Positions 1-64,000 of a stretch of DNA of 64,000 nucleotides are shown here, in pieces. Position 1 is the first letter of the stretch. Every line of letters starts with the position of its first letter. The stretch is from Candidatus Danuiimicrobium aquiferis (GTDB lineage Bacteria; Omnitrophota; Omnitrophia; Omnitrophales; Danuiimicrobiaceae). Location of the stretch: positions 34,383 through 98,382 of the forward strand of contig MHFR01000068.1 of assembly GCA_001804285.1 (NCBI GenBank), in the 5' to 3' direction. Under the pieces are notes generated by a model. The model saw only the letters and a list, made by a program, of their open reading frames with translations, did not search any database and was not told the origin of the DNA. Made by a program: the position numbers and the translations under genes.

Positions 1-2
1 AA

Positions 3-419
3 GAAGGAAGCCGTTCGAAGGAACGCTATTTTTCGCCGCGGGACAGATATAACGAGTGGAACATCGGCGATCAGCCGCCCGAGTTCTGGAACCAATTCAA
101 AACCGACTTTGCGCCGGGGACTCATCTTCGTATTCACCCGCTTCTGGATTGGACGGAATTAAATATTTGGGAATATATTGACCGTGAACATATTCCGATT
201 ACGTCGCTTTATTTTGATCAAGGGAAAGGCGTCCGTTACCGGTCTCTTGGCTGTTATCCATGCACGTGTCCTGTTCAATCGACGGCAAAAAATACAAAGG
301 AAATTATTGAAGAACTGAAAACCGGTAAATTTTCCAATATTGCGGAACGTGCCGGCCGTGCGCAAGACAAAGAAGATTCAGGCGGCCTGGAAACATTGCG
401 CCGCGAGGGGTATATGTAA
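3..419 (+). CDS. cysD: Sulfate adenylyltransferase subunit 2 (CysD), C-terminal part; the 5' end lies outside the window
   Basis: Frame-3 translation ...[29 protein letters not shown]...[11 protein letters not shown]...[12 protein letters not shown] matches the CysD C-terminus. The stop overlaps the next start as TAATG. Confidence 0.85.
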
Positions 420-2221
420 TGTCAAGAGAACAAATGAACATTGTCATTGTGGGGCATGTGGATCACGGAAAAAGTACCGTGATCGGCCGTTTGCTTTCGG
501 ACACAAACTCGCTTCCGGAAGGGAAATTGGAGCAGGTGAAGGCAACGTGTGCCCGCAATGCCAAGCCGTTTGAATACGCATTTTTACTGGATGCCTTGAA
601 AGATGAGCGTAGTCAGGGAATTACAATTGATATTGCGCGATGTTTTTTTAAAACAGCGAAACGTGATTATATCATTCTGGATGCGCCGGGGCATATTGAG
701 TTTCTGAAAAACATGGTGACCGGAGCTTCCCGCGCGGAAGCAGCCATCTTGGTCATTGATGCCAAGGAAGGGATCCGTGAAAATACGAAACGTCATGGCC
801 TTTTAATTTCCATGATTGGAATCAAACAGGTGATCGTGCTTGTGAACAAGATGGACCTTATGGAATATTCCCGGGATGTTTTCGAAAGCTTCGTACGGGA
901 TTACGGAAAATTTCTCTCGGAACTTAACGTCACACCGCTTTGTTATATTCCGGTTTCTGCGTTTTATGGCGATAATTTGGTTTCACGGTCTCCGCATATG
1001 CCTTGGTATGAGGGCCCGGACATGTTGAGTCAGTTGGACGTACTGACGAACAAAGAAATTCCCGTGAAACTTCCGTTCCGTTTTCCGGTTCAGGATATCT
1101 ATAAATTTACGGAGGAAGGCGATGACCGTAGAATTTTAGCGGGTACGGTTGAAACGGGTGAAATTCATGTCAATGATGAGGTGCTTTTTCTTCCATCAAG
1201 AAAGAAAAGCCGGATTCAATCAATAGAATTATTTAACGCACCGGTTTTCGAGCGCGCTCAGGCTGGTCAGGCCATAGGGTTTACGGTAACGACCCAGCTT
1301 TATATTCCGCCCGGCGAAATGATGGTTAAAGTTTCTGAGAACCGTTTGCCTAAAATAAGCTGCCGCTTCAAGGCGAATGTTTTCTGGGTCGGAAATACGC
1401 CAATGATCAAGGATAAGGTTTATAAACTTAAAGTTGCGACGGCACGGGTGCCCGTCAAATTAGCGGAAATTGTTCGCGTTGTGGATGCTGCCGACTTGAG
1501 CGCTATGGTGAGTCAGCAGGTGGTCAACCGGCACGATGTGGCAACCTGTATTTTTGAGACGCTCAAACCAATTGCCTACGATCTGGGTCAAGATATCGAA
1601 GGAACGAGCCGCTTTGTCATTGTGGATCATTATGAAATTGCAGGCGGTGGTGTCATTCTCGAAAGTTTGGAAGTTCAGGAAACGGATCTGGAGCGGCATG
1701 TGAAGGATCGTGAGTATCGTTGGGACCGTGGATATGTTTCCCGCGAAGAACGAAAAATCGCTTATTCGCATTGTGGAAAGTTTATTTTATTTACGGGACT
1801 CGACAAAGATGATCGTACGAAAGTACTGGCCAAAACGCTTGAAAGAAAACTGTTTGACAGTGGTTGCAAAGCCTATTACCTTGGTTTTGAAAATTTGGAA
1901 ACCGGCTTGGATGCGGACCAGAATTATGCCCAGGATAGCCGCGAGGAGAAGATCCGGCGGCTTGGCGAGTTAGGGAGAATTCTTACGGATTCGGGTCAAA
2001 TTTTTGTGACGACCATGCCCGATTTAGATGACTACGACATCGGAAATCTTAAAAAGTTGATCAGTCCGTATGAGGCGTTTGTGGTGAATGTGGGGACTTC
2101 GTCCTTTCAAGAATTTAAATCCGACTTAAATATTTCAAAAGCAGACGACCCGCGTGAGGCGATTAACCGGGTTTGCAAATTACTCAAAGAAAAAGAAATT
2201 ATCTTTGAGTATTCGATTTAA
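419..2221 (+). CDS. cysN: Sulfate adenylyltransferase subunit 1 (CysN GTPase) fused to a C-terminal APS-kinase-like domain with a degenerate P-loop
   Basis: N-terminal [10 protein letters not shown]1 motif and EF-Tu-like GTPase domain. The C-terminal ~160 aa resemble CysC ([10 protein letters not shown]), but the P-loop reads [11 protein letters not shown] instead of GLSGSGKST and the LDGD motif is LGFE. Confidence 0.85.
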
Positions 2222-2256
2222 GTAATAGTACATAAATCATTGTGCATTTGAATATC

Positions 2257-2285
2257 CTGTCATTCCCGAATGCTGGAATGCACAA
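2257..2285 (+). repeat. Short palindromic element (tgtcattcccgaatgctggaatgcaca) after cysNC, sharing the tgtcattcccg 5' end of the repeat family
   Basis: Hairpin cattcc-cgaatgct-ggaatg nested in gtgcatt...aatgcac. The 11-mer tgtcattcccg is identical to the 5' ends of the repeat elements elsewhere in the window. Confidence 0.4.
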
Positions 2286-2350
2286 ATACTTATGCACTAT
2301 TACGTAGAGGTTCATTGGGGGCGGCTGGTTTTTTTTGAGACAATACGGAT

Positions 2351-3064
2351 ATGCGAAAAAATAAAGGGAAGGTTTTTTTAGTGGGATTCGGCCCAGGAGC
2401 GCCGGACTTGATCACGCGCCGGGGCGAGGAAGCGCTGTCGCGCGCGGAGGTGATTTTTTATGATCATTGGGTGGATCGCCGTTATCTCAGAAAATTCCAG
2501 GCTGAAAAAATTTATGTCGGCAAGCAAAAAGGGAAACACGGAAGGCCCCAGGATGAGATAAATGAGCTCTTGTATCAAGCTGCCCGGGACGGGAAATGCA
2601 TTGTACGGTTAAAGGGAGGTGACCCCTTTATTTTTGGACGGGGCGGCGAAGAACAGGAATATCTGGAAGCGCGATCAATAAGGGTTGTCGTCATCCCGGG
2701 CGTGACTGCAGCGCTTGCGGCAGCGGCGTGTGCCGGGATTCCGTTAACGCATCGAGGGGTTTCTTCTTCTGTTGCCTTTTGTGCAGGGCATCCGACAGAT
2801 AAAATTCAGACACCATGCGTTGATACAATTGTTTATTATATGGCCGGATCCAACGCTATGGAAATTATGGACCGGTTGATTCGGAATGGATGGGATAAAG
2901 AAACGCCGGTGGCATTTATTAGCAATGCAACGCTTCCCATGGAGAAAATAAGGATAAGCACTTTGGAAAAAGAAATCGGAAAGCAAAAGAGAGTTCAGAC
3001 GCCGCTGATCATGATTGTGGGGAAAACCGTTGGCATGGCAAAAGAACCCGAAAAAGAGGAATGA
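2351..3064 (+). CDS. cobA: Uroporphyrinogen-III C-methyltransferase (SUMT) for siroheme synthesis
   Basis: FLVGFGPGAPDLIT, RLKGGDPFIFGRGGEE and VVIPGVTAALAAAACAGIPLTHRG are diagnostic SUMT motifs. Confidence 0.85.
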   Translation: MRKNKGKVFLVGFGPGAPDLITRRGEEALSRAEVIFYDHWVDRRYLRKFQAEKIYVGKQKGKHGRPQDEINELLYQAARDGKCIVRLKGGDPFIFGRGGEEQEYLEARSIRVVVIPGVTAALAAAACAGIPLTHRGVSSSVAFCAGHPTDKIQTPCVDTIVYYMAGSNAMEIMDRLIRNGWDKETPVAFISNATLPMEKIRISTLEKEIGKQKRVQTPLIMIVGKTVGMAKEPEKEE

Positions 3065-3068
3065 AAAT

Positions 3069-3542
3069 TTGAAATATTATCCTGTCTGTTTGAATTTGGT
3101 TCGTCAAAACGTATTGATTGCGGGTGCGGGGCAAGTAGCCGAACGCAAGATCAAGGCCCTTTTGAAATTTAAGCCTCGCCTTAAGGTGGTTTCGCCCTTG
3201 GCGGTACCGGCTATTATTCAATTGGCCCGGAATCGAAAATTAGATTGGTTAAAAAGGAAATATCAAACATCGGATCTTAATCAAGTTGTTTTGGTGGTAG
3301 CCGCGACTTCAGATCGGGCAACGAATGGGAAAATAAGTCGGGATGCAAAAAAGAAAAAAATTTTGGTGAATGTAGTTGACGAATCCCGGCTAAGCAATTT
3401 TATTTCGCCGGCTGTTTTTCAAAAAGGAAAAGTGATTGTTGCAGTATCCACCGATGGCCGCGAGCCAAAACTATCGAGGGATCTTAAAAATTTTATTAAG
3501 GAATATTGGGATGAATTTTTATCGTTTCGGCGTAGAGGATAG
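3069..3542 (+). CDS. sirC: Precorrin-2 dehydrogenase / sirohydrochlorin ferrochelatase (SirC/Met8-like Rossmann domain). The start codon is uncertain (TTG 3069 or TTG 3096).
   Basis: VLIAGAGQVAERKIKALLKF Rossmann motif typical of the CysG N-domain/SirC. The ORF-track M at 3015 overlaps cobA, and an AGAGGA RBS precedes TTG 3069. Confidence 0.6.
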   Translation: MKYYPVCLNLVRQNVLIAGAGQVAERKIKALLKFKPRLKVVSPLAVPAIIQLARNRKLDWLKRKYQTSDLNQVVLVVAATSDRATNGKISRDAKKKKILVNVVDESRLSNFISPAVFQKGKVIVAVSTDGREPKLSRDLKNFIKEYWDEFLSFRRRG

Positions 3543-3594
3543 GACTATATAATTATTAGTGTAATTATTAGTGTTGCACACGGAGGATTAAAAA

Positions 3595-3834
3595 ATGAAA
3601 ATTAAAGTGAACGGCAAAGATCAAGTCATCGATGCGGCATCGCTGACTGTGACGGAATTATTGAAGACAGTCAAGGTGGAATCTCCGGAAATGGTATCGG
3701 TTCAGCTGAACGGAGAATTCCTGAGCAAGGAACATTTTGCTAATAAATATGTGAAAGATGCGGACGAAGTTGATTTCTTGTATTTTATGGCCGGTGGAAT
3801 TGAGGAACTTCCCGTATCGGAATGGAGAAAATGA
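3595..3834 (+). CDS. ThiS/MoaD-family sulfur-carrier protein (HcyS/CysO-like) with an 11-aa extension after the Gly-Gly
   Basis: 79 aa with a beta-grasp-like sequence ...DEVDFLYFMAGG followed by IEELPVSEWRK. A GGAGG RBS precedes it. It is co-operonic with MetY, a ThiF-like E1 and a JAMM protease. Confidence 0.75.
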   Translation: MKIKVNGKDQVIDAASLTVTELLKTVKVESPEMVSVQLNGEFLSKEHFANKYVKDADEVDFLYFMAGGIEELPVSEWRK

Positions 3835-5069
3835 TGAAAGATTTACGTTTTATTACTAAAATTTTGCATACGAAATATTTAAGAGAAGATTCTCACGGAT
3901 CGTTGCATATGCCGGTCTATGACAATGTGACTTTTGAATTTAAAACCGCCGAAGATTTGGAACTTGCGTTTCAGGGGAAAAAGCCATCTCATATGTATTC
4001 GCGCATCAGCAACCCGACGATTGAACATTTTGAACAGAGGATTAAGTCGGTGACTGGTGCTGTTGGCGTGTTAGCCCTTTCTTCCGGTATGGCTGCTATT
4101 TCTAATACCTTTTTAACCATTGCGAAGGCACAGGATAATATCATTACGAGCAAGCATCTTTTTGGGAACACATATTCTTTATTTGAATATACGTTGAGAG
4201 ATTGGGGTTTGGAAACGCGGTATACGGATTTAACAAAGCCTGATCAAGTTGCTCGCCTAATCGATCATAAGACCAAAGCGATATTTTTGGAGACCATTAC
4301 GAATCCTCAGCTTGAAGTGGCGGATATCAAAGCTTTGTCTGAGATAGCGAAGGCTAAAAACATTTTGCTAATTGCGGATACAACCCTGACGCCGCCCTAT
4401 CTTTTTTCTGCGAGAGAATTTGGTGTAGATATTGAAACCCTCTCAAGTACCAAATGGATTTCCGGAGGGGCGACCAGCGTTGGTGGGTTAATCATCGATC
4501 ATGGTCTTTATGACTGGAAACAAAACGAAAAGTTGCGGCGGGACGTTAATAAATATGGTCCATTTACTTTCATGACCCGCCTCAGGCGCGAAGTTTACCG
4601 GAATATCGGAGCCTGTATGTCACCTCATAATGCGTATCTGCAGAGTTTGGGGCTTGAAACGCTGGCATTACGGCTCGATCAGGCTTGCGTGAACACACTC
4701 AAGATTGCCGGGTTTTTAAAAGAGTCTTCCCACGTATCATCGGTGAATTATCCTGGCCTCAGGGATTCTATTTATTATGAGATTGCGGGAAAACAATTTG
4801 GCGAAAAGTCGGGAGCACTTTTAACGTTTGATTTGACATCGAAAAATCAGTGTTTTAAATTCATGAATAAATTGCAGCTGATTAGAAGAGCCACAAACTT
4901 GCATGACAACAAGACGCTGATTATACATCCGGCATCAACAATTTTTTGTGAGTACGATGACAAGCTTAAACAGGAAATGGGTGTTCGGGATACGATGCTC
5001 AGGCTCGCGGTGGGAATTGAGGACAGCCGGGATTTAATTACTGATATTCAACAGGCGCTGGAGGGATGA
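3822..5069 (+). CDS. metY: O-acetylhomoserine sulfhydrylase (PLP-dependent Cys/Met-metabolism enzyme, MetY-like)
   Basis: SRISNPT, VLALSSGMAAI and the TLSSTKWISGG PLP-lysine region. Its start overlaps the carrier-protein stop. Confidence 0.8.
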   Translation: MEKMMKDLRFITKILHTKYLREDSHGSLHMPVYDNVTFEFKTAEDLELAFQGKKPSHMYSRISNPTIEHFEQRIKSVTGAVGVLALSSGMAAISNTFLTIAKAQDNIITSKHLFGNTYSLFEYTLRDWGLETRYTDLTKPDQVARLIDHKTKAIFLETITNPQLEVADIKALSEIAKAKNILLIADTTLTPPYLFSAREFGVDIETLSSTKWISGGATSVGGLIIDHGLYDWKQNEKLRRDVNKYGPFTFMTRLRREVYRNIGACMSPHNAYLQSLGLETLALRLDQACVNTLKIAGFLKESSHVSSVNYPGLRDSIYYEIAGKQFGEKSGALLTFDLTSKNQCFKFMNKLQLIRRATNLHDNKTLIIHPASTIFCEYDDKLKQEMGVRDTMLRLAVGIEDSRDLITDIQQALEG

Positions 5070-5890
5070 TCATGAATTTTAACGAGGAACAGATAGAAAG
5101 ATATAGCCGCCATATTATCTTGAAGGATGTCGGGGTTGAGGGACAGGAAAAAATGATGGCCGGGAAAGTTTTAATTATAGGAACCGGCGGGTTGGGAGCG
5201 CCGGCGGCATTATATTTAGCAGCGGCAGGAGTCGGTGTCATCGGTTTGGTTGATGCGGACAATGTCGAGTTGTCAAATTTACAGCGGCAGGTCATTCACT
5301 TCACCCCTGATGTGAATAAACCCAAGGTGATTTCCGCTAAGGAGAAGATTGAAGCGATCAATCCGGATGTGAAAGTGGTAACGTACCACACGAAAGTGTT
5401 TTCCGAAAATATTACCGGTATCATAAAAGATTATGATTTTGTCATTGACGGGACGGACAACTTTGCGGCCAAATTCCTGATTAACGATGCTTGCGTATTT
5501 GCAGCAAAACCTTTTTCGCACGGTGCAATTTTGCGTTTTAGCGGGCAAACGATTACATATGTGCCGGGCAGTACCTGTTATCGCTGTATTTTTCTAACGC
5601 CGCCGCCGACAGATGCGGTACCCAATTGTTCGCAGGCTGGCATTTTGGGCGCAGTCGCCGGGATGCTTGGAACGATACAGGCTACCGAAGCACTCAAGTT
5701 TCTGATAAAAAAGGGAGAACTTCTTCAAAATCGGCTTCTTACTTTTGATGCTTTGGATATGAAATTTCGAGAAGTTGCCGTTACACGGAATCCTCGCTGC
5801 CCGATTTGCGGGGAAAACCCTTCGATTAAAAAGTTGATTGACGAGGCTCAGCCCGTGTGTAGTTTGAAAAATAAAAATAAGAAAACGTAA
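5066..5890 (+). CDS. ThiF/MoeB/HcyF-family E1-like adenylyltransferase for the sulfur carrier protein
   Basis: RYSRHIIL..VGVEGQ, the VLIIGTGGLGAPAALYLAAAGVG nucleotide-binding loop, and C-terminal CxxC...CPIC zinc motifs. Confidence 0.8.
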   Translation: MIMNFNEEQIERYSRHIILKDVGVEGQEKMMAGKVLIIGTGGLGAPAALYLAAAGVGVIGLVDADNVELSNLQRQVIHFTPDVNKPKVISAKEKIEAINPDVKVVTYHTKVFSENITGIIKDYDFVIDGTDNFAAKFLINDACVFAAKPFSHGAILRFSGQTITYVPGSTCYRCIFLTPPPTDAVPNCSQAGILGAVAGMLGTIQATEALKFLIKKGELLQNRLLTFDALDMKFREVAVTRNPRCPICGENPSIKKLIDEAQPVCSLKNKNKKT

Positions 5891-5894
5891 TCCC

Positions 5895-6302
5895 ATGAAA
5901 ATAGAAAAACAGATTATCGAACAATTAATTGCTCATGCAAAAAAGGAAGCGCCGCTTGAAGCATGCGGGTACCTCGCTGGGCGTGACCATGTGATAACAG
6001 TTTCTTATGAATTAACCAATCAGGATCAGAGTAGTGAACATTTTTCCTTTGATCCGAAGGAACAATTTTCAGCGGTTAAAGATGCGAGGCAAAAAGGGTT
6101 TGAAATTTACGCAGTCTATCATAGTCATCCGGCCAGTCCCGCGCGTCCTTCTGCCGAAGATATCAAGTTAGCTTATGATCCGGACATACTGTATTTCATC
6201 GTTTCTTTGGCTTCAGGACGAGAAGATGTCCGCGCGTTTGAAATTAAAAACAAGCAAGTTGAATCGGTGAATTTGGAGGTTATTCATCATGAAGGGGTAT
6301 AG
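5895..6302 (+). CDS. JAMM/MPN+ metalloprotease (Mec+/HcyD-like) that trims the carrier-protein C-terminus
   Basis: EACGYL...HSHPASPARPSAED matches the JAMM motif E...HxHx7Sx2D. It is 135 aa and sits adjacent to the ThiF-like gene. Confidence 0.8.
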   Translation: MKIEKQIIEQLIAHAKKEAPLEACGYLAGRDHVITVSYELTNQDQSSEHFSFDPKEQFSAVKDARQKGFEIYAVYHSHPASPARPSAEDIKLAYDPDILYFIVSLASGREDVRAFEIKNKQVESVNLEVIHHEGV

Positions 6303-8664
6303 CATCCCGCCTCAATTAGACGGCGAAATTAACCAGCTTGAGAAACTGATTGAAAAATTCAAGCGCGGCGAAATCACGGCTGTGGAGGTGAAAGCCCATC
6401 GTGTGCCTTTCGGGGTATATGAGCAAAGGGAGTCAGACACGTATATGATGAGAATCCGCTGTGTCGCGGGAATGATCAGCCCTTTGCAATTGGAAAAAGT
6501 TGCCGGGATTGCGACACAATACGGCATCCGTGATATTCATATTACGACCCGGCAAGAACTTCAGATCCATTATGTCAAATTGGAATATCTTGTAGCCATG
6601 ATAAGACAGTTGAAAGAAATTGGCCTGGCCACTAGAGGCGGTGGCGGAAATACCGTGAGAAATATTGTTGCACAGGAGGATGCCGGCATTAATCCTTTGG
6701 AGGAATTTGATGTTTCGCCTTACGCTTTGGCATTGACGAGCCGGATGATTGCCGAGAGTGATTCGTGGAATCTTCCGCGGAAATTTAAAATCGCCTTTTC
6801 CGGCTCATCAGAAGACAAAGGATATGCGACGATTGCCGATGTTGGTTTTATTGCCAAAATAAAAGACGGTAAAAAAGGGTTCAAAGTTTATGCGGCGGGT
6901 GGGTTGGGCGCGAAATCCGAAGTGGGTAAACTTCTTTTGGAATTTATCGGGGCGGACGAAGTATTCGCAGTCACAAAGGCTTTGAAGAATGTTTTTTTCA
7001 AATACGGCAATCGTAAGAACAAACACGCGGCACGCCTTCGGTTTTTATGGCAGAGCCTTGGCGACGAGGAATTCAGAAAAAAATTCCAGGAAGAATATAA
7101 AAAAAACAAACAGGATGAGGTTTTGCCGTTAGTTATCGAGGAAATAGAAAGTGAAGGTGTTTCTGACAAGCTATTGCCAGAAGAACCTGAAAGCGTATCC
7201 GATTTTACATTGTGGAAGGGACGATATGTCAAGACACAGAAGCAGGCGGATTTCGTCTCGATAATGATTCCTGTGGAGTTGGGTTTCATTTCGTCCGACC
7301 AAGCAAGAAAATTAGGGCATTTTCTCGCTCCATTCGGCGATAACGTGCTACGAATGACGAAGAATCAGAATTTTCTGCTAAGAAATATCCCCAAGAAGTA
7401 TTTAGGCAATATATACAATTTTTTAAAAGATATTTTTCATGGAATCAGCCGTCCGACGATTTACGGAAAGATTTTATCTTGCGCCGGGGCAGCCACATGC
7501 CAGTTGGGGATTTGTTTGTCACGCCAGGCAGCCAAAGCCGTCATGAAAGATCTTGGAGAAAGCGGTCTCAATTTGGACGATGCGGGAGATATTAAGATTA
7601 ATATTTCCGGTTGCCCCAACTGTTGCGGACAGCATCTGGCGGCTGATCTTGGGTTTTCCGGGAAAGCCTTGCGGAAAGAAGGACGGTTATATGCTGCCTA
7701 TAATGTTTTTGCGGGAGCTGTTATTTATGATGGCCGGACGAAATTTGCTGAACACGTCGGAGAAATTGCTGCGAAACATATGCCGGCTTTTGTGAAAGAT
7801 TTTCTGAACATCTATTTATTCAAAACGAAACAATATAAAAACATTCAAGAATATCTCCTGCGAGAGGGGACGAAAGAATTAAAAAAGCTTTGCCTTCATT
7901 ATAAAGGAATACCCGGTTTTGAAGAAGACAAAAACTTTTATTTCGACTGGGATGCCGACAGCTTGTTTTCACTCGCCGAACGCCGGGCGGGTGAATGTTC
8001 TGCCGGTTTTTTTGACTTGATTCAAGTGGATTTGAATCATATTCATGAAACACGGAAGATACTTGCGGCCGAACAGACTGGTGAGACCGAGAAAAAGAAA
8101 CTTCTGTATGATCTTATATTTTATTCGTGCAGAATGCTCCTGATTACCCGTGGCATTGAGCCGAAAAATGAAAGCGAAGTTTTCGAAACATTTCAGAAAC
8201 ATTTTATCGATACGGGTTTTATCGCTGTGGCGTTTAAAGAGTTGATGACTTTAGCTCTACATAAGAATTACCAAACATTGCTGGATCGGGAAAACGATGT
8301 GTCCCGTTTTTCGAAAGACGTGGAAGCGCTATATGAGAATATGGATAATAGCTTCAATTTTAAAAGGCCTGCTCCTGAGTTTGTTACACATGAAAGTGAA
8401 AGAGTTGTTTCTTCAAAAGAAAAAGCTGCTGATCGTCCGGCGGTGCTGAAAGATTTACGAGGAGTTGTTTGTCCCTTAAATTTTGTGAAAACGAAAATTG
8501 AACTTTCTAAACTGAAACCGGGTGATATTCTGGAAATATGGCTTGATGACGGCGAGCCCATCGAAAATGTGCCCGGTTCTGTAAAAGCCGAAGGTCATGA
8601 GATTGTTGAGAGAAAGAAAATAGGCGATCATTGGTCAGTGATCATCGAGAAAAAGGTGACATAA
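6289..8664 (+). CDS. sir: Assimilatory (ferredoxin-type) sulfite reductase hemoprotein with an inserted middle domain and a C-terminal TusA-like sulfur-transfer domain
   Basis: Nitrite/sulfite reductase ferredoxin-like half-domains. Siroheme/4Fe-4S cysteines CAGAATCQLGIC...GCPNCCGQH. C-terminal 80 aa LRGVVCPLNFVKTKIELSKLKPGDILEIWLDDGEPIENVP resemble TusA (CPxP-type motif). Confidence 0.8.
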   Translation: MKGYSIPPQLDGEINQLEKLIEKFKRGEITAVEVKAHRVPFGVYEQRESDTYMMRIRCVAGMISPLQLEKVAGIATQYGIRDIHITTRQELQIHYVKLEYLVAMIRQLKEIGLATRGGGGNTVRNIVAQEDAGINPLEEFDVSPYALALTSRMIAESDSWNLPRKFKIAFSGSSEDKGYATIADVGFIAKIKDGKKGFKVYAAGGLGAKSEVGKLLLEFIGADEVFAVTKALKNVFFKYGNRKNKHAARLRFLWQSLGDEEFRKKFQEEYKKNKQDEVLPLVIEEIESEGVSDKLLPEEPESVSDFTLWKGRYVKTQKQADFVSIMIPVELGFISSDQARKLGHFLAPFGDNVLRMTKNQNFLLRNIPKKYLGNIYNFLKDIFHGISRPTIYGKILSCAGAATCQLGICLSRQAAKAVMKDLGESGLNLDDAGDIKINISGCPNCCGQHLAADLGFSGKALRKEGRLYAAYNVFAGAVIYDGRTKFAEHVGEIAAKHMPAFVKDFLNIYLFKTKQYKNIQEYLLREGTKELKKLCLHYKGIPGFEEDKNFYFDWDADSLFSLAERRAGECSAGFFDLIQVDLNHIHETRKILAAEQTGETEKKKLLYDLIFYSCRMLLITRGIEPKNESEVFETFQKHFIDTGFIAVAFKELMTLALHKNYQTLLDRENDVSRFSKDVEALYENMDNSFNFKRPAPEFVTHESERVVSSKEKAADRPAVLKDLRGVVCPLNFVKTKIELSKLKPGDILEIWLDDGEPIENVPGSVKAEGHEIVERKKIGDHWSVIIEKKVT

Positions 8665-8744
8665 AAAAAGGAAAAGTATATTTAATCAGCGCCGGGCCAT
8701 ATCTCAGCTTATTCGCAGAGAAAGATTAATGCGTGGATGGTCTG

Positions 8745-8933
8745 ATAAGGCCAACGCAGGAAAAATGTTGTGCGGCTGAAAAATGGTGATCCTTTTATTT
8801 TCAGCTGGATCTCTCAGGAAATGGAAGCCTTGCGGGAAAGTCATATCGGGTTTGAAGTCGTTCCGAGAATTACTGCAGTTCAAACAGCCGCGGTTTTTCC
8901 GGGCAGCTTTGACCAACACGCTTTATGCAGCTG
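8745..8933 (+). pseudogene. Remnant of a second SUMT (cobA/cysG-like) gene
   Basis: One frame reads KNVVRLKNGDPFIFSWISQEMEALRESHIGFEVVPRITAVQTAAVFPGSF, which matches the SUMT core (VRLKGGDPFIFGRGGEE...VVPGVTAA). It has no start, is frameshifted upstream and truncated downstream. Confidence 0.6.
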
Positions 8934-9416
8934 ATGAGGCCGGAAATTGACGATTCCGCGATAGAAACCTGAGGCGAACAAAATGGGTTCATCTATTGAG
9001 GAGTCTTTTTTTATTTCCGAGTGTGAGCTCGGTCGTTCTATCCCGGCGTATTTGTGTCGTTTCTGTGAAAGCAGGAATACGCGTAAAGGGCAGGAATGAC
9101 AAAAACGACAACAACTTAACGAATCCCAACCCGATTAATTCTTTACCAGCGATTTGTTTAAAAATTTCCAATAGGATTTTGGCAAGGCTGAAACTTTTTT
9201 TACGCCCGTCCCCTTGGGGGGGGGGAATATCATTGTAATTTGTGGTTTGAAAAAAACCGAGGACAGTTGTGAAGCATTTACTTGAAAAAAGATTAATTTC
9301 GTGTAATATCTCCGTTGTAAAATTTTCTCCTAATATTGTCATAAAATATTCGCTCAAGAGGCGAAAATTTTGGCACAAATTGGGCACAAGCGATTTTTGT
9401 TCTTTTCAATTTTTTT

Positions 9417-9451
9417 TGTCATTCCCACGCGCTCTTAGCGGGAATCCATGG
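9417..9451 (+). repeat. MITE-like repeat element, degenerate copy (5' hairpin only)
   Basis: tgtcattcccacgcgctcttagcgggaatccatgg matches the 5' module of the tgtcattcccgc...gcgggaatcc family. Confidence 0.5.
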
Positions 9452-9489
9452 TTACAGATTCCCGATAAAAGCACGGCGGAGCAGTGCAG

Positions 9490-9669
9490 TCCCTGAGCTT
9501 TCTATAAAGAATAGCTTATGAGTAATTAATGTAGCTCAGGGACAGCCATGATTTTCATTGAAATATACTTGGGATTATAAATAGGGAATCATGACAGACC
9601 TTGAGATTCCTATAAAAAATGACATATGGTAACTCAAGGACAGACGCACAGGTCTGTGCGTGTTTTTTT
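9490..9669 (+). ncRNA. Candidate small structured RNA (four consecutive hairpins ending in an intrinsic terminator) just upstream of tRNA-Leu
   Basis: Stems ccctgagct/agctcaggg, catgatt/aatcatg, cttgag/ctcaag, then acgcacag-gtc-tgtgcgt followed by TTTTTTT (9644-9669). No ORF is present. Confidence 0.35.
9644..9669 (+). terminator. Rho-independent terminator (GC stem plus T7)
   Basis: acgcacaggtctgtgcgt followed by ttttttt. Confidence 0.6.
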
Positions 9670-9711
9670 AGATTGGCGGATTTTTGATGAATTTATAAGG
9701 CTTTTTGATAT

Positions 9712-9798
9712 GCCGGGATGGCGAAATTGGCAGACGCACAGGACTTAAAATCCTGAGGGAATTAACATTCCCGTGCCGGTTCAAGTCCGGCTCCCGGC
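9712..9798 (+). tRNA. tRNA-Leu (anticodon UAA) with a long variable arm; no CCA is encoded
   Basis: Acceptor GCCGGGA/TCCCGGC, anticodon stem CAGGA/TCCTG with loop CTTAAAA (anticodon TAA), variable-arm stem GGGAAT/ATTCCC, and T-arm GCCGG-TTCAAGT-CCGGC. Confidence 0.85.
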
Positions 9799-10136
9799 AG
9801 TATTTATTGTTAGGTTCTTCGGCTCATCCCGGCTCATCCCCAATAACAGGGGCAATGGCTAATTTAAGTTCATGTTTAACCGCATAAGATTTTCACGAGC
9901 AGATCTCGCAGTCCAATTCTAAAGTTCGTCAACCTCTATGCAATTTTTGCCCGACGTTCTTGCGCGGAAAAGTGCGATGTCAGCGGCTTTGATTAAATCT
10001 TTTAAAATATCCGATGATAACGCAGCACATGCTCTCTGTTTCTGCCGAATTTTTTATTGTATAAATTTGGGAATAAGATAGAATACGAAACTTATTAACG
10101 GAGTTATTCACCCATCTTCATGACGTATAAAAAAAG

Positions 10137-12041
10137 ATGAATTTTATTGTTTTGATTAAACAAGTTCCGGACGTCTCAAACATTCCAGAAGAAGCTTGGG
10201 ATAGGGAAAAAGGGACGCTTCGACGGAATATGCTTGATAATGTCTTGAATCCCCTTGATTTTCACGCCATCACGTTTGCCTGCCAGCTCCGCGAGAAATT
10301 TGGAGATGAGAGCGGAAAAGTGATTTGTCTTACCATGGGACCGCCGATGGCCAAGGAAGTTCTTCTTGACGGGATTGCGCGCGGTGCAGACGAAGCGATT
10401 TTGCTGACCGACAGGGCTTTTAGCGGGGCAGATACGATTGCAACGGCTTATTCACTGGCTCAATGCATCCGGAAAGTCGAACGGGAAATTTTTAACGGAA
10501 ATCGTGAATACATCATTATTACCGGGATGCAGTCCGTCGACGGTGATACGGCGCAAGTCCCGCCCCAAGTCGCGGAAGTGCTTGGGATGGAACAGATTGC
10601 GTATGCGCAGTCGTTTGATTTCGATAAAAGATTGGTTGTGAAACGCATCGGCCCTCACGGAATGGAATCCATTGTTCCAAAGCGATATCCCGTTTTGATT
10701 ACCACGACCGCATGTACGGAACCGCTTTACCGGTCATTTCACGGGATGCGGGGCGCGCGCGAAAAAACATTTCACCAATGGTCTGCCGCTGATATCCAGG
10801 TCGACCAAGATAAAATCGGCTTGAAAGGTTCCCGGACGCAGGTGTACCGGATTTTTTCGCCAAGTGAGGAAAGAAAAAAGGAGTGTTGTTTTCCAAAAAG
10901 CGTTGATGAATTGATCGATTTGATTGAGCAAAAGTATAAACAGGGTCCGGTGGCAGTTCAGGGGAAAGTGGGACAGGTTTACGCGATCGGGGATAAAAAG
11001 CCGAGTTATCATGGAGAACTTTGGGTTTATATCGAACAATGGAAAGGGCATGTTGCGCCGGTTTCTTACGAACTTTTGGCAAAAGCGCGCGAACTCGCCG
11101 TGCCGCTTAAAGAAAAAGTCGGTGCGGTTCTAGTGGGACATCAAATTTCTGGGATAGCGAAAGAAATGATTGCCCGCGGCGCTGATAAAGTTTATGTTGT
11201 AGATGATCCGCAGCTTGAATATTTTCTTCCGATGCCATATAAAAAAGCCGTTTCCAGCCTTGTGATTCAACACAAGCCGCAAATCATGCTGTTCGGAGCC
11301 ACGCCGCTCGGACGGGAACTTGCACCACGCGTTGCGTCAAGTTCGAATGCCGGATTGACGGCAGATTGTACGAAACTCGAAATTGAGGATTTCATCAAAG
11401 GCAAAGTTGAAATGATCGCCATTTTGAAACAAACGCGGCCGGCTTTGGGCGGAAATATTATGGCGACGATTATGACAAAAGACTGCGATACGCAAATGGC
11501 TACCGTTCGCCCCGGTGTATTGAAAGCAAATGAACCGGATCCTGCCCGGACCGGCGAAATCATTCCATTTAACATTCAAATAACGGCTGATGATATCCGG
11601 ACCGAAGTGATTGCCCGGGAGTCTTTAGTCGAAAAAGCAAGTTTGGCGCATGCGGACATTATTATTTCTGGCGGACGCGGACTTGGAACCAAATCCAGTT
11701 ACGATAAATTTATTCGCCCGCTTGCGGCCGCATTCGGCGAGATGTTTCCGGGGAAAGTTGAAATCGGTGCGTCCCGGATGGCTGTAGAAGACGGGTTTGT
11801 TCCGCATGAACATCAAGTCGGACAAACCGGAACGACAGTTCAACCGAAGTTGTACATTGCATTCGGAATTTCCGGAGCGGTTCAGCATATTTCGGGGATG
11901 CAGCAGGCTGAAATTATTGTGGTGATCAATAAAGATCCGGATGCGCGAATGTTTAATTACGCTGATTTAGGGATGGTTTCTGATTTTCAAACCGTGATTC
12001 CCCAGATGATTGAAGCGGTGAAGAGGAGAAAGAAATCGTGA
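10137..12041 (+). CDS. etfBA: Electron transfer flavoprotein, beta and alpha subunits fused (EtfB-EtfA, FixA-FixB-like)
   Basis: N-terminus MNFIVLIKQVPD is EtfB-like. The C-terminal half carries EtfA FAD-binding motifs (IISGGRGLG, YIAFGISGAVQH). 634 aa is about the sum of both subunits. Confidence 0.8.
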   Translation: MNFIVLIKQVPDVSNIPEEAWDREKGTLRRNMLDNVLNPLDFHAITFACQLREKFGDESGKVICLTMGPPMAKEVLLDGIARGADEAILLTDRAFSGADTIATAYSLAQCIRKVEREIFNGNREYIIITGMQSVDGDTAQVPPQVAEVLGMEQIAYAQSFDFDKRLVVKRIGPHGMESIVPKRYPVLITTTACTEPLYRSFHGMRGAREKTFHQWSAADIQVDQDKIGLKGSRTQVYRIFSPSEERKKECCFPKSVDELIDLIEQKYKQGPVAVQGKVGQVYAIGDKKPSYHGELWVYIEQWKGHVAPVSYELLAKARELAVPLKEKVGAVLVGHQISGIAKEMIARGADKVYVVDDPQLEYFLPMPYKKAVSSLVIQHKPQIMLFGATPLGRELAPRVASSSNAGLTADCTKLEIEDFIKGKVEMIAILKQTRPALGGNIMATIMTKDCDTQMATVRPGVLKANEPDPARTGEIIPFNIQITADDIRTEVIARESLVEKASLAHADIIISGGRGLGTKSSYDKFIRPLAAAFGEMFPGKVEIGASRMAVEDGFVPHEHQVGQTGTTVQPKLYIAFGISGAVQHISGMQQAEIIVVINKDPDARMFNYADLGMVSDFQTVIPQMIEAVKRRKKS

Positions 12042-13621
12042 AAGAGATCGATGTCCTGATTATCGGTGCTGGACCCGCCGGCCTCGCGACTGCGATACGC
12101 CTCAAGCAAAGGTTGAATGCCGAGAAGAAAGACGCGTCTGTCGTTGTGATTGATAAAGAACCGAAACTCGGGTTTCATAATTTATCCGGCGGTGTTTTTG
12201 AAGCCGGCTGCCTTGATGAATTAGTTCCCGGTTGGCGCGAAGGTGAGGAATCTTTTTTTAAACAAACGGTTGAGATTCAAAACGACGAGCTTTATTTTTT
12301 GCTTCCCAAAGCGGCTTTTAAAATTCCTCATCTTGTGGTGCCGAAACTCATGAATCATATCGGAGATTACGCGGTTTCCGTCAGTCGAATGGCTATCTGG
12401 CTCGGAACGGTTGCGCAGAATTTGGGTGTTGAAATTTATTTGGGATTTTCCGCAAAAGAGCTTTTGATTGAAGATGGAAGGGTCAAAGGCGTAAAGCTGA
12501 TGGATTTGGGTCTTGACCGGGACGGAAAGAAGAAATCGAATTTTCTACAGGGTGAAACGGTTCATGCAAAAGTGACCGTTTTGTGCGATGGTTCTCACGG
12601 TGTACTTTCGGAACAACTTTCGAAATTATTGCCGCCGGCAAAAAATCCGCAAGTGTATTCGATTGGGGTGAAACAGCTGATTAAATTGCCGCCCGAAAGT
12701 GCATTTGGGAATAATCGCGCGATTCATACGCTTGGTTTTCCGAACCGTTTCGATGTTTTTGGTGGCGGTTTTATGTATAGCATGCCGGACAATATGATAG
12801 CGATCGGTCTCATTTTGGGGCTCGACTGGCCGTACGGCGATTTGAATGAGCAGCAGGAACTTGAGGTGTTCAAAACGCATCCTTTGATTGCGCGTTTTCT
12901 GAAAGATGGAAAAATTGTTGCGGCCGGAGCGAATACGATTCCCGAAGGCGGGTATTACTCGATTCCCAAATTGTTTACGAACGGCGCTTTGTTGGTAGGA
13001 GATTCAGCCGGTTTTGTGAATATGGAAAAAATCAAAGGAATTCATTATGCGATTCGGGGCGGAATGAGCGCTGCGGATGCAATTTTAGACGCGTTGACCG
13101 CGAATGATTTTACGGAAAAGATATTAGCAAAATATGAAATAAATTTGAAGGAGAGCGGTATTTTAAAAGAGCTTTATCACGCCCGGAATTTTCGGCAGGG
13201 TTTCAAGTACGGACTTCCTATCGGAATGCCGCTTTCTCAGATCCAAAGTTTTATTCCGTTCCCGATCAGTATCGAGGAAGATTATAAAGGCACGAAAAAG
13301 GGGAGACGGCTGAATCGAAAGAAACAAGACTCAATGGATCGCGCGCAGTTTGTTGCGTTGTCAGGTTCGTCGCATGATGAAAATCAACCGTCCCATGTCG
13401 CAATTCCCGATCCTGAGTTGTGTCAGCAATGCGGCAAGTTTTACGCTTACTCGTGTACGCATTTTTGTCCGGGGGAAGTCTACCGGCAAAAAGACGGAAA
13501 AATCGTATTGAGTCCTTCCAATTGTTTGCATTGTCAAACCTGTATAATCAAATGTCCTTTCCATAATATTACGTGGACACCCCCCGAAGGCGGCGAAGGC
13601 CCGAGATTTAAATATCTGTAA
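12038..13621 (+). CDS. Electron-transfer flavoprotein:quinone oxidoreductase (FixC-like FAD domain with a C-terminal FixX-like ferredoxin domain)
   Basis: VLIIGAGPAGLATA FAD-binding GxGxxG motif. C-terminal Cys cluster CQQCGKFYAYSCTHFCPGE...CLHCQTCIIKCP. Confidence 0.75.
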   Translation: MKEIDVLIIGAGPAGLATAIRLKQRLNAEKKDASVVVIDKEPKLGFHNLSGGVFEAGCLDELVPGWREGEESFFKQTVEIQNDELYFLLPKAAFKIPHLVVPKLMNHIGDYAVSVSRMAIWLGTVAQNLGVEIYLGFSAKELLIEDGRVKGVKLMDLGLDRDGKKKSNFLQGETVHAKVTVLCDGSHGVLSEQLSKLLPPAKNPQVYSIGVKQLIKLPPESAFGNNRAIHTLGFPNRFDVFGGGFMYSMPDNMIAIGLILGLDWPYGDLNEQQELEVFKTHPLIARFLKDGKIVAAGANTIPEGGYYSIPKLFTNGALLVGDSAGFVNMEKIKGIHYAIRGGMSAADAILDALTANDFTEKILAKYEINLKESGILKELYHARNFRQGFKYGLPIGMPLSQIQSFIPFPISIEEDYKGTKKGRRLNRKKQDSMDRAQFVALSGSSHDENQPSHVAIPDPELCQQCGKFYAYSCTHFCPGEVYRQKDGKIVLSPSNCLHCQTCIIKCPFHNITWTPPEGGEGPRFKYL

Positions 13622-13663
13622 GTGTGAATTTTTCCGGTGCACATTAATCAGGAAATTCTTTGG

Positions 13664-13760
13664 TGTCATCCCCGCGCAAGCGGGGATCCAGCAGTGCAAA
13701 AGAACTATCGGATAGATTCCCGCCCGCCTGCCGGCGAGGCAGGCTTTCGCGGGAATGACA
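13664..13760 (+). repeat. MITE-like repeat element (complete copy)
   Basis: tgtcatccccgcgcaagcggggatcc...attcccgcccgcctgccggcgaggcaggctttcgcgggaatgaca. It has terminal inverted repeats and internal hairpins. Confidence 0.7.
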
Positions 13761-13915
13761 AAGCGTGCAGAATTTTCACGGATAATAACTTCAAAACGTT
13801 AAACAAATACTGAAACTTGATAAACAAAAATAGATGCGTTGGGTGTATCTCGCGTATATAATGAATATCGGTATTATAATTTGAGGGGCAATCATTAATT
13901 GAAGGAGTTGAAGCT

Positions 13916-14770
13916 ATGAATACCTTTAAAACCATGTTGTTATTAACAGCGATGACGCTGCTTTTTATGTTTGTAGGCGGTGCGATCGGCGGGCGATCGG
14001 GGATGATGACGGCGTTCATGTTTGCCTGTATCATGAATTTAGGATCGTATTGGTTTAGCGATAAAATTGTGTTGGCGATGTATGGAGCAAAACCAATTTC
14101 TGAAGCCGAAGCCCCCGAAATTTATCGGATCGTGAATACCCTTTCTCAGAGGGCAAATGTTCCGATGCCAAAAGTCTACCGGATTCCGACGCATACGCCA
14201 AATGCGTTTGCAACAGGCCGGAATCCTCAGCATGCCGTTGTCGCCGTGACAGACGGGATTTTAGACATATTAAGCGAGGATGAGCTGGCAGGTGTCCTTG
14301 GGCATGAGCTTGGGCACGTGCAGCACCGTGATATTTTGATTGCATCACTTGCCGCAACAATTGCCGGCGCGATTAGCATGCTTGCTTCGATGGCGCGTTG
14401 GGCGTTTATGTTCGGTGGGATTGGAGGACGGGATCGCGAGAATAACGGTCATCCGATTGTTTTTTTGATTTCGGCGATTTTAGCGCCGATTGCGGCCATG
14501 ATGATCCAGTTAGCCATTTCGCGTTCTCGGGAATATGAAGCCGATAAAGCTGGTGCACAATTTTGCGGGAATCCGTTATTTTTGGCGAATGCGCTTCGGA
14601 AACTGGATGCCGGCGTAAAGCGGTTTCCAATGTCAAATGACAGTGCGACAACTGCGCACATGTTTATTGTCAATCCGCTTCGGGGCGGCGGTCTGATGAG
14701 TCTTTTCAGCACGCATCCCCCGATTGAAGAGCGGATTGCACGGCTTGAAAAAATGAGTTACGGCGGGTAG
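13916..14770 (+). CDS. htpX: Membrane zinc metalloprotease HtpX (M48 family)
   Basis: N-terminal TM helices, HELGH zinc motif, and a C-terminus typical of HtpX. Confidence 0.85.
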
Positions 14771-14775
14771 ACGAA

Positions 14776-15453
14776 ATGGCCAGCACTAAAGATTATTATA
14801 AAAGTTTAGGTGTTTCGGAATCGTCAACGGATGACGAAATTAAAAAAGCATATCGGAAACTCGCCGTTAAATATCATCCCGACAAAAATCCAAACAATAA
14901 GCAAGCAGAAGAAAAGTTTAAAGATATTTCCGAAGCTTATTATGTGTTGAGTGATGCCAAGCGGCGCAAAGAATATGACTTAATGAAGAAAGGCGGATTC
15001 CGTTCGGGTTCATTCCACGGCGCAGAAGGCTTTGATTTAAATGAATTTTTGAATGCGGTTCGCGGGCAACGCAGCGGCAGAAAAGGGTTTGGCAGTATTT
15101 TCGATGATTTATTTGGCGAGGATGTTTATTCCTCATCGCAAGGATTTCCGGGCGGGCAAGGCGGCTTCCGGGTTTATACAACGGGGAGTGATCAACCTTT
15201 TCACCAGACACAGGCTCAGAATGAAATGTTGGAAGAAATTGATACAGATATTGATTCGATCGTTTCCATTTCAAAAGATCGGGCATCGAAAGGCGGAAAA
15301 GTTGCGATCCGGAACCGGAGCGGCCAAACCATCAAAGTGGCGATTCCTAAAAACATAAAAGATGGTCAGAGGCTCAGAATTCAAGGTCAAGGGAATGTCT
15401 GCCCCTGTTGTAAAAAAAGGGGAGACTTGTATTTGGCAATTAAGATAAAATGA
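14776..15453 (+). CDS. J-domain (DnaJ-like) co-chaperone protein
   Basis: DYYKSLGV...[15 protein letters not shown] is a J domain with the HPD motif. Gly-rich middle region and a C-terminal CPCC motif. Confidence 0.75.
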
Positions 15454-15577
15454 AATGAGCGCTCAGCTTGCACCTGTCTGTAGACACAGGCGTAAGTTGA
15501 ATGCGCGAATTTTCCGCCACTAAAGCGTTAGAGGATCCGCCAACGTGGTGTGGGGATGACAATGAGTAGGCATATTA

Positions 15578-16150
15578 ATGACGAAAAGGTCTTTGTTGAT
15601 AAAAGTACTGTTAGTGTCGATCTTCATGATGGAAACGGTGTCTATCTCATTTGCAGCTCAACAAGGAAATATGGAGACACGTATGCATAAAATAATTGTG
15701 ACCAGCCCGGCGTTTAAAGATGGCGAAATGATGCCTGAAAAATACACCTGCGACGGCAAAAATATTTCTCCACCTCTTGAATGGATGGATTTACCCATAA
15801 ACACGGAAAGTATCGTTATTGTTGCCGATGACCCGGATGCGCCGATGGGAACATGGGTGCATTGGGTATTATATGATATTCCTCCTTCAGAAGTTTTTAT
15901 AGATGAAGATGTTCCGCCAGTGGGCGTTTTAAATAATGGGGCGACTCACGGAATGACGGATTTTAGAACGATGGGATATGGCGGTCCGTGTCCTCCGAGT
16001 GGCGTACACCGGTATTTTTTCAAGATATATGCTCTCGATGACTTCCTTCATTTGCCGCCCGGTGCGACAAAAGAGCAGATTGAAATGGAAATGGAAGGGC
16101 ATATTGTCGGATATGGCGAATTAATGGGGAAATATCAGAAGAAGCGGTAA
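15578..16150 (+). CDS. YbhB/YbcL-family phosphatidylethanolamine-binding protein (PEBP/Raf-kinase-inhibitor-like), secreted
   Basis: Signal peptide, then SPAFKDGEMMPEKYTCDG...PPLEW...DPDAP...WVHWVLYDIP...GYGGPCPP.GVHRYFFKIYALD is the PEBP signature. Confidence 0.75.
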   Translation: MTKRSLLIKVLLVSIFMMETVSISFAAQQGNMETRMHKIIVTSPAFKDGEMMPEKYTCDGKNISPPLEWMDLPINTESIVIVADDPDAPMGTWVHWVLYDIPPSEVFIDEDVPPVGVLNNGATHGMTDFRTMGYGGPCPPSGVHRYFFKIYALDDFLHLPPGATKEQIEMEMEGHIVGYGELMGKYQKKR

Positions 16151-16160
16151 AAAGTAAAAA

Positions 16161-19103
16161 GTGAAAAGGAAATCATTTCTTTTATCTACCATATTTATTT
16201 GTTTTGTTGGCGTTTATTCTTCCTGCCGGTCCAATTTCGATTTTCTTGTGAGTGATTACCGCTTTGTCCGCGAAGTGGGCGGTGTTCGCGAGTACGAACT
16301 TCAATCTAACGGCCTGCGTGTGCTGCTTGCCGAAGACCATTCCATTCCCGTTGCGACGGTGATGATGACATACCGTGTCGGCTCCCGAAATGAACCCGAA
16401 GGATTGCGCGGCGCGACGCATGTTTTCGAGCATGTGATGTTTAAGGGAACGGAAAAATATAATAAAACGCGAGGGACATCAATTCCGCAAGTTTTGGATC
16501 GTATCGGCGCTTTAATGAATGCGAGTACATGGTCCGACTATACATCCTATTATGAGATATTGTCGAGCGATGGACTTCCGCTCGTGCTCGATATCGAAGC
16601 GGACCGGATGCGTGGACTTCTTCTTGAAAAAAGCGGGTTGGATTCGGAGCGGCGCGTTGTCTTGAGCGAATTTGACCACCTTGAAAATTCTCCGTTGGTC
16701 ATTCTCGACCATGCGGTTCAAAAAGAAGCATTTTTGAAACATCCGTATCGCTTTCCGGTGATCGGCTTACGGACGGATATCGAAAATGTAACCGTTCGGG
16801 ATTTGCGAAATTTTTACGATACGTATTATTGGCCGAATAATGCGGTTCTTGCAGTGGCTGGTGATTTCAAAGAAGGGGATTTACTTCAGAAGATTATCAA
16901 TCTGTACGGCAAAATTCCGCATTCACCGAAAACTATTCCTGAGCCGCACATTCCTGAGCCTGAACAGCAGGGCCGCCGTTTTGTCAGGGTTGAAAAAGAA
17001 GATCGCATCAATGCGGTTTCGATGGTTTATAAATCACCGCGAGGGCAAGATCCTGATACGATTGTATTGGATTTGATCAGCGAAATTCTGAGCCGGGGAA
17101 AGGTGAGCCGTTTGTATCGCGCCTTGGTGGATGAAGGATTGGCCACGGAAGCCGGAGCCGAAGTAGCGAACCGTTACGATCCTGAATTTTTTGAAATCCA
17201 GGCCATTCTTTCCGAGAAAGCCGTGCATCAGGAAGTTGAAGAGCGCATTCTGAAGGTTCTTGATGATGTGAAAGCCGGCGGAGTGACGAAAGATGAACTT
17301 GAGTGGGCAAAAAACAATATCCGGGCACACGCGGCGTATGCACGGGACGGATCGTTTGCTTTTGTCCAGATGTTGAGCGAATTTATCGGTTCCGGTGAGT
17401 GGTCGTATTTTGAAGAGTATCTGAGCCGCATTCAAAATGTTTTGCTTGCAGACATTAAACGGGTAGCAAATCAATATTTTGTTTTCGAACGGCTGACAGC
17501 GGGTTATTTGGTTTCAAAGAAAACGGTCCCTCTTGTATCGATAATTAATTCAGATAACACTTTCTTTCCTCAAACGAATGGCATTGATGAACACATTAAA
17601 AAAAGTGCAGGAGAGAATGCTGTTATGGTTGTTGGTCAATCTGCCAGTGACTTGTCATTCCCGCGGAAGCGGGAATCCATGGATCCCCGCTTACAGCATG
17701 CGGGGATGACAGACGGTGGAACTGTGGACAATGCGAGTACTCTCAAAAATTCCGATCGTATAAGCTGCCGTTTGACGGACCGAATGAGAATAGAGTACAT
17801 CAATGGAATTAAAATCATCAGAGTTAAAACCGGTGTCCGGGATGTTGTGACGATTGCAGGATCCTTCGCCGGCGGAGGAACGGCCTATTCGGAAAATAAA
17901 ATGATTCCCACTCTTACCGTAGAAATGCTTGATAAGGGCACGCAAGGCCGTGATCAATTTGAAATCTCACGGCTTCTCACCAATGTGGGGGCGGAAATTT
18001 CATTTTATTACGATGAGGAACGGGCGGGGTTTAACGTCCGATGCTTAAAGAAAGATATTGCTCTCGTCATGGAGCTTTTGGCGGACGAGTTGCGGAATCC
18101 ATTGTTTGATGCGAAAGAATTTGAAAAACAAAAAGTGCGACGAGAGGTATCGATTCGTGAACAAATGAGTTCCGCTCCGGAGCAAGCGGCGATTTATTTC
18201 TCTCGAGCCGTTTATTCACCGGTCCACCCGCATTATAAAATTTCTTTGGAGGAGGAATTAAAGGAGCTGAGCAATATTTCTGTGAATGATGTGCGTAAAT
18301 TTTATAAAATGAATTATGGGTCGCAGAATATGGTATTTTCGGCCGTCGGAGATGTTGAATTTGGAGAATTTAAAAAAATAGCGGAAAAATATTTTGGCGA
18401 TTGGGAAATGAAAAATAATCCGGAGCAAACAGACGGTAAGGTGGCGGTGAACGGGGAGGGAATAAGAAAAGTGATCTCTATCCCGGACAAACCCAAGGTG
18501 GATGTGATCTTGGGCCACGGACTTCCTCTTGATCGAAAAAGCGAGGATTTCCTTCCTGTTTATCTTTCGAATTTGGTTTTGGGCGGCCCTTTCTCGTCGA
18601 GGCTTGTTTCAACGGTGAGGGATGAGAAAGGCTTGACTTATGCGATTCAATCCAAAATTTCAGGCGTCGAAAAAGGTATTCAAGGAGATTGGCGTATCCA
18701 TTTAATTTTAAATCCGGATAATTTAGAACAGGGAATTAATGAAACAAAAAAACAAATCGAGTTATTTCAGAAGAATGGCGTGACGCAAACAGAACTTGAT
18801 CAAATTAAGCAAACCGTAGCGGGTGAATTCAAAGTCAGCCTGTCCACGACAGGCGGTTTTTCGGCGCAAATATTGCGAAGCGAAGAACTGGGATTGGGCG
18901 TTGGATATCTCGATCAATTCCTTGATCTTATCAATCAAGTGACCTTGGATCAAGCGAATCAAGCGATCCGGAAATACCTTCATCCGGAAGCGCTTCATGT
19001 TGTGATTGCGGGAAGCGTGGAAGGGGAAATAAAAAGGGAAAAGATAAAACCCAATGTCCAAATCCCGATGACCAAGAAAAATTTCAATGTATCAAATCCG
19101 TAA
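16161..19103 (+). CDS. Tandem-M16 (pitrilysin-family) zinc peptidase, ~980 aa, with a repeat-encoded peptide in the inter-domain linker
   Basis: GTG start and signal peptide. The HVFEHVMFKGT inverted zinc motif (HxxEH) in the N-half. A second inactive M16 half. The repeat element at 17653-17711 is translated in frame (SFPRKRESMDPRLQHAGMT). Confidence 0.8.
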   Translation: MKRKSFLLSTIFICFVGVYSSCRSNFDFLVSDYRFVREVGGVREYELQSNGLRVLLAEDHSIPVATVMMTYRVGSRNEPEGLRGATHVFEHVMFKGTEKYNKTRGTSIPQVLDRIGALMNASTWSDYTSYYEILSSDGLPLVLDIEADRMRGLLLEKSGLDSERRVVLSEFDHLENSPLVILDHAVQKEAFLKHPYRFPVIGLRTDIENVTVRDLRNFYDTYYWPNNAVLAVAGDFKEGDLLQKIINLYGKIPHSPKTIPEPHIPEPEQQGRRFVRVEKEDRINAVSMVYKSPRGQDPDTIVLDLISEILSRGKVSRLYRALVDEGLATEAGAEVANRYDPEFFEIQAILSEKAVHQEVEERILKVLDDVKAGGVTKDELEWAKNNIRAHAAYARDGSFAFVQMLSEFIGSGEWSYFEEYLSRIQNVLLADIKRVANQYFVFERLTAGYLVSKKTVPLVSIINSDNTFFPQTNGIDEHIKKSAGENAVMVVGQSASDLSFPRKRESMDPRLQHAGMTDGGTVDNASTLKNSDRISCRLTDRMRIEYINGIKIIRVKTGVRDVVTIAGSFAGGGTAYSENKMIPTLTVEMLDKGTQGRDQFEISRLLTNVGAEISFYYDEERAGFNVRCLKKDIALVMELLADELRNPLFDAKEFEKQKVRREVSIREQMSSAPEQAAIYFSRAVYSPVHPHYKISLEEELKELSNISVNDVRKFYKMNYGSQNMVFSAVGDVEFGEFKKIAEKYFGDWEMKNNPEQTDGKVAVNGEGIRKVISIPDKPKVDVILGHGLPLDRKSEDFLPVYLSNLVLGGPFSSRLVSTVRDEKGLTYAIQSKISGVEKGIQGDWRIHLILNPDNLEQGINETKKQIELFQKNGVTQTELDQIKQTVAGEFKVSLSTTGGFSAQILRSEELGLGVGYLDQFLDLINQVTLDQANQAIRKYLHPEALHVVIAGSVEGEIKREKIKPNVQIPMTKKNFNVSNP
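17653..17711 (+). repeat. MITE-like repeat element inserted inside the M16 peptidase ORF without breaking the frame
   Basis: tgtcattcccgcggaagcgggaatccatggatccccgcttacagcatgcggggatgaca. No stop codon occurs in the host reading frame. Confidence 0.7.
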
Positions 19104-19176
19104 TTGGGTATTTATCTTTTTGGGATTTATTTGTGTCATTGAGATTTGGTCATTGCGCTTTTTAGAATCAACAAAA

Positions 19177-19228
19177 AAGGGGACAGGCATATGACTCAAA
19201 TTGAGCAATTGCCTGGCCCCTTTTTTTT
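19177..19228 (+). terminator. Rho-independent terminator downstream of the M16 peptidase gene
   Basis: aaggggacaggca...tgcctggcccc (10/11-bp stem) followed by tttttttt. Confidence 0.6.
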
Positions 19229-19374
19229 GTGACTAATGTCTAGTGACAAATTTTTCGTTTCACAAAAACTTTCCCCTTTACATTATTTTTTTAATTTCTA
19301 TAATAAACAGCAGTTACAAATTGATCTTTTAAACATTCGCCTTTATGGCGTAAGGTGCTTTGAGCAAATGCCCA

Positions 19375-19600
19375 AAGCTTAATAGGGAAGAGAGCCATGC
19401 GACGCTGATATCGATTTTTATTTGAAGCGTTGCAAGGACTCCACGGTGCCGCCGCTGTCGGCAAGAACGAAAGCGAAAAAACCACTGTTCTGACATTGTC
19501 GGAATGGGAAGGATCGCGAGTAGGTGAAGTGCTTGCCAGTCAGAAGACCTACCTTGATACATCAAAACATCTCCGAGCAGAGAACGAATAGTTGGGTTTT
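19375..19600 (+). promoter_or_regulatory. Candidate cobalamin (B12) riboswitch aptamer in the leader of the TonB-dependent receptor / btuFCD-like operon
   Basis: AATAGGGAAG...GGTGCCGCCGCTGTCGG...AACCACTG...GGGAAGG resemble the conserved AGGGAA / GGTGCC / GCCACTG (B12-box) / GGGAAGG elements. It lies in a 550-nt leader before a BtuB-like receptor. Confidence 0.5.
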
Positions 19601-19606
19601 ATTTTT

Positions 19607-19657
19607 CCCCTTTTGTTTTGTCTCTTGTCTGGAGATGAAACGAAAGGGGTTTTTTTA
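19607..19657 (+). terminator. Expression-platform hairpin plus T-run (terminator that sequesters the RBS) immediately before the receptor start codon
   Basis: ccccttt...aaagggg stem followed by ttttttt, then ATG at 19657. The SD-like aaagggg lies in the 3' half of the stem. Confidence 0.5.
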
Positions 19658-22014
19658 TGTCCAGGAACGAGCTATTCCTGAATAAATGTGATTCAGTATT
19701 CCGGTTTTTTCATCAAAGTTCAGCAGTTTTGTCATCCCCGCGGAAGCGGGGATCCGGCAATTTTAGATTCCCGCTTAAAGCATGCGGGAATGACACGATT
19801 CATGTTTTCAAAATTGTTTGTTTTTTCTTGTCTCTTTTTTTAAGCGTTTCTATTTTTGCCTTCGCAAAAACAGAAACACCCAAACCAACCGTCACTCAAA
19901 CAAACCAAAACGGTGACGTCAAAAAATCCGCACAAAAACCCGTCGCCGAAGTCACCGTGATTGCGTCGCGACTGCCGAGTTTTCAACAAAAACTCAACGA
20001 TATGCCGTCCAATATCACCTATAAAGATAAAACAGAACTGAATAAAACCCATCCCGCGACATTTCAAGATGCGGTTCGCGATACGGAAGGGGCCATTTTT
20101 TATGACCAAGTTGGAAACGGAGTTGATACGACATTCAGTTTGAGAGGATTTAATGAAGGAAATGCGGTGACTTTTATAGTGGATGGTGTTCGGGTGAACG
20201 AAGTAGATGGTGATGCTGTGAATTACCCTTTAGTTTCAATGAATGATATCGAGTCAATTCAAATTGAAAGAGGTTCCTCATCAGCCATTTATGGTAGTAA
20301 TGCGTTTGCGGGAGTTGTGAATATTACCACAAGAAAGCCAAGCGCTAAGAAGATTAGTGTTTTTGGTGGAGTTGAACTGTCCAGTTTTATGGGGATCAAA
20401 TTTAATCAAGGAATAAGCGGAAGCATTCCCGATAAAATAACACCGTTAAATGGTAAATGGACATACTATTTTAATGGCGGCCGCGATCTTAATCAGGGTT
20501 TTCGAGCTGATGGTGATTGGCGAATTACAAATTTTGACATAAAAACAGGATATGAATTAGCGGACAGTCAGGGCGGGGTTCGCGTTGGAGTCAAGCATGT
20601 TGTTGATGCTATTTCAAATCCCGGTTTTTTAACGATTCCCGAATATCATGCAGATTCAATGCAAACGAAAAATCCGCTCGATGGTCGGAAGTTTGATAAT
20701 ACAATTGTGCAAATCAGTGCAGATAAGAAATTTTTGGATGACCGGATTACTGCCAGCTTGATGAATAATTGGCGATATAATTTGATCAAGTTTTATACAA
20801 CAGCGCGCACAATGGCGGATGGAGCCTTTAATCCGGACACAGATTTGACGACTACGCGTTCTCGGGCAACGGATCTGGTCTGGCAATTAGGTTACAGTGA
20901 TCGTTGGGATTGGGTCGGGAATGATACGTTACTTGGAATGGAATTTCGGGATGCTGCACAATATGATCTTGAGCAAGATGCGTTTCAAGGGATAGTGGTT
21001 GATAATAGTCCGGCCGAGACCAATCGGAACGCAAAGCCTCGTTCCGGGGCACTGTTTTGGAGACAAAACGTATCATTTTTTGACCGGATTAATTTTCATT
21101 ATGGAATGAGGCATGATTATGTATGGCTGAAGAATCAAGATAAAGTAGCACCGGTAAATAATTTCTCTAAACGATGGAACGATTCTACACTATCGACAGG
21201 TGTTGCGCTGAAACCGTGGTCATTAGCTGATTTTTTCTGGAATTATTCACAAGGTTTTCGAGCACCTGCTATTAGTGATTTAGCGCCATGGTCGGAATGG
21301 GGGGGCTCGGGTGTTTCTTACAATCTTGCGCCTGAAAAATCGGATAGTTATGAAGCAGGTACTCGGCTGAGATTACATCCTCGGGCGAATGTAAAATTGA
21401 GTTATTTTCTCATCGATATGAAAAATGAAATTGCTTACTCGCTAGGAGTCGGTGAGAATATTAATATCGGACGAACCCGTCGTTATGGGACTGAATTCCG
21501 TTTGGATACAAATCCTATTGAAGAAATGATTTTTTACGGTGTGCATACTTGGACGAATGCGTATGTGCGTGAAATAGATGATAATTTTAATCAAACCGTG
21601 GATGGCAGAACGATTGGGATGATTCCTGAACAGCAGTTCGTGTTTGGCACAACAGCAAAACCGTTCAAGAGGTTAGGAGAATATTGGGATAAGTTTGAAA
21701 TCGGTATGAACGGTACATTGACAGGGAAGCAGCATCCAGTTGGATTTGAATCGTCCACCGAAGCGAGATTGGATAGTACAAGCCATTGGATTAAAGCATA
21801 TCAGATTTGGAATTTTATCTGTCAATATGAATTCCATGGAATCCAGACATATTTCAAAATTAATAACATTTTTGATCAACGATATTATAATCGTGCTATT
21901 GCGGCGTCGAACTCAGCGTTTTCCCCCTCTTCGCTTACGCCCCCAGGGACTCATTATTTTGTTACTCCTGGAGCGCCCAGGGAATTTGTCATTGGAACGA
22001 AGTGGGAGTTTTGA
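19657..22014 (+). CDS. TonB-dependent outer-membrane receptor (BtuB-like) whose N-terminal leader contains a translated repeat element
   Basis: TonB-box-like EVTVIA, plug domain (FSLRGF...VDGVRVNE...IEIERGSSSAIYGSNAFAGVVNI), beta-barrel, and C-terminal ...GTKWEF. The repeat at 19730-19795 is in frame before the hydrophobic signal segment. No in-frame ATG lies downstream of the repeat. Confidence 0.75.
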   Translation: MSRNELFLNKCDSVFRFFHQSSAVLSSPRKRGSGNFRFPLKACGNDTIHVFKIVCFFLSLFLSVSIFAFAKTETPKPTVTQTNQNGDVKKSAQKPVAEVTVIASRLPSFQQKLNDMPSNITYKDKTELNKTHPATFQDAVRDTEGAIFYDQVGNGVDTTFSLRGFNEGNAVTFIVDGVRVNEVDGDAVNYPLVSMNDIESIQIERGSSSAIYGSNAFAGVVNITTRKPSAKKISVFGGVELSSFMGIKFNQGISGSIPDKITPLNGKWTYYFNGGRDLNQGFRADGDWRITNFDIKTGYELADSQGGVRVGVKHVVDAISNPGFLTIPEYHADSMQTKNPLDGRKFDNTIVQISADKKFLDDRITASLMNNWRYNLIKFYTTARTMADGAFNPDTDLTTTRSRATDLVWQLGYSDRWDWVGNDTLLGMEFRDAAQYDLEQDAFQGIVVDNSPAETNRNAKPRSGALFWRQNVSFFDRINFHYGMRHDYVWLKNQDKVAPVNNFSKRWNDSTLSTGVALKPWSLADFFWNYSQGFRAPAISDLAPWSEWGGSGVSYNLAPEKSDSYEAGTRLRLHPRANVKLSYFLIDMKNEIAYSLGVGENINIGRTRRYGTEFRLDTNPIEEMIFYGVHTWTNAYVREIDDNFNQTVDGRTIGMIPEQQFVFGTTAKPFKRLGEYWDKFEIGMNGTLTGKQHPVGFESSTEARLDSTSHWIKAYQIWNFICQYEFHGIQTYFKINNIFDQRYYNRAIAASNSAFSPSSLTPPGTHYFVTPGAPREFVIGTKWEF
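19730..19795 (+). repeat. MITE-like repeat element inside the 5' coding region of the TonB-dependent receptor gene
   Basis: ttgtcatccccgcggaagcggggatccggcaattttagattcccgcttaaagcatgcgggaatgaca. Confidence 0.7.
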
Positions 22015-22601
22015 TGAGGAAGAATCAAATTGCTATTTTTGTGGTGATGCTTTTTGTGGCGGTATTTTTATTGGCCATGATGTTTATTCCTCTCATTTCA
22101 GCTCAGGAGGGAATTGTCGTGCCGGCGAGAATAGTTCCGGAACCGGTAGCCCAAAAAGGAAATACAGAGTTGGTGGCTGATGTCATTCCCGCAAGCCTTG
22201 GGCGGGAATCTCTGGATCTTGGATTCCCGACACCCAAGGAAAAATTGGGCCGGTCCGCCCTGTCCCGCGGGAAGACATTCGGGAATGACAGGAAAGATAG
22301 AGCTCAAACATCTTCCTTCACACTTCCTTACCTTGAATCCATCCCAAAACCGGTTCCGTACCCCCGATCGGCCATTCGCCATGAACTGGAAGGGAAAGTC
22401 GTGATGGCGCTTGAAATTCTGAAGGACGGATCAGTCGGCCGTTCGCATATGGCGAACTCTTCCGGTTTTGCCATATTGGATAAGGCGGCGATGAATGCTG
22501 TTAAAACGTGGGAATTTCATCCGGCGCTGAAAAGCGATAAACCAATTGTGGAATATATTGAAGTGCCTGTGAGTTTTGAACTGGAGGGGAATGGTTCTTA
22601 A
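22002..22601 (+). CDS. tonB: Energy transducer TonB (N-terminal TM anchor plus C-terminal TonB_C domain) with an in-frame repeat element
   Basis: TM helix IAIFVVMLFVAVFLLAMMFIPLI. C-terminal LEGKVVMALEILKDGSVGRSHMANSSGFAILDKAAMNAVKTWEFHP is the TonB_C fold pattern. The 110-bp repeat at 22181-22290 is translated in the linker. Confidence 0.7.
   Translation: MGVLMRKNQIAIFVVMLFVAVFLLAMMFIPLISAQEGIVVPARIVPEPVAQKGNTELVADVIPASLGRESLDLGFPTPKEKLGRSALSRGKTFGNDRKDRAQTSSFTLPYLESIPKPVPYPRSAIRHELEGKVVMALEILKDGSVGRSHMANSSGFAILDKAAMNAVKTWEFHPALKSDKPIVEYIEVPVSFELEGNGS
22181..22290 (+). repeat. MITE-like repeat element (110 bp) inside the tonB ORF without breaking the frame
   Basis: tgtcattcccgcaagccttgggcgggaatctctgg...gacattcgggaatgaca. 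It reads through as ...IPASLGRESLDLGFPTPKEKLGRSALSRGKTFGNDR... Confidence 0.7.
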
Positions 22602-22608
22602 ATTTAAT

Positions 22609-22679
22609 GGTCATTCCCGCCTCCCTGGAAATACAGGGCTGGCCCTCGTCTTACCGAGGGAAGATTTGCGGGAATGACA
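22609..22679 (+). repeat. MITE-like repeat element (intergenic)
   Basis: ggtcattcccgcctccctggaaatacagggctggccctcgtcttaccgagggaagatttgcgggaatgaca. The terminal inverted repeats enclose two internal hairpins. Confidence 0.7.
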
Positions 22680-22698
22680 GATAACCCATTATTCAAAT

Positions 22699-23625
22699 AT
22701 GCATTCAATCAAAGACATCATCACTCGAATCGTCAATCAAAATCCATACGACGGGATTCTTTTTTCCGGGGGATTGGATAGTTCCATTGTCGCGGCATTG
22801 AGCCCTACAGCAATCGGAATTACGGTCACTTTGGGGCGACACGCTGAAGATACGCCTTACGCTCATTTGCTCGCAAAAACAATCGGAATGAAACAGCATC
22901 GTCGGAGTGTGAGTATTGATGAAGCGATAGCGAATATTCCGAAGGTGATCAAAATTTTAAAATCATTTGACCCTGCGCTGCCGAACGATCTGGCGGCATA
23001 CTTCGGACTTGAGACGGCGAAGCAATTGGGTCTGCGTCGCGTGGCGACAGGCGATGGAAGCGATGAATTGTTTGGCGGATATTCGTTTATGGCTGAGATT
23101 AAAGATTTGAATGGCTATATCGCGCATGTCGCGAAGAAAATGCATTTCAGCTCGAATGATATCGGAAAATATTTTCATTTAAAAATTGTCCAGCCGTTTT
23201 TTGATCAGCGCGTGATCAATTGCGCATTAGCTATTCCCGCCAATCTGAAGATCAAAAAAGTTAAAGGCAAGAATTGGGGGAAATGGATTTTGCGGAAGCA
23301 ATTTTCTGATTTGTTACCGAAAAAGATTGCGTGGCAAAGCAAGCGGCCATTAGAAGTCGGATCGGGGATGACGAAGCTCCGCAATATCCTCTCGGCTCAA
23401 ATATCCGATCAGGAATTTGCTGCCAATCCTTATCCGGTAAAGTTTTTCAATAAAGAGCATTTTTATTATTACAAAGTTTATCGCAAAGTGATCGGTGAAA
23501 TTCCGAGGCCTCGATCGGGTGAAAAGAGTTGTCAGGGTTGCGGCGCAGGGATGGACAGAAACCATTTCCATTGCAAGGTGTGCGGACATGTGCTCCCGAT
23601 GTTGGAAAGGTACGGATTAAAATGA
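22699..23625 (+). CDS. Asparagine-synthetase-family PP-loop ATP pyrophosphatase (synthetase domain only) with a C-terminal zinc ribbon
   Basis: ILFSGGLDSS PP-loop, TGDGSDELFGGY (AsnB-type motif), and CQGCGAG...CKVCGH at the C-terminus. No glutaminase domain is present. Confidence 0.65.
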   Translation: MHSIKDIITRIVNQNPYDGILFSGGLDSSIVAALSPTAIGITVTLGRHAEDTPYAHLLAKTIGMKQHRRSVSIDEAIANIPKVIKILKSFDPALPNDLAAYFGLETAKQLGLRRVATGDGSDELFGGYSFMAEIKDLNGYIAHVAKKMHFSSNDIGKYFHLKIVQPFFDQRVINCALAIPANLKIKKVKGKNWGKWILRKQFSDLLPKKIAWQSKRPLEVGSGMTKLRNILSAQISDQEFAANPYPVKFFNKEHFYYYKVYRKVIGEIPRPRSGEKSCQGCGAGMDRNHFHCKVCGHVLPMLERYGLK

Positions 23626-24302
23626 AAGCATTTATTTCGTGGAGCGGGGGGAAAGATAGCGCGTTATCGTGTCATCGGGTGATGCAGAATTTAGGCATTC
23701 ACGTTACACATTTCTTAAATATGCTTACCGAAGATGGCACGCGGTCCCGCTCTCACGGCCTTGAACCGGCGTTGCTGCAATTGCAGGCAAAGGCCGCCGG
23801 AGTTGCACTTGTCCAGGGAAAAGCGGGATGGGATGATTACGAAAAAGAATTTAAAAAAGCCATTTTAGAATTAAAAAAGGAAGGCGTCGAGGCCGGTGTG
23901 TTTGGCGATATCGATCTCCAGCCGCATCGTGATTGGGTTGAAAGAGTTTGCAAAGAGACAGGAATTCGCGCGATTCTTCCGATTTGGAATGAAGGCCGGG
24001 AAAAATTGTTGGATGAATTTATCGATGCTGGATTTCGCGCGAAGATTGTTGTGGCGGATTCTAAATATTTGGATGATAGTTGGCTTGGGTGCGAGATTGA
24101 CCGCGAGTTTATCAAAAAAGCCAAAGCATACGGAAAGATCGATCTTTGCGGCGAAGGCGGCGAATATCATACGTTTGTGTGTGCCGGCCCGATTTTTGAA
24201 AAGCCAGTTGAGTTTACAGAAGAAAAAAAAGTTTTAATCGGCGGGACGCATTGGTGTTTGGCGCTTAAGGTTGGGAACGGTGCAAAAAATGGTAATTATT
24301 AG
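23622..24302 (+). CDS. MJ0570/Dph6-related PP-loop ATP pyrophosphatase (diphthine-ammonia-ligase-like domain)
   Basis: FISWSGGKDS PP-loop at the N-terminus and the GEGGEYHTFV motif. ATGA start/stop overlap with the upstream gene. Confidence 0.65.
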   Translation: MKAFISWSGGKDSALSCHRVMQNLGIHVTHFLNMLTEDGTRSRSHGLEPALLQLQAKAAGVALVQGKAGWDDYEKEFKKAILELKKEGVEAGVFGDIDLQPHRDWVERVCKETGIRAILPIWNEGREKLLDEFIDAGFRAKIVVADSKYLDDSWLGCEIDREFIKKAKAYGKIDLCGEGGEYHTFVCAGPIFEKPVEFTEEKKVLIGGTHWCLALKVGNGAKNGNY

Positions 24303-24322
24303 AACGGGTTTCATAAATCTCT

Positions 24323-24432
24323 GTCATTCCCGCAAGCTTTTGGCGGGAATCTATAAACGTCTTCGTCACAATGCATTGAGAGTCGGATCCGCCTCTGGCG
24401 GAGATTCCCGACTAAAGCTTTCGGGAATGACA
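24323..24432 (+). repeat. MITE-like repeat element (110 bp, intergenic)
   Basis: tgtcattcccgcaagcttttggcgggaatc...tcggatccgcctctggcggagattcccgactaaagctttcgggaatgaca. Confidence 0.7.
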
Positions 24433-24446
24433 TCTTTGGAGTTTGG

Positions 24447-25301
24447 ATGATCAGTTTTAAAAAGATACCTGTAATTACTCTTCTATTTATTGTTTCCTTC
24501 GTGCTCAGCAGGCAATTGTTCGCACAAGAAGCATATCCCAAACGCATCATTTCCCTCGGCCCTGCCATTACGGAATCACTTTATCTTCTAAATGCCGGCG
24601 ACCGGATTGTCGGGAACACGATTTATTGTGAAAGGCCGGAGGCGGCAAAGAAGAATGAAAAAATCGGAACGGTTGTCGAAATCAATTTGGAAAAAATCGT
24701 TTCGCTCGAGCCCGATTTGATTATCGCGACCTCTTTGACGAATTCTCAAGCGAAGGAAAAGTTAAAAATGCTTGGACTTCGTGTGGTTGAAATTTCACAA
24801 GCCCAAAGTTTTGGGGACCTTTGCGATAATTTTATTAGGCTTGGAGAAATTGTCGGGCAAAAACAATTAGCGGAGGAGATTACCGCCACCGCAAAGAACG
24901 AAGTGACTTCCTTGAAAGCGAAAACGGAAGCGTTGCCTAAGCCTACGGTTTTTCTACAACTTGGGATGAAACCATTGGTGACAGTGACCCAGGACTCCTT
25001 TATGAATGATTATATTGAATTTGCCGGAGGCGTGAACATTGCGAAAGGAATCGGGAGGCCGCTTTATTCAAAAGAAAAGGTGGCTGCCAGTAACCCAGAT
25101 GTGATTATTGTGGTAAGTATGGGAACCAATAATGCGGAAGAAGAGAAAAAAAACTGGGAAAGTTACCAGGAATTAAAAGCCGTTCAAAAAAAGCGTATTT
25201 ATATTATCGATTCGAATCCTCTTTGCAGTCCGACCCCCGTTAGTTTTGTGGCGGCTTTGCAAAATGTTATCCACCTTTTACATCCCGACGATGAACAATA
25301 A
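24447..25301 (+). CDS. ABC transporter periplasmic substrate-binding protein, class III (BtuF / Fe-siderophore type)
   Basis: Signal peptide, then KRIISLGPAITESLYLLNAGDRIVG and LEPDLIIA motifs typical of BtuF/FhuD-like binding proteins. Confidence 0.75.
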   Translation: MISFKKIPVITLLFIVSFVLSRQLFAQEAYPKRIISLGPAITESLYLLNAGDRIVGNTIYCERPEAAKKNEKIGTVVEINLEKIVSLEPDLIIATSLTNSQAKEKLKMLGLRVVEISQAQSFGDLCDNFIRLGEIVGQKQLAEEITATAKNEVTSLKAKTEALPKPTVFLQLGMKPLVTVTQDSFMNDYIEFAGGVNIAKGIGRPLYSKEKVAASNPDVIIVVSMGTNNAEEEKKNWESYQELKAVQKKRIYIIDSNPLCSPTPVSFVAALQNVIHLLHPDDEQ

Positions 25302-26292
25302 AATCACCAAATGGGTTTTTTGGGTGTTGTTCCTAACAAGCATCACGATCGGTGTGGTGATCTGGTCTTTGACGGTTGGCTCTTCCGGGATTCCCGCAGG
25401 GAAAGTTTTCACCGTTTTATTCCGGGGGACGGCCGGGCCCGAATATGACATTATTTTTAATATTCGTTTGCCGCGGATCATTTTAGGATTTGCGATTGGC
25501 GGCGCATTGAGTCTTGCGGGAATCCTTTTACAGGGAATGTTCCGGAATCCGTTGGTGGAACCGTACACGTTGGGAATTTCGGGCGGGGCCGGGCTTGGTG
25601 TTTCATTGAATATTCTTTTGGGTTTCTATCAAATAGGTGTTTTGACTTTGCCTTTTTCCGGCTTTTTAGGAGCGATTGTTGTCCTGGCGATCGTCTATGT
25701 TTTGAGTTTGCGAAGAGGATCCTCGCAGCTTCAGGGTTTGCTTCTGACAGGGGTGATGATGAGCTTCGTTTGTTCGTCCGTCATGATGTTAATCATGGCG
25801 ATTTCGCGGACAGAAGATCTTCACGGGATCATTTTCTGGGTGATGGGTTCCTTGGAAGAATCGAACTGGTTGATGATTAAAATCACGCTGATTGTATCGG
25901 TCTTCTTTTTGGTGATAGCTCATTTTTTTTGTCTCGACCTGAACGCCTTGTCTTTGGGGGAAGAAGAGGCGCAGCATCTTGGTATTCATGTTGAGAGGAC
26001 GAAACGCCTCCTTTTTATTATGACGTCGCTCTTGACGGGATTTTGTGTTTCCGTCGCGGGAATTATCGGATTTGTGGGCCTCGTAGTGCCGCATTTCATC
26101 CGGGTATTTATCGGAAACGATCACCGAGTATCGCTTGTCGCTGCATTTTTAGCCGGCGGTGCTTTTTTGATTTTTTGCGACACATTGGCAAGAACGATGA
26201 TTGCTCCGCTTGAATTACCGGTGGGTGTGATTACCGGAATCATCGGCGGCGGCCTTTTTATTTATATGTTAGCGAAACGCGGGAAACGGTAA
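25291..26292 (+). CDS. FecCD-family ABC permease (BtuC-like)
   Basis: Multi-TM protein with RLPRIILGFAIGGALSLAGILLQ and the C-terminal GxIGFVGLVVPH motif. The start was chosen at ATG 25291 (a further upstream ATG at 25246 is possible). Confidence 0.75.
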   Translation: MNNKITKWVFWVLFLTSITIGVVIWSLTVGSSGIPAGKVFTVLFRGTAGPEYDIIFNIRLPRIILGFAIGGALSLAGILLQGMFRNPLVEPYTLGISGGAGLGVSLNILLGFYQIGVLTLPFSGFLGAIVVLAIVYVLSLRRGSSQLQGLLLTGVMMSFVCSSVMMLIMAISRTEDLHGIIFWVMGSLEESNWLMIKITLIVSVFFLVIAHFFCLDLNALSLGEEEAQHLGIHVERTKRLLFIMTSLLTGFCVSVAGIIGFVGLVVPHFIRVFIGNDHRVSLVAAFLAGGAFLIFCDTLARTMIAPLELPVGVITGIIGGGLFIYMLAKRGKR

Positions 26293-26299
26293 GGGAATC

Positions 26300-27079
26300 A
26301 TGGTGCTGACGATCAATCATTTAACGTGCGGGTATGGCCGGAAAATTGTGCTTGATGATATTCATTTTTCTATTCAGAAGGGCGAATTCCTGGGAATTAT
26401 TGGGCCGAATGGCTCGGGAAAAACGACACTTCTACGATCGTTGACGAGAGTGGTTCAGCCGGTAAAAGGGGAAATTCTTTTTGAAGGGGAAGCGGTCGGG
26501 GCGATCCAACCGAAGCAGCTTGCTAAAAAAATCGCCGTGGCCTCGCAATCTTTATTTGAACCTCATATGCTTGTCGAGGATTTTGTCCTTTTAGGGAGAA
26601 TCCCGCATTATCAGAGTTTTCAATTATTAGAAACGAAAAAGGATTTTGAGGTTGCGGAAAGAGTGATGCGGTTAGCCGGCGTGAGCGATCTTCGAAATGC
26701 TTTTATGGACGAGATCAGCTCTGGAGAGAGGCAGTTAGTGGTGATTGCCCGCGCTCTCGCGCAGGAACCCAGCCTGCTTCTATTGGATGAGCCGACAGCG
26801 CATTTGGATATTACGCATCAGGTTCAAATCATGGATTTAATCAAGCGATTGAATCAAACGCTGGGCCTGACCGTGATTGTCGTTTTGCACGACCTTAATT
26901 TAGCAAGTGAGTATTGCCGCCGGCTTCTTTTAATTAAGAGCGGCCGGGTTCATAAACTCGGTGAGCCCCGGGACGTATTGAACGCTCAGACCATTGAAGA
27001 AGTTTATCGAACACGGGTGCATGTAGAAAAAAATCCGCTTTCTTCTAAACCCTATATATTGTTGACGAGCGAAGAATAA
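26300..27079 (+). CDS. ABC transporter ATP-binding protein (BtuD/FecE-like)
   Basis: Walker A GPNGSGKTT, signature SGGERQ, and Walker B LLLLDEP. Confidence 0.8.
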   Translation: MVLTINHLTCGYGRKIVLDDIHFSIQKGEFLGIIGPNGSGKTTLLRSLTRVVQPVKGEILFEGEAVGAIQPKQLAKKIAVASQSLFEPHMLVEDFVLLGRIPHYQSFQLLETKKDFEVAERVMRLAGVSDLRNAFMDEISSGERQLVVIARALAQEPSLLLLDEPTAHLDITHQVQIMDLIKRLNQTLGLTVIVVLHDLNLASEYCRRLLLIKSGRVHKLGEPRDVLNAQTIEEVYRTRVHVEKNPLSSKPYILLTSEE

Positions 27080-27124
27080 AATTGGGGTACCTATTATAGC
27101 GTTCTGAAGGTGACTATCGCCCTC

Positions 27125-27200
27125 ACTCTTCCGCCAAACAGCGCGTCGGATCCGCCTCTGGCGGAAACCCTCTCCCAGAGGGAGAGGGCAGGGGTGAGGG
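27125..27200 (+). repeat. Partial repeat-family fragment plus a perfect 9-bp hairpin
   Basis: tcggatccgcctctggcgga is identical to the internal segment of the element at 24323-24432. It is followed by ccctctccc-aga-gggagaggg. Confidence 0.45.
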
Positions 27201-27294
27201 TGATTTGTTAGCCCTGATTTCTCATCGTTAATAAGAAATTCCGCTCGTAAGAGTTGCGGTGCAAAGATGTTTGCGTCTTTGCGTCGCAGGGCTT

Positions 27295-27395
27295 ATCTTT
27301 TGCGCCCTGATTTAATAAGGGCGCAAAACTTTGGGCGTAACTTATTGCGCCCAAAGCGACTTTCTCGTCGATTCACAAAATCGATGAGAAAGTCG
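27295..27395 (+). promoter_or_regulatory. Cluster of mutually exclusive overlapping hairpins (attenuator-like) in a 550-bp intergenic leader
   Basis: gcgccc-tgatttaataa-gggcgc, gggcgcaa...ttgcgccc and tttgggcg...cgcccaaa share halves. Then a 13-bp stem ctttctcgtcgat/atcgatgagaaag. Confidence 0.35.
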
Positions 27396-27564
27396 GGTTA
27401 GTTAGTTCAAAATACTCATATAGATACATAGTTGTTTGTGGCTTTTTCGTCCATGGATTAAAATATGCCCTCACTATTGCAATTCCTGGTTTCAGCGGGT
27501 AAACTTTGGATTGTAGAGCGAAATCGAGAGAAGATTCTTTAACGAAAGTTAAGAATCTTTATTT

Positions 27565-27605
27565 TTTGAACGTTGATTGAAATTGTTGATAATCGTTGAT
27601 AAAAA
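27565..27605 (+). promoter_or_regulatory. Three direct repeats of (G)TTGAT(AA) at ~10-11-bp spacing upstream of the HTH gene / secretion operon
   Basis: acgTTGATtgaaatTGTTGATAAtcGTTGATAAaaacg, 30-70 nt upstream of the start at 27632. Confidence 0.35.
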
Positions 27606-27631
27606 CGCAGTAACAACCTTACTTCGCTGAT

Positions 27632-27841
27632 ATGATCAAAGACGAAATTCTGACCCTCAAACAAGTCGCGATATTTTTAAAAGTAAGCCCTCTGACGATT
27701 CACCGTCTTACCAAAAAAGGAATCCTTCCCGGCGTGAAGATCGGAAATCAATGGCGCTATTGGCGTAAAAATATCGAGGTGATTTTGAAAAATCCGGAAA
27801 CATTGTCACAAGCCATGATGAAAAAACGAAAGGTTGCATGA
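27632..27841 (+). CDS. Excisionase/AlpA-family helix-turn-helix DNA-binding protein
   Basis: 69 aa. LTLKQVAIFLKVSPLTIHRLTKKGILPGVKIGNQWRY is an HTH_17-type motif. Confidence 0.65.
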   Translation: MIKDEILTLKQVAIFLKVSPLTIHRLTKKGILPGVKIGNQWRYWRKNIEVILKNPETLSQAMMKKRKVA

Positions 27842-28311
27842 TAATGAGGAATTGGGAATCGCTTTTAGGTACTCTTATTTATATTCTCGCCGCACTCATT
27901 GCGGCGCTTGCTGTGGTACAGCTTGTTGTGACGCCATTCAGGTTAGGCAGCCAAAAGTCAAGCGGCCATGCGTTAAGTTCGATTGATTCATTCCGGATGA
28001 CGAAATTGAAACCGTTGGAAGCATATAAGAGTGATTTTGCGAGCCATGCTCTTTTTTCAAAACTCAGAGTTGCCGTTGTTCCGAAAGGTCCGACGATAGA
28101 TGATTTACTCAAGCAATATTCGATTAACGGAATTATTCAAGGAGCGGTTCCGGATGTTTTGATTATGAATAATAGAACAAGACAAACGCAGATTTTGAGC
28201 GCCGGGCAAAGTTTCGATCAATTTAAAATCATACAAATTAAACAGCATTCCATCATGGTTGAATATCAAGGGCAACAAAAAGAACTATTTATTGCGGAGG
28301 GGCAACAATGA
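27838..28311 (+). CDS. Membrane-anchored protein, possibly a PilP/GspC-like secretin-associated component
   Basis: N-terminal TM helix LIYILAALIAALAVVQLVV. It lies immediately upstream of, and overlaps, the secretin gene. No strong motif was found. Confidence 0.4.
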   Translation: MIMRNWESLLGTLIYILAALIAALAVVQLVVTPFRLGSQKSSGHALSSIDSFRMTKLKPLEAYKSDFASHALFSKLRVAVVPKGPTIDDLLKQYSINGIIQGAVPDVLIMNNRTRQTQILSAGQSFDQFKIIQIKQHSIMVEYQGQQKELFIAEGQQ

Positions 28312-30548
28312 AAACGGTAACGGAAAAAATAACTGCAATGCTGATTGCTTTCGTATTGATTTGGATGGCGCCGGTTCCTCTCTACGCACAGGGATTTGAT
28401 CCGCCGCAACAGAACTCGAACAGTGATCAATCCGGTAGTAATGCGGATCCCACAACTCAATTTGGTAGTAATGTGGATCCCACAGCGTTGCAGATGGATG
28501 TTTCCATACCGGATGCAACCGGAATGGGTCAACTGCCGGTGATGAATATGGAGCCCGGTTCGGACAGCCAGCGGATTACACTGGAACTCAAAGGAGTGGA
28601 TGTCCTGGATGTCCTTAAAATCCTTTCAAGCCGGTCCGGTCTTAATATTGTTGCCGGGAAGAATGTGCGGGGGCAGGTAACCATTTATCTGAAAGATGTT
28701 TTGATTCAGGAAGCCCTTGATACGATCGTTGCCGCCCTTGGCCTTGCCTATGAGGAGGAACAGGGAATTATCAAGGTCATGACGGATAAGGAATATGAAG
28801 CTATGTACGGCCGGATTTTCCGTGACCGTCGCGTGACAAAGACATTTAAGATTAAATATGCCGAACCGACGACGATTCAACAGGTGCTTCAGCAGCTCAA
28901 AGGGCCGCAGGGGAAAATTATTCTGGATGAACGGACGAATACATTAATTATACAGGACCTTCCTGAAATTATTGATGAAATTGAAAACGCGATTTCCGAG
29001 TTAGATCAGAAATTAGTGACAAAAGTATACAAACTGCAATATGCGCCGGTTGAGGATTTGGAAGAAAAGCTTTCGACTTTTTTAACGCCGGAAACGGGTG
29101 TCATTAAAATTGATCCGCGCACGAATATGGTGACGGTGACAGATCGCGAGGAAAAGATCCAGATGATCGATGAAATCGTAAAAGCGTTTGATAAAAGACC
29201 CAAGCAGGTATTAATCGAAGCACAAATAATCGAAGTTCAGCTTTACGATGCGTACAGATTTGGAATCGATTGGGATTATGTGAGAAGCCAAATGGGACAG
29301 CTGAAGGATGTTAACATCCAGCCAGGGTATGGAGTTCCTGTTGTTCCGGGATCTACTGGAGGTGGAGGGACACTGACGTCAATTACTGTTGGAGAAACTG
29401 GGATGGCCGGGCTCAGTAATATGGTAATTCGTATTTTGCAGAACGTCGGCAAAACAAATACATTGGCATCTCCGCGTTTGTCCGTTCTCAATAATGAAGA
29501 AGCAAAATTGGCTGTAACGACGAAGGAACCATATATCGTGTCGGACACGACGTATGCGACTTCCGGGTCATCTTCAGTGCCTTATGTAGCAGAAAAACCG
29601 GAATTTGTGGATGTCGGAGTAGCGCTATCGGTTGTCCCGACCATTTCTGATGATAATACGATTATTTTGAAGATTAAACCTGAAGTGAGCAATACGAATG
29701 CTCCCGACTTTGAATACGATACAGCGGCAGGTACTGTGGATACGGCCATATCAAGATCTATTCCGGTTGTAGCTTCTCAAACACTTGAAACAACGGTTAT
29801 CGTTAAATCCGGTGAAACTATTATTCTTGGTGGATTGATTAATGATTCAGAATCTAAAACAAGGGAGAAAGTGCCTGTTTTGGGTGATATTCCGGTTATC
29901 GGGGCTTTGTTTAGAAAAACATCAGATACATTTACGAAAGATGAATTAGTTATTTTTCTTACGCCGCATATTATTTCTGGAGATGCTAGTTCCAGTGAGC
30001 AGGCGAAGTATCTTGATAATAACGGTCGCTTAATCAATTTTGATAAAGCGGGAGGTTATGACTTTGGGTTGGCCCAAAAACATTCACAAGGGGCGGCAAG
30101 GATTGATAACCGGCCGTATTGGAAAATCGATAAGCCAAAATGGCCGCAATATGCAATTCCACCGGATGTTTATACGCGATCAAAACCGTATGCGGATCGT
30201 ATGAATGAATTTGAAGGAGGAAAGGAAGGGAAAGTTATTCCGCCGAAGGAGACACTCATCGATGAATACCAGCAGCAAGTCGGGGCGCAGGTGTCTGCGA
30301 GTCTGGAAGCTGTTGAGGAAATTCAAAGTTTGGAAGGCAATATGGATTTGGCTTTGACCATCCGGAGAGACGGCGTGCTTGAAGAGGTTTCCTTTATCGA
30401 TGTCGGGCCGGTCAAAAAACGGGACGTGCGATACAAGATTTTGGATGCGATTAAAGGAGCCGGACAATTTCCGGCATTTCCGAAGGGGTTGGATTCGGCG
30501 AAAGAAACTTTGGATTTGAGGTTTGAGTTGGAGAGTGAAAAGATATAA
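28308..30548 (+). CDS. Secretin (GspD/PilQ family) with a ~190-aa C-terminal extension resembling a TonB_C domain
   Basis: Secretin N-domains (LELKGVDVLDVLKILSSRSGLNIVAG...) and the C-terminal secretin core VPVLGDIPVIGALFRKTSDTFTKDELVIFLTPHII. The extension ...LTIRRDGVLEEVSFIDVGPV...ILDAIKGAGQFPAFPKG...LDLRFELE has the TonB_C-like pattern. Confidence 0.8.
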   Translation: MKTVTEKITAMLIAFVLIWMAPVPLYAQGFDPPQQNSNSDQSGSNADPTTQFGSNVDPTALQMDVSIPDATGMGQLPVMNMEPGSDSQRITLELKGVDVLDVLKILSSRSGLNIVAGKNVRGQVTIYLKDVLIQEALDTIVAALGLAYEEEQGIIKVMTDKEYEAMYGRIFRDRRVTKTFKIKYAEPTTIQQVLQQLKGPQGKIILDERTNTLIIQDLPEIIDEIENAISELDQKLVTKVYKLQYAPVEDLEEKLSTFLTPETGVIKIDPRTNMVTVTDREEKIQMIDEIVKAFDKRPKQVLIEAQIIEVQLYDAYRFGIDWDYVRSQMGQLKDVNIQPGYGVPVVPGSTGGGGTLTSITVGETGMAGLSNMVIRILQNVGKTNTLASPRLSVLNNEEAKLAVTTKEPYIVSDTTYATSGSSSVPYVAEKPEFVDVGVALSVVPTISDDNTIILKIKPEVSNTNAPDFEYDTAAGTVDTAISRSIPVVASQTLETTVIVKSGETIILGGLINDSESKTREKVPVLGDIPVIGALFRKTSDTFTKDELVIFLTPHIISGDASSSEQAKYLDNNGRLINFDKAGGYDFGLAQKHSQGAARIDNRPYWKIDKPKWPQYAIPPDVYTRSKPYADRMNEFEGGKEGKVIPPKETLIDEYQQQVGAQVSASLEAVEEIQSLEGNMDLALTIRRDGVLEEVSFIDVGPVKKRDVRYKILDAIKGAGQFPAFPKGLDSAKETLDLRFELESEKI

Positions 30549-30603
30549 GGCGTATCTATTTAGCGTTTTGAAGTAATTATTTGTAAAAGGTTTTCAACTT
30601 TTT

Positions 30604-30801
30604 TGTCATTCCCGCGAAAGCGGGAATCCAGACGCCGCTTTGGGCTCCCCGGACTTGTCCGGGGGGGAATGGCGCCCGAAGGGCGAGCCGAGCAGGGAAA
30701 GAGAAAATTCCCAGCGAGGCCAGATGTTGAAAGGTGCCCCGGGCTTGCCCGGGGGGAAACCACAAGCCATGGATGCCCGCTTAAAACATGCGAGCATGAC
30801 A
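30604..30801 (+). repeat. Long (~200 bp) member of the MITE-like repeat family with extra GC-rich internal hairpins
   Basis: tgtcattcccgcgaaagcgggaatcc...ccccggacttgtccggggggg...ccccgggcttgcccgggggg...cccgcttaaaacatgcgagcatgaca. Confidence 0.65.
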
Positions 30802-30849
30802 CAAGTTGACGTATTTGCTACTTCAAAGCGCTAAAAAGATACGTGTAAG

Positions 30850-32052
30850 GTGTCAGGCATAAGGATCAATATGGAGATTAAAAATAAAAGCATTATTTCA
30901 CCGGCTAAAATTAAAATCATTAAGAAGCCGGCGATGCGGAATATCGAGTCAACGGAAACTCCGGATGCTGAAAAAAAACAACCGCGGGCCCGGTTCCAAT
31001 TTTCGTTTGCTCAAAAATCGGTTTCTGCTCAAACGATTTCTGATTTTTTTGATCAACTTTCCACATTGCTGGCATCCGGCATTTCTTTGCTCCGCGCGCT
31101 TGAATTTACACGCGGCGGAATCCGGAACGCGAAATTAAATGAAGCGATCGGCCACTTGATCGAAAAAATCAGTTCGGGTTCACAGCTTTCGGAGTCGCTC
31201 GCGGATTATCCGGAAATTTTTGACCGCGTGGTACTCGGAATGATCAAAGCCGCGGAAGCAAGCGGACGTTTGGAACAGTTGTGCGCCGAGCTTTCTAAGT
31301 CGTTTGCGGCAAGGGCGGAAATGAAGAACCGGATTATCCAGGCCCTTTCGTATCCCTTTCTGGTGGCCTCGGTCGGTGTGATCACTGTGTGTGTGTTGCT
31401 GGTTTTTGTGGTTCCGAAATTAACTACCGTTTTTGATTTATGGGAAACGAAACTTCCGCTCGTGACACGAATCCTTTTGGGAACGGCGAGTTTTATGAGC
31501 CACGGCGGAATTCTGGTTCCCGTTGCTTTGGGTGTGATCGGTTTTATTGTATATAACATGTTATCTCACGAAAGAAAGAAGCAAGTGATGCATGAAACCG
31601 TCGGCCATATGCCCTATATCAACCGGATTATATTTCTGACAGATTTTGTCCGCTTAACCCGGACATGGGGGATGTTGATCCGGAGCGGGGTTCCCTTGAT
31701 AGAGGCGATTCAATCGAGCAAGGAAGTTCTCTGGGATCCCAAAATGCGAAAGGATCTTGACGATGTTCGGGAAAAAACGATTCGTGGCACGTCGCTTCAA
31801 GAGTCGGTCAAGGAAGTGGCGTGGTTCCCGGAACTTGCGCATAATTTTCTTGCGGTCGGTGAAGAGACCAGCACGCTGGATGAATCATTCGAGAAAATCG
31901 CGAATTTTTATGAACGGGAACTGGATCGAAAAGTGAAAGTGATGGGGACGTATCTTGAGCCCATATTAATTTTGAGCATTGGATTGGTTGTCGGATTTTT
32001 GGTGATCGCATTGTTATTACCTATTTTTGAAATGAGCTTAGTTGTGAAATGA
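30850..32052 (+). CDS. Type II secretion / type IV pilus platform protein (GspF/PilC family)
   Basis: Two T2SF-type repeats (SGISLLRALEFT...; SGVPLIEAIQSS...) and three TM segments. An alternative start lies at 30871. Confidence 0.8.
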   Translation: MSGIRINMEIKNKSIISPAKIKIIKKPAMRNIESTETPDAEKKQPRARFQFSFAQKSVSAQTISDFFDQLSTLLASGISLLRALEFTRGGIRNAKLNEAIGHLIEKISSGSQLSESLADYPEIFDRVVLGMIKAAEASGRLEQLCAELSKSFAARAEMKNRIIQALSYPFLVASVGVITVCVLLVFVVPKLTTVFDLWETKLPLVTRILLGTASFMSHGGILVPVALGVIGFIVYNMLSHERKKQVMHETVGHMPYINRIIFLTDFVRLTRTWGMLIRSGVPLIEAIQSSKEVLWDPKMRKDLDDVREKTIRGTSLQESVKEVAWFPELAHNFLAVGEETSTLDESFEKIANFYERELDRKVKVMGTYLEPILILSIGLVVGFLVIALLLPIFEMSLVVK

Positions 32053-32846
32053 GAAGGATGACCCCCATGATGCTTGCGCTGATTTTAACTTATGTTTTAC
32101 AAATTCCATTTAATGGAGCTGAAGTGGCCAAAGACTGGGCAAATCTGAAAGGAGACCATTTTGTCATTTATCACCAGGCGGCTAACAGTGCGTTTTCCCG
32201 GGAGACCTTGCGGCGCGCCGAACAGTATTACGACAAAATTGCGAAAGAATTGGGTTATTCAAGACGCGATAATTTTTGGCTTTGGGAAAACCGGTGCGCG
32301 ATTTATTTATTTGAAAGCAAAGAAGCGTTTTCCAAGGTGACTCAACAAGCGGTTTGGTCGAGCGGATTTGCGATTCCCGATAAACGGGCAATTATTTCTT
32401 ATGAGGGAGCTACCGATTTTTTGGAATCTATTTTGTCGCATGAACTTGCGCATTTAATTTTCCGTGATTTTGTCGGGCTTGGGAACCAGACGATCCCGCT
32501 TTGGATGGATGAAGGCGTTGCGATGTCTCAGGAAGAATCCCGGCGCCCGTTTTTTGATCATTTGGTCAAGCAGATGATTTCCCAGAACAAATGGGTAGCG
32601 ATTCCGGATCTGACGCAAATCCAGTCACTTCAGGGAATTACCGTTAATGAAGCGGCCGTGTTTTATGCGGAATCGCAAAGTTTAGCGCGATATCTTTTAG
32701 CGGCTGATCATCCCGAAAGGTTTATACAAATGTGCCGTGATTTGAGGGACGGGAAATCAATCGATCAATCATTGAGCAAAAACTACCCCAAAAAATTTCC
32801 GTCTGTTTCAGATCTCGAACAAAATTGGGTTGAAAACAGTGGCTAA
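32049..32846 (+). CDS. Secreted zinc metalloprotease (HExxH, peptidase-MA-like) inside the secretion cluster
   Basis: Signal peptide, then the LSHELAHLIF HExxH motif and a downstream WMDEG (third ligand Glu). Confidence 0.6.
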   Translation: MRRMTPMMLALILTYVLQIPFNGAEVAKDWANLKGDHFVIYHQAANSAFSRETLRRAEQYYDKIAKELGYSRRDNFWLWENRCAIYLFESKEAFSKVTQQAVWSSGFAIPDKRAIISYEGATDFLESILSHELAHLIFRDFVGLGNQTIPLWMDEGVAMSQEESRRPFFDHLVKQMISQNKWVAIPDLTQIQSLQGITVNEAAVFYAESQSLARYLLAADHPERFIQMCRDLRDGKSIDQSLSKNYPKKFPSVSDLEQNWVENSG

Positions 32847-33345
32847 GCTACGCGGTTTTACCTTAATTGAATTGCTGGTGGTTTTGGCTCTGGTGGTGAT
32901 TGTGACCGGGCTCGTTACGGTGCGGTTTGTCGGCAGTGTTCAGGAACGAAGTTTGGAGCAGTATGTGCGCGAGATGTCGGCGTATTTACGCTTTCTTCAA
33001 TTCAAAGCGATTGAAGATGGCAATGTCCTTAAAATATTTTTTAATGAAGAGACCAAAGAGGTTGAAAGCATGAAGCTCGAGAAAGAGAGCCAGAGGGAAG
33101 ACGGGAGGAAAAACAAGAAAAAGGAATTCGTTCCCATGAAGACACCGTTTTCTCAGAAGGCAAATGGGAATAAGGATTTTGGAATCCGGCTCAAAAGCGG
33201 AGATGAAATTTATTTTTTTCCTGACGGCAGCGTGACGAAAAATACCGTTATTATTTCCGATCAGGTTGATGAGCGCGCAACAATCGAAATTAAAAACCGG
33301 TTGGGTTTATTCAAAGTCAATTTCAATGAAAAAACGCCGTATTAG
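32830..33345 (+). CDS. Type IV pilin-like pseudopilin (prepilin N-terminus)
   Basis: KLRGFTLIELLVVLALVVIV is the class III signal peptide (G|FTLIE with Glu at +5). Confidence 0.75.
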   Translation: MKTVAKLRGFTLIELLVVLALVVIVTGLVTVRFVGSVQERSLEQYVREMSAYLRFLQFKAIEDGNVLKIFFNEETKEVESMKLEKESQREDGRKNKKKEFVPMKTPFSQKANGNKDFGIRLKSGDEIYFFPDGSVTKNTVIISDQVDERATIEIKNRLGLFKVNFNEKTPY

Positions 33346-33841
33346 AGGGGCTTTACTCTTTGAAACGTTTATAGCGCTGATGATCCTTTCAATAGGTATC
33401 GTGAGTGTTTTGCGGATTTTTGGAGAATCGCTATTTGTCGGGCGCCAAAACGAAGAACGAAGAGAACTGAAAACAGGGATCGATAAGGCATTGTTTGAGT
33501 GGTTTGCATACCCGCAGGGCGTTTCGCTCTCGGAAGAAGGGTATCTGATGATGCCCCTTGAAACCGAAAGGAAAGGTTCCGATTTGTATTTTGAGATAAA
33601 AGGAGAAAAGATGATTCCGATCGGGCAGGAGCCAAAAGACGAGCAGGCGGAAAACGGTGCGCAAACGCAGCCGGTGAGTCAATTCGGTATTACGCCAAAT
33701 TTAAACATGAATGAATATATCAAAGTCAAAGGCAATATCATGCGCGGCCGGCACACGCCTATTTACGATATGGATACAGTCATTTTAAAAATAAAGAAAC
33801 CGGAGAATATGCAGCAGCAAACGAACCGAGGTTTTTCGTGA
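33326..33841 (+). CDS. Minor pseudopilin (GspI-like)
   Basis: MKKRRIRGALLFETFIALMILSIGIV has the cleavage motif G|ALLFE (Glu at +5). It overlaps the upstream gene by 20 nt. Confidence 0.6.
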   Translation: MKKRRIRGALLFETFIALMILSIGIVSVLRIFGESLFVGRQNEERRELKTGIDKALFEWFAYPQGVSLSEEGYLMMPLETERKGSDLYFEIKGEKMIPIGQEPKDEQAENGAQTQPVSQFGITPNLNMNEYIKVKGNIMRGRHTPIYDMDTVILKIKKPENMQQQTNRGFS

Positions 33842-34485
33842 GCGATAAGAGAAATTTGACTGAAACTGCTTCCAATTATGCGGGTTTTACCTTGGTCGAA
33901 CTCTTGGTTGTTCTGGCCATTATTTCGGTGACATTGACCGTCCTTTACACGAGTTTTCGCACGGGGTTGCTCGCCTATCAAAAGATGGAAGAAAATTTGA
34001 TGGACCGGCGCGAAGCGGAAATTTTCATGATGCAATTCGAGCATGAATTAAAAAATGCAATCCCTTACTATAATAAAGATTCCGAGCAATTCTTTGTCGG
34101 AGATGAACGTGATTTAAAATTTCCCGCGAAACTTGTTCGCTATTCGCAGAAAGGAATGGAGGAAGGTCTGTTTATGGTTGAATATCAGGTCAGAGGTCAA
34201 TCGTTAGTCCGGAAAGAAAAAAAGATGGTCAAAAAATTTAAAGACCGTTCTTCATCGCGGGAAGTGAAAGAAACGTTGTTTAATAAATTAAAAAAATGCC
34301 GGTTTGAATATTTGTTTGTTGACGATTCGGATAAATTGTTTTGGGACAAGGAATGGACGAATAGTCCGTATCTGGGAGTTCCGAGAGGTGTTCGATTGAT
34401 CATGAGGGGGGATTCGTTCGGAATCCAAGAAAAAAGTTATGAAATTTTAATTCCACACGGGATTTTATTACAAAAAAATGCGTAA
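33838..34485 (+). CDS. Minor pseudopilin (GspJ/PilW-like)
   Basis: GTG start. AGFTLVELLVVLAIISV prepilin motif. Confidence 0.65.
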   Translation: MSDKRNLTETASNYAGFTLVELLVVLAIISVTLTVLYTSFRTGLLAYQKMEENLMDRREAEIFMMQFEHELKNAIPYYNKDSEQFFVGDERDLKFPAKLVRYSQKGMEEGLFMVEYQVRGQSLVRKEKKMVKKFKDRSSSREVKETLFNKLKKCRFEYLFVDDSDKLFWDKEWTNSPYLGVPRGVRLIMRGDSFGIQEKSYEILIPHGILLQKNA

Positions 34486-35593
34486 ATATCAATATCATCA
34501 AGGAAGTGTATTGATTTTATTTTTATGGGTGATGATCCTCTTGTCGCTTTTTGCGGTAAGTATTGCGCTCAGGACGCGCCTTGCTACCAAAATTGAAGGT
34601 TACGAAATGAACCAGTTTGAGTTAAGTTACGATTATTTGACAGCTGTTAATTTAGCACGGTATTTTATCGATTCGGATCAGGATTCTAATGTTGATCATC
34701 CGGGAGACGTTTGGTGCGGCGCACCGCGCGGGTTCAAGGAAATGGAGTTTTCGAAACGGTTTGGGCTGGAAATTACCGACGAAGAAAGCAAAATTAATAT
34801 CAATATTGCCTCGGAACCGTTTTTAATTAATTTCTTTGATTTACTCAAAACGAAAAAATATTCGCTTAAAACAAATTCTAAAAAAATAGCTGGAAGTATC
34901 ATTGCGTGGCGGGGTGGTTCTGTTGCGCAAGGGCCTTCTACTCTGGGGACAAAGCAAAAAATGGGGCCGTTTGAGAGTCTTGATGAGCTTTTATTGATTC
35001 AATCGATTGATTCCGAAGATGCTGAAAAATTAAAGCCTTTTCTGACGGTTTATGGAATGGCCTATGGCGCAATGAAAGTCAATCTCAATACCGTTCATCG
35101 GTATGTTTTAGAAGCTTTGATTTCATCCCTGAGCGGAGATGCCTCCGATAAAAAGAGGCTCTTTGAAAGTATTGAGGAGTATCGGACATTAACCGCGAAT
35201 TCGCAAAACACGGCGGCTCAAGATGAAAATGCCACAGAAAATTCGACTTCAAATATAAAACAATTTTTTAACCGGGACGATATGGCAAATATAGCTCAAT
35301 TTATGGTGAAGGTAGGGTTGCCGGTTCAGCTGCAGGGGCCCTATGGCCAGATGGGAAGTGTGCCGAATTTAATCCGGCAGCTTTTTTACTATGTGAAAGT
35401 GAACTCTGATTATTTTCATGTCGAAGTCCGTTCAAGACTTCCGGGAAAAGAGTCGTTTGTATTAGAAACTGTTTTGGGGGCCAGAGTGATTCCGAGATTT
35501 CGCGTGACTCCGATAGGTGTTTCGTTTGGCCAGACAGGAAAGATGGTTGCGATTCCTCTTGAAATTCTTTCATGGCAAGAAAGGGTGTTCTGA
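34478..35593 (+). CDS. GspK-like minor pseudopilin (type II secretion system protein K family)
   Basis: N-terminal GSVLILFLWVMILLSL hydrophobic segment, ~370 aa, and the KININIASE..L motif typical of GspK. Confidence 0.6.
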   Translation: MRKYQYHQGSVLILFLWVMILLSLFAVSIALRTRLATKIEGYEMNQFELSYDYLTAVNLARYFIDSDQDSNVDHPGDVWCGAPRGFKEMEFSKRFGLEITDEESKININIASEPFLINFFDLLKTKKYSLKTNSKKIAGSIIAWRGGSVAQGPSTLGTKQKMGPFESLDELLLIQSIDSEDAEKLKPFLTVYGMAYGAMKVNLNTVHRYVLEALISSLSGDASDKKRLFESIEEYRTLTANSQNTAAQDENATENSTSNIKQFFNRDDMANIAQFMVKVGLPVQLQGPYGQMGSVPNLIRQLFYYVKVNSDYFHVEVRSRLPGKESFVLETVLGARVIPRFRVTPIGVSFGQTGKMVAIPLEILSWQERVF

Positions 35594-36999
35594 TGTTGAT
35601 AGGGAAAAAAGGTTCAATCTTCGGTATCAGCTATTTTCATGGCGATGAGCTTCATGTTGTGTTCATTGACCATGCCCATGGGCAGACCCGGGTGATCGGA
35701 AAGGAAACTATTTCCGTGCGGAGCAGTGAGAATCTTTCCGCCGCCGATCATACCCTGGTTGAATTCAGAAAACGGATTTTGTCTTATCGGGCGCGGATAC
35801 AGTCATGGGTGCATCTTGTGTTTAGAAATGTTTCGATCGTCAAAGTTTTTCCGGTGCCGCAAGTCCCTGAGACGGAATTGGATCAAGCGATTACCAACAG
35901 GGTCCATGCCGAAATTCCGTATCTTTCCGAAGAAGTAATTTTGCATCAGGTGCTTCAGGAAGCGCAACAAGGAAAAGAATCACAGGTGCTTCTGTTCGGG
36001 GTTTCTAAAGGCGTTCTGGGAGAACAATTAAAAAGGCTTGAAGCGTTTGGAGTTATTCCCGATCGAGTGGTCCTTTCAACAGAAGCTCTGGGGTGGTTAT
36101 ATCGCACCAAAGTTTTTCCGGAAGAAAATCCGAAAGATCTGGTATTAATGGTTTATTTTTTTAATGGACATGTCGAATTGCTCTTTTTTGAAGATCATGT
36201 GTTACTTCAGAGCAGGTGGCTGTCGCAAGAAGCTAATCAGGGCGTTGGCATGCAAGAATCTATCCGAGCGACCATCGCGGCCTTTCAGCGGGAGTGGCAC
36301 CGGAAACCGGAACAAATCTATGTGGCCGGATTGAGTTCATCAAATGCCGAGGCGATGAGCAGTGACCCGTCCTATTCTGTTAAAGTGATGATGGAAGATT
36401 CAAATCAAGAGGGGCATCCTCCGGCGCTTTTTAATGCGGTGATAGAATCTATTTCGTCGGATGAAATTTTTGATTATACGCTCTCTTCCTATAAAGAAGT
36501 TCGTGATCAGAAAAGTCGTGTTGTTGGGCGGTCAAAGATAGCTTCTTCTGTTTTTTGTCTAACGGCGGCTCTTCTATTATTGGCACTTGTTCAGGTTGGG
36601 ATTGTGTTCGGGCAAATCAGCTGGTTCCAATTTCGAACCGGAACATTCTCAGCTGACGTTAAAGAAATTAAAAAAATGCATCAGGAAGCAGTCGCGATCG
36701 TGGATTTTTATGAAAAAAAAGCACTTCCGATCGAGACGGTCGCTTCACTCCGCGAAGCGATTTCAACGGAGATGCTCTTGCGTGAAGTCGAGTATGACTT
36801 TGACAAGCGGACGATTTCGGTTCGGGGGATTGCGCCCGATCAGGCTTTGGTTGATCAATTTATTGCCAAATTGGAACAGGGTGGTTTTTATGAAAAGCTG
36901 AAATTAGAACGTATTCAGGCGGAGCAAAGTGATCAGGCGAAAACGGTTTTTGATTTTTCTTTTGAAGGGCATATAAAGGTAACCAGTGAATCAAATTAA
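35593..36999 (+). CDS. GspL-like assembly protein (cytoplasmic PilM/actin-like domain, TM, periplasmic PilN-like domain)
   Basis: ~470 aa. N-terminal domain, a single TM at ~aa 315-340 (IASSVFCLTAALLLLALVQVGIVF), and a periplasmic coiled region. TGATG start overlap with the upstream gene. Confidence 0.55.
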   Translation: MLIGKKGSIFGISYFHGDELHVVFIDHAHGQTRVIGKETISVRSSENLSAADHTLVEFRKRILSYRARIQSWVHLVFRNVSIVKVFPVPQVPETELDQAITNRVHAEIPYLSEEVILHQVLQEAQQGKESQVLLFGVSKGVLGEQLKRLEAFGVIPDRVVLSTEALGWLYRTKVFPEENPKDLVLMVYFFNGHVELLFFEDHVLLQSRWLSQEANQGVGMQESIRATIAAFQREWHRKPEQIYVAGLSSSNAEAMSSDPSYSVKVMMEDSNQEGHPPALFNAVIESISSDEIFDYTLSSYKEVRDQKSRVVGRSKIASSVFCLTAALLLLALVQVGIVFGQISWFQFRTGTFSADVKEIKKMHQEAVAIVDFYEKKALPIETVASLREAISTEMLLREVEYDFDKRTISVRGIAPDQALVDQFIAKLEQGGFYEKLKLERIQAEQSDQAKTVFDFSFEGHIKVTSESN

Positions 37000-37492
37000 A
37001 ATCTTTTTTTCGAATCAAAAAAACTTATGGATAAGCGCAGGCGTATGCCTCGCGCTCGCTATGCTGTTGATCTATTGCCGGGATGGACTATCGAAAATAT
37101 TGCGAGATAAAGAGAAAGAATATCAAACGGATGTTGCGTTATCGAAAGAAAGTAAAATGCGCCGGCAAATTTATGAAACGGTTTTGAATACCGCAAAACT
37201 TCCCGAGAGGAAGCAGGTCAGTTCAAATACGTGGGTCCAAGAAACGCAGGTACTTGTAACCGGTCAGAAATTATCGCTTCAAGAGTTGAAGCCGGATGAG
37301 CGAGGATCCGGTAAGGGCGAAAGTAAACCGAGCCTGTATTTGGTGGTTGAAGGGAATATGGCGGATCTTTTAAGCTTTTTTTATCGGATATCCGAAAATC
37401 AGAATTTTGTTTATGTTAAGAATTTTATGGTGACGCGGCCCAGCGATAATTCTGATGGGGTGAGTGCGGAAGTTACCCTTTCCCAAATGTAA
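36986..37492 (+). CDS. GspM/PilO-like inner-membrane assembly protein
   Basis: 168 aa with an N-terminal TM (LWISAGVCLALAMLLIY). It sits between the GspL-like and GspE genes. Confidence 0.5.
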   Translation: MNQIKIFFSNQKNLWISAGVCLALAMLLIYCRDGLSKILRDKEKEYQTDVALSKESKMRRQIYETVLNTAKLPERKQVSSNTWVQETQVLVTGQKLSLQELKPDERGSGKGESKPSLYLVVEGNMADLLSFFYRISENQNFVYVKNFMVTRPSDNSDGVSAEVTLSQM

Positions 37493-37514
37493 AAACGATG
37501 AAAGGTGCATTTGC

Positions 37515-39158
37515 ATGATTAGAAAAAAGAAGACTTATTTTATCGGCGAAGAATTAATCCGGAAAAATCTTGTGACGCTTGAGCAGATCGGACAGGCGCT
37601 TGAAGTTCAGGAACAAACCGGAGAATTTTTAGGAAGGATTTTGGTCCGTTTCGGTTTTATTCCCGAATCAAAACTAATTGAGGTTTTAGCCGACCAATTT
37701 GAATTACGGCTTGTCAGGCCCGACGAAATGGAGATTTCGAAAGAGGTGCTCCAAAGAGTGCCGCCAAAAGTTGCTCATCACTATCATATTTTCCCGGTTG
37801 AAATAAAAGGGAATCATTTATTGATTGCGATGAATGAACCACCTGAGTTTGACGTCATTCAGGAACTAAATGCGATTTTGGGGATTGAAATTCAAGTATT
37901 GTTAGCTGAACGTTCACGGATTGATGAAGCGATTCAGAAACATTATGGAATCGGAGCGTCTATCGTCGATCAATTGACGAAAACGAAAAAGAAACAATCT
38001 AAAGCGCAGGTTGAAGCCCAGATGGGTTCGACTGAAGAAATGGAAGCAACTGCCGGCGAATCTTCGGTGCGTGAACTGGTCAACCAGTTACTCATGGATG
38101 CCCAGAAAAAACGGGCGAGTGATATTCATATTGAACCTTTTTCAGACCGTTTGAGTGTCCGGTATCGCATCGACGGTATCTTGCAGGAAGCAAAGGTACC
38201 GGACGAAATCCGGCAATTCCATTCAAGCATTATTTCGCGCATTAAAATTATGGCCAATTTAGATATCTCAGAGCGCCGTCTTCCGCAAGACGGCCGGATT
38301 AAAATCAGCATTCAAAATGAAGAATTGGATTTGCGCGTGTCGCTGCTTCCCACTGCTTATGGCGAGTCGCTTGTGATTCGAATTCTGTCGCCGGCAAGGT
38401 TATTGAGATTGGATGGCATCGGGCTGGCACAAGATTATCTTGCTCGATTTCGCCAAATTTTGCAGAAACCGTACGGCGTTATTTTGCTGACCGGTCCCAC
38501 GGGAAGCGGCAAAACAACAACTCTGTATGGTGCGCTCAGTTCCTTGAATGATGTGGGGCGGAAAATTATTACGGTAGAGGATCCGGTTGAATATCAGCTT
38601 GATGGAATTATTCAGATGCAGGTGCATCCGAAAATTGATCTGACATTTTCAATCGGGTTGCGTCACATGTTGCGGCATGACCCGGATGTGCTGATGGTCG
38701 GAGAAATCCGGGATGCCGAAACGGCGGAAATTGCGATCCGTTCGTCACTGACCGGCCATTTGGTGTTTTCCACTTTGCATACCAATGATGCGGTGGGTGC
38801 AATTGCTCGGCTTCTTGATCTCGGAATGCAACCGTATCTGGTATCTTCCAGCCTTGAATGTGTGATTGCCCAGCGATTAGTCCGGTTGATTTGTGAGAAA
38901 TGTAAGACGAAAAAAGACGGAGAATATATCGGGCAAGGATGCGAACAATGCAACGATACCGGATTCTATGGGCGGACTGCCATTCATGAATTTCTCGTGT
39001 TGGATGATGAGTTGAGGGACATGGTTGCAAGGGGAATGAGCGCCCTTGAAATCAGGGAGGCTTCTGTGAAAAAGGGGATGCGGCTCCTCAAAGATGATGG
39101 CCTCTCGAAAGTTCGTGCCGGGTTAACCACTACAGCTGAAGTATTGCGGGTAACATGA
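37515..39158 (+). CDS. Type II secretion / type IV pilus assembly ATPase (GspE/PilB family)
   Basis: N-terminal GSPII domain, Walker A LLTGPTGSGKTTTL, Asp/His boxes, and a tetracysteine motif CEKCKT...CEQCNDTGFYGR. Confidence 0.85.
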   Translation: MIRKKKTYFIGEELIRKNLVTLEQIGQALEVQEQTGEFLGRILVRFGFIPESKLIEVLADQFELRLVRPDEMEISKEVLQRVPPKVAHHYHIFPVEIKGNHLLIAMNEPPEFDVIQELNAILGIEIQVLLAERSRIDEAIQKHYGIGASIVDQLTKTKKKQSKAQVEAQMGSTEEMEATAGESSVRELVNQLLMDAQKKRASDIHIEPFSDRLSVRYRIDGILQEAKVPDEIRQFHSSIISRIKIMANLDISERRLPQDGRIKISIQNEELDLRVSLLPTAYGESLVIRILSPARLLRLDGIGLAQDYLARFRQILQKPYGVILLTGPTGSGKTTTLYGALSSLNDVGRKIITVEDPVEYQLDGIIQMQVHPKIDLTFSIGLRHMLRHDPDVLMVGEIRDAETAEIAIRSSLTGHLVFSTLHTNDAVGAIARLLDLGMQPYLVSSSLECVIAQRLVRLICEKCKTKKDGEYIGQGCEQCNDTGFYGRTAIHEFLVLDDELRDMVARGMSALEIREASVKKGMRLLKDDGLSKVRAGLTTTAEVLRVT

Positions 39159-39312
39159 GGTCTCGAAAATCCGAATTTTGTTTCCTATGAAATATTTAAA
39201 ACAGCTTAAAAGAGCTTGATTTGCGATTGAAGGTTCGTTAATCTATGCCCGCCTTACCGTTGGATGAGGCTCAATTTTTTTAATTTAAAGATTAACTGAA
39301 AGTGAAAATTTT

Positions 39313-41136
39313 ATGCAGGTGGTTACTATGAAAAATGAACGAACTAATCATGCAGAGCTTTTAAATTGGGTCAAAGCGATGGCTGAACTTTGCACGCCTG
39401 ACAGAATCGTTTGGTGCGATGGTTCGGAATCCGAAAAAAAACGTTTGGAACAGGAAGCGGTGGGAACGGGCGAGCTTGTCGAACTCAATCAGGAGAAAAT
39501 GCCGGGGTGTTTCTATCATCGTACGGCAGTGAATGACGTCGCGCGGACGGAACATTTAACTTATATTTGCACGTCGAAACAAGAAGACGCGGGACCTACT
39601 AATAATTGGATGGCGCCCGAAGAAGCATACGAAAAAGCGAGGCAGCTTTTTAAAGGTGCGATGAAGGGCCGAACCATGTATGTCATTCCGTTTAGCATGG
39701 GCCCGATTGGTTCCGTATTCAGCAAAATCGGTGTTGAGCTGACGGATAGTATTTATGTGGTTCTCAATATGCGCATCATGACGCGAATGGGAACGGCGGT
39801 TTTAGAGGCGCTCGGTTCCAAAGGCGAATTTACAAAATGTCTTCACAGCAAAGCTGATCTTGATATCTATCGCCGTCTCATTCTCCATTTTCCGGAAGAT
39901 AATACGATTTGGAGTGTCGGTTCCGGTTACGGCGGAAATGTGCTTCTCGGGAAAAAATGTTTGGCGCTTAGAATTGCAAGTTATCTCGGTATGAAAGAAG
40001 GCTGGATGGCTGAGCATATGCTTATTCTCGGGATTGAAAAGCCGAACGGAGAGATTCAATATGTCGCCGGTGCATTTCCGAGTGCTTGCGGGAAAACCAA
40101 TTTGGCGATGTTGGTTCCGCCTGAAGGGTTGAAACATAAAGGATACCGGATTTGGACGGTTGGCGATGATATTGCGTGGATGCGGATCGGAAAAGACGGA
40201 AGGTTGTGGGCGATTAATCCCGAAAACGGATTTTTCGGCGTATTGCCCGGAACAGGGCCCGCGACTAATCCGCTTGCGATGGAAACAATCAAGGAAAATA
40301 CGATTTTTACCAATGTCGCGTTGTGTCCGGACGGGACGGTTTGGTGGGAAGGAAAAGATGATAACCCGCCGGCTGAAGCGATTGATTGGAAAGGCGATAA
40401 ATGGCAGCCGGGGATGAAAGATAAGGACGGAAAACCCGTGTTAGCAGCGCATCCCAATAGCCGTTTTACAGCGCCGATATCGCAATGTCCCAGTTTTAAT
40501 CCAAAGATACATGAATCGACAGAAGGGGTTCCCATCTCTGCCATTATTTTTGGTGGCCGAAGAGCCGGACTCGTTCCGCTCGTTTACGAAAGTTTTAATT
40601 GGCGGCATGGTGTTTTTGTCGGTTCCCAAATTGCATCAGAGAGAACTGCGGCACAATTCGGAAAGCAGGGGGAAGTTCGGCTGGATCCGATGGCGATGCT
40701 TCCTTTTTGTGGATACAATATGGGCGATTATTTTAAACATTGGCTTGAAATGGGGAAACGGATGAAGTCTCAGCCAAAAGTTTTCCGTGTCAATTGGTTT
40801 CGTCGTGATCAAAACGGCAAGTTCCTCTGGCCGGGGTTCGGCGATAATTTAAGGGTTCTTGAATGGATTTTGGACCGTTCGAACGGGAAAGTGGATGCGG
40901 TAGAAACACCGATCGGCTATATTCCAAAGCCGAATAGTTTGGATTTGACGGGACTGAATTTAAATCCTGAAACGCTCAAAGAATTATTTGATATCGATCC
41001 GGGCGAATGGATGCCGACTTTTCTCGCGGAAGAAGAATTTTTGGCTCAGTTTGGTTCTAAACTTCCTCAAGAGCTTAGAGAAGACTTAGAAGATCGGGAA
41101 AAACGGTTTCAAGCGGTTTTGAAAAACAAACATTAA
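39313..41136 (+). CDS. pckG: Phosphoenolpyruvate carboxykinase (GTP)
   Basis: FPSACGKTNLAM kinase-1a motif, GDDIAWM, and overall GTP-PEPCK architecture (~600 aa). Confidence 0.85.
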   Translation: MQVVTMKNERTNHAELLNWVKAMAELCTPDRIVWCDGSESEKKRLEQEAVGTGELVELNQEKMPGCFYHRTAVNDVARTEHLTYICTSKQEDAGPTNNWMAPEEAYEKARQLFKGAMKGRTMYVIPFSMGPIGSVFSKIGVELTDSIYVVLNMRIMTRMGTAVLEALGSKGEFTKCLHSKADLDIYRRLILHFPEDNTIWSVGSGYGGNVLLGKKCLALRIASYLGMKEGWMAEHMLILGIEKPNGEIQYVAGAFPSACGKTNLAMLVPPEGLKHKGYRIWTVGDDIAWMRIGKDGRLWAINPENGFFGVLPGTGPATNPLAMETIKENTIFTNVALCPDGTVWWEGKDDNPPAEAIDWKGDKWQPGMKDKDGKPVLAAHPNSRFTAPISQCPSFNPKIHESTEGVPISAIIFGGRRAGLVPLVYESFNWRHGVFVGSQIASERTAAQFGKQGEVRLDPMAMLPFCGYNMGDYFKHWLEMGKRMKSQPKVFRVNWFRRDQNGKFLWPGFGDNLRVLEWILDRSNGKVDAVETPIGYIPKPNSLDLTGLNLNPETLKELFDIDPGEWMPTFLAEEEFLAQFGSKLPQELREDLEDREKRFQAVLKNKH

Positions 41137-41209
41137 TAAAGATAGTCAATCTGTGTGATGGTGGACGGATTTGGATTTGCTATCACAAGATCATAGAAGG
41201 CGTCATCAT

Positions 41210-41572
41210 ATGCCGACAAAATTGCTTGTGGTGGATGATGAAAACGGAATTCTCGAAGAAGTAAAAACATTTTTCGAGGAAGAAGGATTCCGGGTTTTTG
41301 TGGCTGAGAGCGGTGAAGAAGGCATTGAGATTCTCAAACGTGAAAAACCTGAAGTGATGCTGCTGGATATGAAGTTACCGGATATGTCAGGACTGTTGGT
41401 TTTAAAGATTTGCAAGGAATCAAGCCCTCTTACCAAAGTCATTGTTAATACGGGGTATGTAGATCAACTCTTAATTGATCAAGCTGAAGAATTAGGGCGG
41501 GATATTTTTCTTCAGAAACCGTTTGATTTGCAAGTACTTAAGGGGGAAGTGGATCGTTTGTTGGGCATCTAG
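41210..41572 (+). CDS. Stand-alone response regulator receiver (CheY-like)
   Basis: KLLVVDDE...MLLDMKLPDMSG...(T)...K pattern. No output domain is present. Confidence 0.7.
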   Translation: MPTKLLVVDDENGILEEVKTFFEEEGFRVFVAESGEEGIEILKREKPEVMLLDMKLPDMSGLLVLKICKESSPLTKVIVNTGYVDQLLIDQAEELGRDIFLQKPFDLQVLKGEVDRLLGI

Positions 41573-41591
41573 TCTATGCGGAGAGTGAACA

Positions 41592-42320
41592 GTGTCTAAA
41601 TTGAAAATTTGCGTTGGTACGGAAAATAAAAAAGCAATAGAATTTTTCTCTGATTATTTTGGTGAGACGCAATCGGTTCCGTCTATCATTCGCTCCAAAG
41701 CGGACGTTGGCGCTATTTTTACGGGAACACCCGATATGATTTTTATTGAAGGAGGGTGGGTGGACAATCGTCTGGTCGAAAGTTTGACCGACATGAAACA
41801 TAAAAATAGAGACCTTAAATGTTTTCAACTCGGTTACGTTTCTTCTCCCGAATCATTCCAGTTTCTGGGAAAGGTGGAGCTTCCCATTGATGAGAAGGCT
41901 TTCCATAAAGTGGTTCTTCCTCACATGCAGTACCCCGAACGAATTAAAGTCCTTGTCGTGGATGATGAGCGGGAAGTGTGCGAGATGATTAAAGAATATT
42001 TCGAGTTCCGGATTAAGCCGGCTTTCCATGTGCGTTCGGCACAAAATGGGCTCGAGGGATTCAAACTGATCGAACAAGAAACTCCGGATTGTCTTATTCT
42101 TGATATTAAAATGCCTGTTAAAACAGGCGTTGAACTTTATCGTGACCTTATTCGGAGCGGAAGGAAGATATTAACAATTATCTTTATCGATTCGACGTCT
42201 TCAGAAGACATTCTTGAAATCCGAAAATGGGGATCTCCGATTTTTGTGGAAAAAGGCGGCCATTACAGCTCGATGTCGGAAATGATCTCGCTCATTAAAA
42301 AGTTAATCGCATTTTCTTAA
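41592..42320 (+). CDS. Response-regulator protein with an N-terminal degenerate receiver-like domain and a C-terminal canonical receiver
   Basis: GTG start. C-half IKVLVVDDE...CLILDIKMPVKTG. Confidence 0.6.
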   Translation: MSKLKICVGTENKKAIEFFSDYFGETQSVPSIIRSKADVGAIFTGTPDMIFIEGGWVDNRLVESLTDMKHKNRDLKCFQLGYVSSPESFQFLGKVELPIDEKAFHKVVLPHMQYPERIKVLVVDDEREVCEMIKEYFEFRIKPAFHVRSAQNGLEGFKLIEQETPDCLILDIKMPVKTGVELYRDLIRSGRKILTIIFIDSTSSEDILEIRKWGSPIFVEKGGHYSSMSEMISLIKKLIAFS

Positions 42321-42333
42321 CGTTAATTTAGCG

Positions 42334-42708
42334 TTATTCTTTCCCGAGAGCGTCACTTACCGCGCGCTGAATTTTTTCCAGGCTGACCGGTTTTGGAATG
42401 ATGCTGTAATCCGCGTGAGACGAACTTGAAAGTTGAGGACGGGTTCCTTGCGCGAGAGCCGTCAGGAAAATAATAGGTGTTTTTGTGTGATTTGGCATTT
42501 CCCGGATTTTCTCATAAACCACCACACCATCGATATCCGGAAGATGGATATCCAGCATGATTAAATCAAACTTTACTTGTTTAGCTTGATTGAGCGCATC
42601 TATTCCGTTTTGTGCGGTGACCACATCCAATCCGAGATCATTCAAACATTCGGAAATGAGATTGCAGATATCGGATTCGTCATCAACGATAAGCACTTGT
42701 TTTGGCAT
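42334..42708 (-). CDS. Stand-alone response regulator receiver (CheY-like)
   Basis: MPKQVLIVDDESDI...LIMLDIHLPDIDG...PIIFLTA...IPKP. Confidence 0.7.
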   Translation of the reverse strand: MPKQVLIVDDESDICNLISECLNDLGLDVVTAQNGIDALNQAKQVKFDLIMLDIHLPDIDGVVVYEKIREMPNHTKTPIIFLTALAQGTRPQLSSSSHADYSIIPKPVSLEKIQRAVSDALGKE

Positions 42709-42868
42709 GATTTTTCTCCCTTCAACTAACATCGGCGAATGAATTTCTAAACTTAAACATAGTATAGCCTAAATGATCGGAAAAGCAAAGCATCAGATAT
42801 CATCGCAATCGTTTTTGGGGAGACAGGAGAAATCTTTCCATGACATTTTGCAGTTCCATGATTTATAA

Positions 42869-43780
42869 TTGCATGATATGAAACGGCCTAACTTTTTTAT
42901 TCTTGGCGCTCCGAGGTGCGGCACGACTTCACTTTGCGATTATCTGCGAAAGCATCCCCGCGTTTTTGTGTGCTATCCGAAAGAGATTCATTTTTTTGCA
43001 GAAGACTTCCCAAGTTGCCGTGTGTCTAAAATATTGGATGATTATTTGCGGTTTTTTTCGGGCGCGACAGAAAAACACCTTGCGGTCGGCGAGGGTGCTG
43101 TTTTGTACCTTTATTCAAAGGTTGCTGTAAAAAAAATATGGGAATATGATCCGAAATCAAAACTGATTGTTTTCATTCGGAATCATGTTGATTTTCTTCA
43201 GTCATGGCATGCTCATCAGGTTTTTATTGGTTTGGAGAAAATCACGGAATTGAAGAAAGCCTGGAACGCCGAGAATGAAAGAAGGAGGATGACAAATAGG
43301 ACATATCTGCGTAAAGATCCTAAATTCTTTTATTATTCGGATATCGGAAAATTGGGAGAACAATTGGAACGTGTTTATTCTATTTTTCCTCGAGAGCAGG
43401 TTAAAGTGATTTTAAATGAAGATTTTGCGTTATCGCCCCGGCGGGTGTACCAAGACATTTTAGGGTTTTTAAATGTTCCGGATGATCAACGAGAGATATT
43501 TCCGCGCTACAACAGGAATAAGGTGAGCCAATATCCGCGATTGATTTCATTTCTCACGGATCCACCTGTGTTCATCGGATGGTTGACTGATACGATCAAG
43601 AAAGTCTTACACATTAAGCGGTTTGGGATTACAAGGTTTTTCCTCCGTGCCGGCCGGAAATATACTGAAAGAGTTCCACTGGATCCGTCATTTCGAAAGG
43701 AATTGATTGATTATTTCCGCGACGATAGAGAAAAATTATCGAGACTCATTAACAGAGATTTAACCCATTGGGAAAATTGA
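42869..43780 (+). CDS. Sulfotransferase-family protein (PAPS-dependent)
   Basis: FFILGAPRCGTTSL resembles the 5'-PSB loop of sulfotransferases. ~300 aa. Confidence 0.6.
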   Translation: MHDMKRPNFFILGAPRCGTTSLCDYLRKHPRVFVCYPKEIHFFAEDFPSCRVSKILDDYLRFFSGATEKHLAVGEGAVLYLYSKVAVKKIWEYDPKSKLIVFIRNHVDFLQSWHAHQVFIGLEKITELKKAWNAENERRRMTNRTYLRKDPKFFYYSDIGKLGEQLERVYSIFPREQVKVILNEDFALSPRRVYQDILGFLNVPDDQREIFPRYNRNKVSQYPRLISFLTDPPVFIGWLTDTIKKVLHIKRFGITRFFLRAGRKYTERVPLDPSFRKELIDYFRDDREKLSRLINRDLTHWEN

Positions 43781-43824
43781 TCACGGACTCTATTGGTAAA
43801 ATTAAATAGGAGGCGTATTTTTAT

Positions 43825-44058
43825 ATGAACATTGAAAATGAAGAGCCGAAGGATTGGGAAGTTCGGGATGAAGAGGTCCCTGATAAATTAGAAAAAAAGT
43901 GGACTACAGATGAAAATCAGGCGAGACAATCTACTTTTTGTCCGAAGTGTAAGCAAATTCTCCCGGGGAACACATACCGCTGTCATTCTTGTGGTGCGCA
44001 GATTGATTATGATTCGGGGTTGCTTGGGAAAATCTTGAAATGGTTAAAAGGCGGGTAA
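43825..44058 (+). CDS. Small zinc-ribbon protein
   Basis: CPKCKQ...CHSCGA four-Cys ribbon. 77 aa. Confidence 0.45.
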   Translation: MNIENEEPKDWEVRDEEVPDKLEKKWTTDENQARQSTFCPKCKQILPGNTYRCHSCGAQIDYDSGLLGKILKWLKGG

Positions 44059-44067
44059 AACGATGCG

Positions 44068-44790
44068 CTACTCAGCCGATGGTTGTAGGGTGTAGTCTTT
44101 AAAATGGGCGTCACCCATGGTTTTCATCATCCATTCCATCCAGCGTTTTTCCACTTCTTCTGCGGGAACATCTTTGAGGATGGTTTCTCGGATTTTTCGC
44201 GCACAAATATATTTTCGAATCGCCTCTTCAAATTCCCGCGGTCTTCCGCGGTATTGATTCTTCACCCACATTTGATAAAAAGCAGGACTGAACCCGCCGC
44301 TTTCCGAAGAAAAAAGCTTCAAAATTTCTCGAGAGACTTCATCGTTAGAAACTTCCATTTTCATCCGCTTTGCTTCTTCACTAAATATGATTGATTGCCA
44401 CGCCAGGCTGCGGACTTCTTCGTAAGTCGGCGGCTCCGGTTTTTCGGATGATTTCGGATCTTCAGTTAGCGGTTCCGGCTCTTTGTATCTTTTCGCATTT
44501 TCCGCAATTTCTTTGGTTTCGGCAGAAGGTGGGGTGGGTGTGGATTGAGTTTCCGGCTTTTTTTCTTCGGTTTTTCGCTGAAGCGCAATAATCCCGGACC
44601 GCGTCATAATATCATAAAAGCGCAACATAGATTGGAACTCCGTGATGGATATATTTTTCCCGAACGCACTTCCTGCGTAGGAAGAACTCGAGCTCCGTGA
44701 GGCGACAAAGCTTCCGGCCCCCCAAATCACAAAGGAAAGGACAATAATCCAAATAATGAATTTGATATTTTTCCGGAAAAATGGCAGCAT
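44068..44790 (-). CDS. Membrane-anchored hypothetical protein, possibly a SurA/PpiD N-domain-like chaperone
   Basis: N-terminal TM, Pro/Glu/Lys-rich linker, and a C-terminal helical domain. The call rests on weak resemblance only. Confidence 0.4.
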   Translation of the reverse strand: MLPFFRKNIKFIIWIIVLSFVIWGAGSFVASRSSSSSYAGSAFGKNISITEFQSMLRFYDIMTRSGIIALQRKTEEKKPETQSTPTPPSAETKEIAENAKRYKEPEPLTEDPKSSEKPEPPTYEEVRSLAWQSIIFSEEAKRMKMEVSNDEVSREILKLFSSESGGFSPAFYQMWVKNQYRGRPREFEEAIRKYICARKIRETILKDVPAEEVEKRWMEWMMKTMGDAHFKDYTLQPSAE

Positions 44791-44915
44791 AAACTATCTT
44801 TCTATTTAGTCGATGATGTAAAGGTGATTTTAATTAATTGATTTTGCGCTTTATCCTTGTTTTTTATAATGAGTTATGTTAGCATTTTTCAACAATTTAA
44901 CCAAATAAAAATATC

Positions 44916-46493
44916 GTGAAATTCTTAAAATTTTCAATTATCATTTTATTTCTGCTAAGTCTCCTATCAGCGGGAGTCACCTCCTATGTATCTGCGCTTC
45001 GTGAGAATGAAAAATCAAAGCGAATTGAGTTAGAGGCTAAGATCAAAGACTTAAAGGCCAAGATCGAAGGGTTAAATGAAGAAAAAAAGGGTTTGGAGGA
45101 TGAACTCACCCAGAACGAGGCTCAAATCAACGATTTAAATGCCAAAATTGAAGCCGAAAGATCCGCACGGTTAAAAGCAACACAAATAGCGAGCGATCAG
45201 GAGAAGCAAGCTAATTCTGTTCGGGAAGAGTTGCGGGAATCTGAAAAATCGTTCGACAATGCACAGCGGCGAAACCGGGAGTTGGAAAAAATTTTAAATG
45301 AACTTCAGAAAAGATTGAAGGAAGCGGAAGATCGTGCTGAAAAAGCAATGAATCAGGTTGCTGAGCTGAATGCCATCGTCAGTAATAATCCTCCTGTGGC
45401 GGGCTCGGTACTTCCAATAAACCCAACCTTTTCTTCTGATCAAGGTGAAGCAAAGCCACGTTTTTTCTTGCATAAAATCGTAACTCGGGGAACAAAAGAG
45501 AAAAAAGAAGAAGGGCTATTGCCCGTGAAGAAGGAAGTGCAGGGCGAGAAAGAACCGGTAAAAACCGGATCTCGTATGGTTCAAGATTTGAAGGGAGGAA
45601 TCCAACCGGCGAAAGTGATTGAGCCGGTCTCAAAACCGTCTCCAGCGATTTTATCTCAACCAAGCTTGGTTTCTAAGACAATTCCCGTGATTCCCAAAGC
45701 AAATATTCTTTCAACCGCGCAATCCAAGGAACCGGCAAAAGAAGTTGTTCACAAAAAAGAAATAACCCAGACGAAATCGGAAAAGAGTGAGGGGAAGAAG
45801 GCAGGGGCTATTCGTCGGGTATTTTCAAAAATATTCGGGCGTTCAGAAAAGAAAGAAGAGGAAAAAAATTATACAGAAAAAAAAGTGACGGATGTGGTGG
45901 CGAATTCTCAGGAATTGAATGGAAAATTTGGTGATGTGGTATCAGCGGCAGCAAAAAAGGAGCCAAGTCTCGAACCATCAAAAGGGAATGTCCCAGCTTT
46001 CCCAAGGTCCGGAATGGTGGGGGCTATTCCTCGCTCAGAGCCTGTTCAGCGGCACGTTCTTCCCTCTATCCCTGGTTTTGGCAGAGGAGTCAAAAAAGAA
46101 TCATCGGATCAAACAGAAGCTCTTGCCCAACCGAAATCTGTAGCGTCGGGGAAACAAACGGCCACTATCCCTCAAACGTCAGCGGAATACAAGCCAAAGG
46201 GGATTGAACAAGAATCTAAAAAAACTGAGAGTCTATATCCGTCTCAAACTTCACAAATCGATTCAAAAAACGGCCGTGTGTTGTTGGTGAACCGTCAGTT
46301 TAACTTTATCGTGAACAATTTGGGTTCCAAACACGGTGTTGGCTTAAATGATGTGTTAAGCGTGATGAGGCGTGGGGGCGAAATTGCAAAAGTTCGCGTT
46401 GAAAAAATCTATGACGATTATTCCGCAGCGTATATTACAGAAGAACAAGATGGGATTGAAATCGGAGAGGGCGATGAAGTCTCGCGAATTTAA
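44916..46493 (+). CDS. Secreted coiled-coil protein with a C-terminal globular domain
   Basis: GTG start, signal peptide, and ~150 aa of heptad-rich sequence (KIKDLKAKIEGLNEEKKGLEDEL...). A low-complexity middle and a conserved-looking C-terminal ~70 aa. Confidence 0.5.
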   Translation: MKFLKFSIIILFLLSLLSAGVTSYVSALRENEKSKRIELEAKIKDLKAKIEGLNEEKKGLEDELTQNEAQINDLNAKIEAERSARLKATQIASDQEKQANSVREELRESEKSFDNAQRRNRELEKILNELQKRLKEAEDRAEKAMNQVAELNAIVSNNPPVAGSVLPINPTFSSDQGEAKPRFFLHKIVTRGTKEKKEEGLLPVKKEVQGEKEPVKTGSRMVQDLKGGIQPAKVIEPVSKPSPAILSQPSLVSKTIPVIPKANILSTAQSKEPAKEVVHKKEITQTKSEKSEGKKAGAIRRVFSKIFGRSEKKEEEKNYTEKKVTDVVANSQELNGKFGDVVSAAAKKEPSLEPSKGNVPAFPRSGMVGAIPRSEPVQRHVLPSIPGFGRGVKKESSDQTEALAQPKSVASGKQTATIPQTSAEYKPKGIEQESKKTESLYPSQTSQIDSKNGRVLLVNRQFNFIVNNLGSKHGVGLNDVLSVMRRGGEIAKVRVEKIYDDYSAAYITEEQDGIEIGEGDEVSRI

Positions 46494-46610
46494 GCCGAGC
46501 ATCCGCGGATCTGTTTTTTTTAATTTCATTTCAATTATTGCAATCCTCTGTGTGTTGATCGTTTTACTTATTCAAACAAGCGAGTTGATGAAGTATATCG
46601 GAACTCAAGG

Positions 46611-46874
46611 TTGAACGGTTGTAAACGGAAAAAGGAAATGATGTTCCAGCAATCGAAATGGAAATACGTATTTTTCTTTTTGCTTCTGAGCGGAATTGCC
46701 ACGACTGTTTTGGCGGCAGATGATTCGGAATGTAAAAAAGCCAATTTGGAATTGGATAGTGTGATTACTCAGGTTGACGGATTGATTGCGCAGCAAAAGG
46801 AAATGATGGCGAAACAGGAAAATCTGTTAAAGGAAATTGAAAGTCTGAAAATTTGGGTGAATAAACGAAGATGA
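46611..46874 (+). CDS. Small secreted coiled-coil protein, paralog 1
   Basis: Signal peptide. C-terminal motif L.IW.N.RR shared with the next ORF. Confidence 0.5.
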   Translation: MNGCKRKKEMMFQQSKWKYVFFFLLLSGIATTVLAADDSECKKANLELDSVITQVDGLIAQQKEMMAKQENLLKEIESLKIWVNKRR

Positions 46875-47086
46875 AAATTTGTCATGTTTTTATTTTGGCG
46901 GTCGTATTAAGTATATGGGTTTGTCGTTCCGTTGCTTTCGCGGCGGTTGGTGCGGATTCGAAGATAGAGAAGCTAAAGAATAAATTGATAGAATTGAAAA
47001 CCTCACAAGCTGCGATGATAGGGAAACAATCCGCGATAGAAAAAGCAATCTCTGATCTTCGGATTTGGATTAATCTTCGAAGGTAG
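46871..47086 (+). CDS. Small secreted coiled-coil protein, paralog 2
   Basis: Signal peptide. Ends DLRIWINLRR, compared with SLKIWVNKRR in paralog 1. ATGA overlap with paralog 1. Confidence 0.5.
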   Translation: MKICHVFILAVVLSIWVCRSVAFAAVGADSKIEKLKNKLIELKTSQAAMIGKQSAIEKAISDLRIWINLRR

Positions 47087-47162
47087 TATATCCTTTCTTG
47101 TATTAAGCGGTGTTATCCAAGGGCGAGTTTAAATTTCAGAATGACGACGAATTTGGAGTTTC

Positions 47163-48458
47163 TTGATGGGTGAAATGATTGCAAAGCCTGCTTCAAAAGT
47201 TAGCGGCGAATATCTCCCGCCCGGAGACAAGTCTATTTCTCACCGGTTAGTGATGCTTGGTTCTCTTGCTGAAGGGACGAGTGTTTTTACGCATTTTCTT
47301 GAGGCGGACGATTGCCTGCGAACCATTAAAGCTTTCGAAGCGATGGGTGTCAGTTTCAAAAAAAGTGAAGGCAAATTATTTGTAAACGGAATTGGTGTGC
47401 GGAAATTAAATCCTCCCAAAAGCCCATTAGATCTGGGGAATTCGGGTACGACGATGCGCCTTTTGCTTGGCATTTTAGCCGGTCAAAATTTTGAAGTAAC
47501 TTTGACGGGAGATGCTTCTCTCACGAAAAGGCCAATGAGGCGAGTGACGGAGCCTCTCCGACAAATGGGAGCACAGATTACCGGGACGGAAGACGGGAAT
47601 TTTGCGCCTTTGACGATTAAAGGCGGAAAATTGACCGGAATTCATTGGGTGAATCAAATTGCAAGTGCGCAGGTTAAAAGCGCGATTCTTTTGGCGGGGT
47701 TAAACGCGGATGGCGAAACCTCCGTGGAGGAATCTATCCCATCGCGCGATCATACGGAAAGATTGCTGACGCGATTTGGGGTTCCGGTCGAGCGTCATGA
47801 CCGGAAGATTACCGTCCGGAAAGCGGAGGCCTTGAAGCCGTTTCAATTCCAAGTGCCGGGAGACATTTCATCTGCGGCATTTTTTATGGTGGCGGCCGCG
47901 ATTACGCCGGGATCCGACGTTGTCATTAAAAATGTTGGGTTAAATCCATCGAGATCGGGAATCATTGATATTCTAAAGGCAATGGGTGCAGATATTTCGG
48001 TTGAAATGACGCAGGATCGGGGAGAGCCGATGGGGGATATACACATGAGGGGTTTGGACAAGCGGTTGCAAGCTGTGATCATTAATAAGGAGTGGATTCC
48101 GAACCTGATTGATGAATTGCCCATCTTAATGATTGCTTGTGCGCTTGCGGAAGGCAGGAGTGTCATAAGGGGTGCCAAGGAGCTTCGCGTGAAAGAAACC
48201 GACCGTATTAACTCAATGGCACAGGGGTTAAAAGCGATTGGCGGAAAGGTTCAGCCGACCGAAGACGGGTGTATTATTAACGGAGTCAGCCGTTTTCAGG
48301 GAGGGGCGATTTCCAGCTTTGGAGACCATCGGACGGCAATGAGTTTTGCGATTGCGGCCCTCCAATCGGAGAAAGAAATTCTTATTCAAGATACGGATTG
48401 CATTATGACCTCTTACCCTGGGTTTGAAGCTGATCTGGCTAAGCTTGTAAAGGCATAG
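47163..48458 (+). CDS. aroA: 3-phosphoshikimate 1-carboxyvinyltransferase (EPSP synthase)
   Basis: LPGDKSISHR, LDLGNSGTTMRLL, and RPM.RV are EPSP synthase motifs. Confidence 0.85.
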   Translation: MMGEMIAKPASKVSGEYLPPGDKSISHRLVMLGSLAEGTSVFTHFLEADDCLRTIKAFEAMGVSFKKSEGKLFVNGIGVRKLNPPKSPLDLGNSGTTMRLLLGILAGQNFEVTLTGDASLTKRPMRRVTEPLRQMGAQITGTEDGNFAPLTIKGGKLTGIHWVNQIASAQVKSAILLAGLNADGETSVEESIPSRDHTERLLTRFGVPVERHDRKITVRKAEALKPFQFQVPGDISSAAFFMVAAAITPGSDVVIKNVGLNPSRSGIIDILKAMGADISVEMTQDRGEPMGDIHMRGLDKRLQAVIINKEWIPNLIDELPILMIACALAEGRSVIRGAKELRVKETDRINSMAQGLKAIGGKVQPTEDGCIINGVSRFQGGAISSFGDHRTAMSFAIAALQSEKEILIQDTDCIMTSYPGFEADLAKLVKA

Positions 48459-48590
48459 TTCCCGCAAATAATTGTTCGCCAACGATTTATCAAGGGATTG
48501 TGCTTGACACTTAAAAAAACCGCTTGATATAATAACCCCACTTTAAAAAATAATTCCGTCTGGTATCCCCTTTAACAAAGAAGGTTTTCA

Positions 48591-49646
48591 ATGCAACTAA
48601 TAGATCAAGTTTTAGGCGTTTTTTCTAATGACATTGGAATCGATCTGGGCACGGCAACAACTTTAGTTTACGTAAGAGGACAAGGCGTTGTTTTGTGTGA
48701 GCCTTCCGTTGTTGCGATTGATAAATTCACCCATCAAATTCTTGCTGTCGGTGAAGAGGCTAAAAGAATGTTGGGCCGCACTCCGGGAAATATTCTTGCC
48801 ATCCGTCCGATGAAAGACGGTGTCATTGCTGATTTCGATATTACCGAAGCGATGCTGCGTTATTTTATCCGAAAAGTTCATCGTCATCGACCGTGGGTAG
48901 CGCCCCGTGTGGTCGTTGCCGTCCCGAGCGGTATTACCGAAGTTGAAAAGCGCGCTGTAAAAGATTCCGCGGAACGTGCAGGAGCGAGAAGCCCCGTTTA
49001 CTTGGTGGAAGAGCCGATTGCAGCCGCTGTGGGTGTGGGCCTTCCGATTCAGGAACCCTCAGGGAATATGATTGTTGATATCGGAGGTGGAACGACAGAA
49101 ATTGCCGTGATTTCATTAGCAGGAATTGTTTTTGCTAAAAGTATTCGAATCGGCGGTGATGAATGTGACGATGCGATTATTAATCATTTAAAACGAACAT
49201 ATAATTTGATGATCGGTGAAAGAACGGCTGAGGAAGTGAAAATCAGAATTGGTTCTGCGTATCCGCTTCCGGAAGAAACAACCATTGAAGTGAAGGGGCG
49301 GGATATTTTAGCCGGCCTTCCGAAAACGATTACGGTTTCAAGCGAAGAAATCCGGGAAGCACTTTCGGAAGCTACGGCTGCGATTTTGGAAGCCATTCGA
49401 ATTACGCTCGAACGGACGCCACCTGAGCTTTCGGCAGATTTGATCACAAAAGGAATTGTGCTTGCAGGTGGAGGGGCGTTATTACGGGGGCTTGACAAAT
49501 TGATTAGTGAGGAAACAGGATTGCCGGTCCATATTGCTGATGATCCGCTAACTGCGGTGGCGTTAGGCACAGGCCGGTATCTGAGCGATATTAACCTTTT
49601 GAAAAGGCTCTCTGTAAATACCAATCATAGGCAGTATGACATGTAA
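48591..49646 (+). CDS. mreB: Rod shape-determining protein MreB
   Basis: [14 protein letters not shown], and the actin-like ATPase motifs DIGGGTTE and GIVLAGGGA. Confidence 0.9.
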
Positions 49647-49781
49647 TTCAATTTCGGATTGAATTATTGCCCATCCGACAGATCTATCGGCTTTTGATAG
49701 AATATCGAGTAAATTCTCGTAATGGTTAGATAAGTCATCCGGTCTTCATCGAGTAGATGTATTCATTTTGGGGAAAATGCG

Positions 49782-50579
49782 GTGCGGTTTAAATACAACA
49801 TCTTCTTTGTGATTGTGTTTTTATTGCCAATCTGTTTAGGGATTTTAGGAGTAACATTTCCTAAAGCGATTGATGAAGTTCGGATTTTTTCCACCCAAAT
49901 TACTCTCCCCATCTTCAAAACACAAGCAACCGTGATCCGTTGGTTTCGTGATCAGGGGCAGCATCTTCTCGAATGGGCCCATCTTAGCCAGGAGAACGAT
50001 CAACTCAAGCGAAAAGTTCAGGAACTCGAAAACGAACTAAATTCAGTATCCATGCTGAAAAAAGAAAATGAACGGTTAACGGCTCTGCTTGATTTAAAAA
50101 GCCGGAATACGGGCCCGTCGATACCGGCACTTGTTGTGGGACGTGATCCTTCGAACTGGTCTAATTTTATTGTGATCGATAAAGGCAAAAAGGATAAGAT
50201 TTATGTGAATACAGTTCTTGTTCATCCCGAAGGATTGGTGGGAAAAGTGATTTCAGCCGGCAAAAATTCTGCTCGCGCTATTTTGTTGACGGATAGCCAA
50301 TCGCGAGTGAGCGCTTTAGATGAAAGGACCCGGGATGTCGGGCTTGTCGAGGGTGAGGGCTCGGCTATGTTAAAAATGACGTTTCTTGATTATAATTCAC
50401 AAATCCAGGTCGGGGATCTGATCGTTTCTGCCGGTTTGGGCGGAGTATACCCAAAGGGGATTCCGATAGGACGTGTGACCATGGTGAGTGAAGAGAAAAA
50501 TCGGTTGATGTTATATGCGTATGTGAAGCCGTTTGTTTCGTTTTCGAAGTTGGAAGAAGTGTTGTGTGTGAATAAATAA
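49782..50579 (+). CDS. mreC: Rod shape-determining protein MreC
   Basis: GTG start, N-terminal TM, coiled coil (ENDQLKRKVQELENEL), and beta-rich C-domain. It sits directly downstream of mreB. Confidence 0.75.
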   Translation: MRFKYNIFFVIVFLLPICLGILGVTFPKAIDEVRIFSTQITLPIFKTQATVIRWFRDQGQHLLEWAHLSQENDQLKRKVQELENELNSVSMLKKENERLTALLDLKSRNTGPSIPALVVGRDPSNWSNFIVIDKGKKDKIYVNTVLVHPEGLVGKVISAGKNSARAILLTDSQSRVSALDERTRDVGLVEGEGSAMLKMTFLDYNSQIQVGDLIVSAGLGGVYPKGIPIGRVTMVSEEKNRLMLYAYVKPFVSFSKLEEVLCVNK

Positions 50580-50597
50580 TATTTTAGGAGGAAACCG

Positions 50598-51116
50598 TTG
50601 CCGTCTCCACTATTGAAAGAAAGATTCGTTTGGTTTTTCGTGTTTCTGATTTGGCTTGAACTGTCTTTTTTGCCGTTAATTTCCGTTGAATGGTTGAAGC
50701 CCGATCTTTTTGCTATTTTTTTAACCTTTTATGCATTTCAAATCGACCGGAAGCATTTACTCATTCTTGCACTGATTCTGGGGCTTGCTAAGGATTTACT
50801 ATCCAATGCTTTTTTTGGCTTGGAAACTATCTGTTACATTAGCGGGACTGTGTTCCTTCAAATTATTTCCGATCAGTTTGACCGCGATAAACGATGGATT
50901 CAAATTGTCAGCGTTTTTTTATTCACTTTTTTTACGCTCACGATGTTTTCCAGTTTAATGTTGCTCGTACAGCCGCGGTACGGAATAACATTTTCGGGGT
51001 TTATCAAAATTTGTTTTGTCGCTATTTATACAATGGCGGTTAGTTTTGTGGGATTTCCGGTTTTGCAAAAGTGGGTCAGTCCGGTTTTCCGTCAGAAACA
51101 GTATGAACTATTTTAA
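50598..51116 (+). CDS. mreD: Rod shape-determining protein MreD
   Basis: TTG start. Small polytopic membrane protein between mreC and the PBP2 gene. Confidence 0.65.
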   Translation: MPSPLLKERFVWFFVFLIWLELSFLPLISVEWLKPDLFAIFLTFYAFQIDRKHLLILALILGLAKDLLSNAFFGLETICYISGTVFLQIISDQFDRDKRWIQIVSVFLFTFFTLTMFSSLMLLVQPRYGITFSGFIKICFVAIYTMAVSFVGFPVLQKWVSPVFRQKQYELF

Positions 51117-51122
51117 GATGCC

Positions 51123-52853
51123 ATGAATTTAATGAAAAGTACGACTCGATTTAATTTTCTTTTATACGGAATGTACCTCTGTTTATTAATTGTGTCTGCC
51201 GGTTTATTTCGCACCCAAGTGATTAACGGTAGTGATTATCGTGAAGCGAGCGAGCGAAATCGGATCCGGCTGATTCGCCGTGAAGCGCCGCGAGGAAATA
51301 TTTACGACCGAAACGGTTTGCCGGTTGCGACCAATCGACCGGCGTTATATGCTTATATTATTCCGGAGGATTTCGATCCGAAGGATATTCCAGAATTGTC
51401 CCCTCTTCTAGGACTTACCGAATGGGACATCCGCCAGAGAATCAGCAAAGCGAGAGGTGCATCTTTTACTCCTGTGTTGCTCAAATCGGATCTTTCTTTA
51501 GATACGGCCATGCAAATAGAAGAGAAACGGCCAAAATTTTCCGGCGTCTTTATTCAGGTGAAGGCCATTCGGTTTTATCCTCAGCATGAAACCGCCGCCC
51601 ATGTAGTTGGGTATATAGGAAAAATGACGAAGGAAGAATATGAAAAATTAGATCACAGTGTTTATGGCTATGATTCATGGATCGGACGGAGTGGAATCGA
51701 GAGGCTTTATGATCAAATGCTTCGCGGGGAAGACGGTGGAGTGCAACTTGAAGTCAATGCGAGAGGTGTTCCGATTAACGTGTTAAGTGAAAAAGATGTA
51801 ACAGTAGGCCATGATTTGTATATTTCGATCGATGCCAATTTTGAATCTAAAGTGCGGCCGCTTCTTGCAGGGCAGAAAGGCGCTATTTTGGTGGGAGATA
51901 TTAAAACCGGAGGCCTTTTGACGGCGATTAGCACTCCCGGGTTTGATCCGAATGTATTTGTCACACCCGAACAAAAAAAAGAACGATTGGATGTTATTGG
52001 TTCAAAAGAAAAACCCCTGCTGAACCGGGGCTTTAACGGGCTTTATCCGCCGGGTTCCGTTTTTAAATTGTTAACAGCCATTGCGGGATTAGAAACGGGT
52101 GTGATCACGCCGCACACGACATTTACATGCCGTGGATTTTTCAAATTGAACCGTAAATCGCGACCATATAAATGTTGGTATAAAGGGGGGCACGGTCGAG
52201 TTGATTTTTATCGAGCACTCGAACGTTCATGCAATGTTTATTTTTATAACGTTGGCCGTTTACTTGGTGAAAAGCGGCTTGCTGAATATGCACGAAAATT
52301 TGGTTTCGGTTCGCCGGTTGACCTTTCTTTTCCGAATGTAAGCGGTGTCGTGCCTGATCAGGAATGGAAGAAAAAGGCTGTCCACGATCAATGGTATACT
52401 GGCGATACGATTTCATTTGCAATTGGGCAAGGATATTTGCTCGTAAGCCCATTACAAATTCTTCAAATGGTCACCACGATTGCGACGGACGGTCGCGTTT
52501 CAAAACCCTTGCTTATTTTTGATAAAAACGAGCCGTCAAAAACTGAACTTGGGATTCATCCGGAAACCTTTAAGGCGTTAAAACAGGGAATGTTGCAAGT
52601 GGTTCAATCTGATTACGGAACGGGGCAACTTGCCCGTGTTGATTTTGAAAAGTTGGCCGGAAAGACAGGAACTGCACAGGCGCCGCCGGGTCTTCCGCAC
52701 GCATGGATGGGAGCGTTTTTTCCCTATGAAGATCCTAAAATTGCAATTGTTGTTTTTGTAGAACGTGGAAAATCCGGCGGAATTGCAGCCGCAAATATGG
52801 TTAAAGAAGTTGTCCGAATATGGAATGAGGCTTATGGTACCGCGGTTATTTAA
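51123..52853 (+). CDS. mrdA: Penicillin-binding protein 2 (elongasome transpeptidase)
   Basis: Transpeptidase motifs SVFK, SCN and KTGTA, plus the N-terminal dimerisation domain. Confidence 0.85.
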   Translation: MNLMKSTTRFNFLLYGMYLCLLIVSAGLFRTQVINGSDYREASERNRIRLIRREAPRGNIYDRNGLPVATNRPALYAYIIPEDFDPKDIPELSPLLGLTEWDIRQRISKARGASFTPVLLKSDLSLDTAMQIEEKRPKFSGVFIQVKAIRFYPQHETAAHVVGYIGKMTKEEYEKLDHSVYGYDSWIGRSGIERLYDQMLRGEDGGVQLEVNARGVPINVLSEKDVTVGHDLYISIDANFESKVRPLLAGQKGAILVGDIKTGGLLTAISTPGFDPNVFVTPEQKKERLDVIGSKEKPLLNRGFNGLYPPGSVFKLLTAIAGLETGVITPHTTFTCRGFFKLNRKSRPYKCWYKGGHGRVDFYRALERSCNVYFYNVGRLLGEKRLAEYARKFGFGSPVDLSFPNVSGVVPDQEWKKKAVHDQWYTGDTISFAIGQGYLLVSPLQILQMVTTIATDGRVSKPLLIFDKNEPSKTELGIHPETFKALKQGMLQVVQSDYGTGQLARVDFEKLAGKTGTAQAPPGLPHAWMGAFFPYEDPKIAIVVFVERGKSGGIAAANMVKEVVRIWNEAYGTAVI

Positions 52854-53916
52854 AGAAATTCACTGGCCCATGTTTTTTGTTATTCTGATTCTGACCGGAA
52901 TCGGTATTGCCTCAATTTATAGTGCGACATTCCGGATGCAGGAAAATTATGCCGTGAAACAGTTGGGTTGGGCCGGTATTGCTGTATTCGTTTTTTTTGT
53001 GACAGTTTGGGTCGGATATCGGCCCTTTTTTAATATGTCCTATCTTCTCTATGGGATATCGATTGTTCTTCTGATTTTAGTATTGATCATGGGTGAAGTG
53101 CGATCGGGTGCAAGCCGATGGATTGATGTCGGGCCGTTTGCATTACAGCCATCCGAATTGGCCAAGATTTCAACGATCATTGTGCTTGCCGACTTATTTG
53201 CGGGCCGCCCGATTTTTTTTGGGCAAAAACGGATTCTATTACTCGCGAGTATTTTAGTGTTGATACCCTGTGTGCTGGTTTTGAAACAACCGGATCTTGG
53301 TTCTGCGCTTGTTTTTATTCCGATGTTTCTTGCGATTATATTTTTGTGGGGAGTAAGAATCCGTTACCTTGTTATTTTTTTTATAGGTGTTATTGCAAGC
53401 ATGCCTTTTGCATGGCATTTCTTGAAACCGTATCAACAGAAAAGAATTCTTGTATTTTTGGATCCATCAATTGATCCAATCGGCGTCAGCTATACAGCGA
53501 TTCAGTCGAAAATAGCTGTCGGTTCCGGGCAGATTTGGGGGAAAGGATGGCTTCAGGGAACCCAAACGCATCTTGATTTTGTTCCCGAACATCATACCGA
53601 TTTCATTTTTAGTGTCATAGGTGAAGAGTTCGGTTTTCTGGGGTGTTTGCTTTTGGTTCTTTTATTTGCATTATTGATTACCTATGCGTTTCAAATTATG
53701 CAAAATACAACTGATTTGCGCGCGCGTTTGCTTGCGACCGGAATTTCAGTGATTTTGTTTTTTCAAGTGGCCGTCAATATTGGTATGACCATCGGTTTAG
53801 CGCCGATTACCGGAATCCCGTTACCGTTGGTAAGTTACGGGGGGTCCTCGCTCGTGATGACCTTTTTCGGATTGGGATTGCTTGAAAGTATTTATAAGGA
53901 ACGTTCTATTTTTTAA
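52834..53916 (+). CDS. rodA: Rod shape-determining protein RodA (SEDS family)
   Basis: FtsW/RodA/SpoVE-type polytopic protein (GSGQIWGKG...[11 protein letters not shown]). The start choice is 52825 or 52834. Confidence 0.8.
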
Positions 53917-53930
53917 ATTGGAGGGTTATC

Positions 53931-54212
53931 ATGAAACAGATCGATAATCGTCAGAAACAACAAATTCAAATGCGTGCGCAAAAAAATCAAATTGATAAAA
54001 ACCGAATGATTTCTATTCAAAAAGAAAAGCAGGACGCGTTTTCGGTCCACGAAAAAGCAGTATCGAAAAGTGAAACCGAAAAAAAAGAAGAAATCAAAAA
54101 GCCGGAACCGGTTCATGTTGAACATAAGGCCGGGAGGAACGACCCTTGTCCTTGCGGTAGCGGGAAAAAGTATAAAAAATGTTGTTTAACAAAAGAATCA
54201 ATGGCGTCGTAA
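53931..54212 (+). CDS. SEC-C-motif (SecA C-terminal-type zinc-binding) small protein
   Basis: C-terminal [15 protein letters not shown]. Confidence 0.6.
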
Positions 54213-54229
54213 AGAGGGGGAGAATTTAA

Positions 54230-55000
54230 ATGCCAAATCAAGATAAGAAAATTTTAGTTCTCGATGATGATCCTGATGTGATATCGCTACTCAAACTTCG
54301 CCTCGATAAAGAAGGTTATCAAGTGTTTACAGGGACGGATGGTCTTCAAGGATTGATGAAAGTTAGGGGGCAGATGCCGGATCTTATCATTATGGATGTC
54401 ATGATGCCGAATTTGAACGGGCGTGAATTTTATAAAAAAATGAAAGACAATGAGGAAACAGCGATGATCCCGATTATTGTGATGACGGGACACCCCTTTT
54501 TGCGGGCAGAATTCGAGAAAATGCGATGTGACTATTTTGCCGTGAAGCCCATTCACCCAGGTGAAATAATGCCAGTGATTAGAAATCTGCTGAAGCAAAA
54601 AGTTTTGATTGTGGGAGAGTATAAGGATTTTCAACATTATATTCAATCTGAGTTATCGGAAGATTACTACGAATCAAAGATTGTTGAGCAGCAGGGGCAG
54701 ATGTTCGAAGAACTTGCGGCGAAGCGGTATGATGTTGCTGTTGTCCGGTTGGCACAAGTCGAGGATTCAGCGGAAGAATTTATATCTATGGTTGAACGGC
54801 ATTCTTTAAATAAACGTGTGCTCGTTGTGATTTATAGTGATGCGTATGTGAAAGGGACTGAAGAGGGTGACGCGAAAGTGATTATAGATAATGCGATTAA
54901 GTGGGTGATGGCCGGGCGGGTTCTCTTTTTCGATCCGAGGACGTGCGGGCCGTCATTATTTGAATTTATGAAAGACCATCTTGGGAAAAGCGGTATTTAA
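54230..55000 (+). CDS. Response-regulator receiver protein with a C-terminal domain of unknown function
   Basis: KILVLDDDPD...LIIMDVMMPNLNG...IIVMTG receiver, then ~130 aa with no recognisable motif. Confidence 0.65.
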   Translation: MPNQDKKILVLDDDPDVISLLKLRLDKEGYQVFTGTDGLQGLMKVRGQMPDLIIMDVMMPNLNGREFYKKMKDNEETAMIPIIVMTGHPFLRAEFEKMRCDYFAVKPIHPGEIMPVIRNLLKQKVLIVGEYKDFQHYIQSELSEDYYESKIVEQQGQMFEELAAKRYDVAVVRLAQVEDSAEEFISMVERHSLNKRVLVVIYSDAYVKGTEEGDAKVIIDNAIKWVMAGRVLFFDPRTCGPSLFEFMKDHLGKSGI

Positions 55001-55036
55001 TAATTAAATGACTGAGCAATCGGTTTAGAATTTCAT

Positions 55037-56503
55037 ATGAAAGAAAATAGCGACCCTAAAATCCGGTATCAAGACCTTCCGAGCTTTATTGAATTGTTGC
55101 GTTCCGAGGGTGAAATAAAAGAAATTCGAACGGAAGTTGACCCGGTGCTTGAAATTACTGAAATTTGTGACCGGGTTGTAAAACAAGAAGGACCGGCGTT
55201 ATTCTTTCATAAAGTCAAAGGTTCGTCATGGCCGCTTGTGACAAATCTTTTTGGCTCGCGAAAGAGAATCAATTTGCTTTTTGGCGTGAGCGATGTTAAT
55301 GATGTTGCTTTGCGTATTCAGCAGTTTTTGGATATGAAGCCGCCTCAAGGGATTCTTGAAAAACTCATGTTTCTCCCCAAAGTTCGGTCTCTTGAAGCTT
55401 TGAGTGCAAGAATGGTATCTTCCGGTGAATCGCAGGCGATTATTAAACAAGAAGGTTCTATGATTGATCTTTTACCTGTTCAGAAATGCTGGCCCGAAGA
55501 TGGCGGTAGATTTATCACCTTTCCGATGGTGATTACCCATGACCCGGAAACAGGGAAACGCAATGTCGGGCTTTATCGGATGCATGTTTATGACAATCAG
55601 ACGACCGGTATGCACTGGCAAATTCATAAAGACGGAGCGGAACATTACCGCCGTCTGAAGCAGAGTACACGTTTAGAAGTTGCGGTGGTGCTGGGGGCCG
55701 ATCCTCTTCAGCTTTTTTCCGCGGCATGCCCGCTTCCGTATGGAGTTGACGAGTTGTCTCTTGCCGGTTTTTTGCGGGGTGAACCCGTCAAACTTGTTCG
55801 TTGTAAAACAATCAGCTTGGATGTCCCGGCCAATGCGCAGTGTATTCTTGAAGGCTATGTGGAAAAAGGCGAGATGCGGCTGGAAGGACCGTTCGGCGAC
55901 CATACGGGGTTTTATTCGCGAGCGAAAGATTTTCCGGTTTTTCATGTGACGGCCATGACGCATGCCCGAAATCCCGTTTATTTATCAACAATTGTCGGGC
56001 GGCCTCCCATGGAGGATTGTTATATCGGTCAGGCGATTGAGCGAATTTTTCTTCCGATCATCCAAAAACAGCTTCCCGAAATTGTGGATATTCATCTTCC
56101 GTGGGAAGGTTGTTTTCATAACTGTGTCATCGTATCGATCCGAAAAAGCTATCCCGATCAGGCTAAAAAAGTGATTCATGCGATTTGGGGTCTTGGCCAG
56201 ATGATGTTCTCAAAAAGTGTTTTGGTGTTTGATGATGATTGCCGCATCCAAGATTTGAGGGAAGTGGCATGGCGGGCTTTTAATAATATAGATCCCAAAC
56301 GTGATATGTTTTTTGCCGAGGGTCCGGTTGATGAATTGGATCATTCCGCGGATCACGATTTTGTCGGGTCAAAAGTCGGGATTGATTGCACGCGAAAAAC
56401 GGAAGCTGAAGGAATGAAACGTCCATGGCCGAAGGATGTTGTTATGTCGGATGAAATCAAGAAACTTGTGGGCGAACGTTGGCGGGAGTATGGTTTTAAT
56501 TGA
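55037..56503 (+). CDS. UbiD-family (prenylated-FMN-dependent) decarboxylase, likely the menaquinone late-step enzyme MqnM-like
   Basis: UbiD family architecture, ~490 aa, adjacent to UbiA-like and UbiX genes. Confidence 0.75.
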   Translation: MKENSDPKIRYQDLPSFIELLRSEGEIKEIRTEVDPVLEITEICDRVVKQEGPALFFHKVKGSSWPLVTNLFGSRKRINLLFGVSDVNDVALRIQQFLDMKPPQGILEKLMFLPKVRSLEALSARMVSSGESQAIIKQEGSMIDLLPVQKCWPEDGGRFITFPMVITHDPETGKRNVGLYRMHVYDNQTTGMHWQIHKDGAEHYRRLKQSTRLEVAVVLGADPLQLFSAACPLPYGVDELSLAGFLRGEPVKLVRCKTISLDVPANAQCILEGYVEKGEMRLEGPFGDHTGFYSRAKDFPVFHVTAMTHARNPVYLSTIVGRPPMEDCYIGQAIERIFLPIIQKQLPEIVDIHLPWEGCFHNCVIVSIRKSYPDQAKKVIHAIWGLGQMMFSKSVLVFDDDCRIQDLREVAWRAFNNIDPKRDMFFAEGPVDELDHSADHDFVGSKVGIDCTRKTEAEGMKRPWPKDVVMSDEIKKLVGERWREYGFN

Positions 56504-57347
56504 CTCACTGCGTTCTTTTTTCAAGTTAATTAAATTTGAGCACTCCTTATTTGCCCTTCCGTTTGCCTATCTGGGTTTGTTTATTGCAGAAGACGGATTT
56601 CCGGATCTCCGGATTTTTTTCTGGGTGACGATTGCGATGGTTAGTCTTCGAACAAGCGCCATGTGTTTCAATCGTTTGATTGATGAAAAAATTGATTACG
56701 AAAATCCACGAACAAAAGACAGGCTAAAATGGATAGCCGCCATTTCCAAGGGGAAAGTTTTTCAGATTGCGATTGTTTGTATTGCTATTTTCATATTTTC
56801 AGCTTTTCAATTAAACACGATCTGCTTTTTTTTGTCACCCCTTCCGGTTTTTTTGATTTGGATTTATCCTTATCTGAAGCGAATTACATGGAGTTCTCAT
56901 TTTGTTTTGGGTATCATATTAGGAATCGCGCCGATGGGCGGATGGCTTGCGAGTCGTCCTGAATGGTCATTAGAGCCTGTTTTGTTGGTATTAGCAGTCT
57001 GGATGTGGGTGAGCGGGTTTGACTTGATTTATGCTCTCCAGGATGTCGAATTTGACAGAGCTCATGAATTAAAGTCATTTCCGGTTCGGTTTGGGATTGA
57101 TAAAACCATTTGGTTTGCGAGAAATTTGCACATCGGGACCTTATTGATATTAGTTATTTTTGGGATCGTAAGTTTTTTTGGGATTTGGTATTGGATCGGC
57201 ATGAGTACTATTTCTGTTTTGATTGCACGTGAACATTATTTAGTAAAAAAATTCGGCCTTTTGAAAATTAACGAAGCTTTTTTTAATATGAATGTGTTTG
57301 TAAGCGTCATTATTTTTTTTGCTACAATGATTGAAGTCATGAGATAA
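56490..57347 (+). CDS. UbiA-family aromatic prenyltransferase (MqnP-like)
   Basis: Polytopic protein with Asp-rich NRLIDEKID and a second D-rich motif. Confidence 0.7.
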   Translation: MVLIDSLRSFFKLIKFEHSLFALPFAYLGLFIAEDGFPDLRIFFWVTIAMVSLRTSAMCFNRLIDEKIDYENPRTKDRLKWIAAISKGKVFQIAIVCIAIFIFSAFQLNTICFFLSPLPVFLIWIYPYLKRITWSSHFVLGIILGIAPMGGWLASRPEWSLEPVLLVLAVWMWVSGFDLIYALQDVEFDRAHELKSFPVRFGIDKTIWFARNLHIGTLLILVIFGIVSFFGIWYWIGMSTISVLIAREHYLVKKFGLLKINEAFFNMNVFVSVIIFFATMIEVMR

Positions 57348-57357
57348 GGACCTGTCG

Positions 57358-57996
57358 ATGAAACAAAAGCCATTTGTGATTGCGATGACGGGAGCCAGTG
57401 GATCCGTTTATGGGGTAAGGCTGGTCCGGGTTCTTGCCGAACGTAATTACCGGATGATGCTCACTATTTCTGAAGCGGCAAAAACGGTTATTGGCGAAGA
57501 ATTGGGTGTTGAGATCTGCGATCTCAAGAATCCGGAATTTCTTGTTGCGCTTTTTGGTGCTCAAGCGGTTTCCCAGTTAGAATATTTTTATTGCCACGAT
57601 TTAAAAGCGCCGATCGCCAGCGGATCGTTTCCAACCCAAGGCATGATCATCGTTCCTGCTTCCACCGCTTGTTTCTCAAGGGTTGCGAATGGAATATCAA
57701 ATAGTTTGATTGAACGAGCTGCCGAGTGTACAATAAAAGAAAGTCATAAGCTTGTGATTGTTCCGAGAGAAACGCCTTTGAGTGAGATCCATCTGGAGAA
57801 CTTGCTTAAATTAGTGCGGGTGGGCGTTCGAGTGGTTCCCGCGATGCCGGCGTTTTATTCCGGTTGTCATTCGGTTGAAGAGATGGTGGATTTTGTGGTT
57901 GGGAAGGTTCTGGATCAATTTGAAATTGAACACATGTTGTATCCCCGCTGGACAGGCTCTCAAACGCCGGATCGATTTCAAGAGAAAGGATTTTAA
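57358..57996 (+). CDS. ubiX: Flavin prenyltransferase UbiX (MqnL-like)
   Basis: ~210 aa flavoprotein. N-terminus MTGASGSVYGVRL typical of UbiX/Pad1. Confidence 0.75.
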   Translation: MKQKPFVIAMTGASGSVYGVRLVRVLAERNYRMMLTISEAAKTVIGEELGVEICDLKNPEFLVALFGAQAVSQLEYFYCHDLKAPIASGSFPTQGMIIVPASTACFSRVANGISNSLIERAAECTIKESHKLVIVPRETPLSEIHLENLLKLVRVGVRVVPAMPAFYSGCHSVEEMVDFVVGKVLDQFEIEHMLYPRWTGSQTPDRFQEKGF

Positions 57997-58844
57997 TGGA
58001 AGATAAAGTCGCCTTAAAGTCACTTCGAATTGGTATGATTAGCTTTATTAATACGATACCGTTTTATCATCAGCTGTTTGACAAACGCGATAGCGTGTTG
58101 CTTAAAGAAGGAGTCCCTGCCCAAATTAATCAATGGATGCAATCCGGCGAGGTTGATTTTGCCCCGATTTCCTCTATGGAATATGCTCTTCATCCCGATC
58201 AATATGTTCTTTTACCGGATTTATGCATTGGATCGAGAGATTTTTCACGCAGTGTTTTATTGCTGAGTCATGAAAAGATTGAGGGGTTGAACGAAGAAAC
58301 AATCGTTTTAACAAGTAAGAGTTTGAGTTCTCGGGCACTGCTCAAAATTTTACTCAAAGTCAAATATCGCTTTGATAATTTTTTTGTTGAGTCTGATGAC
58401 ACGCCTGAAAAGATGCTTCAAAAAGGAAAAGCGGCACTTGTGATCGGTGATGAAGCGCTTTTCTATAAATCGCGAGAGTTTGTTTATAAATATGATTTAA
58501 GCGAACTTTGGTGGAATTGGCACCAGCTCCCGTTTTGTTTTTCGCTATGGGCGGTGCGCAAAGAATTTTTTCTACGTCAACCGCAAGTGGTGATGGAGTT
58601 TTATAAAAAATTAAAAGCAAATACCGAACATAATTTGCTGGATCTCGAATCCTTGATCCGGGATTCGTTGGGGTATACGCTTGCGGATGATTATTTTTCA
58701 GCCGTGTTTGGGTATCTTTTTAATTTAAATTATTATATAGACGAGCCTATGTTAAAAGGTTTGAATATTTTTTACGAATATGCCCAACGGATCGGGCTCG
58801 TTCCGAAGGTTGCGCAGCTTAAATTTCTTGAAAGTCCTAGATGA
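57996..58844 (+). CDS. mqnA: Chorismate dehydratase MqnA (futalosine pathway)
   Basis: LRIGMISFINTIPFY...NQWMQSGEVDFAPISS is the MqnA (DUF178) signature. ATGA overlap with ubiX. Confidence 0.65.
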   Translation: MEDKVALKSLRIGMISFINTIPFYHQLFDKRDSVLLKEGVPAQINQWMQSGEVDFAPISSMEYALHPDQYVLLPDLCIGSRDFSRSVLLLSHEKIEGLNEETIVLTSKSLSSRALLKILLKVKYRFDNFFVESDDTPEKMLQKGKAALVIGDEALFYKSREFVYKYDLSELWWNWHQLPFCFSLWAVRKEFFLRQPQVVMEFYKKLKANTEHNLLDLESLIRDSLGYTLADDYFSAVFGYLFNLNYYIDEPMLKGLNIFYEYAQRIGLVPKVAQLKFLESPR

Positions 58845-59935
58845 CGTTTGGGGTTCATTTAGACTGCCCGCCAGAAACCTTTTTAGAAAATGTAATCAGA
58901 GGGGAAAGATTAACGGCCGAAAAGGCTCTTCAATTGTTTTCCGTAGACCTTTCTATTCTGGGAAAAGCAGCAGCGGCTGTTTGCAGGAAATTTCATCCCG
59001 ATCCTGTAGCTACGTTTGTCATTGACCGAAACATTAGTTGCACAAACGTATGTGTGGCTGAATGTGATTTCTGCGCGTTTCATTGTGCGCCGGACCATCC
59101 CAAAGCTTATGTTTTGAAGGAAGATGAAATTCTAAGCAAAGTCAGGGAGCTTGTTGATTCCGGCGGAACGCAAGTTTTAATCCAAGGAGGGCTTAATCCC
59201 GATCTTCCGTTCGACTATTATTTGAATATGGTCAAGCGGATCCATCAAGAATTTCCACAAGTTCATATCCATTCTTTTTCTGCCGTTGAAATCGATTTTC
59301 TATCAAGAAAAGCAAAGAAATCAATCGAAGAAATTTTGAATGAACTGAAAAACGCCGGTTTAAATTCACTTCCGGGAGGCGGTGCGGAAATTTTAGTTGA
59401 CCGGGTCCGTCAAAAGATTAGTCCCCGAAAAATTTCAGCCGATGGATGGATACAGTGCATGAGAACGGTTCACCGTCTTGGTTTGAAATCGACGGCAACG
59501 ATGGTTTTTGGACATATTGAAACATTGGAAGAACGAATTCAGCATTTAAACCGGATTCGAGAACTGCAGGATAAAACACACGGTTTCCGTGCGTTTATTC
59601 CATGGTCACTTTCGCCGTGCGGAACGCCACGGATGAGCGAGATTCCTCCTGCCGGCGGAATTGATTATTTGAAGATGGTTGCGATTTCGAGACTCTTTCT
59701 CGACAATATCCCCAATATCCAGGCGGGTTGGCTCACGGAAGGGGTGAAATTAGCTCAGGTGGCACTTGCTTTCGGCGCCAATGACATGGGCGGAATATTA
59801 TTTGAAGATAAGGTTTTAGAGCCTACGGGAATTCAGGTCAAAACGAAAGTCCAAGATATGGTTCGTTTTATTCGCGAAGCGGGTTTGGTCCCGGCTCAGC
59901 GCGACACAAATTATCAAATTCTTAAAACATTTTAA
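58841..59935 (+). CDS. Radical-SAM futalosine-pathway enzyme (MqnC/MqnE family)
   Basis: CTNVCVAECDFCAF radical-SAM Cys motif. ~360 aa CofH/MqnC-like protein adjacent to mqnA. Confidence 0.65.
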   Translation: MTFGVHLDCPPETFLENVIRGERLTAEKALQLFSVDLSILGKAAAAVCRKFHPDPVATFVIDRNISCTNVCVAECDFCAFHCAPDHPKAYVLKEDEILSKVRELVDSGGTQVLIQGGLNPDLPFDYYLNMVKRIHQEFPQVHIHSFSAVEIDFLSRKAKKSIEEILNELKNAGLNSLPGGGAEILVDRVRQKISPRKISADGWIQCMRTVHRLGLKSTATMVFGHIETLEERIQHLNRIRELQDKTHGFRAFIPWSLSPCGTPRMSEIPPAGGIDYLKMVAISRLFLDNIPNIQAGWLTEGVKLAQVALAFGANDMGGILFEDKVLEPTGIQVKTKVQDMVRFIREAGLVPAQRDTNYQILKTF

Positions 59936-59951
59936 TCAATCCGGCCCAGCG

Positions 59952-60662
59952 GTGAAGCGAATGAAAAAACGTGTTGATCGAAAAAACATTCAGATTTTAT
60001 TCAATCGAATTGCGGGGCACTATGATTTTCTGAATACATTCCTGAGTTTTGGTTTTGAGAAACGATGGCGAATTCAGTTTGCTGAAATGAGTGTCAATGG
60101 TTCTGAACGGGCAATTCTGGATGTTGGGGTAGGCACCGGAAAGACGTTAAATGCTTTAAGGGAAAAGAATCCCGAAGCGGTTATTGTCGGATGTGATTTT
60201 TCGGAAAAGATGCTCGGGAAGGCGCAGAAGAAATTTTCCACCGCCGGATTTTTTGTTACCGGTGATTTTCACGAACTTCCATTTGCGCCGAATAGTTTCG
60301 ATCTCGTGACGGGCAGCTTTGTTTTGAGAAGTGTGGAGAATATGTCTCGATTTTTATCTGAAATCAAACGTATTTTAAGGCCGGGCGGACGAGTGGCTTT
60401 TTTGGAATTGACGCGCCCTCGAAATTTTTTATTTTTTAAATTGATTTACCAACCCTATTTGCGGTTTTATTTACCGGCAATCGGCGGCCTTGTGTCCGGG
60501 CGTAGAGAATCGTATCAATTTCTTTCGGATTCAATTCGAGGATTTGACGACCCGATTGATTTTAAAATTCTGATGGAGAAAAACGGATTCGATTCTGTTA
60601 TAATCCACCCTTTAATGAATGGAATTGTAACCATAATTTATGGAGAAAATAGGCCGGAATGA
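59952..60662 (+). CDS. menG: Demethylmenaquinone methyltransferase (UbiE/MenG family)
   Basis: SAM motif ILDVGVGTGKT, with UbiE-type N- and C-terminal regions. Confidence 0.7.
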   Translation: MKRMKKRVDRKNIQILFNRIAGHYDFLNTFLSFGFEKRWRIQFAEMSVNGSERAILDVGVGTGKTLNALREKNPEAVIVGCDFSEKMLGKAQKKFSTAGFFVTGDFHELPFAPNSFDLVTGSFVLRSVENMSRFLSEIKRILRPGGRVAFLELTRPRNFLFFKLIYQPYLRFYLPAIGGLVSGRRESYQFLSDSIRGFDDPIDFKILMEKNGFDSVIIHPLMNGIVTIIYGENRPE

Positions 60663-61540
60663 AAAATATTTTAAAAGCAGTTTTTGTCGTTTTAATTGTG
60701 ACAAGTATTTTATTGGCGAGTGCATTACTGACTCCGCTCATTTTTCGTATTCTTCCGTTTTTTAAATTTGAACGGATCTTCCGCCGATTAGTAACCATTT
60801 TCGTGGTGGGTTTGGCTATTTTTGTGGTCAGCCGTGAAAAGTGGAGCTGGAAAAGATATGGTTTTGATTTTTCGGTTTCATGGCTGAGCTTGTTTTTATA
60901 TGGGCTGATCGGTGGCGCGATCACATTGGGTATCATGACTTTGGCAGAAACTGTTTGGGGACCGTATTTTGTGCGGGATAATATATCTATCGGTCGTACC
61001 ATCGAATGGTTTTTTAAAGGGCTTGTTTCCGGGATATCTATCGGGTTTCTCGAGGAATTTTTCTTTAGAGGGTTTGTGTATAAACAGTTGGAATCAAGAG
61101 TGAAAGTAGTGGCGGCACTCATTCTGACAAATATTTTTTATGCGGCAGTTCATTTCTGGGACAGCCGGGGAATTTTTGTTCAGAATCCGCCTACGTTTCA
61201 TGATGGTATTCATTTGTTAAAGGTCCATTTGAGCCCGTTTTTAAATACCCCGATGGAAACCCTTCCTCAATTTATGGGTTTGTTTATTTTTGGATTGGTT
61301 TTAAACTTTGCTTTTCTTCGGACGCGAACTTTATTTCTATCTATAGGGATTCATGCAGGTGTTGTTTTCTTGATTAAATTTCAAAAAGCCATTGTTTTAA
61401 AAGAAACTGAGGGGCATCATTGGCTCTGGAGACATTTATCTTTATATGATGCGCCAGTCGAGTGGGTGATTGTTAGCGGTTTACTTTTAATCCTTGTTTT
61501 CTTTTTGGTTCCGAAAAAATTGATTAAGGACTCAAAATAG
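60659..61540 (+). CDS. CPBP-family intramembrane metalloprotease (CAAX protease / Abi-like)
   Basis: EEFFFRGF and AAVHF motifs. Polytopic. Confidence 0.7.
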   Translation: MKNILKAVFVVLIVTSILLASALLTPLIFRILPFFKFERIFRRLVTIFVVGLAIFVVSREKWSWKRYGFDFSVSWLSLFLYGLIGGAITLGIMTLAETVWGPYFVRDNISIGRTIEWFFKGLVSGISIGFLEEFFFRGFVYKQLESRVKVVAALILTNIFYAAVHFWDSRGIFVQNPPTFHDGIHLLKVHLSPFLNTPMETLPQFMGLFIFGLVLNFAFLRTRTLFLSIGIHAGVVFLIKFQKAIVLKETEGHHWLWRHLSLYDAPVEWVIVSGLLLILVFFLVPKKLIKDSK

Positions 61541-61613
61541 CCATCGTTTTTAAATCTAAATATTCCGGCGGCATTGTCGATTTTTAAATAAGAAACTGTA
61601 GAAGGAGTCGGGC

Positions 61614-62411
61614 GTGGAAAAGACGGCGCAGGGGATAGTTCGAACCGTTAAAAGTTTTTCTTATCCGAAAATATGCAAGTTTATTTCTATTTTCTTCATT
61701 TTTTTTATTTTTCATCAAAACTGTATTTTCGCTCAACAGGATGATAAAGGAATAGACGGCCCAAAGCTCATATCGAAAAGATTTGTTCCGTTGCCGCAAT
61801 TACAGACACCAACTCCTGTTGAGGAGATAAAATCGGTTCCTCAAGAGCAAGAAGTTGAAGAGAAAAAAGAAATAAGTGAATCGGAAGAAGTTCCCCCCGG
61901 AGAAGAGCCCGATGTTGAAGAAAAGTGCCAAGATGGGGTGATGGATGTTTCGGGTGCACCGGGCTGCTCGGCTCATTATACAAAGTGTATGCCTTCTGGA
62001 CGTTGCACAATGGGGGCGATAGAGGGAACCGTGCAGCAACAGAAGACCGAACGGCATTCCATTTCCGTCGCTGGGGGCTGTATTCAGCTATCGGTTTCAC
62101 AGCAAGTGACGTGCGGTTGTGATGGAAAAGTGCAATCGGCAGTTGCATCCGTTGAAAGCTGTTCAGTTGAAAAAATTTGTATGCCGGATGAAATTAAAGA
62201 AGTATTTAGTACCGGTGAGTGCTCTCCTGACATGAGTACCAAGGTGCTTCCTTCAGCTTGTGGCGGCGGTGGAGCGAGCATCAGTGAAACTGGAGGGCAA
62301 ATCAATTGGGAAAATGGTTGCAATGAATGGCGTTCTCAATCATTTTCTATTCCCAAAGCGACTTGCCAAGCAGTGGTGGCTCCTTCTAACTGTCCGAGCG
62401 ATCATATTTAA
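61614..62411 (+). CDS. Secreted cysteine-rich protein (hypothetical)
   Basis: GTG start, signal-like hydrophobic segment, acidic Pro/Glu linker, then ~20 Cys in ~150 aa. Confidence 0.45.
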   Translation: MEKTAQGIVRTVKSFSYPKICKFISIFFIFFIFHQNCIFAQQDDKGIDGPKLISKRFVPLPQLQTPTPVEEIKSVPQEQEVEEKKEISESEEVPPGEEPDVEEKCQDGVMDVSGAPGCSAHYTKCMPSGRCTMGAIEGTVQQQKTERHSISVAGGCIQLSVSQQVTCGCDGKVQSAVASVESCSVEKICMPDEIKEVFSTGECSPDMSTKVLPSACGGGGASISETGGQINWENGCNEWRSQSFSIPKATCQAVVAPSNCPSDHI

Positions 62412-63775
62412 CGTTTGCAGATAAAAACGCTTCCGCGGATTTCCTTGGCTTTATGTTTCATCTCAACCAGGCGGTTTGTGATTTCGGCGTAACTTGCAAA
62501 ATCCAGATTCTCATTCGATATTCCGGCAAGTGATATTGACATAAGCGGAATTCTGGTGAGTGGAGTCCCTTCCGATTCCCCGGATGCCCGTCGCTCATGA
62601 CCCATGATATATCCGTTTTGCCGGTCTTTTTCGTTGTAAAGAAGTTTGATTTTTTCGTCAAATTCTTTGATGATATAGTTTGTGATCGATTCAGCATTTT
62701 TTGGTGTCGTTACGACAACGAAATCATCTCCTCCTTCATGTCCAAGAAAATCGGTTTGCGTTCCTTTTGCTTCTAAGGCGTCTTTGAGAATTTGAGCTGT
62801 CAGTTTGATGGCTTGGTCGCCTTTTTCAATACCGTAGGCATCGTTGAAGGCTTTAAAATTATCTAAGTCCGAATGGATGACAACGAATTTAGCTCCGAAT
62901 TTGATTCTCCGGCTGATATCGGATTCGATCGCGATATTTCCGGGGAGGTGAGTGAGCGGATTCGCATTTTGGGCAATCATTTTCATTTCCGCAATTTTTT
63001 CCGCCATATGATTAAATGTATTAGCAAGGATTTCAATTTCATCGCCGGTATTGACATCAACACGTTTTGAAAAATTTTCCGCCATAATTTCTTGAGAAGC
63101 TTCATTCAGTTTAAGTAATGGGCTGACCAAATGTTTTGCAAGACTTCTTGTCAGGTAGAAGACGATGCTGAGGATGACCAAAGCCGTTAACCAGATGGAT
63201 ATATAGCTGCGCTTAATGGCTTCACTGATTTTTCCGAGAGAAAAACTTGTTTTGTAAACCAGAACCATTTCATTATTTTGCATAATCGGCAGATAAACAT
63301 CAATTTTTCGCTGTTTTCGATTTGCATAGGAGTATAGCCACTGATGATCTAATTTAGCGGAAACTTCGAGCTCTCGGATCTTGTCTGTGTCATATGGATC
63401 TACATTGATTGATGCGGGTAATGAGCGATCTATCTTTCCATCCGGCTGGAAGATAATCATGTAATTTAGGAGGCCATTTGTTATTAATGGTTTAGAAATT
63501 TCTTCAATTTTGTTAGCTAAAATACTGGGGGAAAGGCCGGATTTTTGAAGGTCTGTCAGTTTTTCGTGGAGAATATATGATGCGAATTGTGCTCGGCTTG
63601 TGCTTTCTTGTTGGATGGTTCTGGTTTCAGCGCCCAGCTGGATGACAATAAAGGCAATCATCAGAAGTGTCGATGGTATAATAACTAACGAAAAAACCCG
63701 TACATAAAGACTTTTTTTCGGTTTCGTGTTTGAATTCATCAAATTGATAACGATTTTCTTTGGACTTACATTCAA
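62408..63775 (-). CDS. Membrane sensor protein with HAMP and GGDEF domains (diguanylate-cyclase family, GGDDF variant)
   Basis: N-terminal TM, periplasmic domain, second TM, HAMP (EIEILANTFNHMAEKIAEMK), then a GGDEF domain with DLDNFKAFND and GHEGGDDFVVV. Confidence 0.75.
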   Translation of the reverse strand: MNVSPKKIVINLMNSNTKPKKSLYVRVFSLVIIPSTLLMIAFIVIQLGAETRTIQQESTSRAQFASYILHEKLTDLQKSGLSPSILANKIEEISKPLITNGLLNYMIIFQPDGKIDRSLPASINVDPYDTDKIRELEVSAKLDHQWLYSYANRKQRKIDVYLPIMQNNEMVLVYKTSFSLGKISEAIKRSYISIWLTALVILSIVFYLTRSLAKHLVSPLLKLNEASQEIMAENFSKRVDVNTGDEIEILANTFNHMAEKIAEMKMIAQNANPLTHLPGNIAIESDISRRIKFGAKFVVIHSDLDNFKAFNDAYGIEKGDQAIKLTAQILKDALEAKGTQTDFLGHEGGDDFVVVTTPKNAESITNYIIKEFDEKIKLLYNEKDRQNGYIMGHERRASGESEGTPLTRIPLMSISLAGISNENLDFASYAEITNRLVEMKHKAKEIRGSVFICKR

Positions 63776-63869
63776 GTCGCTATAGTTTATTAGTTCAAGT
63801 TATATCCATATATCGGACTGATGAGGATATGTATTTACTCTCTTTTAAACAACAATCAAGAGACAAGAA

Positions 63870-64000
63870 ATGTTAAATAAAAAAGTTTTTGGTGTCGAGT
63901 TTCTTGTCGCATCGGTCGTTGTCATTTTCTTAATTGTTTATAACTTTTTTTTAATTGATGTTTCTCTCCAAGAAGTCAGATTTGCGTTGGGGCAAGTGAA
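63870..64000 (+). CDS. Start of a membrane protein gene that continues beyond the window
   Basis: ATG followed by MLNKKVFGVEFLVASVVVIFLIVYNFFLI (TM helix). The ORF is open to the window edge. Confidence 0.3.
   Translation, partial: MLNKKVFGVEFLVASVVVIFLIVYNFFLIDVSLQEVRFALGQV

Follow-up and report, generated by a model that had tools for sequence, protein, structure and literature searches.

How the sulfur of assimilated sulfate reaches homocysteine, as free sulfide or bound to a small carrier protein as a thiocarboxylate, is the question raised by a group of genes of Candidatus Danuiimicrobium aquiferis (Omnitrophota) situated immediately upstream of a sulfite reductase gene. These genes lie within the 64,000-nucleotide stretch of DNA analyzed here, referred to below as the window.

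The four-gene module and its operon

The open reading frames of the window revealed, on the + strand between positions 3595 and 6302, the four consecutive genes that the initial annotation had listed, encoding a sulfur-carrier protein, an O-acetylhomoserine sulfhydrylase (MetY), an E1-type adenylyltransferase and a JAMM protease. Profile searches of the window and its upstream flank placed this module in an operon of the order CymR-like regulator, cysK, APS reductase, cysD, cysN, cobA, sirC, module, sulfite reductase. The same annotation had named cysD-cysN-cobA-sirC and the sulfite reductase as the 5′ and 3′ neighbors, and the profile matches agree with this. The module is therefore embedded among genes of sulfate and sulfite assimilation.

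The flanking genes within the window are on the + strand as well. The 3′ end of cysD (1..419; small subunit of sulfate adenylyltransferase) is truncated by the start of the window, its in-frame translation stopping at 419; the full-length CysD encoded on the full contig (L006, 5944-6825; NF003587, 351 bits) has 293 aa. The next gene, cysN (419..2221; TIGR02034 CysN, 339 bits), encodes the GTPase subunit with a C-terminal APS-kinase-like domain, in which the P-loop is degenerate and the APS_kinase profile could be aligned only at 2-80 of 152. Two genes of siroheme synthesis follow: cobA/cysG-C for a uroporphyrinogen-III C-methyltransferase of the siroheme branch (2351..3064; TP_methylase, 7.8e-50; NF004790, 248 bits) and sirC/cysG-N for a precorrin-2 dehydrogenase-like protein (3015..3542, with the public start at 3069; NAD_binding_7, 1.8e-26; TIGR01470, 125 bits).

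On the other side of the module lies the gene of a NirA/Sir-type siroheme sulfite reductase (6289..8664; NIR_SIR, 5e-42; NIR_SIR_ferr, 8e-32), which carries a C-terminal TusA (SirA) domain (residues 722-788, nt ~8452-8652; 1.7e-19) with Cys728 in a CPLN motif. This fusion had not been mentioned in the initial annotation.

A promoter and terminator scan of positions 1-10200 gave counts not above those of shuffled controls, and Rfam showed no riboswitch in the region that the operon occupies within the window. Twenty ORFs at 13.9-41.1 kb of the window were also scanned, and none of them was thiG, metE/H or metX, the gene of homoserine O-acetyltransferase.

MetY and the source of its sulfur

The metY gene (3834..5069, + strand; Cys_Met_Meta_PP, 4e-106) encodes a protein with the PLP lysine in an SSTK motif. 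An alternative ATG is present at 3822, but the start at 3834 is the more likely one, since it is preceded by GGAG 6 nt upstream, overlaps the stop codon of the carrier gene (TGATG) and agrees with the public gene call. The best PDB match of the protein was 3RI6, the MetY of Wolinella (7.5e-132, 443 bits; 51% identity over 406 aa), with the next best match at 292 bits. The sulfur donor of the Wolinella enzyme has been described as the thiocarboxylate of a carrier protein, in place of bisulfide (PMC8191291). To judge from this match and from the conserved adjacency of metY to the carrier gene, the protein of the window probably belongs to the same carrier-using clade and is predicted to be a thiocarboxylate-using enzyme.

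The adjacency was examined in a wider set of genomes. At least 536 species genomes of many phyla encode the carrier family, the motif of which is G-G-G (FLYFMGGG), and 80 loci were fetched from these; there was no Wolinella locus among the 80, and MAGs of Campylobacteraceae and Helicobacteraceae served as proxies. L001 and L002 have the order carrier-metY-E1-JAMM-sulfite reductase with TusA, as do most of the 80 fetched species genomes, which come from more than 10 phyla, and in most of the loci carrier and metY are translationally coupled. The fusion of TusA to the sulfite reductase is likewise present in L001, L002 and most of the other fetched loci, and the TusA cysteine, within the motif CP[MLI][NT], is invariant (70/70 tblastn matches). 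In Bacteroidales, Clostridia and Campylobacterota another gene order was observed, carrier-E1-TusA-JAMM with no metY beside it, which suggests that the carrier family may serve more than one acceptor.

It is conceivable, then, that MetY uses free sulfide in vivo, while the carrier, E1, JAMM protein and TusA serve some other acceptor (cysteine synthesis, or the thiolation of a cofactor or of tRNA). The loci lacking an adjacent metY are in accord with this explanation, as are the presence of cysK in the operon of the window and the general ability of MetY enzymes to accept bisulfide (PMC8191291). We nevertheless consider it improbable: a gap of 150 bits separates the 3RI6 match from the free-sulfide MetYs, which groups the enzyme with that of Wolinella, the translational coupling of carrier and metY recurs in most loci, and the CysK of the operon, which scores 481 bits on TIGR01139 (cutoff 351), is an ordinary cysteine synthase A and not of the CysM type. 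The presence of this bona fide CysK does indicate that free sulfide is also used. Of the proposal that sulfide is handed to a protein thiocarboxylate rather than used as such, the thiocarboxylate route is thus supported by homology and context, but its exclusivity is not.

The carrier protein, its C-terminal tail and its partner enzymes

The carrier gene (3595-3834, + strand) encodes 79 aa and matches the ThiS profiles of Pfam (5e-10) and TIGR01683 (1.8e-13). Both profiles stop exactly at residue 68, the second glycine of the Gly-Gly pair at 67-68, and the last 11 residues, IEELPVSEWRK, consequently lie outside the domain; the Gly-Gly is internal, as had been proposed. The part corresponding to the mature carrier (residues 1-68, ending F-M-A-G-G; 3595..3798) was delimited by the ThiS profiles, the PDB matches and an AlphaFold2 (AF2) model, its A-G-G aligning to the G-G-G of the family. 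A sequence search of the PDB returned 2k5p/3cwi (E 1e-16). In the AF2 model (mean pLDDT 80, core 82-91) the protein adopts a beta-grasp fold, and Foldseek gave as its top match 3CWI (TM 0.80/0.90), titled as a protein of Geobacter metallireducens, followed by ThiS in complex with ThiF or ThiG. The predicted structure thus bears out the ThiS/MoaD-like fold expected for this protein.

The 11-codon tail and its TGA stop (3799..3834, + strand), read directly from the DNA, overlap the ribosome-binding site and the start of metY. Two ribosome-binding elements, GAGGAA (3802-3807) and GGAG (3824-3827), lie within the tail codons. The corresponding junction of L001 has GAGGAA, a tail EEAL and an ATGA overlap; that of the window has the same GAGGAA and 21 extra in-frame nucleotides, which bring in the new GGAG. 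A sequencing artefact can be dismissed as the origin of the tail, because the identical carrier protein is encoded on at least 24 contigs from several samples.

A tail is absent from only 4/80 and 4/119 family members, and approximately 95% carry at least one residue after the GGG, so that trimming, itself a predicted reaction, would be a property of the whole family. The median tail is 2 aa, tails of at least 11 aa occur in 9-13% of members, and neither length nor sequence is conserved; the closest homologue (69% identity) ends in EEAL. The tail of the window is indeed much longer than that of the published HcyS-Ala, as the initial annotation had emphasized, but within the family it is not exceptional. 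We conclude that it very probably serves no purpose in itself: it arises where the carrier frame runs through the Shine-Dalgarno spacer of metY to a stop overlapping the metY start, and its length depends on how the two genes adjoin. Such a tail would be tolerated, since the protease is expected to take off everything beyond the Gly-Gly. The median of 2 aa is far below the mean of 14.5 expected under neutral read-through, which implies that selection favors short tails and not particular tail sequences.

The near-universal retention of some tail, and the occurrence in several family members of endings in W-R-K or W-R-Q-K similar to that of the window, could be taken as signs of a selected pro-peptide that, for example, gates activation of the carrier or docks it onto the JAMM protein or MetY. 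We reject a conserved pro-peptide and regard selection of the 11 residues as such as quite implausible, since tails are not conserved even between the window and its closest homologue, the W-R-K likeness is explained by codons overlapping the metY Shine-Dalgarno sequence (tGG AGa aaa TGA), only shortness appears to be favored, and the tail is a low-confidence coil in the model.

In a few loci the carrier seemed to be continuous with a second protein. Two carrier-MetY fusions were discarded, one (P0024/L005) from a contig of 1x coverage with an in-frame stop, and the other (P0079/L003) from a chimeric sequence ending in adapter. The full-length carrier-MetY fusion of L051 and the carrier-DsrE-like fusion of L044, in assemblies which, from their MFD isolate names, we take to be long-read, both occur at A-rich homopolymers, where an indel of 1 nt would restore an early TAA, and they were considered unproven.

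The gene of the HcyF-like E1 (5066..5890, public start 5072, + strand; ThiF, 6.5e-79) encodes 274 aa consisting of a ThiF domain only, without a rhodanese domain. The protein matches E. coli ThiF and MoeB at ~1e-55, E. coli ThiF being its top PDB match, and contains the motifs GTGGLG, NLQRQ, DGTDN, CYRC and CPIC as well as Cys188. A rhodanese-less E1 of the ThiF/MoeB type is thus accompanied by SirA/TusA, here as part of the sulfite reductase. The adjacent HcyD-like JAMM/MPN+ zinc metalloprotease (5895..6302, + strand; Prok-JAB, 1.8e-25) has its catalytic residues in place (E22, H76-S-H78, S86 and D89, according to the pattern E...HxH...S..D). The nearest PDB relative of this enzyme is 2kks (8e-33), presumably a protein of Desulfitobacterium hafniense, and JAMM1 of Pyrococcus furiosus is a more distant match (E 2e-11).

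The match to P. furiosus JAMM1, together with those of the E1 to the UbaA model NF047750 (334.6 bits) and of the JAMM protein to the "desampylase" model NF041370 (76.6 bits), raises the question of whether the genes might encode not a metabolic sulfur relay but a ubiquitin-like conjugation system of the SAMP/UbaA/desampylase kind. Both scores are below the curated cutoffs (450 and 130, respectively), no E2-like protein is present, and the module lies strictly among metY and the genes of sulfite reductase, siroheme synthesis and APS reduction, all of which makes this explanation very unlikely; moreover, SAMP systems also act in sulfur transfer, so that even such an assignment would not exclude a relay.

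That the carrier is a genuine thiamin ThiS and the E1 a ThiF, with metY adjacent by coincidence, is scarcely credible, despite a TIGR01683 score (50.6 bits) above the cutoff for thiS (37.45), the public name "thiamine biosynthesis protein ThiS" and the E. coli ThiF match of the E1: thiamin ThiS ends in Gly-Gly and is found with thiG/thiF/thiH/thiO, whereas no thiG, thiH, thiC or thiE turned up in the scanned ORFs of the window and its upstream flank, the carrier and metY genes overlap at stop and start in an adjacency that holds across phyla, the carrier is 55% identical to the protein of the Geobacter operon of type 4e (see below) and only 26-28% identical to ThiS of E. coli or B. subtilis, and it has both a tail after its Gly-Gly and an accompanying JAMM protein, JAB proteins never occurring in thiamin operons (PMC1779556).

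Proposed pathway and comparison with known systems

The fold of the carrier, the intact catalytic motifs of JAMM, E1 and MetY (PLP), the kinship of MetY to the Wolinella enzyme, the conserved gene order and the match to an operon type defined by Iyer et al. in 2006 all favor the HcyS/HcyD/HcyF/MetY-type reading put forward in the initial annotation. By analogy with the Wolinella work, from which the chemistry is taken, the module very probably specifies a protein-thiocarboxylate pathway to homocysteine that would share its transcript with the genes of APS-route sulfate reduction and siroheme synthesis. The JAMM enzyme would cut the 79-aa pro-carrier after Gly68, removing IEELPVSEWRK, and the rhodanese-less E1 would adenylate the exposed Gly-Gly carboxylate. 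The acyl-adenylate would be converted into a thiocarboxylate with reduced sulfur from the adjacent sulfite reductase, supplied either as sulfide or through the conserved cysteine of its fused TusA. The carrier-COSH would then act as the nucleophile of MetY on O-acetylhomoserine and, once the acyl group had shifted from S to N, carrier-homocysteine would be hydrolyzed to homocysteine and recycled carrier by the JAMM enzyme that made the first cut.

The reductase-TusA fusion could even mean that sulfur is never free sulfide on the methionine branch, but is taken at or near the siroheme and passed as a persulfide of the TusA cysteine to the carrier acyl-adenylate on the E1. We think this rather unlikely; if true, it would correspond, on the assimilatory side, to the hand-off from DsrAB to DsrC, and the variable tail, up to whole-protein fusions, would follow a "pro-ubiquitin" logic in bacteria, with the JAMM enzyme licensing the relay.

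The practical value of these observations lies in annotation. Members of the carrier family are routinely named "thiamine biosynthesis protein ThiS" and pass the NCBI thiS cutoff, and the thiocarboxylate route was noted in 2017 to be missing from MetaCyc and KEGG (PMC5764234). With a family so widespread among phyla, methionine and thiamin capacity can both be misjudged when the metabolism of uncultured groups, Omnitrophota among them, is reconstructed. To this the survey adds, modestly, a predicted C-terminal trimming that is near-universal, a tail length set by the metY junction, and a TusA with an invariant cysteine that is usually fused to the sulfite reductase.

The HcyS-HcyF-HcyD-MetY-Sir pathway was reportedly established in Wolinella succinogenes by Krishnamoorthy and Begley (JACS 2011), and the structure 3RI6 of its MetY is said to be the work of Tran et al. 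(2011). The window shares with it a ThiS-like carrier with residue(s) after the Gly-Gly, a JAMM protein, a rhodanese-less E1, MetY, sulfite reductase and a sulfate-assimilation cluster, the likeness to HcyS, HcyF and HcyD being one of description and that to MetY one of sequence. The two differ in phylum and in the tail (1 residue in HcyS, 11 in the window), although a Campylobacteraceae member of the carrier family (L047) ends in GGG-A, like the published HcyS-Ala. In addition, metY directly follows the carrier gene in the window and is translationally coupled to it, whereas it is non-adjacent in 2/2 fetched Campylobacterota loci.

As precedents for C-terminal trimming the initial annotation had invoked both the HcyS type, which holds, and CysO-Mec+, which was overstated: in M. 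tuberculosis, CysO already has Gly-Gly at its C-terminus and is not known to be trimmed, and Mec+ acts on the CysO-cysteine adduct. In the CysO-MoeZ-CysM-Mec+ pathway a PLP-dependent sulfhydrylase receives its sulfur from a beta-grasp carrier in thiocarboxylate form, and the finished amino acid is freed from the carrier adduct by a JAMM enzyme (PMC6225789). The genes of the window resemble it in these three components; the product there is cysteine, in contrast to the homocysteine of the route predicted here, MoeZ has the rhodanese domain that the E1 of the window lacks, and CysO is only a distant structural match to the carrier (3dwg_C, E 0.03, TM ~0.5).

JAMM enzymes can also cut long linear fusions after the terminal Gly of a carrier (PMC8832034). 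Exposure of this glycine, whatever follows it, is common to D. radiodurans MoaD-MoaE/DRJAMM, H. volcanii SAMP1/HvJAMM1 and P. furiosus SAMP2/JAMM1, which differ from the window in serving molybdopterin synthesis or protein conjugation and not methionine synthesis.

The closest match in gene content is operon type 4e of Iyer, Burroughs and Aravind (2006; PMC1779556, Table 1, row 4e), listed for Geobacter metallireducens and Desulfitobacterium hafniense and composed of ThiS/MoaD, JAB, E1, SirA, sulfate-assimilation genes and O-acetylhomoserine sulfhydrylase, in which, as a rule, the E1 has no rhodanese domain and a SirA/TusA is always present. Every listed component was found in the window, including the rhodanese-less E1 and SirA/TusA. 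The differences are that the sulfite reductase carries SirA/TusA as its C-terminal domain, that the adenylylsulfate kinase domain is degenerate and that the phylum is absent from the 2006 list. The system of the window is a typical further member of a known pathway type, and it leaves the known picture of that pathway unchanged.

The four-gene module and its operon

ORF listing and profile scans revealed four consecutive genes on the plus strand (3595-6302), as the initial annotation had proposed. The first of these (3595-3834) encodes the 79-aa carrier (Pfam ThiS, 5e-10; TIGR01683, 1.8e-13), which is followed by (i) an O-acetylhomoserine sulfhydrylase-type PLP enzyme of the Cys/Met family (MetY), (ii) a ThiF/MoeB-type E1 of 274 aa, lacking a rhodanese domain, and (iii) a Prok-JAB (JAMM) protein of 135 aa. 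Motif inspection showed that the catalytic motif of the JAMM protein (E22, H76-S-H78, S86, D89) and the motifs of the E1 (GTGGLG, NLQRQ, DGTDN, two CxxC pairs, Cys188) are complete, and the PLP lysine of MetY was found within SSTK.

The predicted carrier structure (mean pLDDT 80; core 82-91) has the order of elements of a beta-grasp, and its top structural match was "ThiS" of Geobacter metallireducens (3CWI; TM 0.80/0.90, 55% identity), which together support the proposed fold. The next matches were authentic ThiS proteins complexed with ThiF or ThiG. The nearest solved relative of the JAMM protein is 2kks (8e-33), while that of MetY is 3RI6 (7.5e-132, 443 bits; 51% identity across 406 aa), with the runner-up (292 bits) 150 bits behind. 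3RI6 is the MetY of Wolinella succinogenes, an unusual enzyme whose sulfur donor is a carrier-protein thiocarboxylate and not bisulfide (PMC8191291).

The flanking genes, also on the plus strand, are those initially described: cysD (3' end only, 1-419), cysN (419-2221), cobA and sirC precede the module, and a NirA/Sir-type sulfite reductase gene (6289-8664) directly follows it. Upstream of the window start, the same operon encodes a CymR-like regulator, CysK and APS reductase. CysN carries an APS-kinase-like C-terminal domain (residues ~450-600) with a degenerate P-loop, matched by the profile over its first half only. Together with the upstream APS-type reductase, this suggests that the APS rather than the PAPS route is used, and that the kinase remnant is non-catalytic.

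Elsewhere, no long ORF was found in the ~1.5 kb downstream of the operon (8665-10136), where a tRNA-Leu(taa) lies at 9711-9800; public gene calls place there only a minus-strand ORF of 117-132 aa, without Pfam matches. In region 10137-13621 a single ORF of 634 aa encodes a fused electron-transfer flavoprotein, uniting an ETF beta-like domain with ETF alpha, and the gene after it resembles ETF:quinone oxidoreductase. A cobalamin riboswitch (19336-19570, plus strand; 71.7 bits) precedes genes (19657-27079) for a TonB-dependent receptor, TonB, Asn-synthase-like and Diphthamide_syn_2-like ORFs, a periplasmic-binding protein, FecCD and an ABC ATPase. The region 19336-27079 is a B12-uptake operon, which holds two unexpected ATP-pyrophosphatase-type genes.

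The C-terminal tail of the carrier

Both profiles matching the carrier end exactly at residue 68, so Gly67-Gly68 is the canonical C-terminus and IEELPVSEWRK an extension, which upholds the claim that the Gly-Gly is internal. The family motif is D-F-L-Y-F-M-G-G-G, with which F-M-A-G-G of the window aligns. Only 4 of 119 proteins, and 4 of 80 loci, have no residue beyond it; in these two sets tail length has a median of 2 residues, with 65-72% of tails at 3 or fewer and 9-13% at 11 or more. Sequence conservation is absent from the tails. Neutral read-through at the local base composition would give a mean of 14.5 codons, with a probability of 0.23 for three or fewer; the observed tails are much shorter, and short tails are therefore favoured, long ones merely tolerated. 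A sequencing error was ruled out, since the identical carrier protein occurs on at least 24 contigs from several samples.

The origin of the tail is apparent from the junction DNA. In L001, the locus of the closest relative (69% identity), the junction reads GGT GGA GGC GAG GAA GCA TTA TGA (tail EEAL), in which GAGGAA is the metY Shine-Dalgarno sequence and ATGA the stop/start overlap. The window retains GAGGAA and has 21 additional in-frame nucleotides with a new GGAG; its carrier stop codon overlaps the metY start at 3834 (TGATG), the start also chosen by the public gene call. The tail is thus the carrier frame continued across the ribosome-binding spacer of metY. A few homologues share the W-R-K ending, which reflects the Shine-Dalgarno codons, with no selection on the peptide.

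In several loci the carrier runs in frame into another protein: (i) full-length MetY in a Spirochaetota MAG (L051, 7001-8446), (ii) a DsrE-like protein (L044, 7001-7680), or (iii) the MetY N-terminus on two short contigs (L003, 842-1207; L005, 262-570). A-rich homopolymers or poor contigs may have produced these fusions as indel artefacts; if real, they would represent natural "pro-carriers" that need JAMM cleavage.

CysO of M. tuberculosis, cited initially as a parallel, is not known to be a trimmed carrier. DRJAMM, HvJAMM1 and PfJAMM1 cleave long linear fusions past the terminal Gly of the carrier (PMC8832034), so the removal of 11 residues is mechanistically unremarkable. Among carriers of this family, such a long tail is nothing out of the ordinary.

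Sulfur supply and the proposed route

A feature absent from the initial annotation is the TusA domain at the C-terminus of the sulfite reductase (residues 722-788, approx. 8452-8652; 1.7e-19). The fusion is also present in L001 (12654-14996) and in another carrier locus, L002 (6996-9326), and is found in the majority of carrier loci, with the TusA cysteine conserved without exception (CP[MLI][NT], 70 of 70 matches). This domain probably takes the place of the rhodanese domain that the E1 lacks. Direct channelling of sulfur from the siroheme enzyme through the fused TusA cysteine to the carrier appears improbable.

By analogy with the Wolinella pathway, which reportedly follows the order modelled here, (i) the pro-carrier would be trimmed by JAMM, (ii) Gly68 would be adenylated by the E1, (iii) the thiocarboxylate would form with sulfur from sulfite reductase, as sulfide or via the TusA cysteine, (iv) MetY would join thiocarboxylate and O-acetylhomoserine, and (v) JAMM would free homocysteine from the rearranged adduct.

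The proposal that sulfide passes to the carrier rather than being used free holds at most for the methionine branch. By its profile score (TIGR01139, 481 bits; cutoff 351) the upstream CysK is a bona fide cysteine synthase, and with this enzyme in the same operon cysteine still needs free sulfide.

Distribution and relation to known systems

A protein search returned 695 carrier homologues, and a scan in which each species was represented by a single genome placed the family in at least 536 genomes; the matches listed include Omnitrophota, Spirochaetota, Bacteroidota, Planctomycetota, Fibrobacterota, Acidobacteriota, Bacillota, Desulfobacterota, Campylobacterota and others. In 80 of these loci, by far the commonest layout is carrier, metY, E1, JAMM and sulfite reductase (the last four at approx. 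+220, +1450, +2270 and +2700 nt), the reductase with a C-terminal TusA match. E1 and JAMM are separated in L002 by an additional DsrE_2 and a stand-alone TusA. In Bacteroidales, Clostridia and Campylobacterota there is a second layout, carrier-E1-(TusA)-JAMM with no metY alongside (e.g. L024, L033, L040, L045, L047, L066 and L081, carrier at 7001). Delivery of sulfur to another acceptor is possible in such variants, and less likely in the window.

The carrier is publicly annotated as thiamin ThiS and scores above the TIGR01683 equivalog cutoff (50.6 versus 37.45 bits), but this function is unlikely: thi genes were not found among the ORFs scanned in the window and its upstream flank, identity to authentic ThiS is only 26-28%, and the coupling to metY, the JAMM partner and the tail all point elsewhere. 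Across the whole family the label "thiamine biosynthesis protein ThiS" is probably mistaken; the context of the carrier here is methionine/sulfate assimilation. A SAMP-like conjugation system is also unlikely, as the cutoffs of the curated models are not reached and an E2 is absent.

Exactly such a gene neighbourhood was described by Iyer, Burroughs and Aravind in 2006 (Table 1, row 4e) for Geobacter, Wolinella, Desulfitobacterium and others, in every case with an E1 without rhodanese and always with SirA (= TusA) (PMC1779556). Every component listed there has its match in the window. This correspondence and the relation of MetY to 3RI6 argue for the thiocarboxylate-type homocysteine module first proposed for this sulfate-assimilation operon, which is a typical further member of an already known, experimentally characterised kind of pathway.

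Follow-up and report, generated by a model that had tools for sequence, protein, structure and literature searches.

Candidatus Danuiimicrobium aquiferis encodes an assimilatory sulfite reductase (SiR) that is joined at its C-terminus to a TusA domain. The gene, here called sir, lies in the window (the whole stretch of 64,000 nucleotides that we analysed, from contig MHFR01000068.1). This SiR-TusA fusion is real and widespread, as the same architecture is present in at least 432 GTDB species from many phyla. In the window it closes a gene cluster for homocysteine synthesis on a protein thiocarboxylate, and we give roughly even odds (about 0.5) to a relay in which sulfur from the reductase would be held as a persulfide on the tethered TusA and handed to the adenylated carrier, HcyS-AMP. 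Persulfide channelling by the fusion, as put forward in the original prediction, is plausible.

A Wolinella-type homocysteine operon

The genes are tightly packed in the order cysD-cysN-cobA-sirC-hcyS-metY-hcyF-hcyD-sir, with sir last (Table 1). Overlaps join hcyS and metY (13 nt), the metY stop and the hcyF start (4 nt), and hcyD and the sir start (14 nt). An adjacent thiocarboxylate-carrier pathway had been predicted, and all of its parts could be recognized: a ThiS-like carrier, a PLP enzyme of the O-acetylhomoserine sulfhydrylase type, a ThiF/MoeB-type E1 and a JAB protease. The HcyS/HcyF/HcyD/MetY/Sir pathway of Wolinella succinogenes has the same set of parts, adjacent and co-oriented; common to both are a carrier with residues past its Gly-Gly, a rhodanese-less E1, a JAB protease, an O-acetylhomoserine sulfhydrylase, a sulfite reductase and sulfate-activation genes. 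The cluster is an Omnitrophota-like version of this Wolinella-type pathway.

Table 1. Features of the sir operon, with window coordinates.
Feature	Position	Strand	Evidence or remark
cysD 3' part (sulfate adenylyltransferase subunit 2)	3..419	+	CysD C-terminus by eye; cut at window edge
cysN with C-terminal APS-kinase-like domain	419..2221	+	TIGR02034 CysN 339 bits (cut-off 336)
cobA, uroporphyrinogen-III C-methyltransferase (siroheme synthesis)	2351..3064	+	NF004790 248.5 bits (cut-off 198)
sirC, CysG N-terminal-type precorrin-2 dehydrogenase (siroheme synthesis)	3015..3542	+	TIGR01470 125 bits (cut-off 62.3)
hcyS-like ThiS-family sulfur carrier	3595..3834	+	TIGR01683 50.6 bits (cut-off 37.45)
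metY-like O-acetylhomoserine sulfhydrylase (PLP enzyme)	3822..5069	+	Pfam Cys_Met_Meta_PP 355 bits
hcyF-like ThiF/MoeB E1 adenylyltransferase	5066..5890	+	Pfam ThiF 264.9 bits; 274 aa
hcyD-like JAB metalloprotease	5895..6302	+	Pfam Prok-JAB 89.5 bits (cut-off 25)
sir, SiR-TusA fusion	6289..8664	+	ATG start; 791 aa
sir: sulfite reductase core (aa 1-539)	6289..7905	+	two NIR_SIR_ferr/NIR_SIR repeats; cluster Cys398, 404, 442, 446
sir: family-specific C-terminal module (aa 540-690)	7906..8358	+	conserved segment, then helical bundle
sir: probable flexible tether (aa 691-718)	8359..8442	+	pLDDT 26-47
sir: TusA domain (aa 719-791) and stop codon	8443..8664	+	Cys728 in KDxRGvxCPxNFVKTK
decayed cobA remnant	8716..8905	+	directly 3' of sir; tblastn of the window's CobA

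The HcyS product ends in FMAGG followed by an 11-residue tail (IEELPVSEWRK), and its homologues end in FMGGG followed by tails of 0-25 residues; the Wolinella carrier, from the pathway of Krishnamoorthy and Begley (JACS 2011), reportedly has a tail of one alanine. HcyF also passes the MoeB model NF004281 (275 bits, cut-off 266); ThiF is the sole real domain in its 274 residues, and Pfam detected no rhodanese domain in it. MetY stays below the cut-off of TIGR01326 (378 against 495 bits). The cysD fragment is 77-83% identical to genes adjoining cysN in four other loci (L003, L068, L074, L078). In the cysN product, the Pfam APS_kinase match covers only positions 2-80 of 152, and its P-loop looks degenerate in sequence at the site where GxxGxGK[ST] would be expected. 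CobA also matches TIGR01469 (239 bits, cut-off 185). The Pfam NAD_binding_7 match in the sirC product begins at residue 25, and translation probably starts further 3' than the listed TTG.

The cobA remnant next to sir is 40% identical over 63 residues to the window's CobA (E 1e-9) and has two in-frame stops. It is a non-functional trace of an ancestral sir-cobA order, and cobA lies directly 3' of sir in L007, L011, L014 and L070. No cysH or thiosulfate transporter gene was found within 0-50.5 kb of the window. Fused EtfB-EtfA and FixC/FixX-like genes (10137-13621) were considered as electron donors to the reductase; we rejected this link as a conserved feature because an ETF match occurs in only one of the 80 related loci, and these genes are set apart from sir by a tRNA and a terminator-like site.

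The reductase core

The predicted 791-residue frame at 6289-8664 stood as described, and its product has three parts: the reductase core (residues 1 to ~540), a module (~540-690), and a tether with the TusA domain (719-791). The core has the two reductase halves and the CPNCCGQH cluster motif (residues 442-449) that had been noted. Two stretches each of NIR_SIR_ferr (109 bits) and NIR_SIR (143 bits) were detected by Pfam, and the cluster cysteines, arranged as C398-x5-C404 and C442-x3-C446 (CX5C...CX3C; codons at 7480, 7498, 7612 and 7624), do not vary across 32 homologues and are conserved in 79-80 of 80 loci. Also invariant in the 32-homologue alignment are R88, R116, R124, K165 and K167, with the motifs RGGGGNTVRN and LPRKFK; judged by motif rather than by a structure-based alignment, these residues may correspond to R83/R153/K215/K217 of SiRHP.

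The nearest solved fold is that of NirA/SirA from M. tuberculosis (1zj8; TMt 0.79, E 3e-30, 22% identity), which is likewise monomeric with two repeats and CX5C...CX3C cluster cysteines but stops at the end of the reductase fold (546 residues), with no Cys-bearing module, HEPN-like bundle or TusA. By sequence, the best matches among solved proteins are ferredoxin-nitrite reductases of plants (3b0h, 9e-41), and NirA and ferredoxin-nitrite reductase head the NCBIfam ranking, with all equivalogs below cut-off. A nitrite reductase is nonetheless extremely improbable: the M. tuberculosis "NirA" that gives the best structural match is in fact a ferredoxin-dependent sulfite reductase, and sir is surrounded, here and across dozens of genomes, by genes for sulfate activation, siroheme and thiocarboxylate formation, with no nitrogen-assimilation genes seen in the gene context. 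These neighbours (cysDN, siroheme genes, hcyS module) favour sulfite as the substrate. The sir product is a monomeric NirA/SirA-type siroheme-[4Fe-4S] assimilatory sulfite reductase, probably dependent on ferredoxin. NCBI records name SiR-TusA proteins "sulfurtransferase TusA family protein", which conceals their role as the organism's sulfite reductase.

A cysteine module and a tethered TusA domain

Since the reductase fold extends to about residue 535-540, the region without assignment begins at about residue 540. Its existence had been correctly predicted, but it spans residues ~540-715 (~175 residues) rather than ~200 residues between 500 and 700, and what had been called an insert is a C-terminal module between reductase and TusA, not a part of the reductase fold. 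The module opens with a conserved segment, DW..FS.AeR..GECSAG.FDL, whose xECxAG motif contains Cys570 (codon 7996-7998). This cysteine is invariant in the alignment of 32 independently found homologues; its invariance among the 80 loci is partly circular, as these were collected by the pattern GECSAGxFD. It is retained in nearly all of the best 150 cluster representatives, TusA-less forms included, and a role for Cys570 solely as partner of Cys728 was thereby ruled out.

Residues 541-560 are modelled confidently by AF2 only in the full-length protein (pLDDT 80-91, against 47-50 otherwise), which suggests that they pack on the reductase core. The helical bundle that follows (residues ~574-683, pLDDT >90) finds HEPN proteins as its top helical Foldseek matches (2hsb, TMt 0.62, probability 1.0, but E 0.11), and Pfam HEPN matches two of 22 members (best E 0.035). 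On the predicted structure, we tentatively regard the bundle as HEPN-like; residues 540-715 contain no R-x(4-6)-H, the Rx4-6H nuclease motif, and if the fold is HEPN-like this would be a non-nuclease version. A profile of the module retrieved only 417 cluster representatives from 1.84 billion, and the invariant Cys570 module is the feature least explained.

The tether varies in length by up to ~70 residues among homologues (alignment columns ~824-895). The predicted TusA-type domain beyond it is supported by both profile and structure: Pfam TusA (PF01206) matches residues 722-788 with 69.8 bits (cut-off 28.6, E 1.7e-19) and all 22 of 22 homologues, and the model, with a pLDDT of only 49-78, has a beta-alpha-beta-alpha-beta-beta fold (DSSP: E719-722, H732-740, E747-752, H760-767, E771-778, E781-787) whose superposition on E. 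coli TusA (3lvj_C) gives a TMt of 0.80 and an rmsd of 2.3 A. A PDB profile search with the C-terminal 256 residues had matches confined to the TusA part, namely 1jdq (4e-12), YedF 1je3 (1.6e-5) and YeeD 8k1r (0.008), and all NCBIfam TusA-type equivalogs scored below cut-off. The CPxN cysteine, Cys728 (codon 8470-8472), is kept in orthologs, being invariant in the 32 homologues, and C728, P729 and N731 are invariant in all 80 loci. TusA-fold similarity and a conserved cysteine, the two points on which the assignment had been staked beforehand, were thus both found. With the TusA family (E. coli TusA of the IscS relay, TM0983, YedF, YeeD/TsuB) the domain shares Pfam membership, fold and a conserved cysteine where helix 1 begins. 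It differs in that the second Pro of the family's CPxP is always Asn (N731) in this clade, and in being fused or adjacent to a siroheme reductase instead of being fed by a cysteine desulfurase.

Distribution and variants

Among 58 informative loci, 45, from several phyla, have hcyS, hcyF and hcyD adjoining the fusion, and the order hcyS-metY-hcyF-hcyD-sir recurs in most related loci. The co-occurrence with hcyS and hcyD raised in the original prediction holds to this extent, but 11 of the 58 loci have no match to hcyS, metY, hcyF or hcyD within 6 kb. Parabacteroides sp. Marseille-P3160, a cultured carrier along with Dysgonomonas capnocytophagoides DSM 22835 and Bacteroides neonati, has the fusion in a plain cysDNH/siroheme operon, with no hcy genes nearby.

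Other members of the clade vary the arrangement. TusA can be a separate gene 15 nt downstream of the reductase, with the same CPxNF...LDDGEPIxNVPxSV motifs; a rhodanese domain (Pfam 44.5 bits) takes its position in P0217; a JAB domain can be fused to the reductase N-terminus (JAB-SiR-TusA) behind ThiS-ThiF; and a CysN-TusA fusion can lie beside a reductase that has no TusA. Some members have no fused or adjacent TusA, such as P0193, next to TauD. These variants suggest that a carrier of sulfane sulfur goes with this reductase clade. The hcy-less loci, and the split-TusA and rhodanese variants that lie outside HcyS operons, rule out the HcyS-specific TusA that had been implied: the partnership belongs to the reductase clade generally. 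Because it spans the clade beyond HcyS operons, TusA would be an outlet for sulfane sulfur built into the clade, its main client being HcyS.

A proposed sulfur relay and its alternatives

In the relay that we propose, HcyD would cut the 11-residue tail off HcyS so that Gly-Gly is exposed, and the trimmed carrier would then be adenylated by HcyF. The reductase would produce reduced sulfur from sulfite, and Cys728 of TusA, probably with the invariant Cys570 beside the catalytic core, would accept it as a cysteine persulfide. The tethered domain could then swing this persulfide to HcyS-AMP on HcyF, filling the role of the rhodanese domain in MoeZ/MOCS3-type E1 enzymes. Resolution of the acyl-disulfide would give HcyS-COSH, which MetY would join to O-acetylhomoserine, and HcyD would free homocysteine.

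Assimilatory sulfite reductases take sulfite all the way to sulfide with six electrons, which alone does not yield a persulfide. As sulfide is S(-II) and a persulfide S(0), an oxidant, a disulfide or partial reduction is needed. In a redox-neutral option, HS- would attack a disulfide between Cys570 and Cys728, which is also the one that resolution of the acyl-disulfide would leave.

Several observations speak for the relay: the operon overlaps, the complete set of pathway parts, the rhodanese-less HcyF, the invariant Cys728 and Cys570, the variable tether, the hcy co-occurrence in 45 of 58 loci, and the JAB-SiR-TusA, split-TusA, rhodanese-swap and CysN-TusA variants. Against it stand the 11 of 58 fusions without an hcy match, the clade members without any TusA, and the conservation of Cys570 where TusA is absent, which gives this cysteine a role beyond that of Cys728 partner.

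The relay is also not chemically required, because Krishnamoorthy and Begley reportedly converted HcyS-AMP with free bisulfide in 2011; their Wolinella scheme, a work cited in PMC6225789, is said to use bisulfide made by Sir. Released HS- could thus react directly with HcyS-AMP, with TusA off the HcyS path, serving Fe-S, tRNA or Moco clients, buffering sulfide or being regulatory, and the fusions without hcyS nearby and the TusA-less members fit such a scheme. We judge it unlikely, although a serious contender, as the fusion directly follows hcyD in 45 of 58 loci, JAB-SiR-TusA fusions exist, and the rhodanese swap is hard to explain if the domain has no sulfur-transfer role. Moreover, in the operons as described in passages of Iyer et al. 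(2006; PMC1779556), the E1 is consistently without rhodanese and TusA consistently there.

A placement of TusA or rhodanese upstream of siroheme is distinctly improbable. There the domain would cleave thiosulfate or accept an S-sulfonate, sending sulfite to the reductase and keeping the sulfane sulfur as persulfide, such that both sulfurs of thiosulfate are assimilated. The domain does score higher against TM0983, YedF and YeeD/TsuB, a thiosulfate-uptake partner, than against E. coli TusA; rhodanese, which classically converts thiosulfate to sulfite and a persulfide, replaces it in P0217; and TusA is also fused to CysN. Yet the sulfate-activation genes of the operons (cysDN, often cysH) provide sulfite without thiosulfate, neither the window up to 50.5 kb nor the annotated contexts showed a YeeE-type transporter, and the tight link to hcyS, hcyF and hcyD would be left unexplained.

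The relay to HcyS-AMP could be extended to the whole clade, a step that we consider quite unlikely. No free sulfide would then be released, the Cys570 module would capture siroheme-derived sulfur for the TusA or rhodanese cysteine, and the true product in at least 432 species would be a protein persulfide, not H2S. For this capture, a partly reduced intermediate might be intercepted in the manner of DsrC, or sulfide might attack a Cys570-Cys728 disulfide.

Relation to known systems

The idea of a sulfur hand-off is not new: it was predicted from genomes in 2006. As stated in passages of Iyer, Burroughs and Aravind (2006; PMC1779556), such operons always contain SirA (=TusA) and an E1 without rhodanese, SirA was predicted to act in the role of rhodanese with sulfur probably reaching the ThiS-like protein, and SiR-ThiS fusions occur in actinobacteria. 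SirA figures there as a "protein", and these passages mention neither its covalent fusion to SiR nor the Cys570/HEPN-like module, nor the variants with rhodanese or a fused JAB; Omnitrophota had not been sampled at that time. In the literature beyond that paper we found no explicit description of a SiR-TusA fusion, and no experimental test of a TusA sulfur hand-off was found in the literature. Neither MetaCyc nor KEGG included the thiocarboxylate methionine pathway as of 2017 (PMC5764234).

Two established systems offer further parallels (see also PMC1779556). In the MoeZ/MOCS3 E1-rhodanese fusions, a persulfide-carrying domain loads a ThiS/MoaD-like acyl-adenylate, as proposed here, and in the CysO/CysM/Mec+ system of M. 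tuberculosis, amino-acid synthesis is completed by a JAB protease together with a PLP sulfhydrylase, as here. In contrast to these, the carrier in the window is a TusA on the reductase rather than on the E1, and homocysteine is made instead of cysteine.

DsrAB-DsrC also resembles SiR-TusA in pairing a siroheme sulfite reductase with a cysteine-bearing, sulfur-carrying protein. DsrC, however, is not a TusA-fold protein, the sir product has only distant fold similarity to DsrAB (E 1e-6), and we saw no sign in the fusion of a four-electron, trisulfide-type reaction. In sulfur oxidisers, TusA itself is known to take part in the TusA-DsrEFH-DsrC relay (PMC10839748).

The fusion defines two candidate cysteines, Cys570 and Cys728, and its relatives offer natural controls in the split TusA, the rhodanese swap, the TusA-less forms and the JAB fusions. 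Textbooks present assimilatory sulfite reductases as sources of free sulfide. If the persulfide hand-off is true, sulfate assimilation would feed straight into the traffic of persulfides and thiocarboxylates, bypassing an intermediate that is toxic and diffusible, and the SiR-TusA clade would be an assimilatory counterpart to DsrAB-DsrC.

Domain architecture and conservation

The predicted 791-aa ORF, here called sir, is present, and Pfam confirms its reductase half-domains as two NIR_SIR_ferr/NIR_SIR repeats between residues 44 and approximately 535. The CPNCCGQH motif lies at residues 442-449, and the NirA-family model of NCBIfam aligns to residues 49-535. The proposed C-terminal TusA domain was also recovered (residues 722-788; 69.8 bits against a Pfam gathering score of 28.6). 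The architecture as a whole lies outside curated family coverage, since no reductase or TusA equivalog of NCBIfam reaches its cut-off on the sir product. The original prediction further placed an insert at residues 500-700; an unmatched region does exist (residues ~540-715, where Pfam finds no domain), and it is better termed a C-terminal module of ~175 aa, located between the reductase fold and TusA.

Across 32 full-length homologues (48-66% identity), the cluster cysteines C398, C404, C442, and C446 are invariant, as are the motifs RGGGGNTVRN and LPRKFK, the segment DW..FS..R..GEC.AG..D carrying Cys570 in the C-terminal module, and the TusA motif D.R...CP.N.V..K carrying Cys728. The helices that follow the Cys570 segment hold a few invariant hydrophobic positions as well. 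Cys728 is invariant in 80 of 80 related loci, including those lacking the hcyS module described below. Cys570 is likewise invariant in 80 of 80, in a set partly picked by a pattern containing this residue; independently, it is conserved in the 32 homologues and in nearly all of the best 150 cluster representatives, TusA-less forms included.

Predicted structure

AlphaFold2 was run on shallow alignments of 22 and 32 sequences. The full-alignment model of the sir product (pLDDT 84, pTM 0.80) has a confident reductase core, whose Foldseek neighbor is the NirA of M. tuberculosis (1zj8, TMt 0.79). Residues 541-560 rise from a pLDDT of 47-50 when the C-terminal part is modeled alone to 80-91 in the full-length model, which suggests that this segment lies against the reductase fold. 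The helical bundle at residues 574-683 is confidently modeled and may tentatively be called HEPN-like. Foldseek ranks HEPN proteins highest for it (2hsb, TMt 0.62), though E exceeds 0.1; Pfam HEPN touches two of 22 members (best E 0.035) and residues 540-715 contain no Rx4-6H motif, so the label is kept tentative. Residues 691-720 are of low confidence (pLDDT 26-47) and vary in length by up to ~70 residues among homologues. The TusA domain (pLDDT 49-78) superposes on E. coli TusA (3lvj_C; TMt 0.80, rmsd 2.3 A). Overall, the model looks like a carrier domain attached through a flexible tether.

The sulfur operon

The neighbors of sir all lie on the same strand and are tightly packed, with overlaps of 13 nt (hcyS/metY), 4 nt (metY/hcyF), and 14 nt (hcyD/sir). 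That the enzyme is a nitrite reductase is made very unlikely by this gene context, and we give that reading almost no credence. No cysH turned up in the window's first 50 kb.

Features of the window
Feature	Position	Strand	Remarks
cysD		+	cut by window edge
cysN	419-2221	+	degenerate C-terminal APS-kinase-like tail
cobA and sirC		+	siroheme synthesis
hcyS	3595-3834	+	ThiS-like, 79 aa
metY		+	O-acetylhomoserine-sulfhydrylase-type PLP enzyme
hcyF		+	ThiF/MoeB E1, 274 aa, no rhodanese domain
hcyD		+	JAB protease
sir	6289-8664	+	791 aa
cobA fragment	8716-8905	+	directly 3' of sir; two in-frame stops
ORF	8989-9387	-	132 aa, no family match
hairpin	9640-9670		terminator-like, with T-run
tRNA-Leu(TAA)	9711-9800	+	
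EtfB-EtfA fusion	10137-12041	+	single polypeptide, 634 aa
FixC/ETF-QO-like flavoprotein	12038-13621	+	527 aa, C-terminal ferredoxin-like 4Fe-4S part
type II secretion or type IV pilus-like cluster	28308-39158	+	ORFs without any family match at 33266-33841 and 34478-37492
sulfotransferase-like ORF	42869-43780	+	weak Pfam matches

The C-terminus of HcyS reads FMAGG followed by 11 residues, so trimming is needed, a task of the JAB protease in this type of pathway. Related ThiS-like carriers (loci L002-L080) share a conserved DFLYFMGGG and have tails of 0 to ~25 residues; the need for JAB trimming therefore varies widely between species.

Two further observations concern this operon. The P-loop expected of an APS kinase is GxxGxGK[ST]. 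In CysN, ten other residues occupy that site, and the APS-kinase-like domain (residues ~430-600) aligns with no more than the first half of the Pfam model. The domain is probably a remnant without catalytic activity, possibly regulatory. Over 63 aa (E 1e-9), the cobA fragment shares 40% identity with the intact CobA of the window. Because several relatives carry an intact cobA at exactly this post-sir position, while the window's intact cobA-sirC lies upstream of hcyS, the fragment suggests a trace of rearrangement, or of duplication followed by decay.

Distribution and co-occurrence with the hcyS module

Almost all of the best 120 database relatives combine NIR_SIR and TusA in ~780 aa. They come mostly from Omnitrophota MAGs and are labeled 'sulfurtransferase TusA family protein' or 'sulfite reductase (ferredoxin)'. 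One, P0001, is a 100%-identical fragment of 608 aa; the next-best identity in the alignment is 66%. The Cys570/helical module is confined to one reductase clade, as its profile matched no more than 417 cluster representatives out of 1.84 billion, in every case at roughly residues 540-690 of a reductase-length protein or in a fragment. When one genome per GTDB species was scanned, the C-terminal module was found in at least 432 loci, from Omnitrophota, Bacteroidota, Ignavibacteria, Chlorobiota, Fibrobacterota, Verrucomicrobiota, Calditrichota, Desulfobacterota-type lineages, Acidobacteriota, and others. Among the carriers in culture are Dysgonomonas capnocytophagoides DSM 22835, Parabacteroides sp. 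Marseille-P3160, and Bacteroides neonati.

Co-occurrence of the fusion with the hcyS module, a check suggested with the original prediction, holds for a majority of loci but is not universal. Upstream sequence was long enough in 58 loci. In 45 of them hcyS, hcyF, and hcyD lie no more than 6 kb away, mostly arranged as in the window; two have a partial module, and 11 show none of the four module genes (hcyS, metY, hcyF, hcyD) in that range. In the module-less locus of Parabacteroides sp. Marseille-P3160, for example, sir ends a plain hemD-hemB-cysD-cysN-cysH-sirC-hemA-hemL-ABC-sir operon.

Natural variants and a proposed sulfur relay

TusA is present in 53 of 61 N-terminally complete representatives, and the exceptions take several forms. 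P0179 ends after the helical module, and TusA is encoded 15 nt downstream by a gene of its own (86 aa) that keeps the CPxNF...LDDGEPIxNVPxSV motifs of the fused domain; this cysH-sir-tusA unit contains no ThiS, E1, or JAB. P0262 lacks TusA and is preceded by a CysN-TusA fusion. In P0217 (L089:1966-4341) a rhodanese domain takes the usual TusA position (Pfam, 44.5 bits), and in P0193 TusA is absent nearby and TauD precedes the gene. The fused, split, and swapped forms, with the rhodanese substitution, are what would be expected if the C-terminal domain were the reductase's sulfane-sulfur carrier. The rhodanese swap would also suit a TusA acting on the substrate side, handling thiosulfate or S-sulfonate, as would the greater closeness of the TusA domain to YeeD/YedF/TM0983 than to E. 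coli TusA; we regard this role as improbable. A JAB protease is fused to the reductase N-terminus in P0240 and P0257 (L084:1052-3760), the latter preceded by ThiS and ThiF. Along with the SiR-ThiS fusions reported by Iyer et al. (2006; PMC1779556), such proteins physically tie the reductase to thiocarboxylate machinery.

In L087, TusA is fused to the CysN C-terminus (5537-6994) beside a TusA-less reductase. Upstream of this cysH-cysD-cysN(TusA)-sir operon (1-3553) lie a DsrE-like gene, a stand-alone TusA, two DUF169 genes, and a cysteine-desulfurase-like gene, which could form a second sulfur relay attached to assimilatory sulfate reduction. P0176 joins a porphobilinogen-deaminase N-terminus to a partial reductase and is possibly an assembly chimera.

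With the enzyme class, TusA identity, invariant cysteines, tether, operon, and comparative patterns in place, we propose that Cys728 takes up siroheme-made sulfur as a persulfide, probably via Cys570, and would deliver it to HcyS-AMP on the rhodanese-less HcyF; resolution of the acyl-disulfide would yield the HcyS thiocarboxylate. By our own proposal, the gap from sulfide S(-II) to persulfide S(0) could be closed without net electrons if HS- re-opens the disulfide left after that resolution, Cys570-Cys728 or another pair. Free bisulfide may instead reach HcyS as in the published route, with TusA serving other purposes, an option we consider rather unlikely.

Other genes of the window

The terminator-like hairpin and the tRNA-Leu(TAA) gene separate the sulfur operon from the ETF genes, and the minus-strand ORF is probably not a gene. 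The EtfB-EtfA and FixC-like genes overlap by 4 nt, and this Fix-type system could make low-potential reductant; ETF genes adjoin the reductase in one of 80 related loci and are not conserved there. The secretion or pilus-like cluster includes a secretin, T2SS protein F, an N-methyl-motif pseudopilin, and a T2SSE/MshE-type ATPase. The sulfotransferase, if real, would be a PAPS consumer, odd beside an apparently degenerate CysN APS-kinase domain.

Relation to known systems

The HcyS pathway was reportedly described in Wolinella succinogenes by Krishnamoorthy and Begley in 2011 (work cited in PMC6225789), and the window operon matches its parts list. Iyer et al. (2006; PMC1779556) has the same operon type as 'row 4e', notes that SirA (TusA) is constantly present and the E1 lacks rhodanese in such operons, and predicts transfer to the ThiS-like protein. 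The window gene is thus an Omnitrophota-like case and not new in kind, because the pathway is already known, the 2006 prediction is published, and public genomes hold many examples of the architecture. In the searchable literature, we found no paper that explicitly describes the covalent SiR-TusA fusion, the invariant-cysteine/HEPN-like module, or the rhodanese, JAB, and CysN-TusA variants, and no biochemical test of the relay. The residual interest of this family therefore lies in the fusion, the Cys/HEPN-like module, the domain variants, and the biochemistry of the relay.

Follow-up and report, generated by a model that had tools for sequence, protein, structure and literature searches.

The DNA analysed here, referred to as the window, is a 64-kb stretch from a groundwater MAG of Ca. 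Danuiimicrobium aquiferis, a member of the Omnitrophota, and occurs identically in three independent assemblies. It carries a family of dispersed small inverted repeats whose termini, TGTCATYCCCGC and GCGGGRATGACA, occur 17 times in the window at no more than one mismatch, against 0.54 occurrences expected. A preliminary description of this DNA had listed at least eight copies of 60–200 bp. All eight exist, far above chance expectation, with measured lengths of 59–198 nt, and the copy placed at 24323 starts at 24322. DNA hairpin folding was stable for all of the full copies read (z −3.7 to −6.8). The copies, the degenerate arms and the genes that host inserts are listed here.

2258–2284, + strand: degenerate single arm, beginning TGTCATTCCCGA
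9417–9488, + strand: degenerate head-to-head dimer upstream of tRNA-Leu, its 3′ unit decayed
13664–13760, + strand: 97-nt intergenic dimer, flanked by the ETF-QO and M48 peptidase genes
15533–15561, − strand: degenerate single arm, ending GTGGGGATGACA (as on the + strand)
16161–19103, + strand: host gene, four-domain M16 (pitrilysin-type) peptidase, 980 aa, intact either side of the insert
17653–17711, + strand: dimer, 59 nt, in the M16 peptidase ORF
19657–22014, + strand: host gene, TonB-dependent receptor, 785 aa
19730–19795, + strand: dimer, 66 nt (22 codons), in the receptor ORF
22014–22601, + strand: host gene encoding TonB (called length 195 aa, with the open frame reaching back to 22002)
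22181–22290, + strand: dimer, 110 nt, in the TonB ORF
22609–22679, no strand assigned: single long hairpin, 71 nt, GGTCATTCCCGC ... GCGGGAATGACA, directly past the TonB stop codon
24322–24432, + strand: 111-nt intergenic dimer, both units with 9-nt loops (AAGCTTTTG and AAGCTTTAG)
30604–30801, + strand: 198-nt intergenic dimer, flanked by the secretin and T2SS-F genes

Three partial copies had also been proposed. Two of them, at 2258 and 15550, each consist of one degenerate arm; the third, at 27140, falls outside the family, being a mini-palindrome of 20 nt found again in the spacer of the 24322 copy (TCGGATCCGCCTCTGGCGGA).

Unit architecture and family identity

Each unit has the form (T/C)GTCAT-YCCCGC-loop-GCGGGRAT-CC, with a (T/C)GTC head at the 5′ end, a stem of 8 bp (ATYCCCGC/GCGGGRAT) whose loop spans 4 to 9 nucleotides or more, and finally a CC tail. 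In a copy, two units are joined head to head, one on either strand. Seven of the eight window copies are such dimers, as expected for the CGTC-1 repeats discussed below, the exception being the single hairpin at 22609, for which polarity cannot be defined. An internal 5′ gNaa hairpin had been described for the whole family; it is present in four of the eight copies (13664, 17653, 19730 and 30604) and absent from the rest. The units in these four read TGTC-AT(Y)CCCGC-GNAA-GCGGG(R)AT-CCA/CCG, which is the CGTC-1 form. Copies 9417 (5′ unit TGTCATTCCCAC-GCGCTCTTA-GCGGGAATCC), 22181 and 24322 have a 9-nt loop in place of gNaa, and such units are variants of the CGTC-1 unit. The 13664 copy joins a + strand unit with a 4-nt loop (GCAA), which fits the published pattern of the Ssn-related motif (SRM), to a − strand unit with a long loop, and the 30604 copy is nested within an outer inverted repeat (30559–30574/30820–30835).

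Using the published SRM search pattern, HGTCWYN(0-2)YYVSBRHN(0-5)WNVSBRGN(0-2)RNCYNB, we found seven matches in the window (five on the + and two on the − strand) against a mean of 0.12 in 100 Markov-1 simulations. The strict consensus of the Neisseria Transformation Sequence (NTS), CGTCATTCCCGCGMAVGCGGGAATCYRG, gave no exact match in the window; the 5′ unit of the 30604 copy, TGTCATTCCCGCGAAAGCGGGAATCCAG, is identical to it at 27 of 28 positions, the sole difference being T for C at base 1, and this change of head from CGTC to TGTC has been described as common in the CGTC-1 family (PMC3733652).

The likeness to the CGTC-1 REPs (Di Nocera, De Gregorio, Rocco 2013, PMC3733652) extends to the AT-initial 8-bp stem, the 4-nt loop, the CGTC/TGTC head and the CCA-type tail, and also to the prevalence of head-to-head dimers, often heterodimers, the occurrence of some intragenic copies and the lack of a dedicated transposase. 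That survey spanned five phyla, without Omnitrophota, and compared with the repeats it describes, loop-length heterodimers (4 + 9 nt) and nesting in a second inverted repeat are prominent here. The SRM/NTS repeats associated with SsnA (Chenal et al. 2025, PMC11893778) likewise share with the window copies a hairpin with a directional 5′ head, a C following the palindrome and clustered copies; in contrast to them, the copies described here have a TGTC head rather than CGTC, many loops of 9 nt or longer and an Omnitrophota groundwater host. RPE-6 of Rickettsia has been equated with CGTC-1 (PMC3733652), and genomes of Rickettsia and Tisiphia (L099, L073) contain units identical to ours, although the present host is not among the insect-endosymbiont hosts of those copies and the internal sequences differ. 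We conclude that, as judged from sequence, the repeats belong to CGTC-1, a family of CGTC/TGTC-tagged REPs that goes by the names dRS3/NTS in Neisseria, RPE-6 in Rickettsia and SRM. A puzzling repeat of a candidate phylum is thus placed in an already described system, and the copies therefore require no new mechanism.

Distribution of the unit and of the ssn gene

Scans for exact units returned at least 119 genome loci and at least 113 metagenome loci, the genome loci representing nearly all bacterial phyla and including Rickettsia and Tisiphia. Among the genome matches listed (119 loci) there were 61 dimers and 113 solo units. Ten of the loci fetched have, near their units, an ORF of about 95 aa encoding a GIY-YIG protein (PF01541, Ssn). 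In the four read in detail (L018, L065, L067 and L082) it fits exactly between two units, in two (L131 and L187) its start adjoins a unit, and in L143, L206, L212 and L230 it is close to units. The loci with ssn between two units, which are in other genomes and carry units identical to ours, independently reproduce the published NTS-ssnA-NTS architecture. The scans add to the published evidence that a 25–28-nt unit occurs near-unchanged across nearly all phyla, together with ssn.

The Ssn proteins of Neisseria and Wolbachia bind the single-stranded DNA hairpin of just one strand, not its RNA form, and nick a few nucleotides 5′ of it (PMC11893778). No ssn homologue was found in the 64-kb window (tblastn with four Ssn proteins) and the roughly 17 kb of flanking sequence showed none, so we infer the activity of Ssn on these copies. 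A search for Ssn homologues gave 7978 matches, none attributable to the MAG, and many of the ssn genes lay on very short contigs, for which reason absence of the gene from a bin would mean little.

The best explanation overall, and in our judgement probably the correct one, is that the copies are Ssn-type dimers without an orientation rule, carried as passengers and kept at permissive sites in genes. Each unit, as single-stranded DNA, would be the predicted recognition site of the small single-domain GIY-YIG nuclease Ssn (cd10448), and the dimers, most likely selfish or neutral, would most likely have spread by a single-stranded-DNA-based process linked to ssn-unit-ssn ‘IS-like’ elements. Copies that land in genes would persist only if their length keeps the frame, the frame is read without stops and the site tolerates extra residues, as a linker or the signal-peptide region preceding the hydrophobic core might.

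Copies within genes

The preliminary description placed three copies inside ORFs, and we found that all three are in frame and stop-free, at permissive sites in ORFs that are intact. The 17653 insert corresponds to aa 498–517 of the M16 peptidase, LSFPRKRESMDPRLQHAGMT, in a non-conserved linker that joins the two M16 halves. The receptor gene at 19657 sits downstream of a cobalamin riboswitch (19336–19570), and the 19730 insert comes after a conserved N-terminal motif (MSRNELF...) and before the hydrophobic core of the signal peptide. A receptor start downstream of the repeat (an ATT codon, or a frameshifted ATG at 19802) was rejected, as homologues share the N-terminal motif of the ORF that begins at 19657. 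The 22181 insert forms aa 60–97 of TonB, between the N-terminal membrane helix and TonB_C (aa 118–194). As with the Rickettsia RPEs, small palindromes are therefore tolerated in frame at permissive positions of coding genes, and the M16, receptor and TonB genes provide three clean cases outside Rickettsia of hairpin repeats translated within intact proteins. Peptides like SFPRKRES and AGMT could be used in annotation to flag such inserts. It is conceivable but unlikely that the 22-codon signal-peptide insert of the B12 receptor, whose gene is under riboswitch control, has taken on a regulatory function.

Four of the six reading frames are open in short copies. The measured lengths of two of the three intragenic copies (59 and 110 nt) are not multiples of 3, and the true insertion boundaries are therefore not fixed by the measured ends. 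No empty-site allele was found among the members of the M16 protein cluster, all of which carry the insert, and the nearest M16 homologues outside the cluster are only about 45% identical. Genic copies are depleted, with three of eight intragenic against a coding fraction of about 0.87–0.92; the same three of eight contrasts with the 2% of intragenic copies reported for N. meningitidis.

Orientation and alternative explanations

It had been claimed that the repeats are strictly co-oriented with the flanking genes. Inside the window all seven polar copies are indeed ‘+’; however, two reversed copies lie on the same contig (L124, 6148–6211 and 4627–4690), only 3.4 and 4.9 kb before the window begins, where the neighbouring genes are still on the + strand and the GC skew is still positive, and the claim falls. 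When these are counted the tally is 7:2 (binomial p ~0.18), or 4:2 under the gNaa criterion. Among the matches listed from other genomes, solo units were co-oriented with neighbouring genes in 36 cases and anti-oriented in 37, window-type heterodimers were mostly antisense (1 ‘++’ against 9 ‘−−’), and the GC-skew sign was split 11/13. As each dimer has units on both strands, ‘orientation’ describes only loop and stem differences between the two units; being inverted pairs, the elements are nearly symmetric, with one site on each strand and no true orientation rule. The strand specificity suggested earlier is real for Ssn, which recognises one DNA strand, but it yields no orientation bias of the element because the units are paired head to head. 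We attribute the uniform polarity of the window copies to the small size of the sample.

Ssn cleavage is reported to need neither a particular loop sequence nor a particular loop length, which weakens any reading of loop type as a functional polarity. The shared polarity of seven out of seven copies within the window is a residual mild oddity.

A potential alternative is that the repeats act at the RNA level, as GNRA-loop hairpins selected in the sense orientation within operons for a role as terminators or stabilisers, in processing or in translational pausing. Every window copy sits inside a gene or between neighbours that point the same way and would be part of a transcript, the hairpins are stable, four copies have GNAA loops, and REPs in general are reported to lie mostly downstream of genes (PMC3733652). 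The preliminary description had put forward such selection, as one of two options, on the strength of co-orientation, and this basis is lost: reversed copies occur between + strand genes, and neither the even division of the solo units nor the mostly antisense heterodimers listed from other genomes agree with it. In addition, the partner protein binds single-stranded DNA and not the RNA form (PMC11893778). At the Rfam gathering threshold only the tRNA and the cobalamin riboswitch were detected in the window, with no match at the repeats. We therefore regard an RNA-level role as unlikely.

It is likewise doubtful that Ssn dimers have been recently and unusually active in this lineage, with the shared polarity being the footprint of replication-coupled, strand-specific insertion by Ssn. 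This reading cites the difference in intragenic fraction from Neisseria noted above and the strongly skewed leading strand; if true, it would be the first genomic evidence for Ssn elements transposing like IS200/IS605.

The two remaining explanations, both of which invoke a transposase, are less probable still. The repeats had been termed ‘MITE-like’, which holds in so far as they form a dispersed small inverted-repeat family, and their inverted termini, lengths of 59–198 nt and variable interiors would suit a classical MITE, that is, a deletion derivative of an IS whose TIRs are recognised by a DDE transposase that moves it in trans. However, none of the 10 copies read has a target-site duplication (no shared flanking bases), and each supposed TIR is itself a self-complementary REP unit, one that is also found singly (the 113 solo units among the matches listed). 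All-versus-all clustering of 3393 ORFs from the 119 loci among the matches listed revealed no recurrent transposase family, the sole gene bounded by the elements being ssn, and Di Nocera et al. likewise report no transposase flanked by CGTC repeats (PMC3733652).

Mobilisation in the manner of REPINs or BIMEs, in which a domesticated IS200/IS605-type tyrosine (HUH) transposase, the RAYT, moves REP doublets using the lagging-strand template, is as remote: the architecture is alike (inverted REP hairpin doublets, single-stranded DNA hairpins, a partner protein that recognises single-stranded DNA and a gene flanked by its own repeats) and a replication-coupled mechanism would account for local polarity on a strongly skewed leading strand, but polarity does not follow GC skew, no Y1 transposase family recurs near units in the 119 loci among the matches listed, no RAYT flanked by CGTC repeats is reported in the literature (PMC3733652), and the head is TGTC/CGTC instead of GTAG, with a predicted GIY-YIG nuclease in place of the HUH tyrosine transposase.

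Anatomy and family identity of the window repeats

That a repeat family exists in the window, as the preliminary description proposed, was borne out: 17 occurrences of the terminal motif and its complement were counted at ≤1 mismatch, against 0.54 expected, and eight full copies were confirmed by reading the sequence.

Repeat copies in the window, from sequence reading
2258: decayed single arm
9417: full copy, degenerate
13664-13760: full copy
15550: decayed single arm
17653-17711: full copy of 59 nt, in the M16 peptidase gene
19730-19795: full copy of 66 nt, in the TonB-dependent receptor gene
22181-22290: full copy of 110 nt, in the TonB gene
22609-22679: full copy
24322-24432: full copy
30604-30801: full copy

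Partial copies had been placed at 2257, 15545 and 27140; the first two are the single decayed arms listed, while the third is a different 20-nt mini-palindrome (TCGGATCCGCCTCTGGCGGA), found in identical form at 24383-24402, in the spacer of the 24322 dimer, and alone at 27146-27165. The distribution in the window is clustered: every copy falls in the stretch from 2 to 31 kb, and none was seen at 31000-64000 or within 7.5 kb past the window end. Every full copy read folds as a stable DNA hairpin (z -3.7 to -6.8). Three assemblies, made from different samples, contain the M16 and receptor copies with identical gene products, and an assembly of a further sample (locus L125) contains the 9417 unit; the repeats are therefore not assembly artefacts. 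The window sequence itself is that of MHFE01000007.1 positions 34372-98371 (GCA_001805325.1), from the Rifle aquifer MAG Omnitrophica bacterium RIFCSPLOWO2_12_FULL_44_17 / Candidatus Danuiimicrobium aquiferis.

Each copy is built from two hairpin units, inverted and head-to-head. The unit reads TGTC-AT(Y)CCCGC-loop-GCGGG(R)AT-CC, and since the second unit repeats it on the opposite strand the element is nearly symmetric, and only a difference between its two units, in the loop or at one stem base, gives it a polarity. The internal gNaa hairpin described earlier is present in the 5' unit of four copies, but the remaining units have loops of 9 nt (e.g. ATGCTTTAA or AAGCTTTWG) or longer. Some dimers are additionally surrounded by an outer inverted repeat, CGTATYTRTTTAGCGYTTTGAAGT ... 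ACTTCAAARCRCTAAAWAGAYAC, giving a composite element of ~190 nt or longer that is found in both orientations.

Outer inverted repeat
13788-13803 (+), window
30559-30574 (-), window
30820-30835 (+), window
around 4580-4760 and 6100-6270 of L124, the same contig upstream of the window

This anatomy is that of CGTC-1, one of the families of CGTC-tagged REPs that Di Nocera et al. 2013 (PMC3733652) defined. In CGTC-1 the head is CGTC or TGTC, the stem has 8 bp and begins with AT, the loop has 4 nt and the tail is CCA; most copies form head-to-head dimers and some are intragenic. The family equals Neisseria dRS3 and Rickettsia RPE-6 and was without a known transposase (PMC3733652). Its oriented Neisseria form, NTS (CGTCATTCCCGCGMAVGCGGGAATCYRG), generalised as the Ssn-related motif (SRM), was shown by Chenal et al. 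2025 (PMC11893778) to be the target of SsnA, a 94-aa GIY-YIG nuclease. SsnA binds the hairpin solely in single-stranded DNA, on just one strand, and does not bind the RNA form; its cut falls a few nucleotides upstream of the hairpin (PMC11893778). The published SRM search pattern gave 7 matches in the window against 0.12 expected, and the 30604 unit matches the NTS consensus at all but one base. Judged by their sequence, the window repeats are a member, in Omnitrophota, of this known and recently explained SRM/CGTC-1 family. The window copies group around the outer-membrane/transport genes of the receptor-TonB cluster and the secretin gene, in a way reminiscent of Neisseria, where clusters of NTS are found by membrane-protein genes.

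Orientation of the repeats

Strict co-orientation with genes had been claimed, and from it selection at the RNA level or strand-specific insertion. The seven window copies with definable polarity do all point the same way, along DNA of ~44% G+C in which GC skew is strongly positive throughout and the + strand carries nearly every gene. However, on the same contig two clear copies that precede the window by 3.4 and 4.9 kb, homologous to the 30604 copy with its outer inverted repeat included, are reversed, although the genes beside them remain on the + strand and the GC skew there stays positive. The contig tally is thus 7:2 (p ~0.18), or 4:2 if polarity is taken from the GNAA loop as before. 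Elsewhere, among the matches listed, solo units were co-oriented with flanking genes in 36 cases and anti-oriented in 37; for heterodimers of the window type (two units with different loops) the flanking genes were on the same strand in 1 case and the opposite strand in 9, by crude ORF calls with the sign convention checked on the window, and local GC skew was positive at 11 and negative at 13, again among the matches listed. The elements follow no orientation rule, and the argument for RNA-level selection, having been built on one, is unsupported. Loop-defined polarity is probably without function, because Ssn cleavage is reported to be independent of loop identity and length (PMC11893778).

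Copies inside genes

All three intragenic copies are in frame, as first proposed. Alignment of the M16 peptidase with 13 homologs (40-46% identical, mostly Omnitrophota) shows each of its four domains intact and places residues 498-517 (LSFPRKRESMDPRLQHAGMT), which the repeat encodes, in the variable, unconserved linker joining the protein halves; no insert-free allele was found among members of the M16 protein cluster. In the near-identical sibling MAG RIFCSPHIGHO2_12_FULL_44_12 this gene is called in two pieces (P0242 and P0243, 145 and 821 aa), reflecting either a frameshift or stop in the population or an assembly error.

The receptor, TonB and BtuF/FecCD/ABC genes form a cluster downstream of a cobalamin riboswitch (19336-19570, 71.7 bits). 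The receptor start at 19657 was at one point doubted, as the signal-peptide core follows the repeat, but the doubt was dropped because homologs share the N-terminal motif. This motif, M-[SFH]-[GRE]-N-x-[HL]-F, was found in 14 of 120 homologs, one of them the near-identical P0121, and the 22 repeat-encoded residues are absent from nearly all of the other 13; the 66-nt dimer is therefore an in-frame signal-peptide insertion, sited between the motif and the hydrophobic core. In the homolog P0161, an unrelated insertion occupies roughly this position. Many Omnitrophota TonB-dependent receptors carry the motif ~10-25 residues before the hydrophobic core (window 19657-19730; P0138-P0235), and the region looks like an extended leader. 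In TonB, the repeat encodes residues 60-97, which come after the membrane helix and before the TonB_C domain.

As 59 and 110 nt are not multiples of three, the true inserts differ by 1-2 bases from the motif boundaries. Short copies have four of six reading frames open. Three of eight copies are intragenic where ~87-92% of the DNA is coding, which accords with disruptive insertions having been lost and in-frame ones having survived where the site is permissive; Rickettsia RPEs are described as showing this pattern too. Though real, the in-frame insertions thus have precedent.

Spread in other bacteria and the ssn gene

A scan for the exact 5' unit, with one genome per species, gave at least 119 loci representing nearly every bacterial phylum, among them CPR groups, Planctomycetota, Chloroflexota, Bacteroidota, Pseudomonadota, Rickettsia and Tisiphia, with cultured isolates included. 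Among the matches listed, most genomes carry a fully symmetric element, TGTCATTCCCGC-GAAG-GCGGGAATCCAG ... CTGGATTCCCGC-CTTC-GCGGGAATGACA. When the ORFs of all these loci were clustered, no transposase emerged among the matches listed; what did emerge was a gene for a ~95-aa GIY-YIG protein, placed exactly between two units in at least four unrelated genomes. A metagenome scan with the 9-nt-loop unit (at least 113 loci) added at least six such genes near units, those of loci L131 and L187 starting directly beside one. These loci link units of identical sequence to ssn in other genomes. Among the ssn homologs surveyed by Chenal et al., 71% had SRMs close by and 42% had them on both sides (PMC11893778). 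No ssn lies within the 64-kb window. According to the literature, Ssn recognises the unit on single-stranded DNA and strand-specifically. The organism probably has, or had, an Ssn acting on the window copies; the dimers probably spread through single-stranded DNA, in a process connected with IS-like ssn elements, and the window copies are probably passengers, not regulators.

On Rifle groundwater contigs (L242-L251), ssn often lies no more than a few hundred bases from a contig end, and many ssn homologs are on contigs <1 kb, so assemblies seem to break at the repeats that flank the gene. In one case the gene for an Ssn homolog overlaps a Bro-N domain gene at the end of the latter. The exact unit TGTCATTCCCGCGCAGGCGGGAATCCAG is also present on a 3.8-kb contig, L040 (JAHIPG010000372.1), binned as a Nanoarchaeota MAG, which could be a binning error or a true archaeal occurrence.

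Two further features of the contig were noted. A run of ~11 G (ccccttgggggggggggaata) lies at 9210-9226, intergenic and upstream of the tRNA-Leu locus, and another repeat family, unrelated to the first, takes the form of a double hairpin, TTTGGGCGTAACTTATTGCGCCCAAAG then GCGACTTTCTCGTCGATTCACAAAATCGATGAGAAAGTCGGGTTAG, with at least three copies on the contig, in both orientations.

Second repeat family (double hairpin)
27318-27401, window
3709-3754 (-), L124
5977-6022 (+), L124
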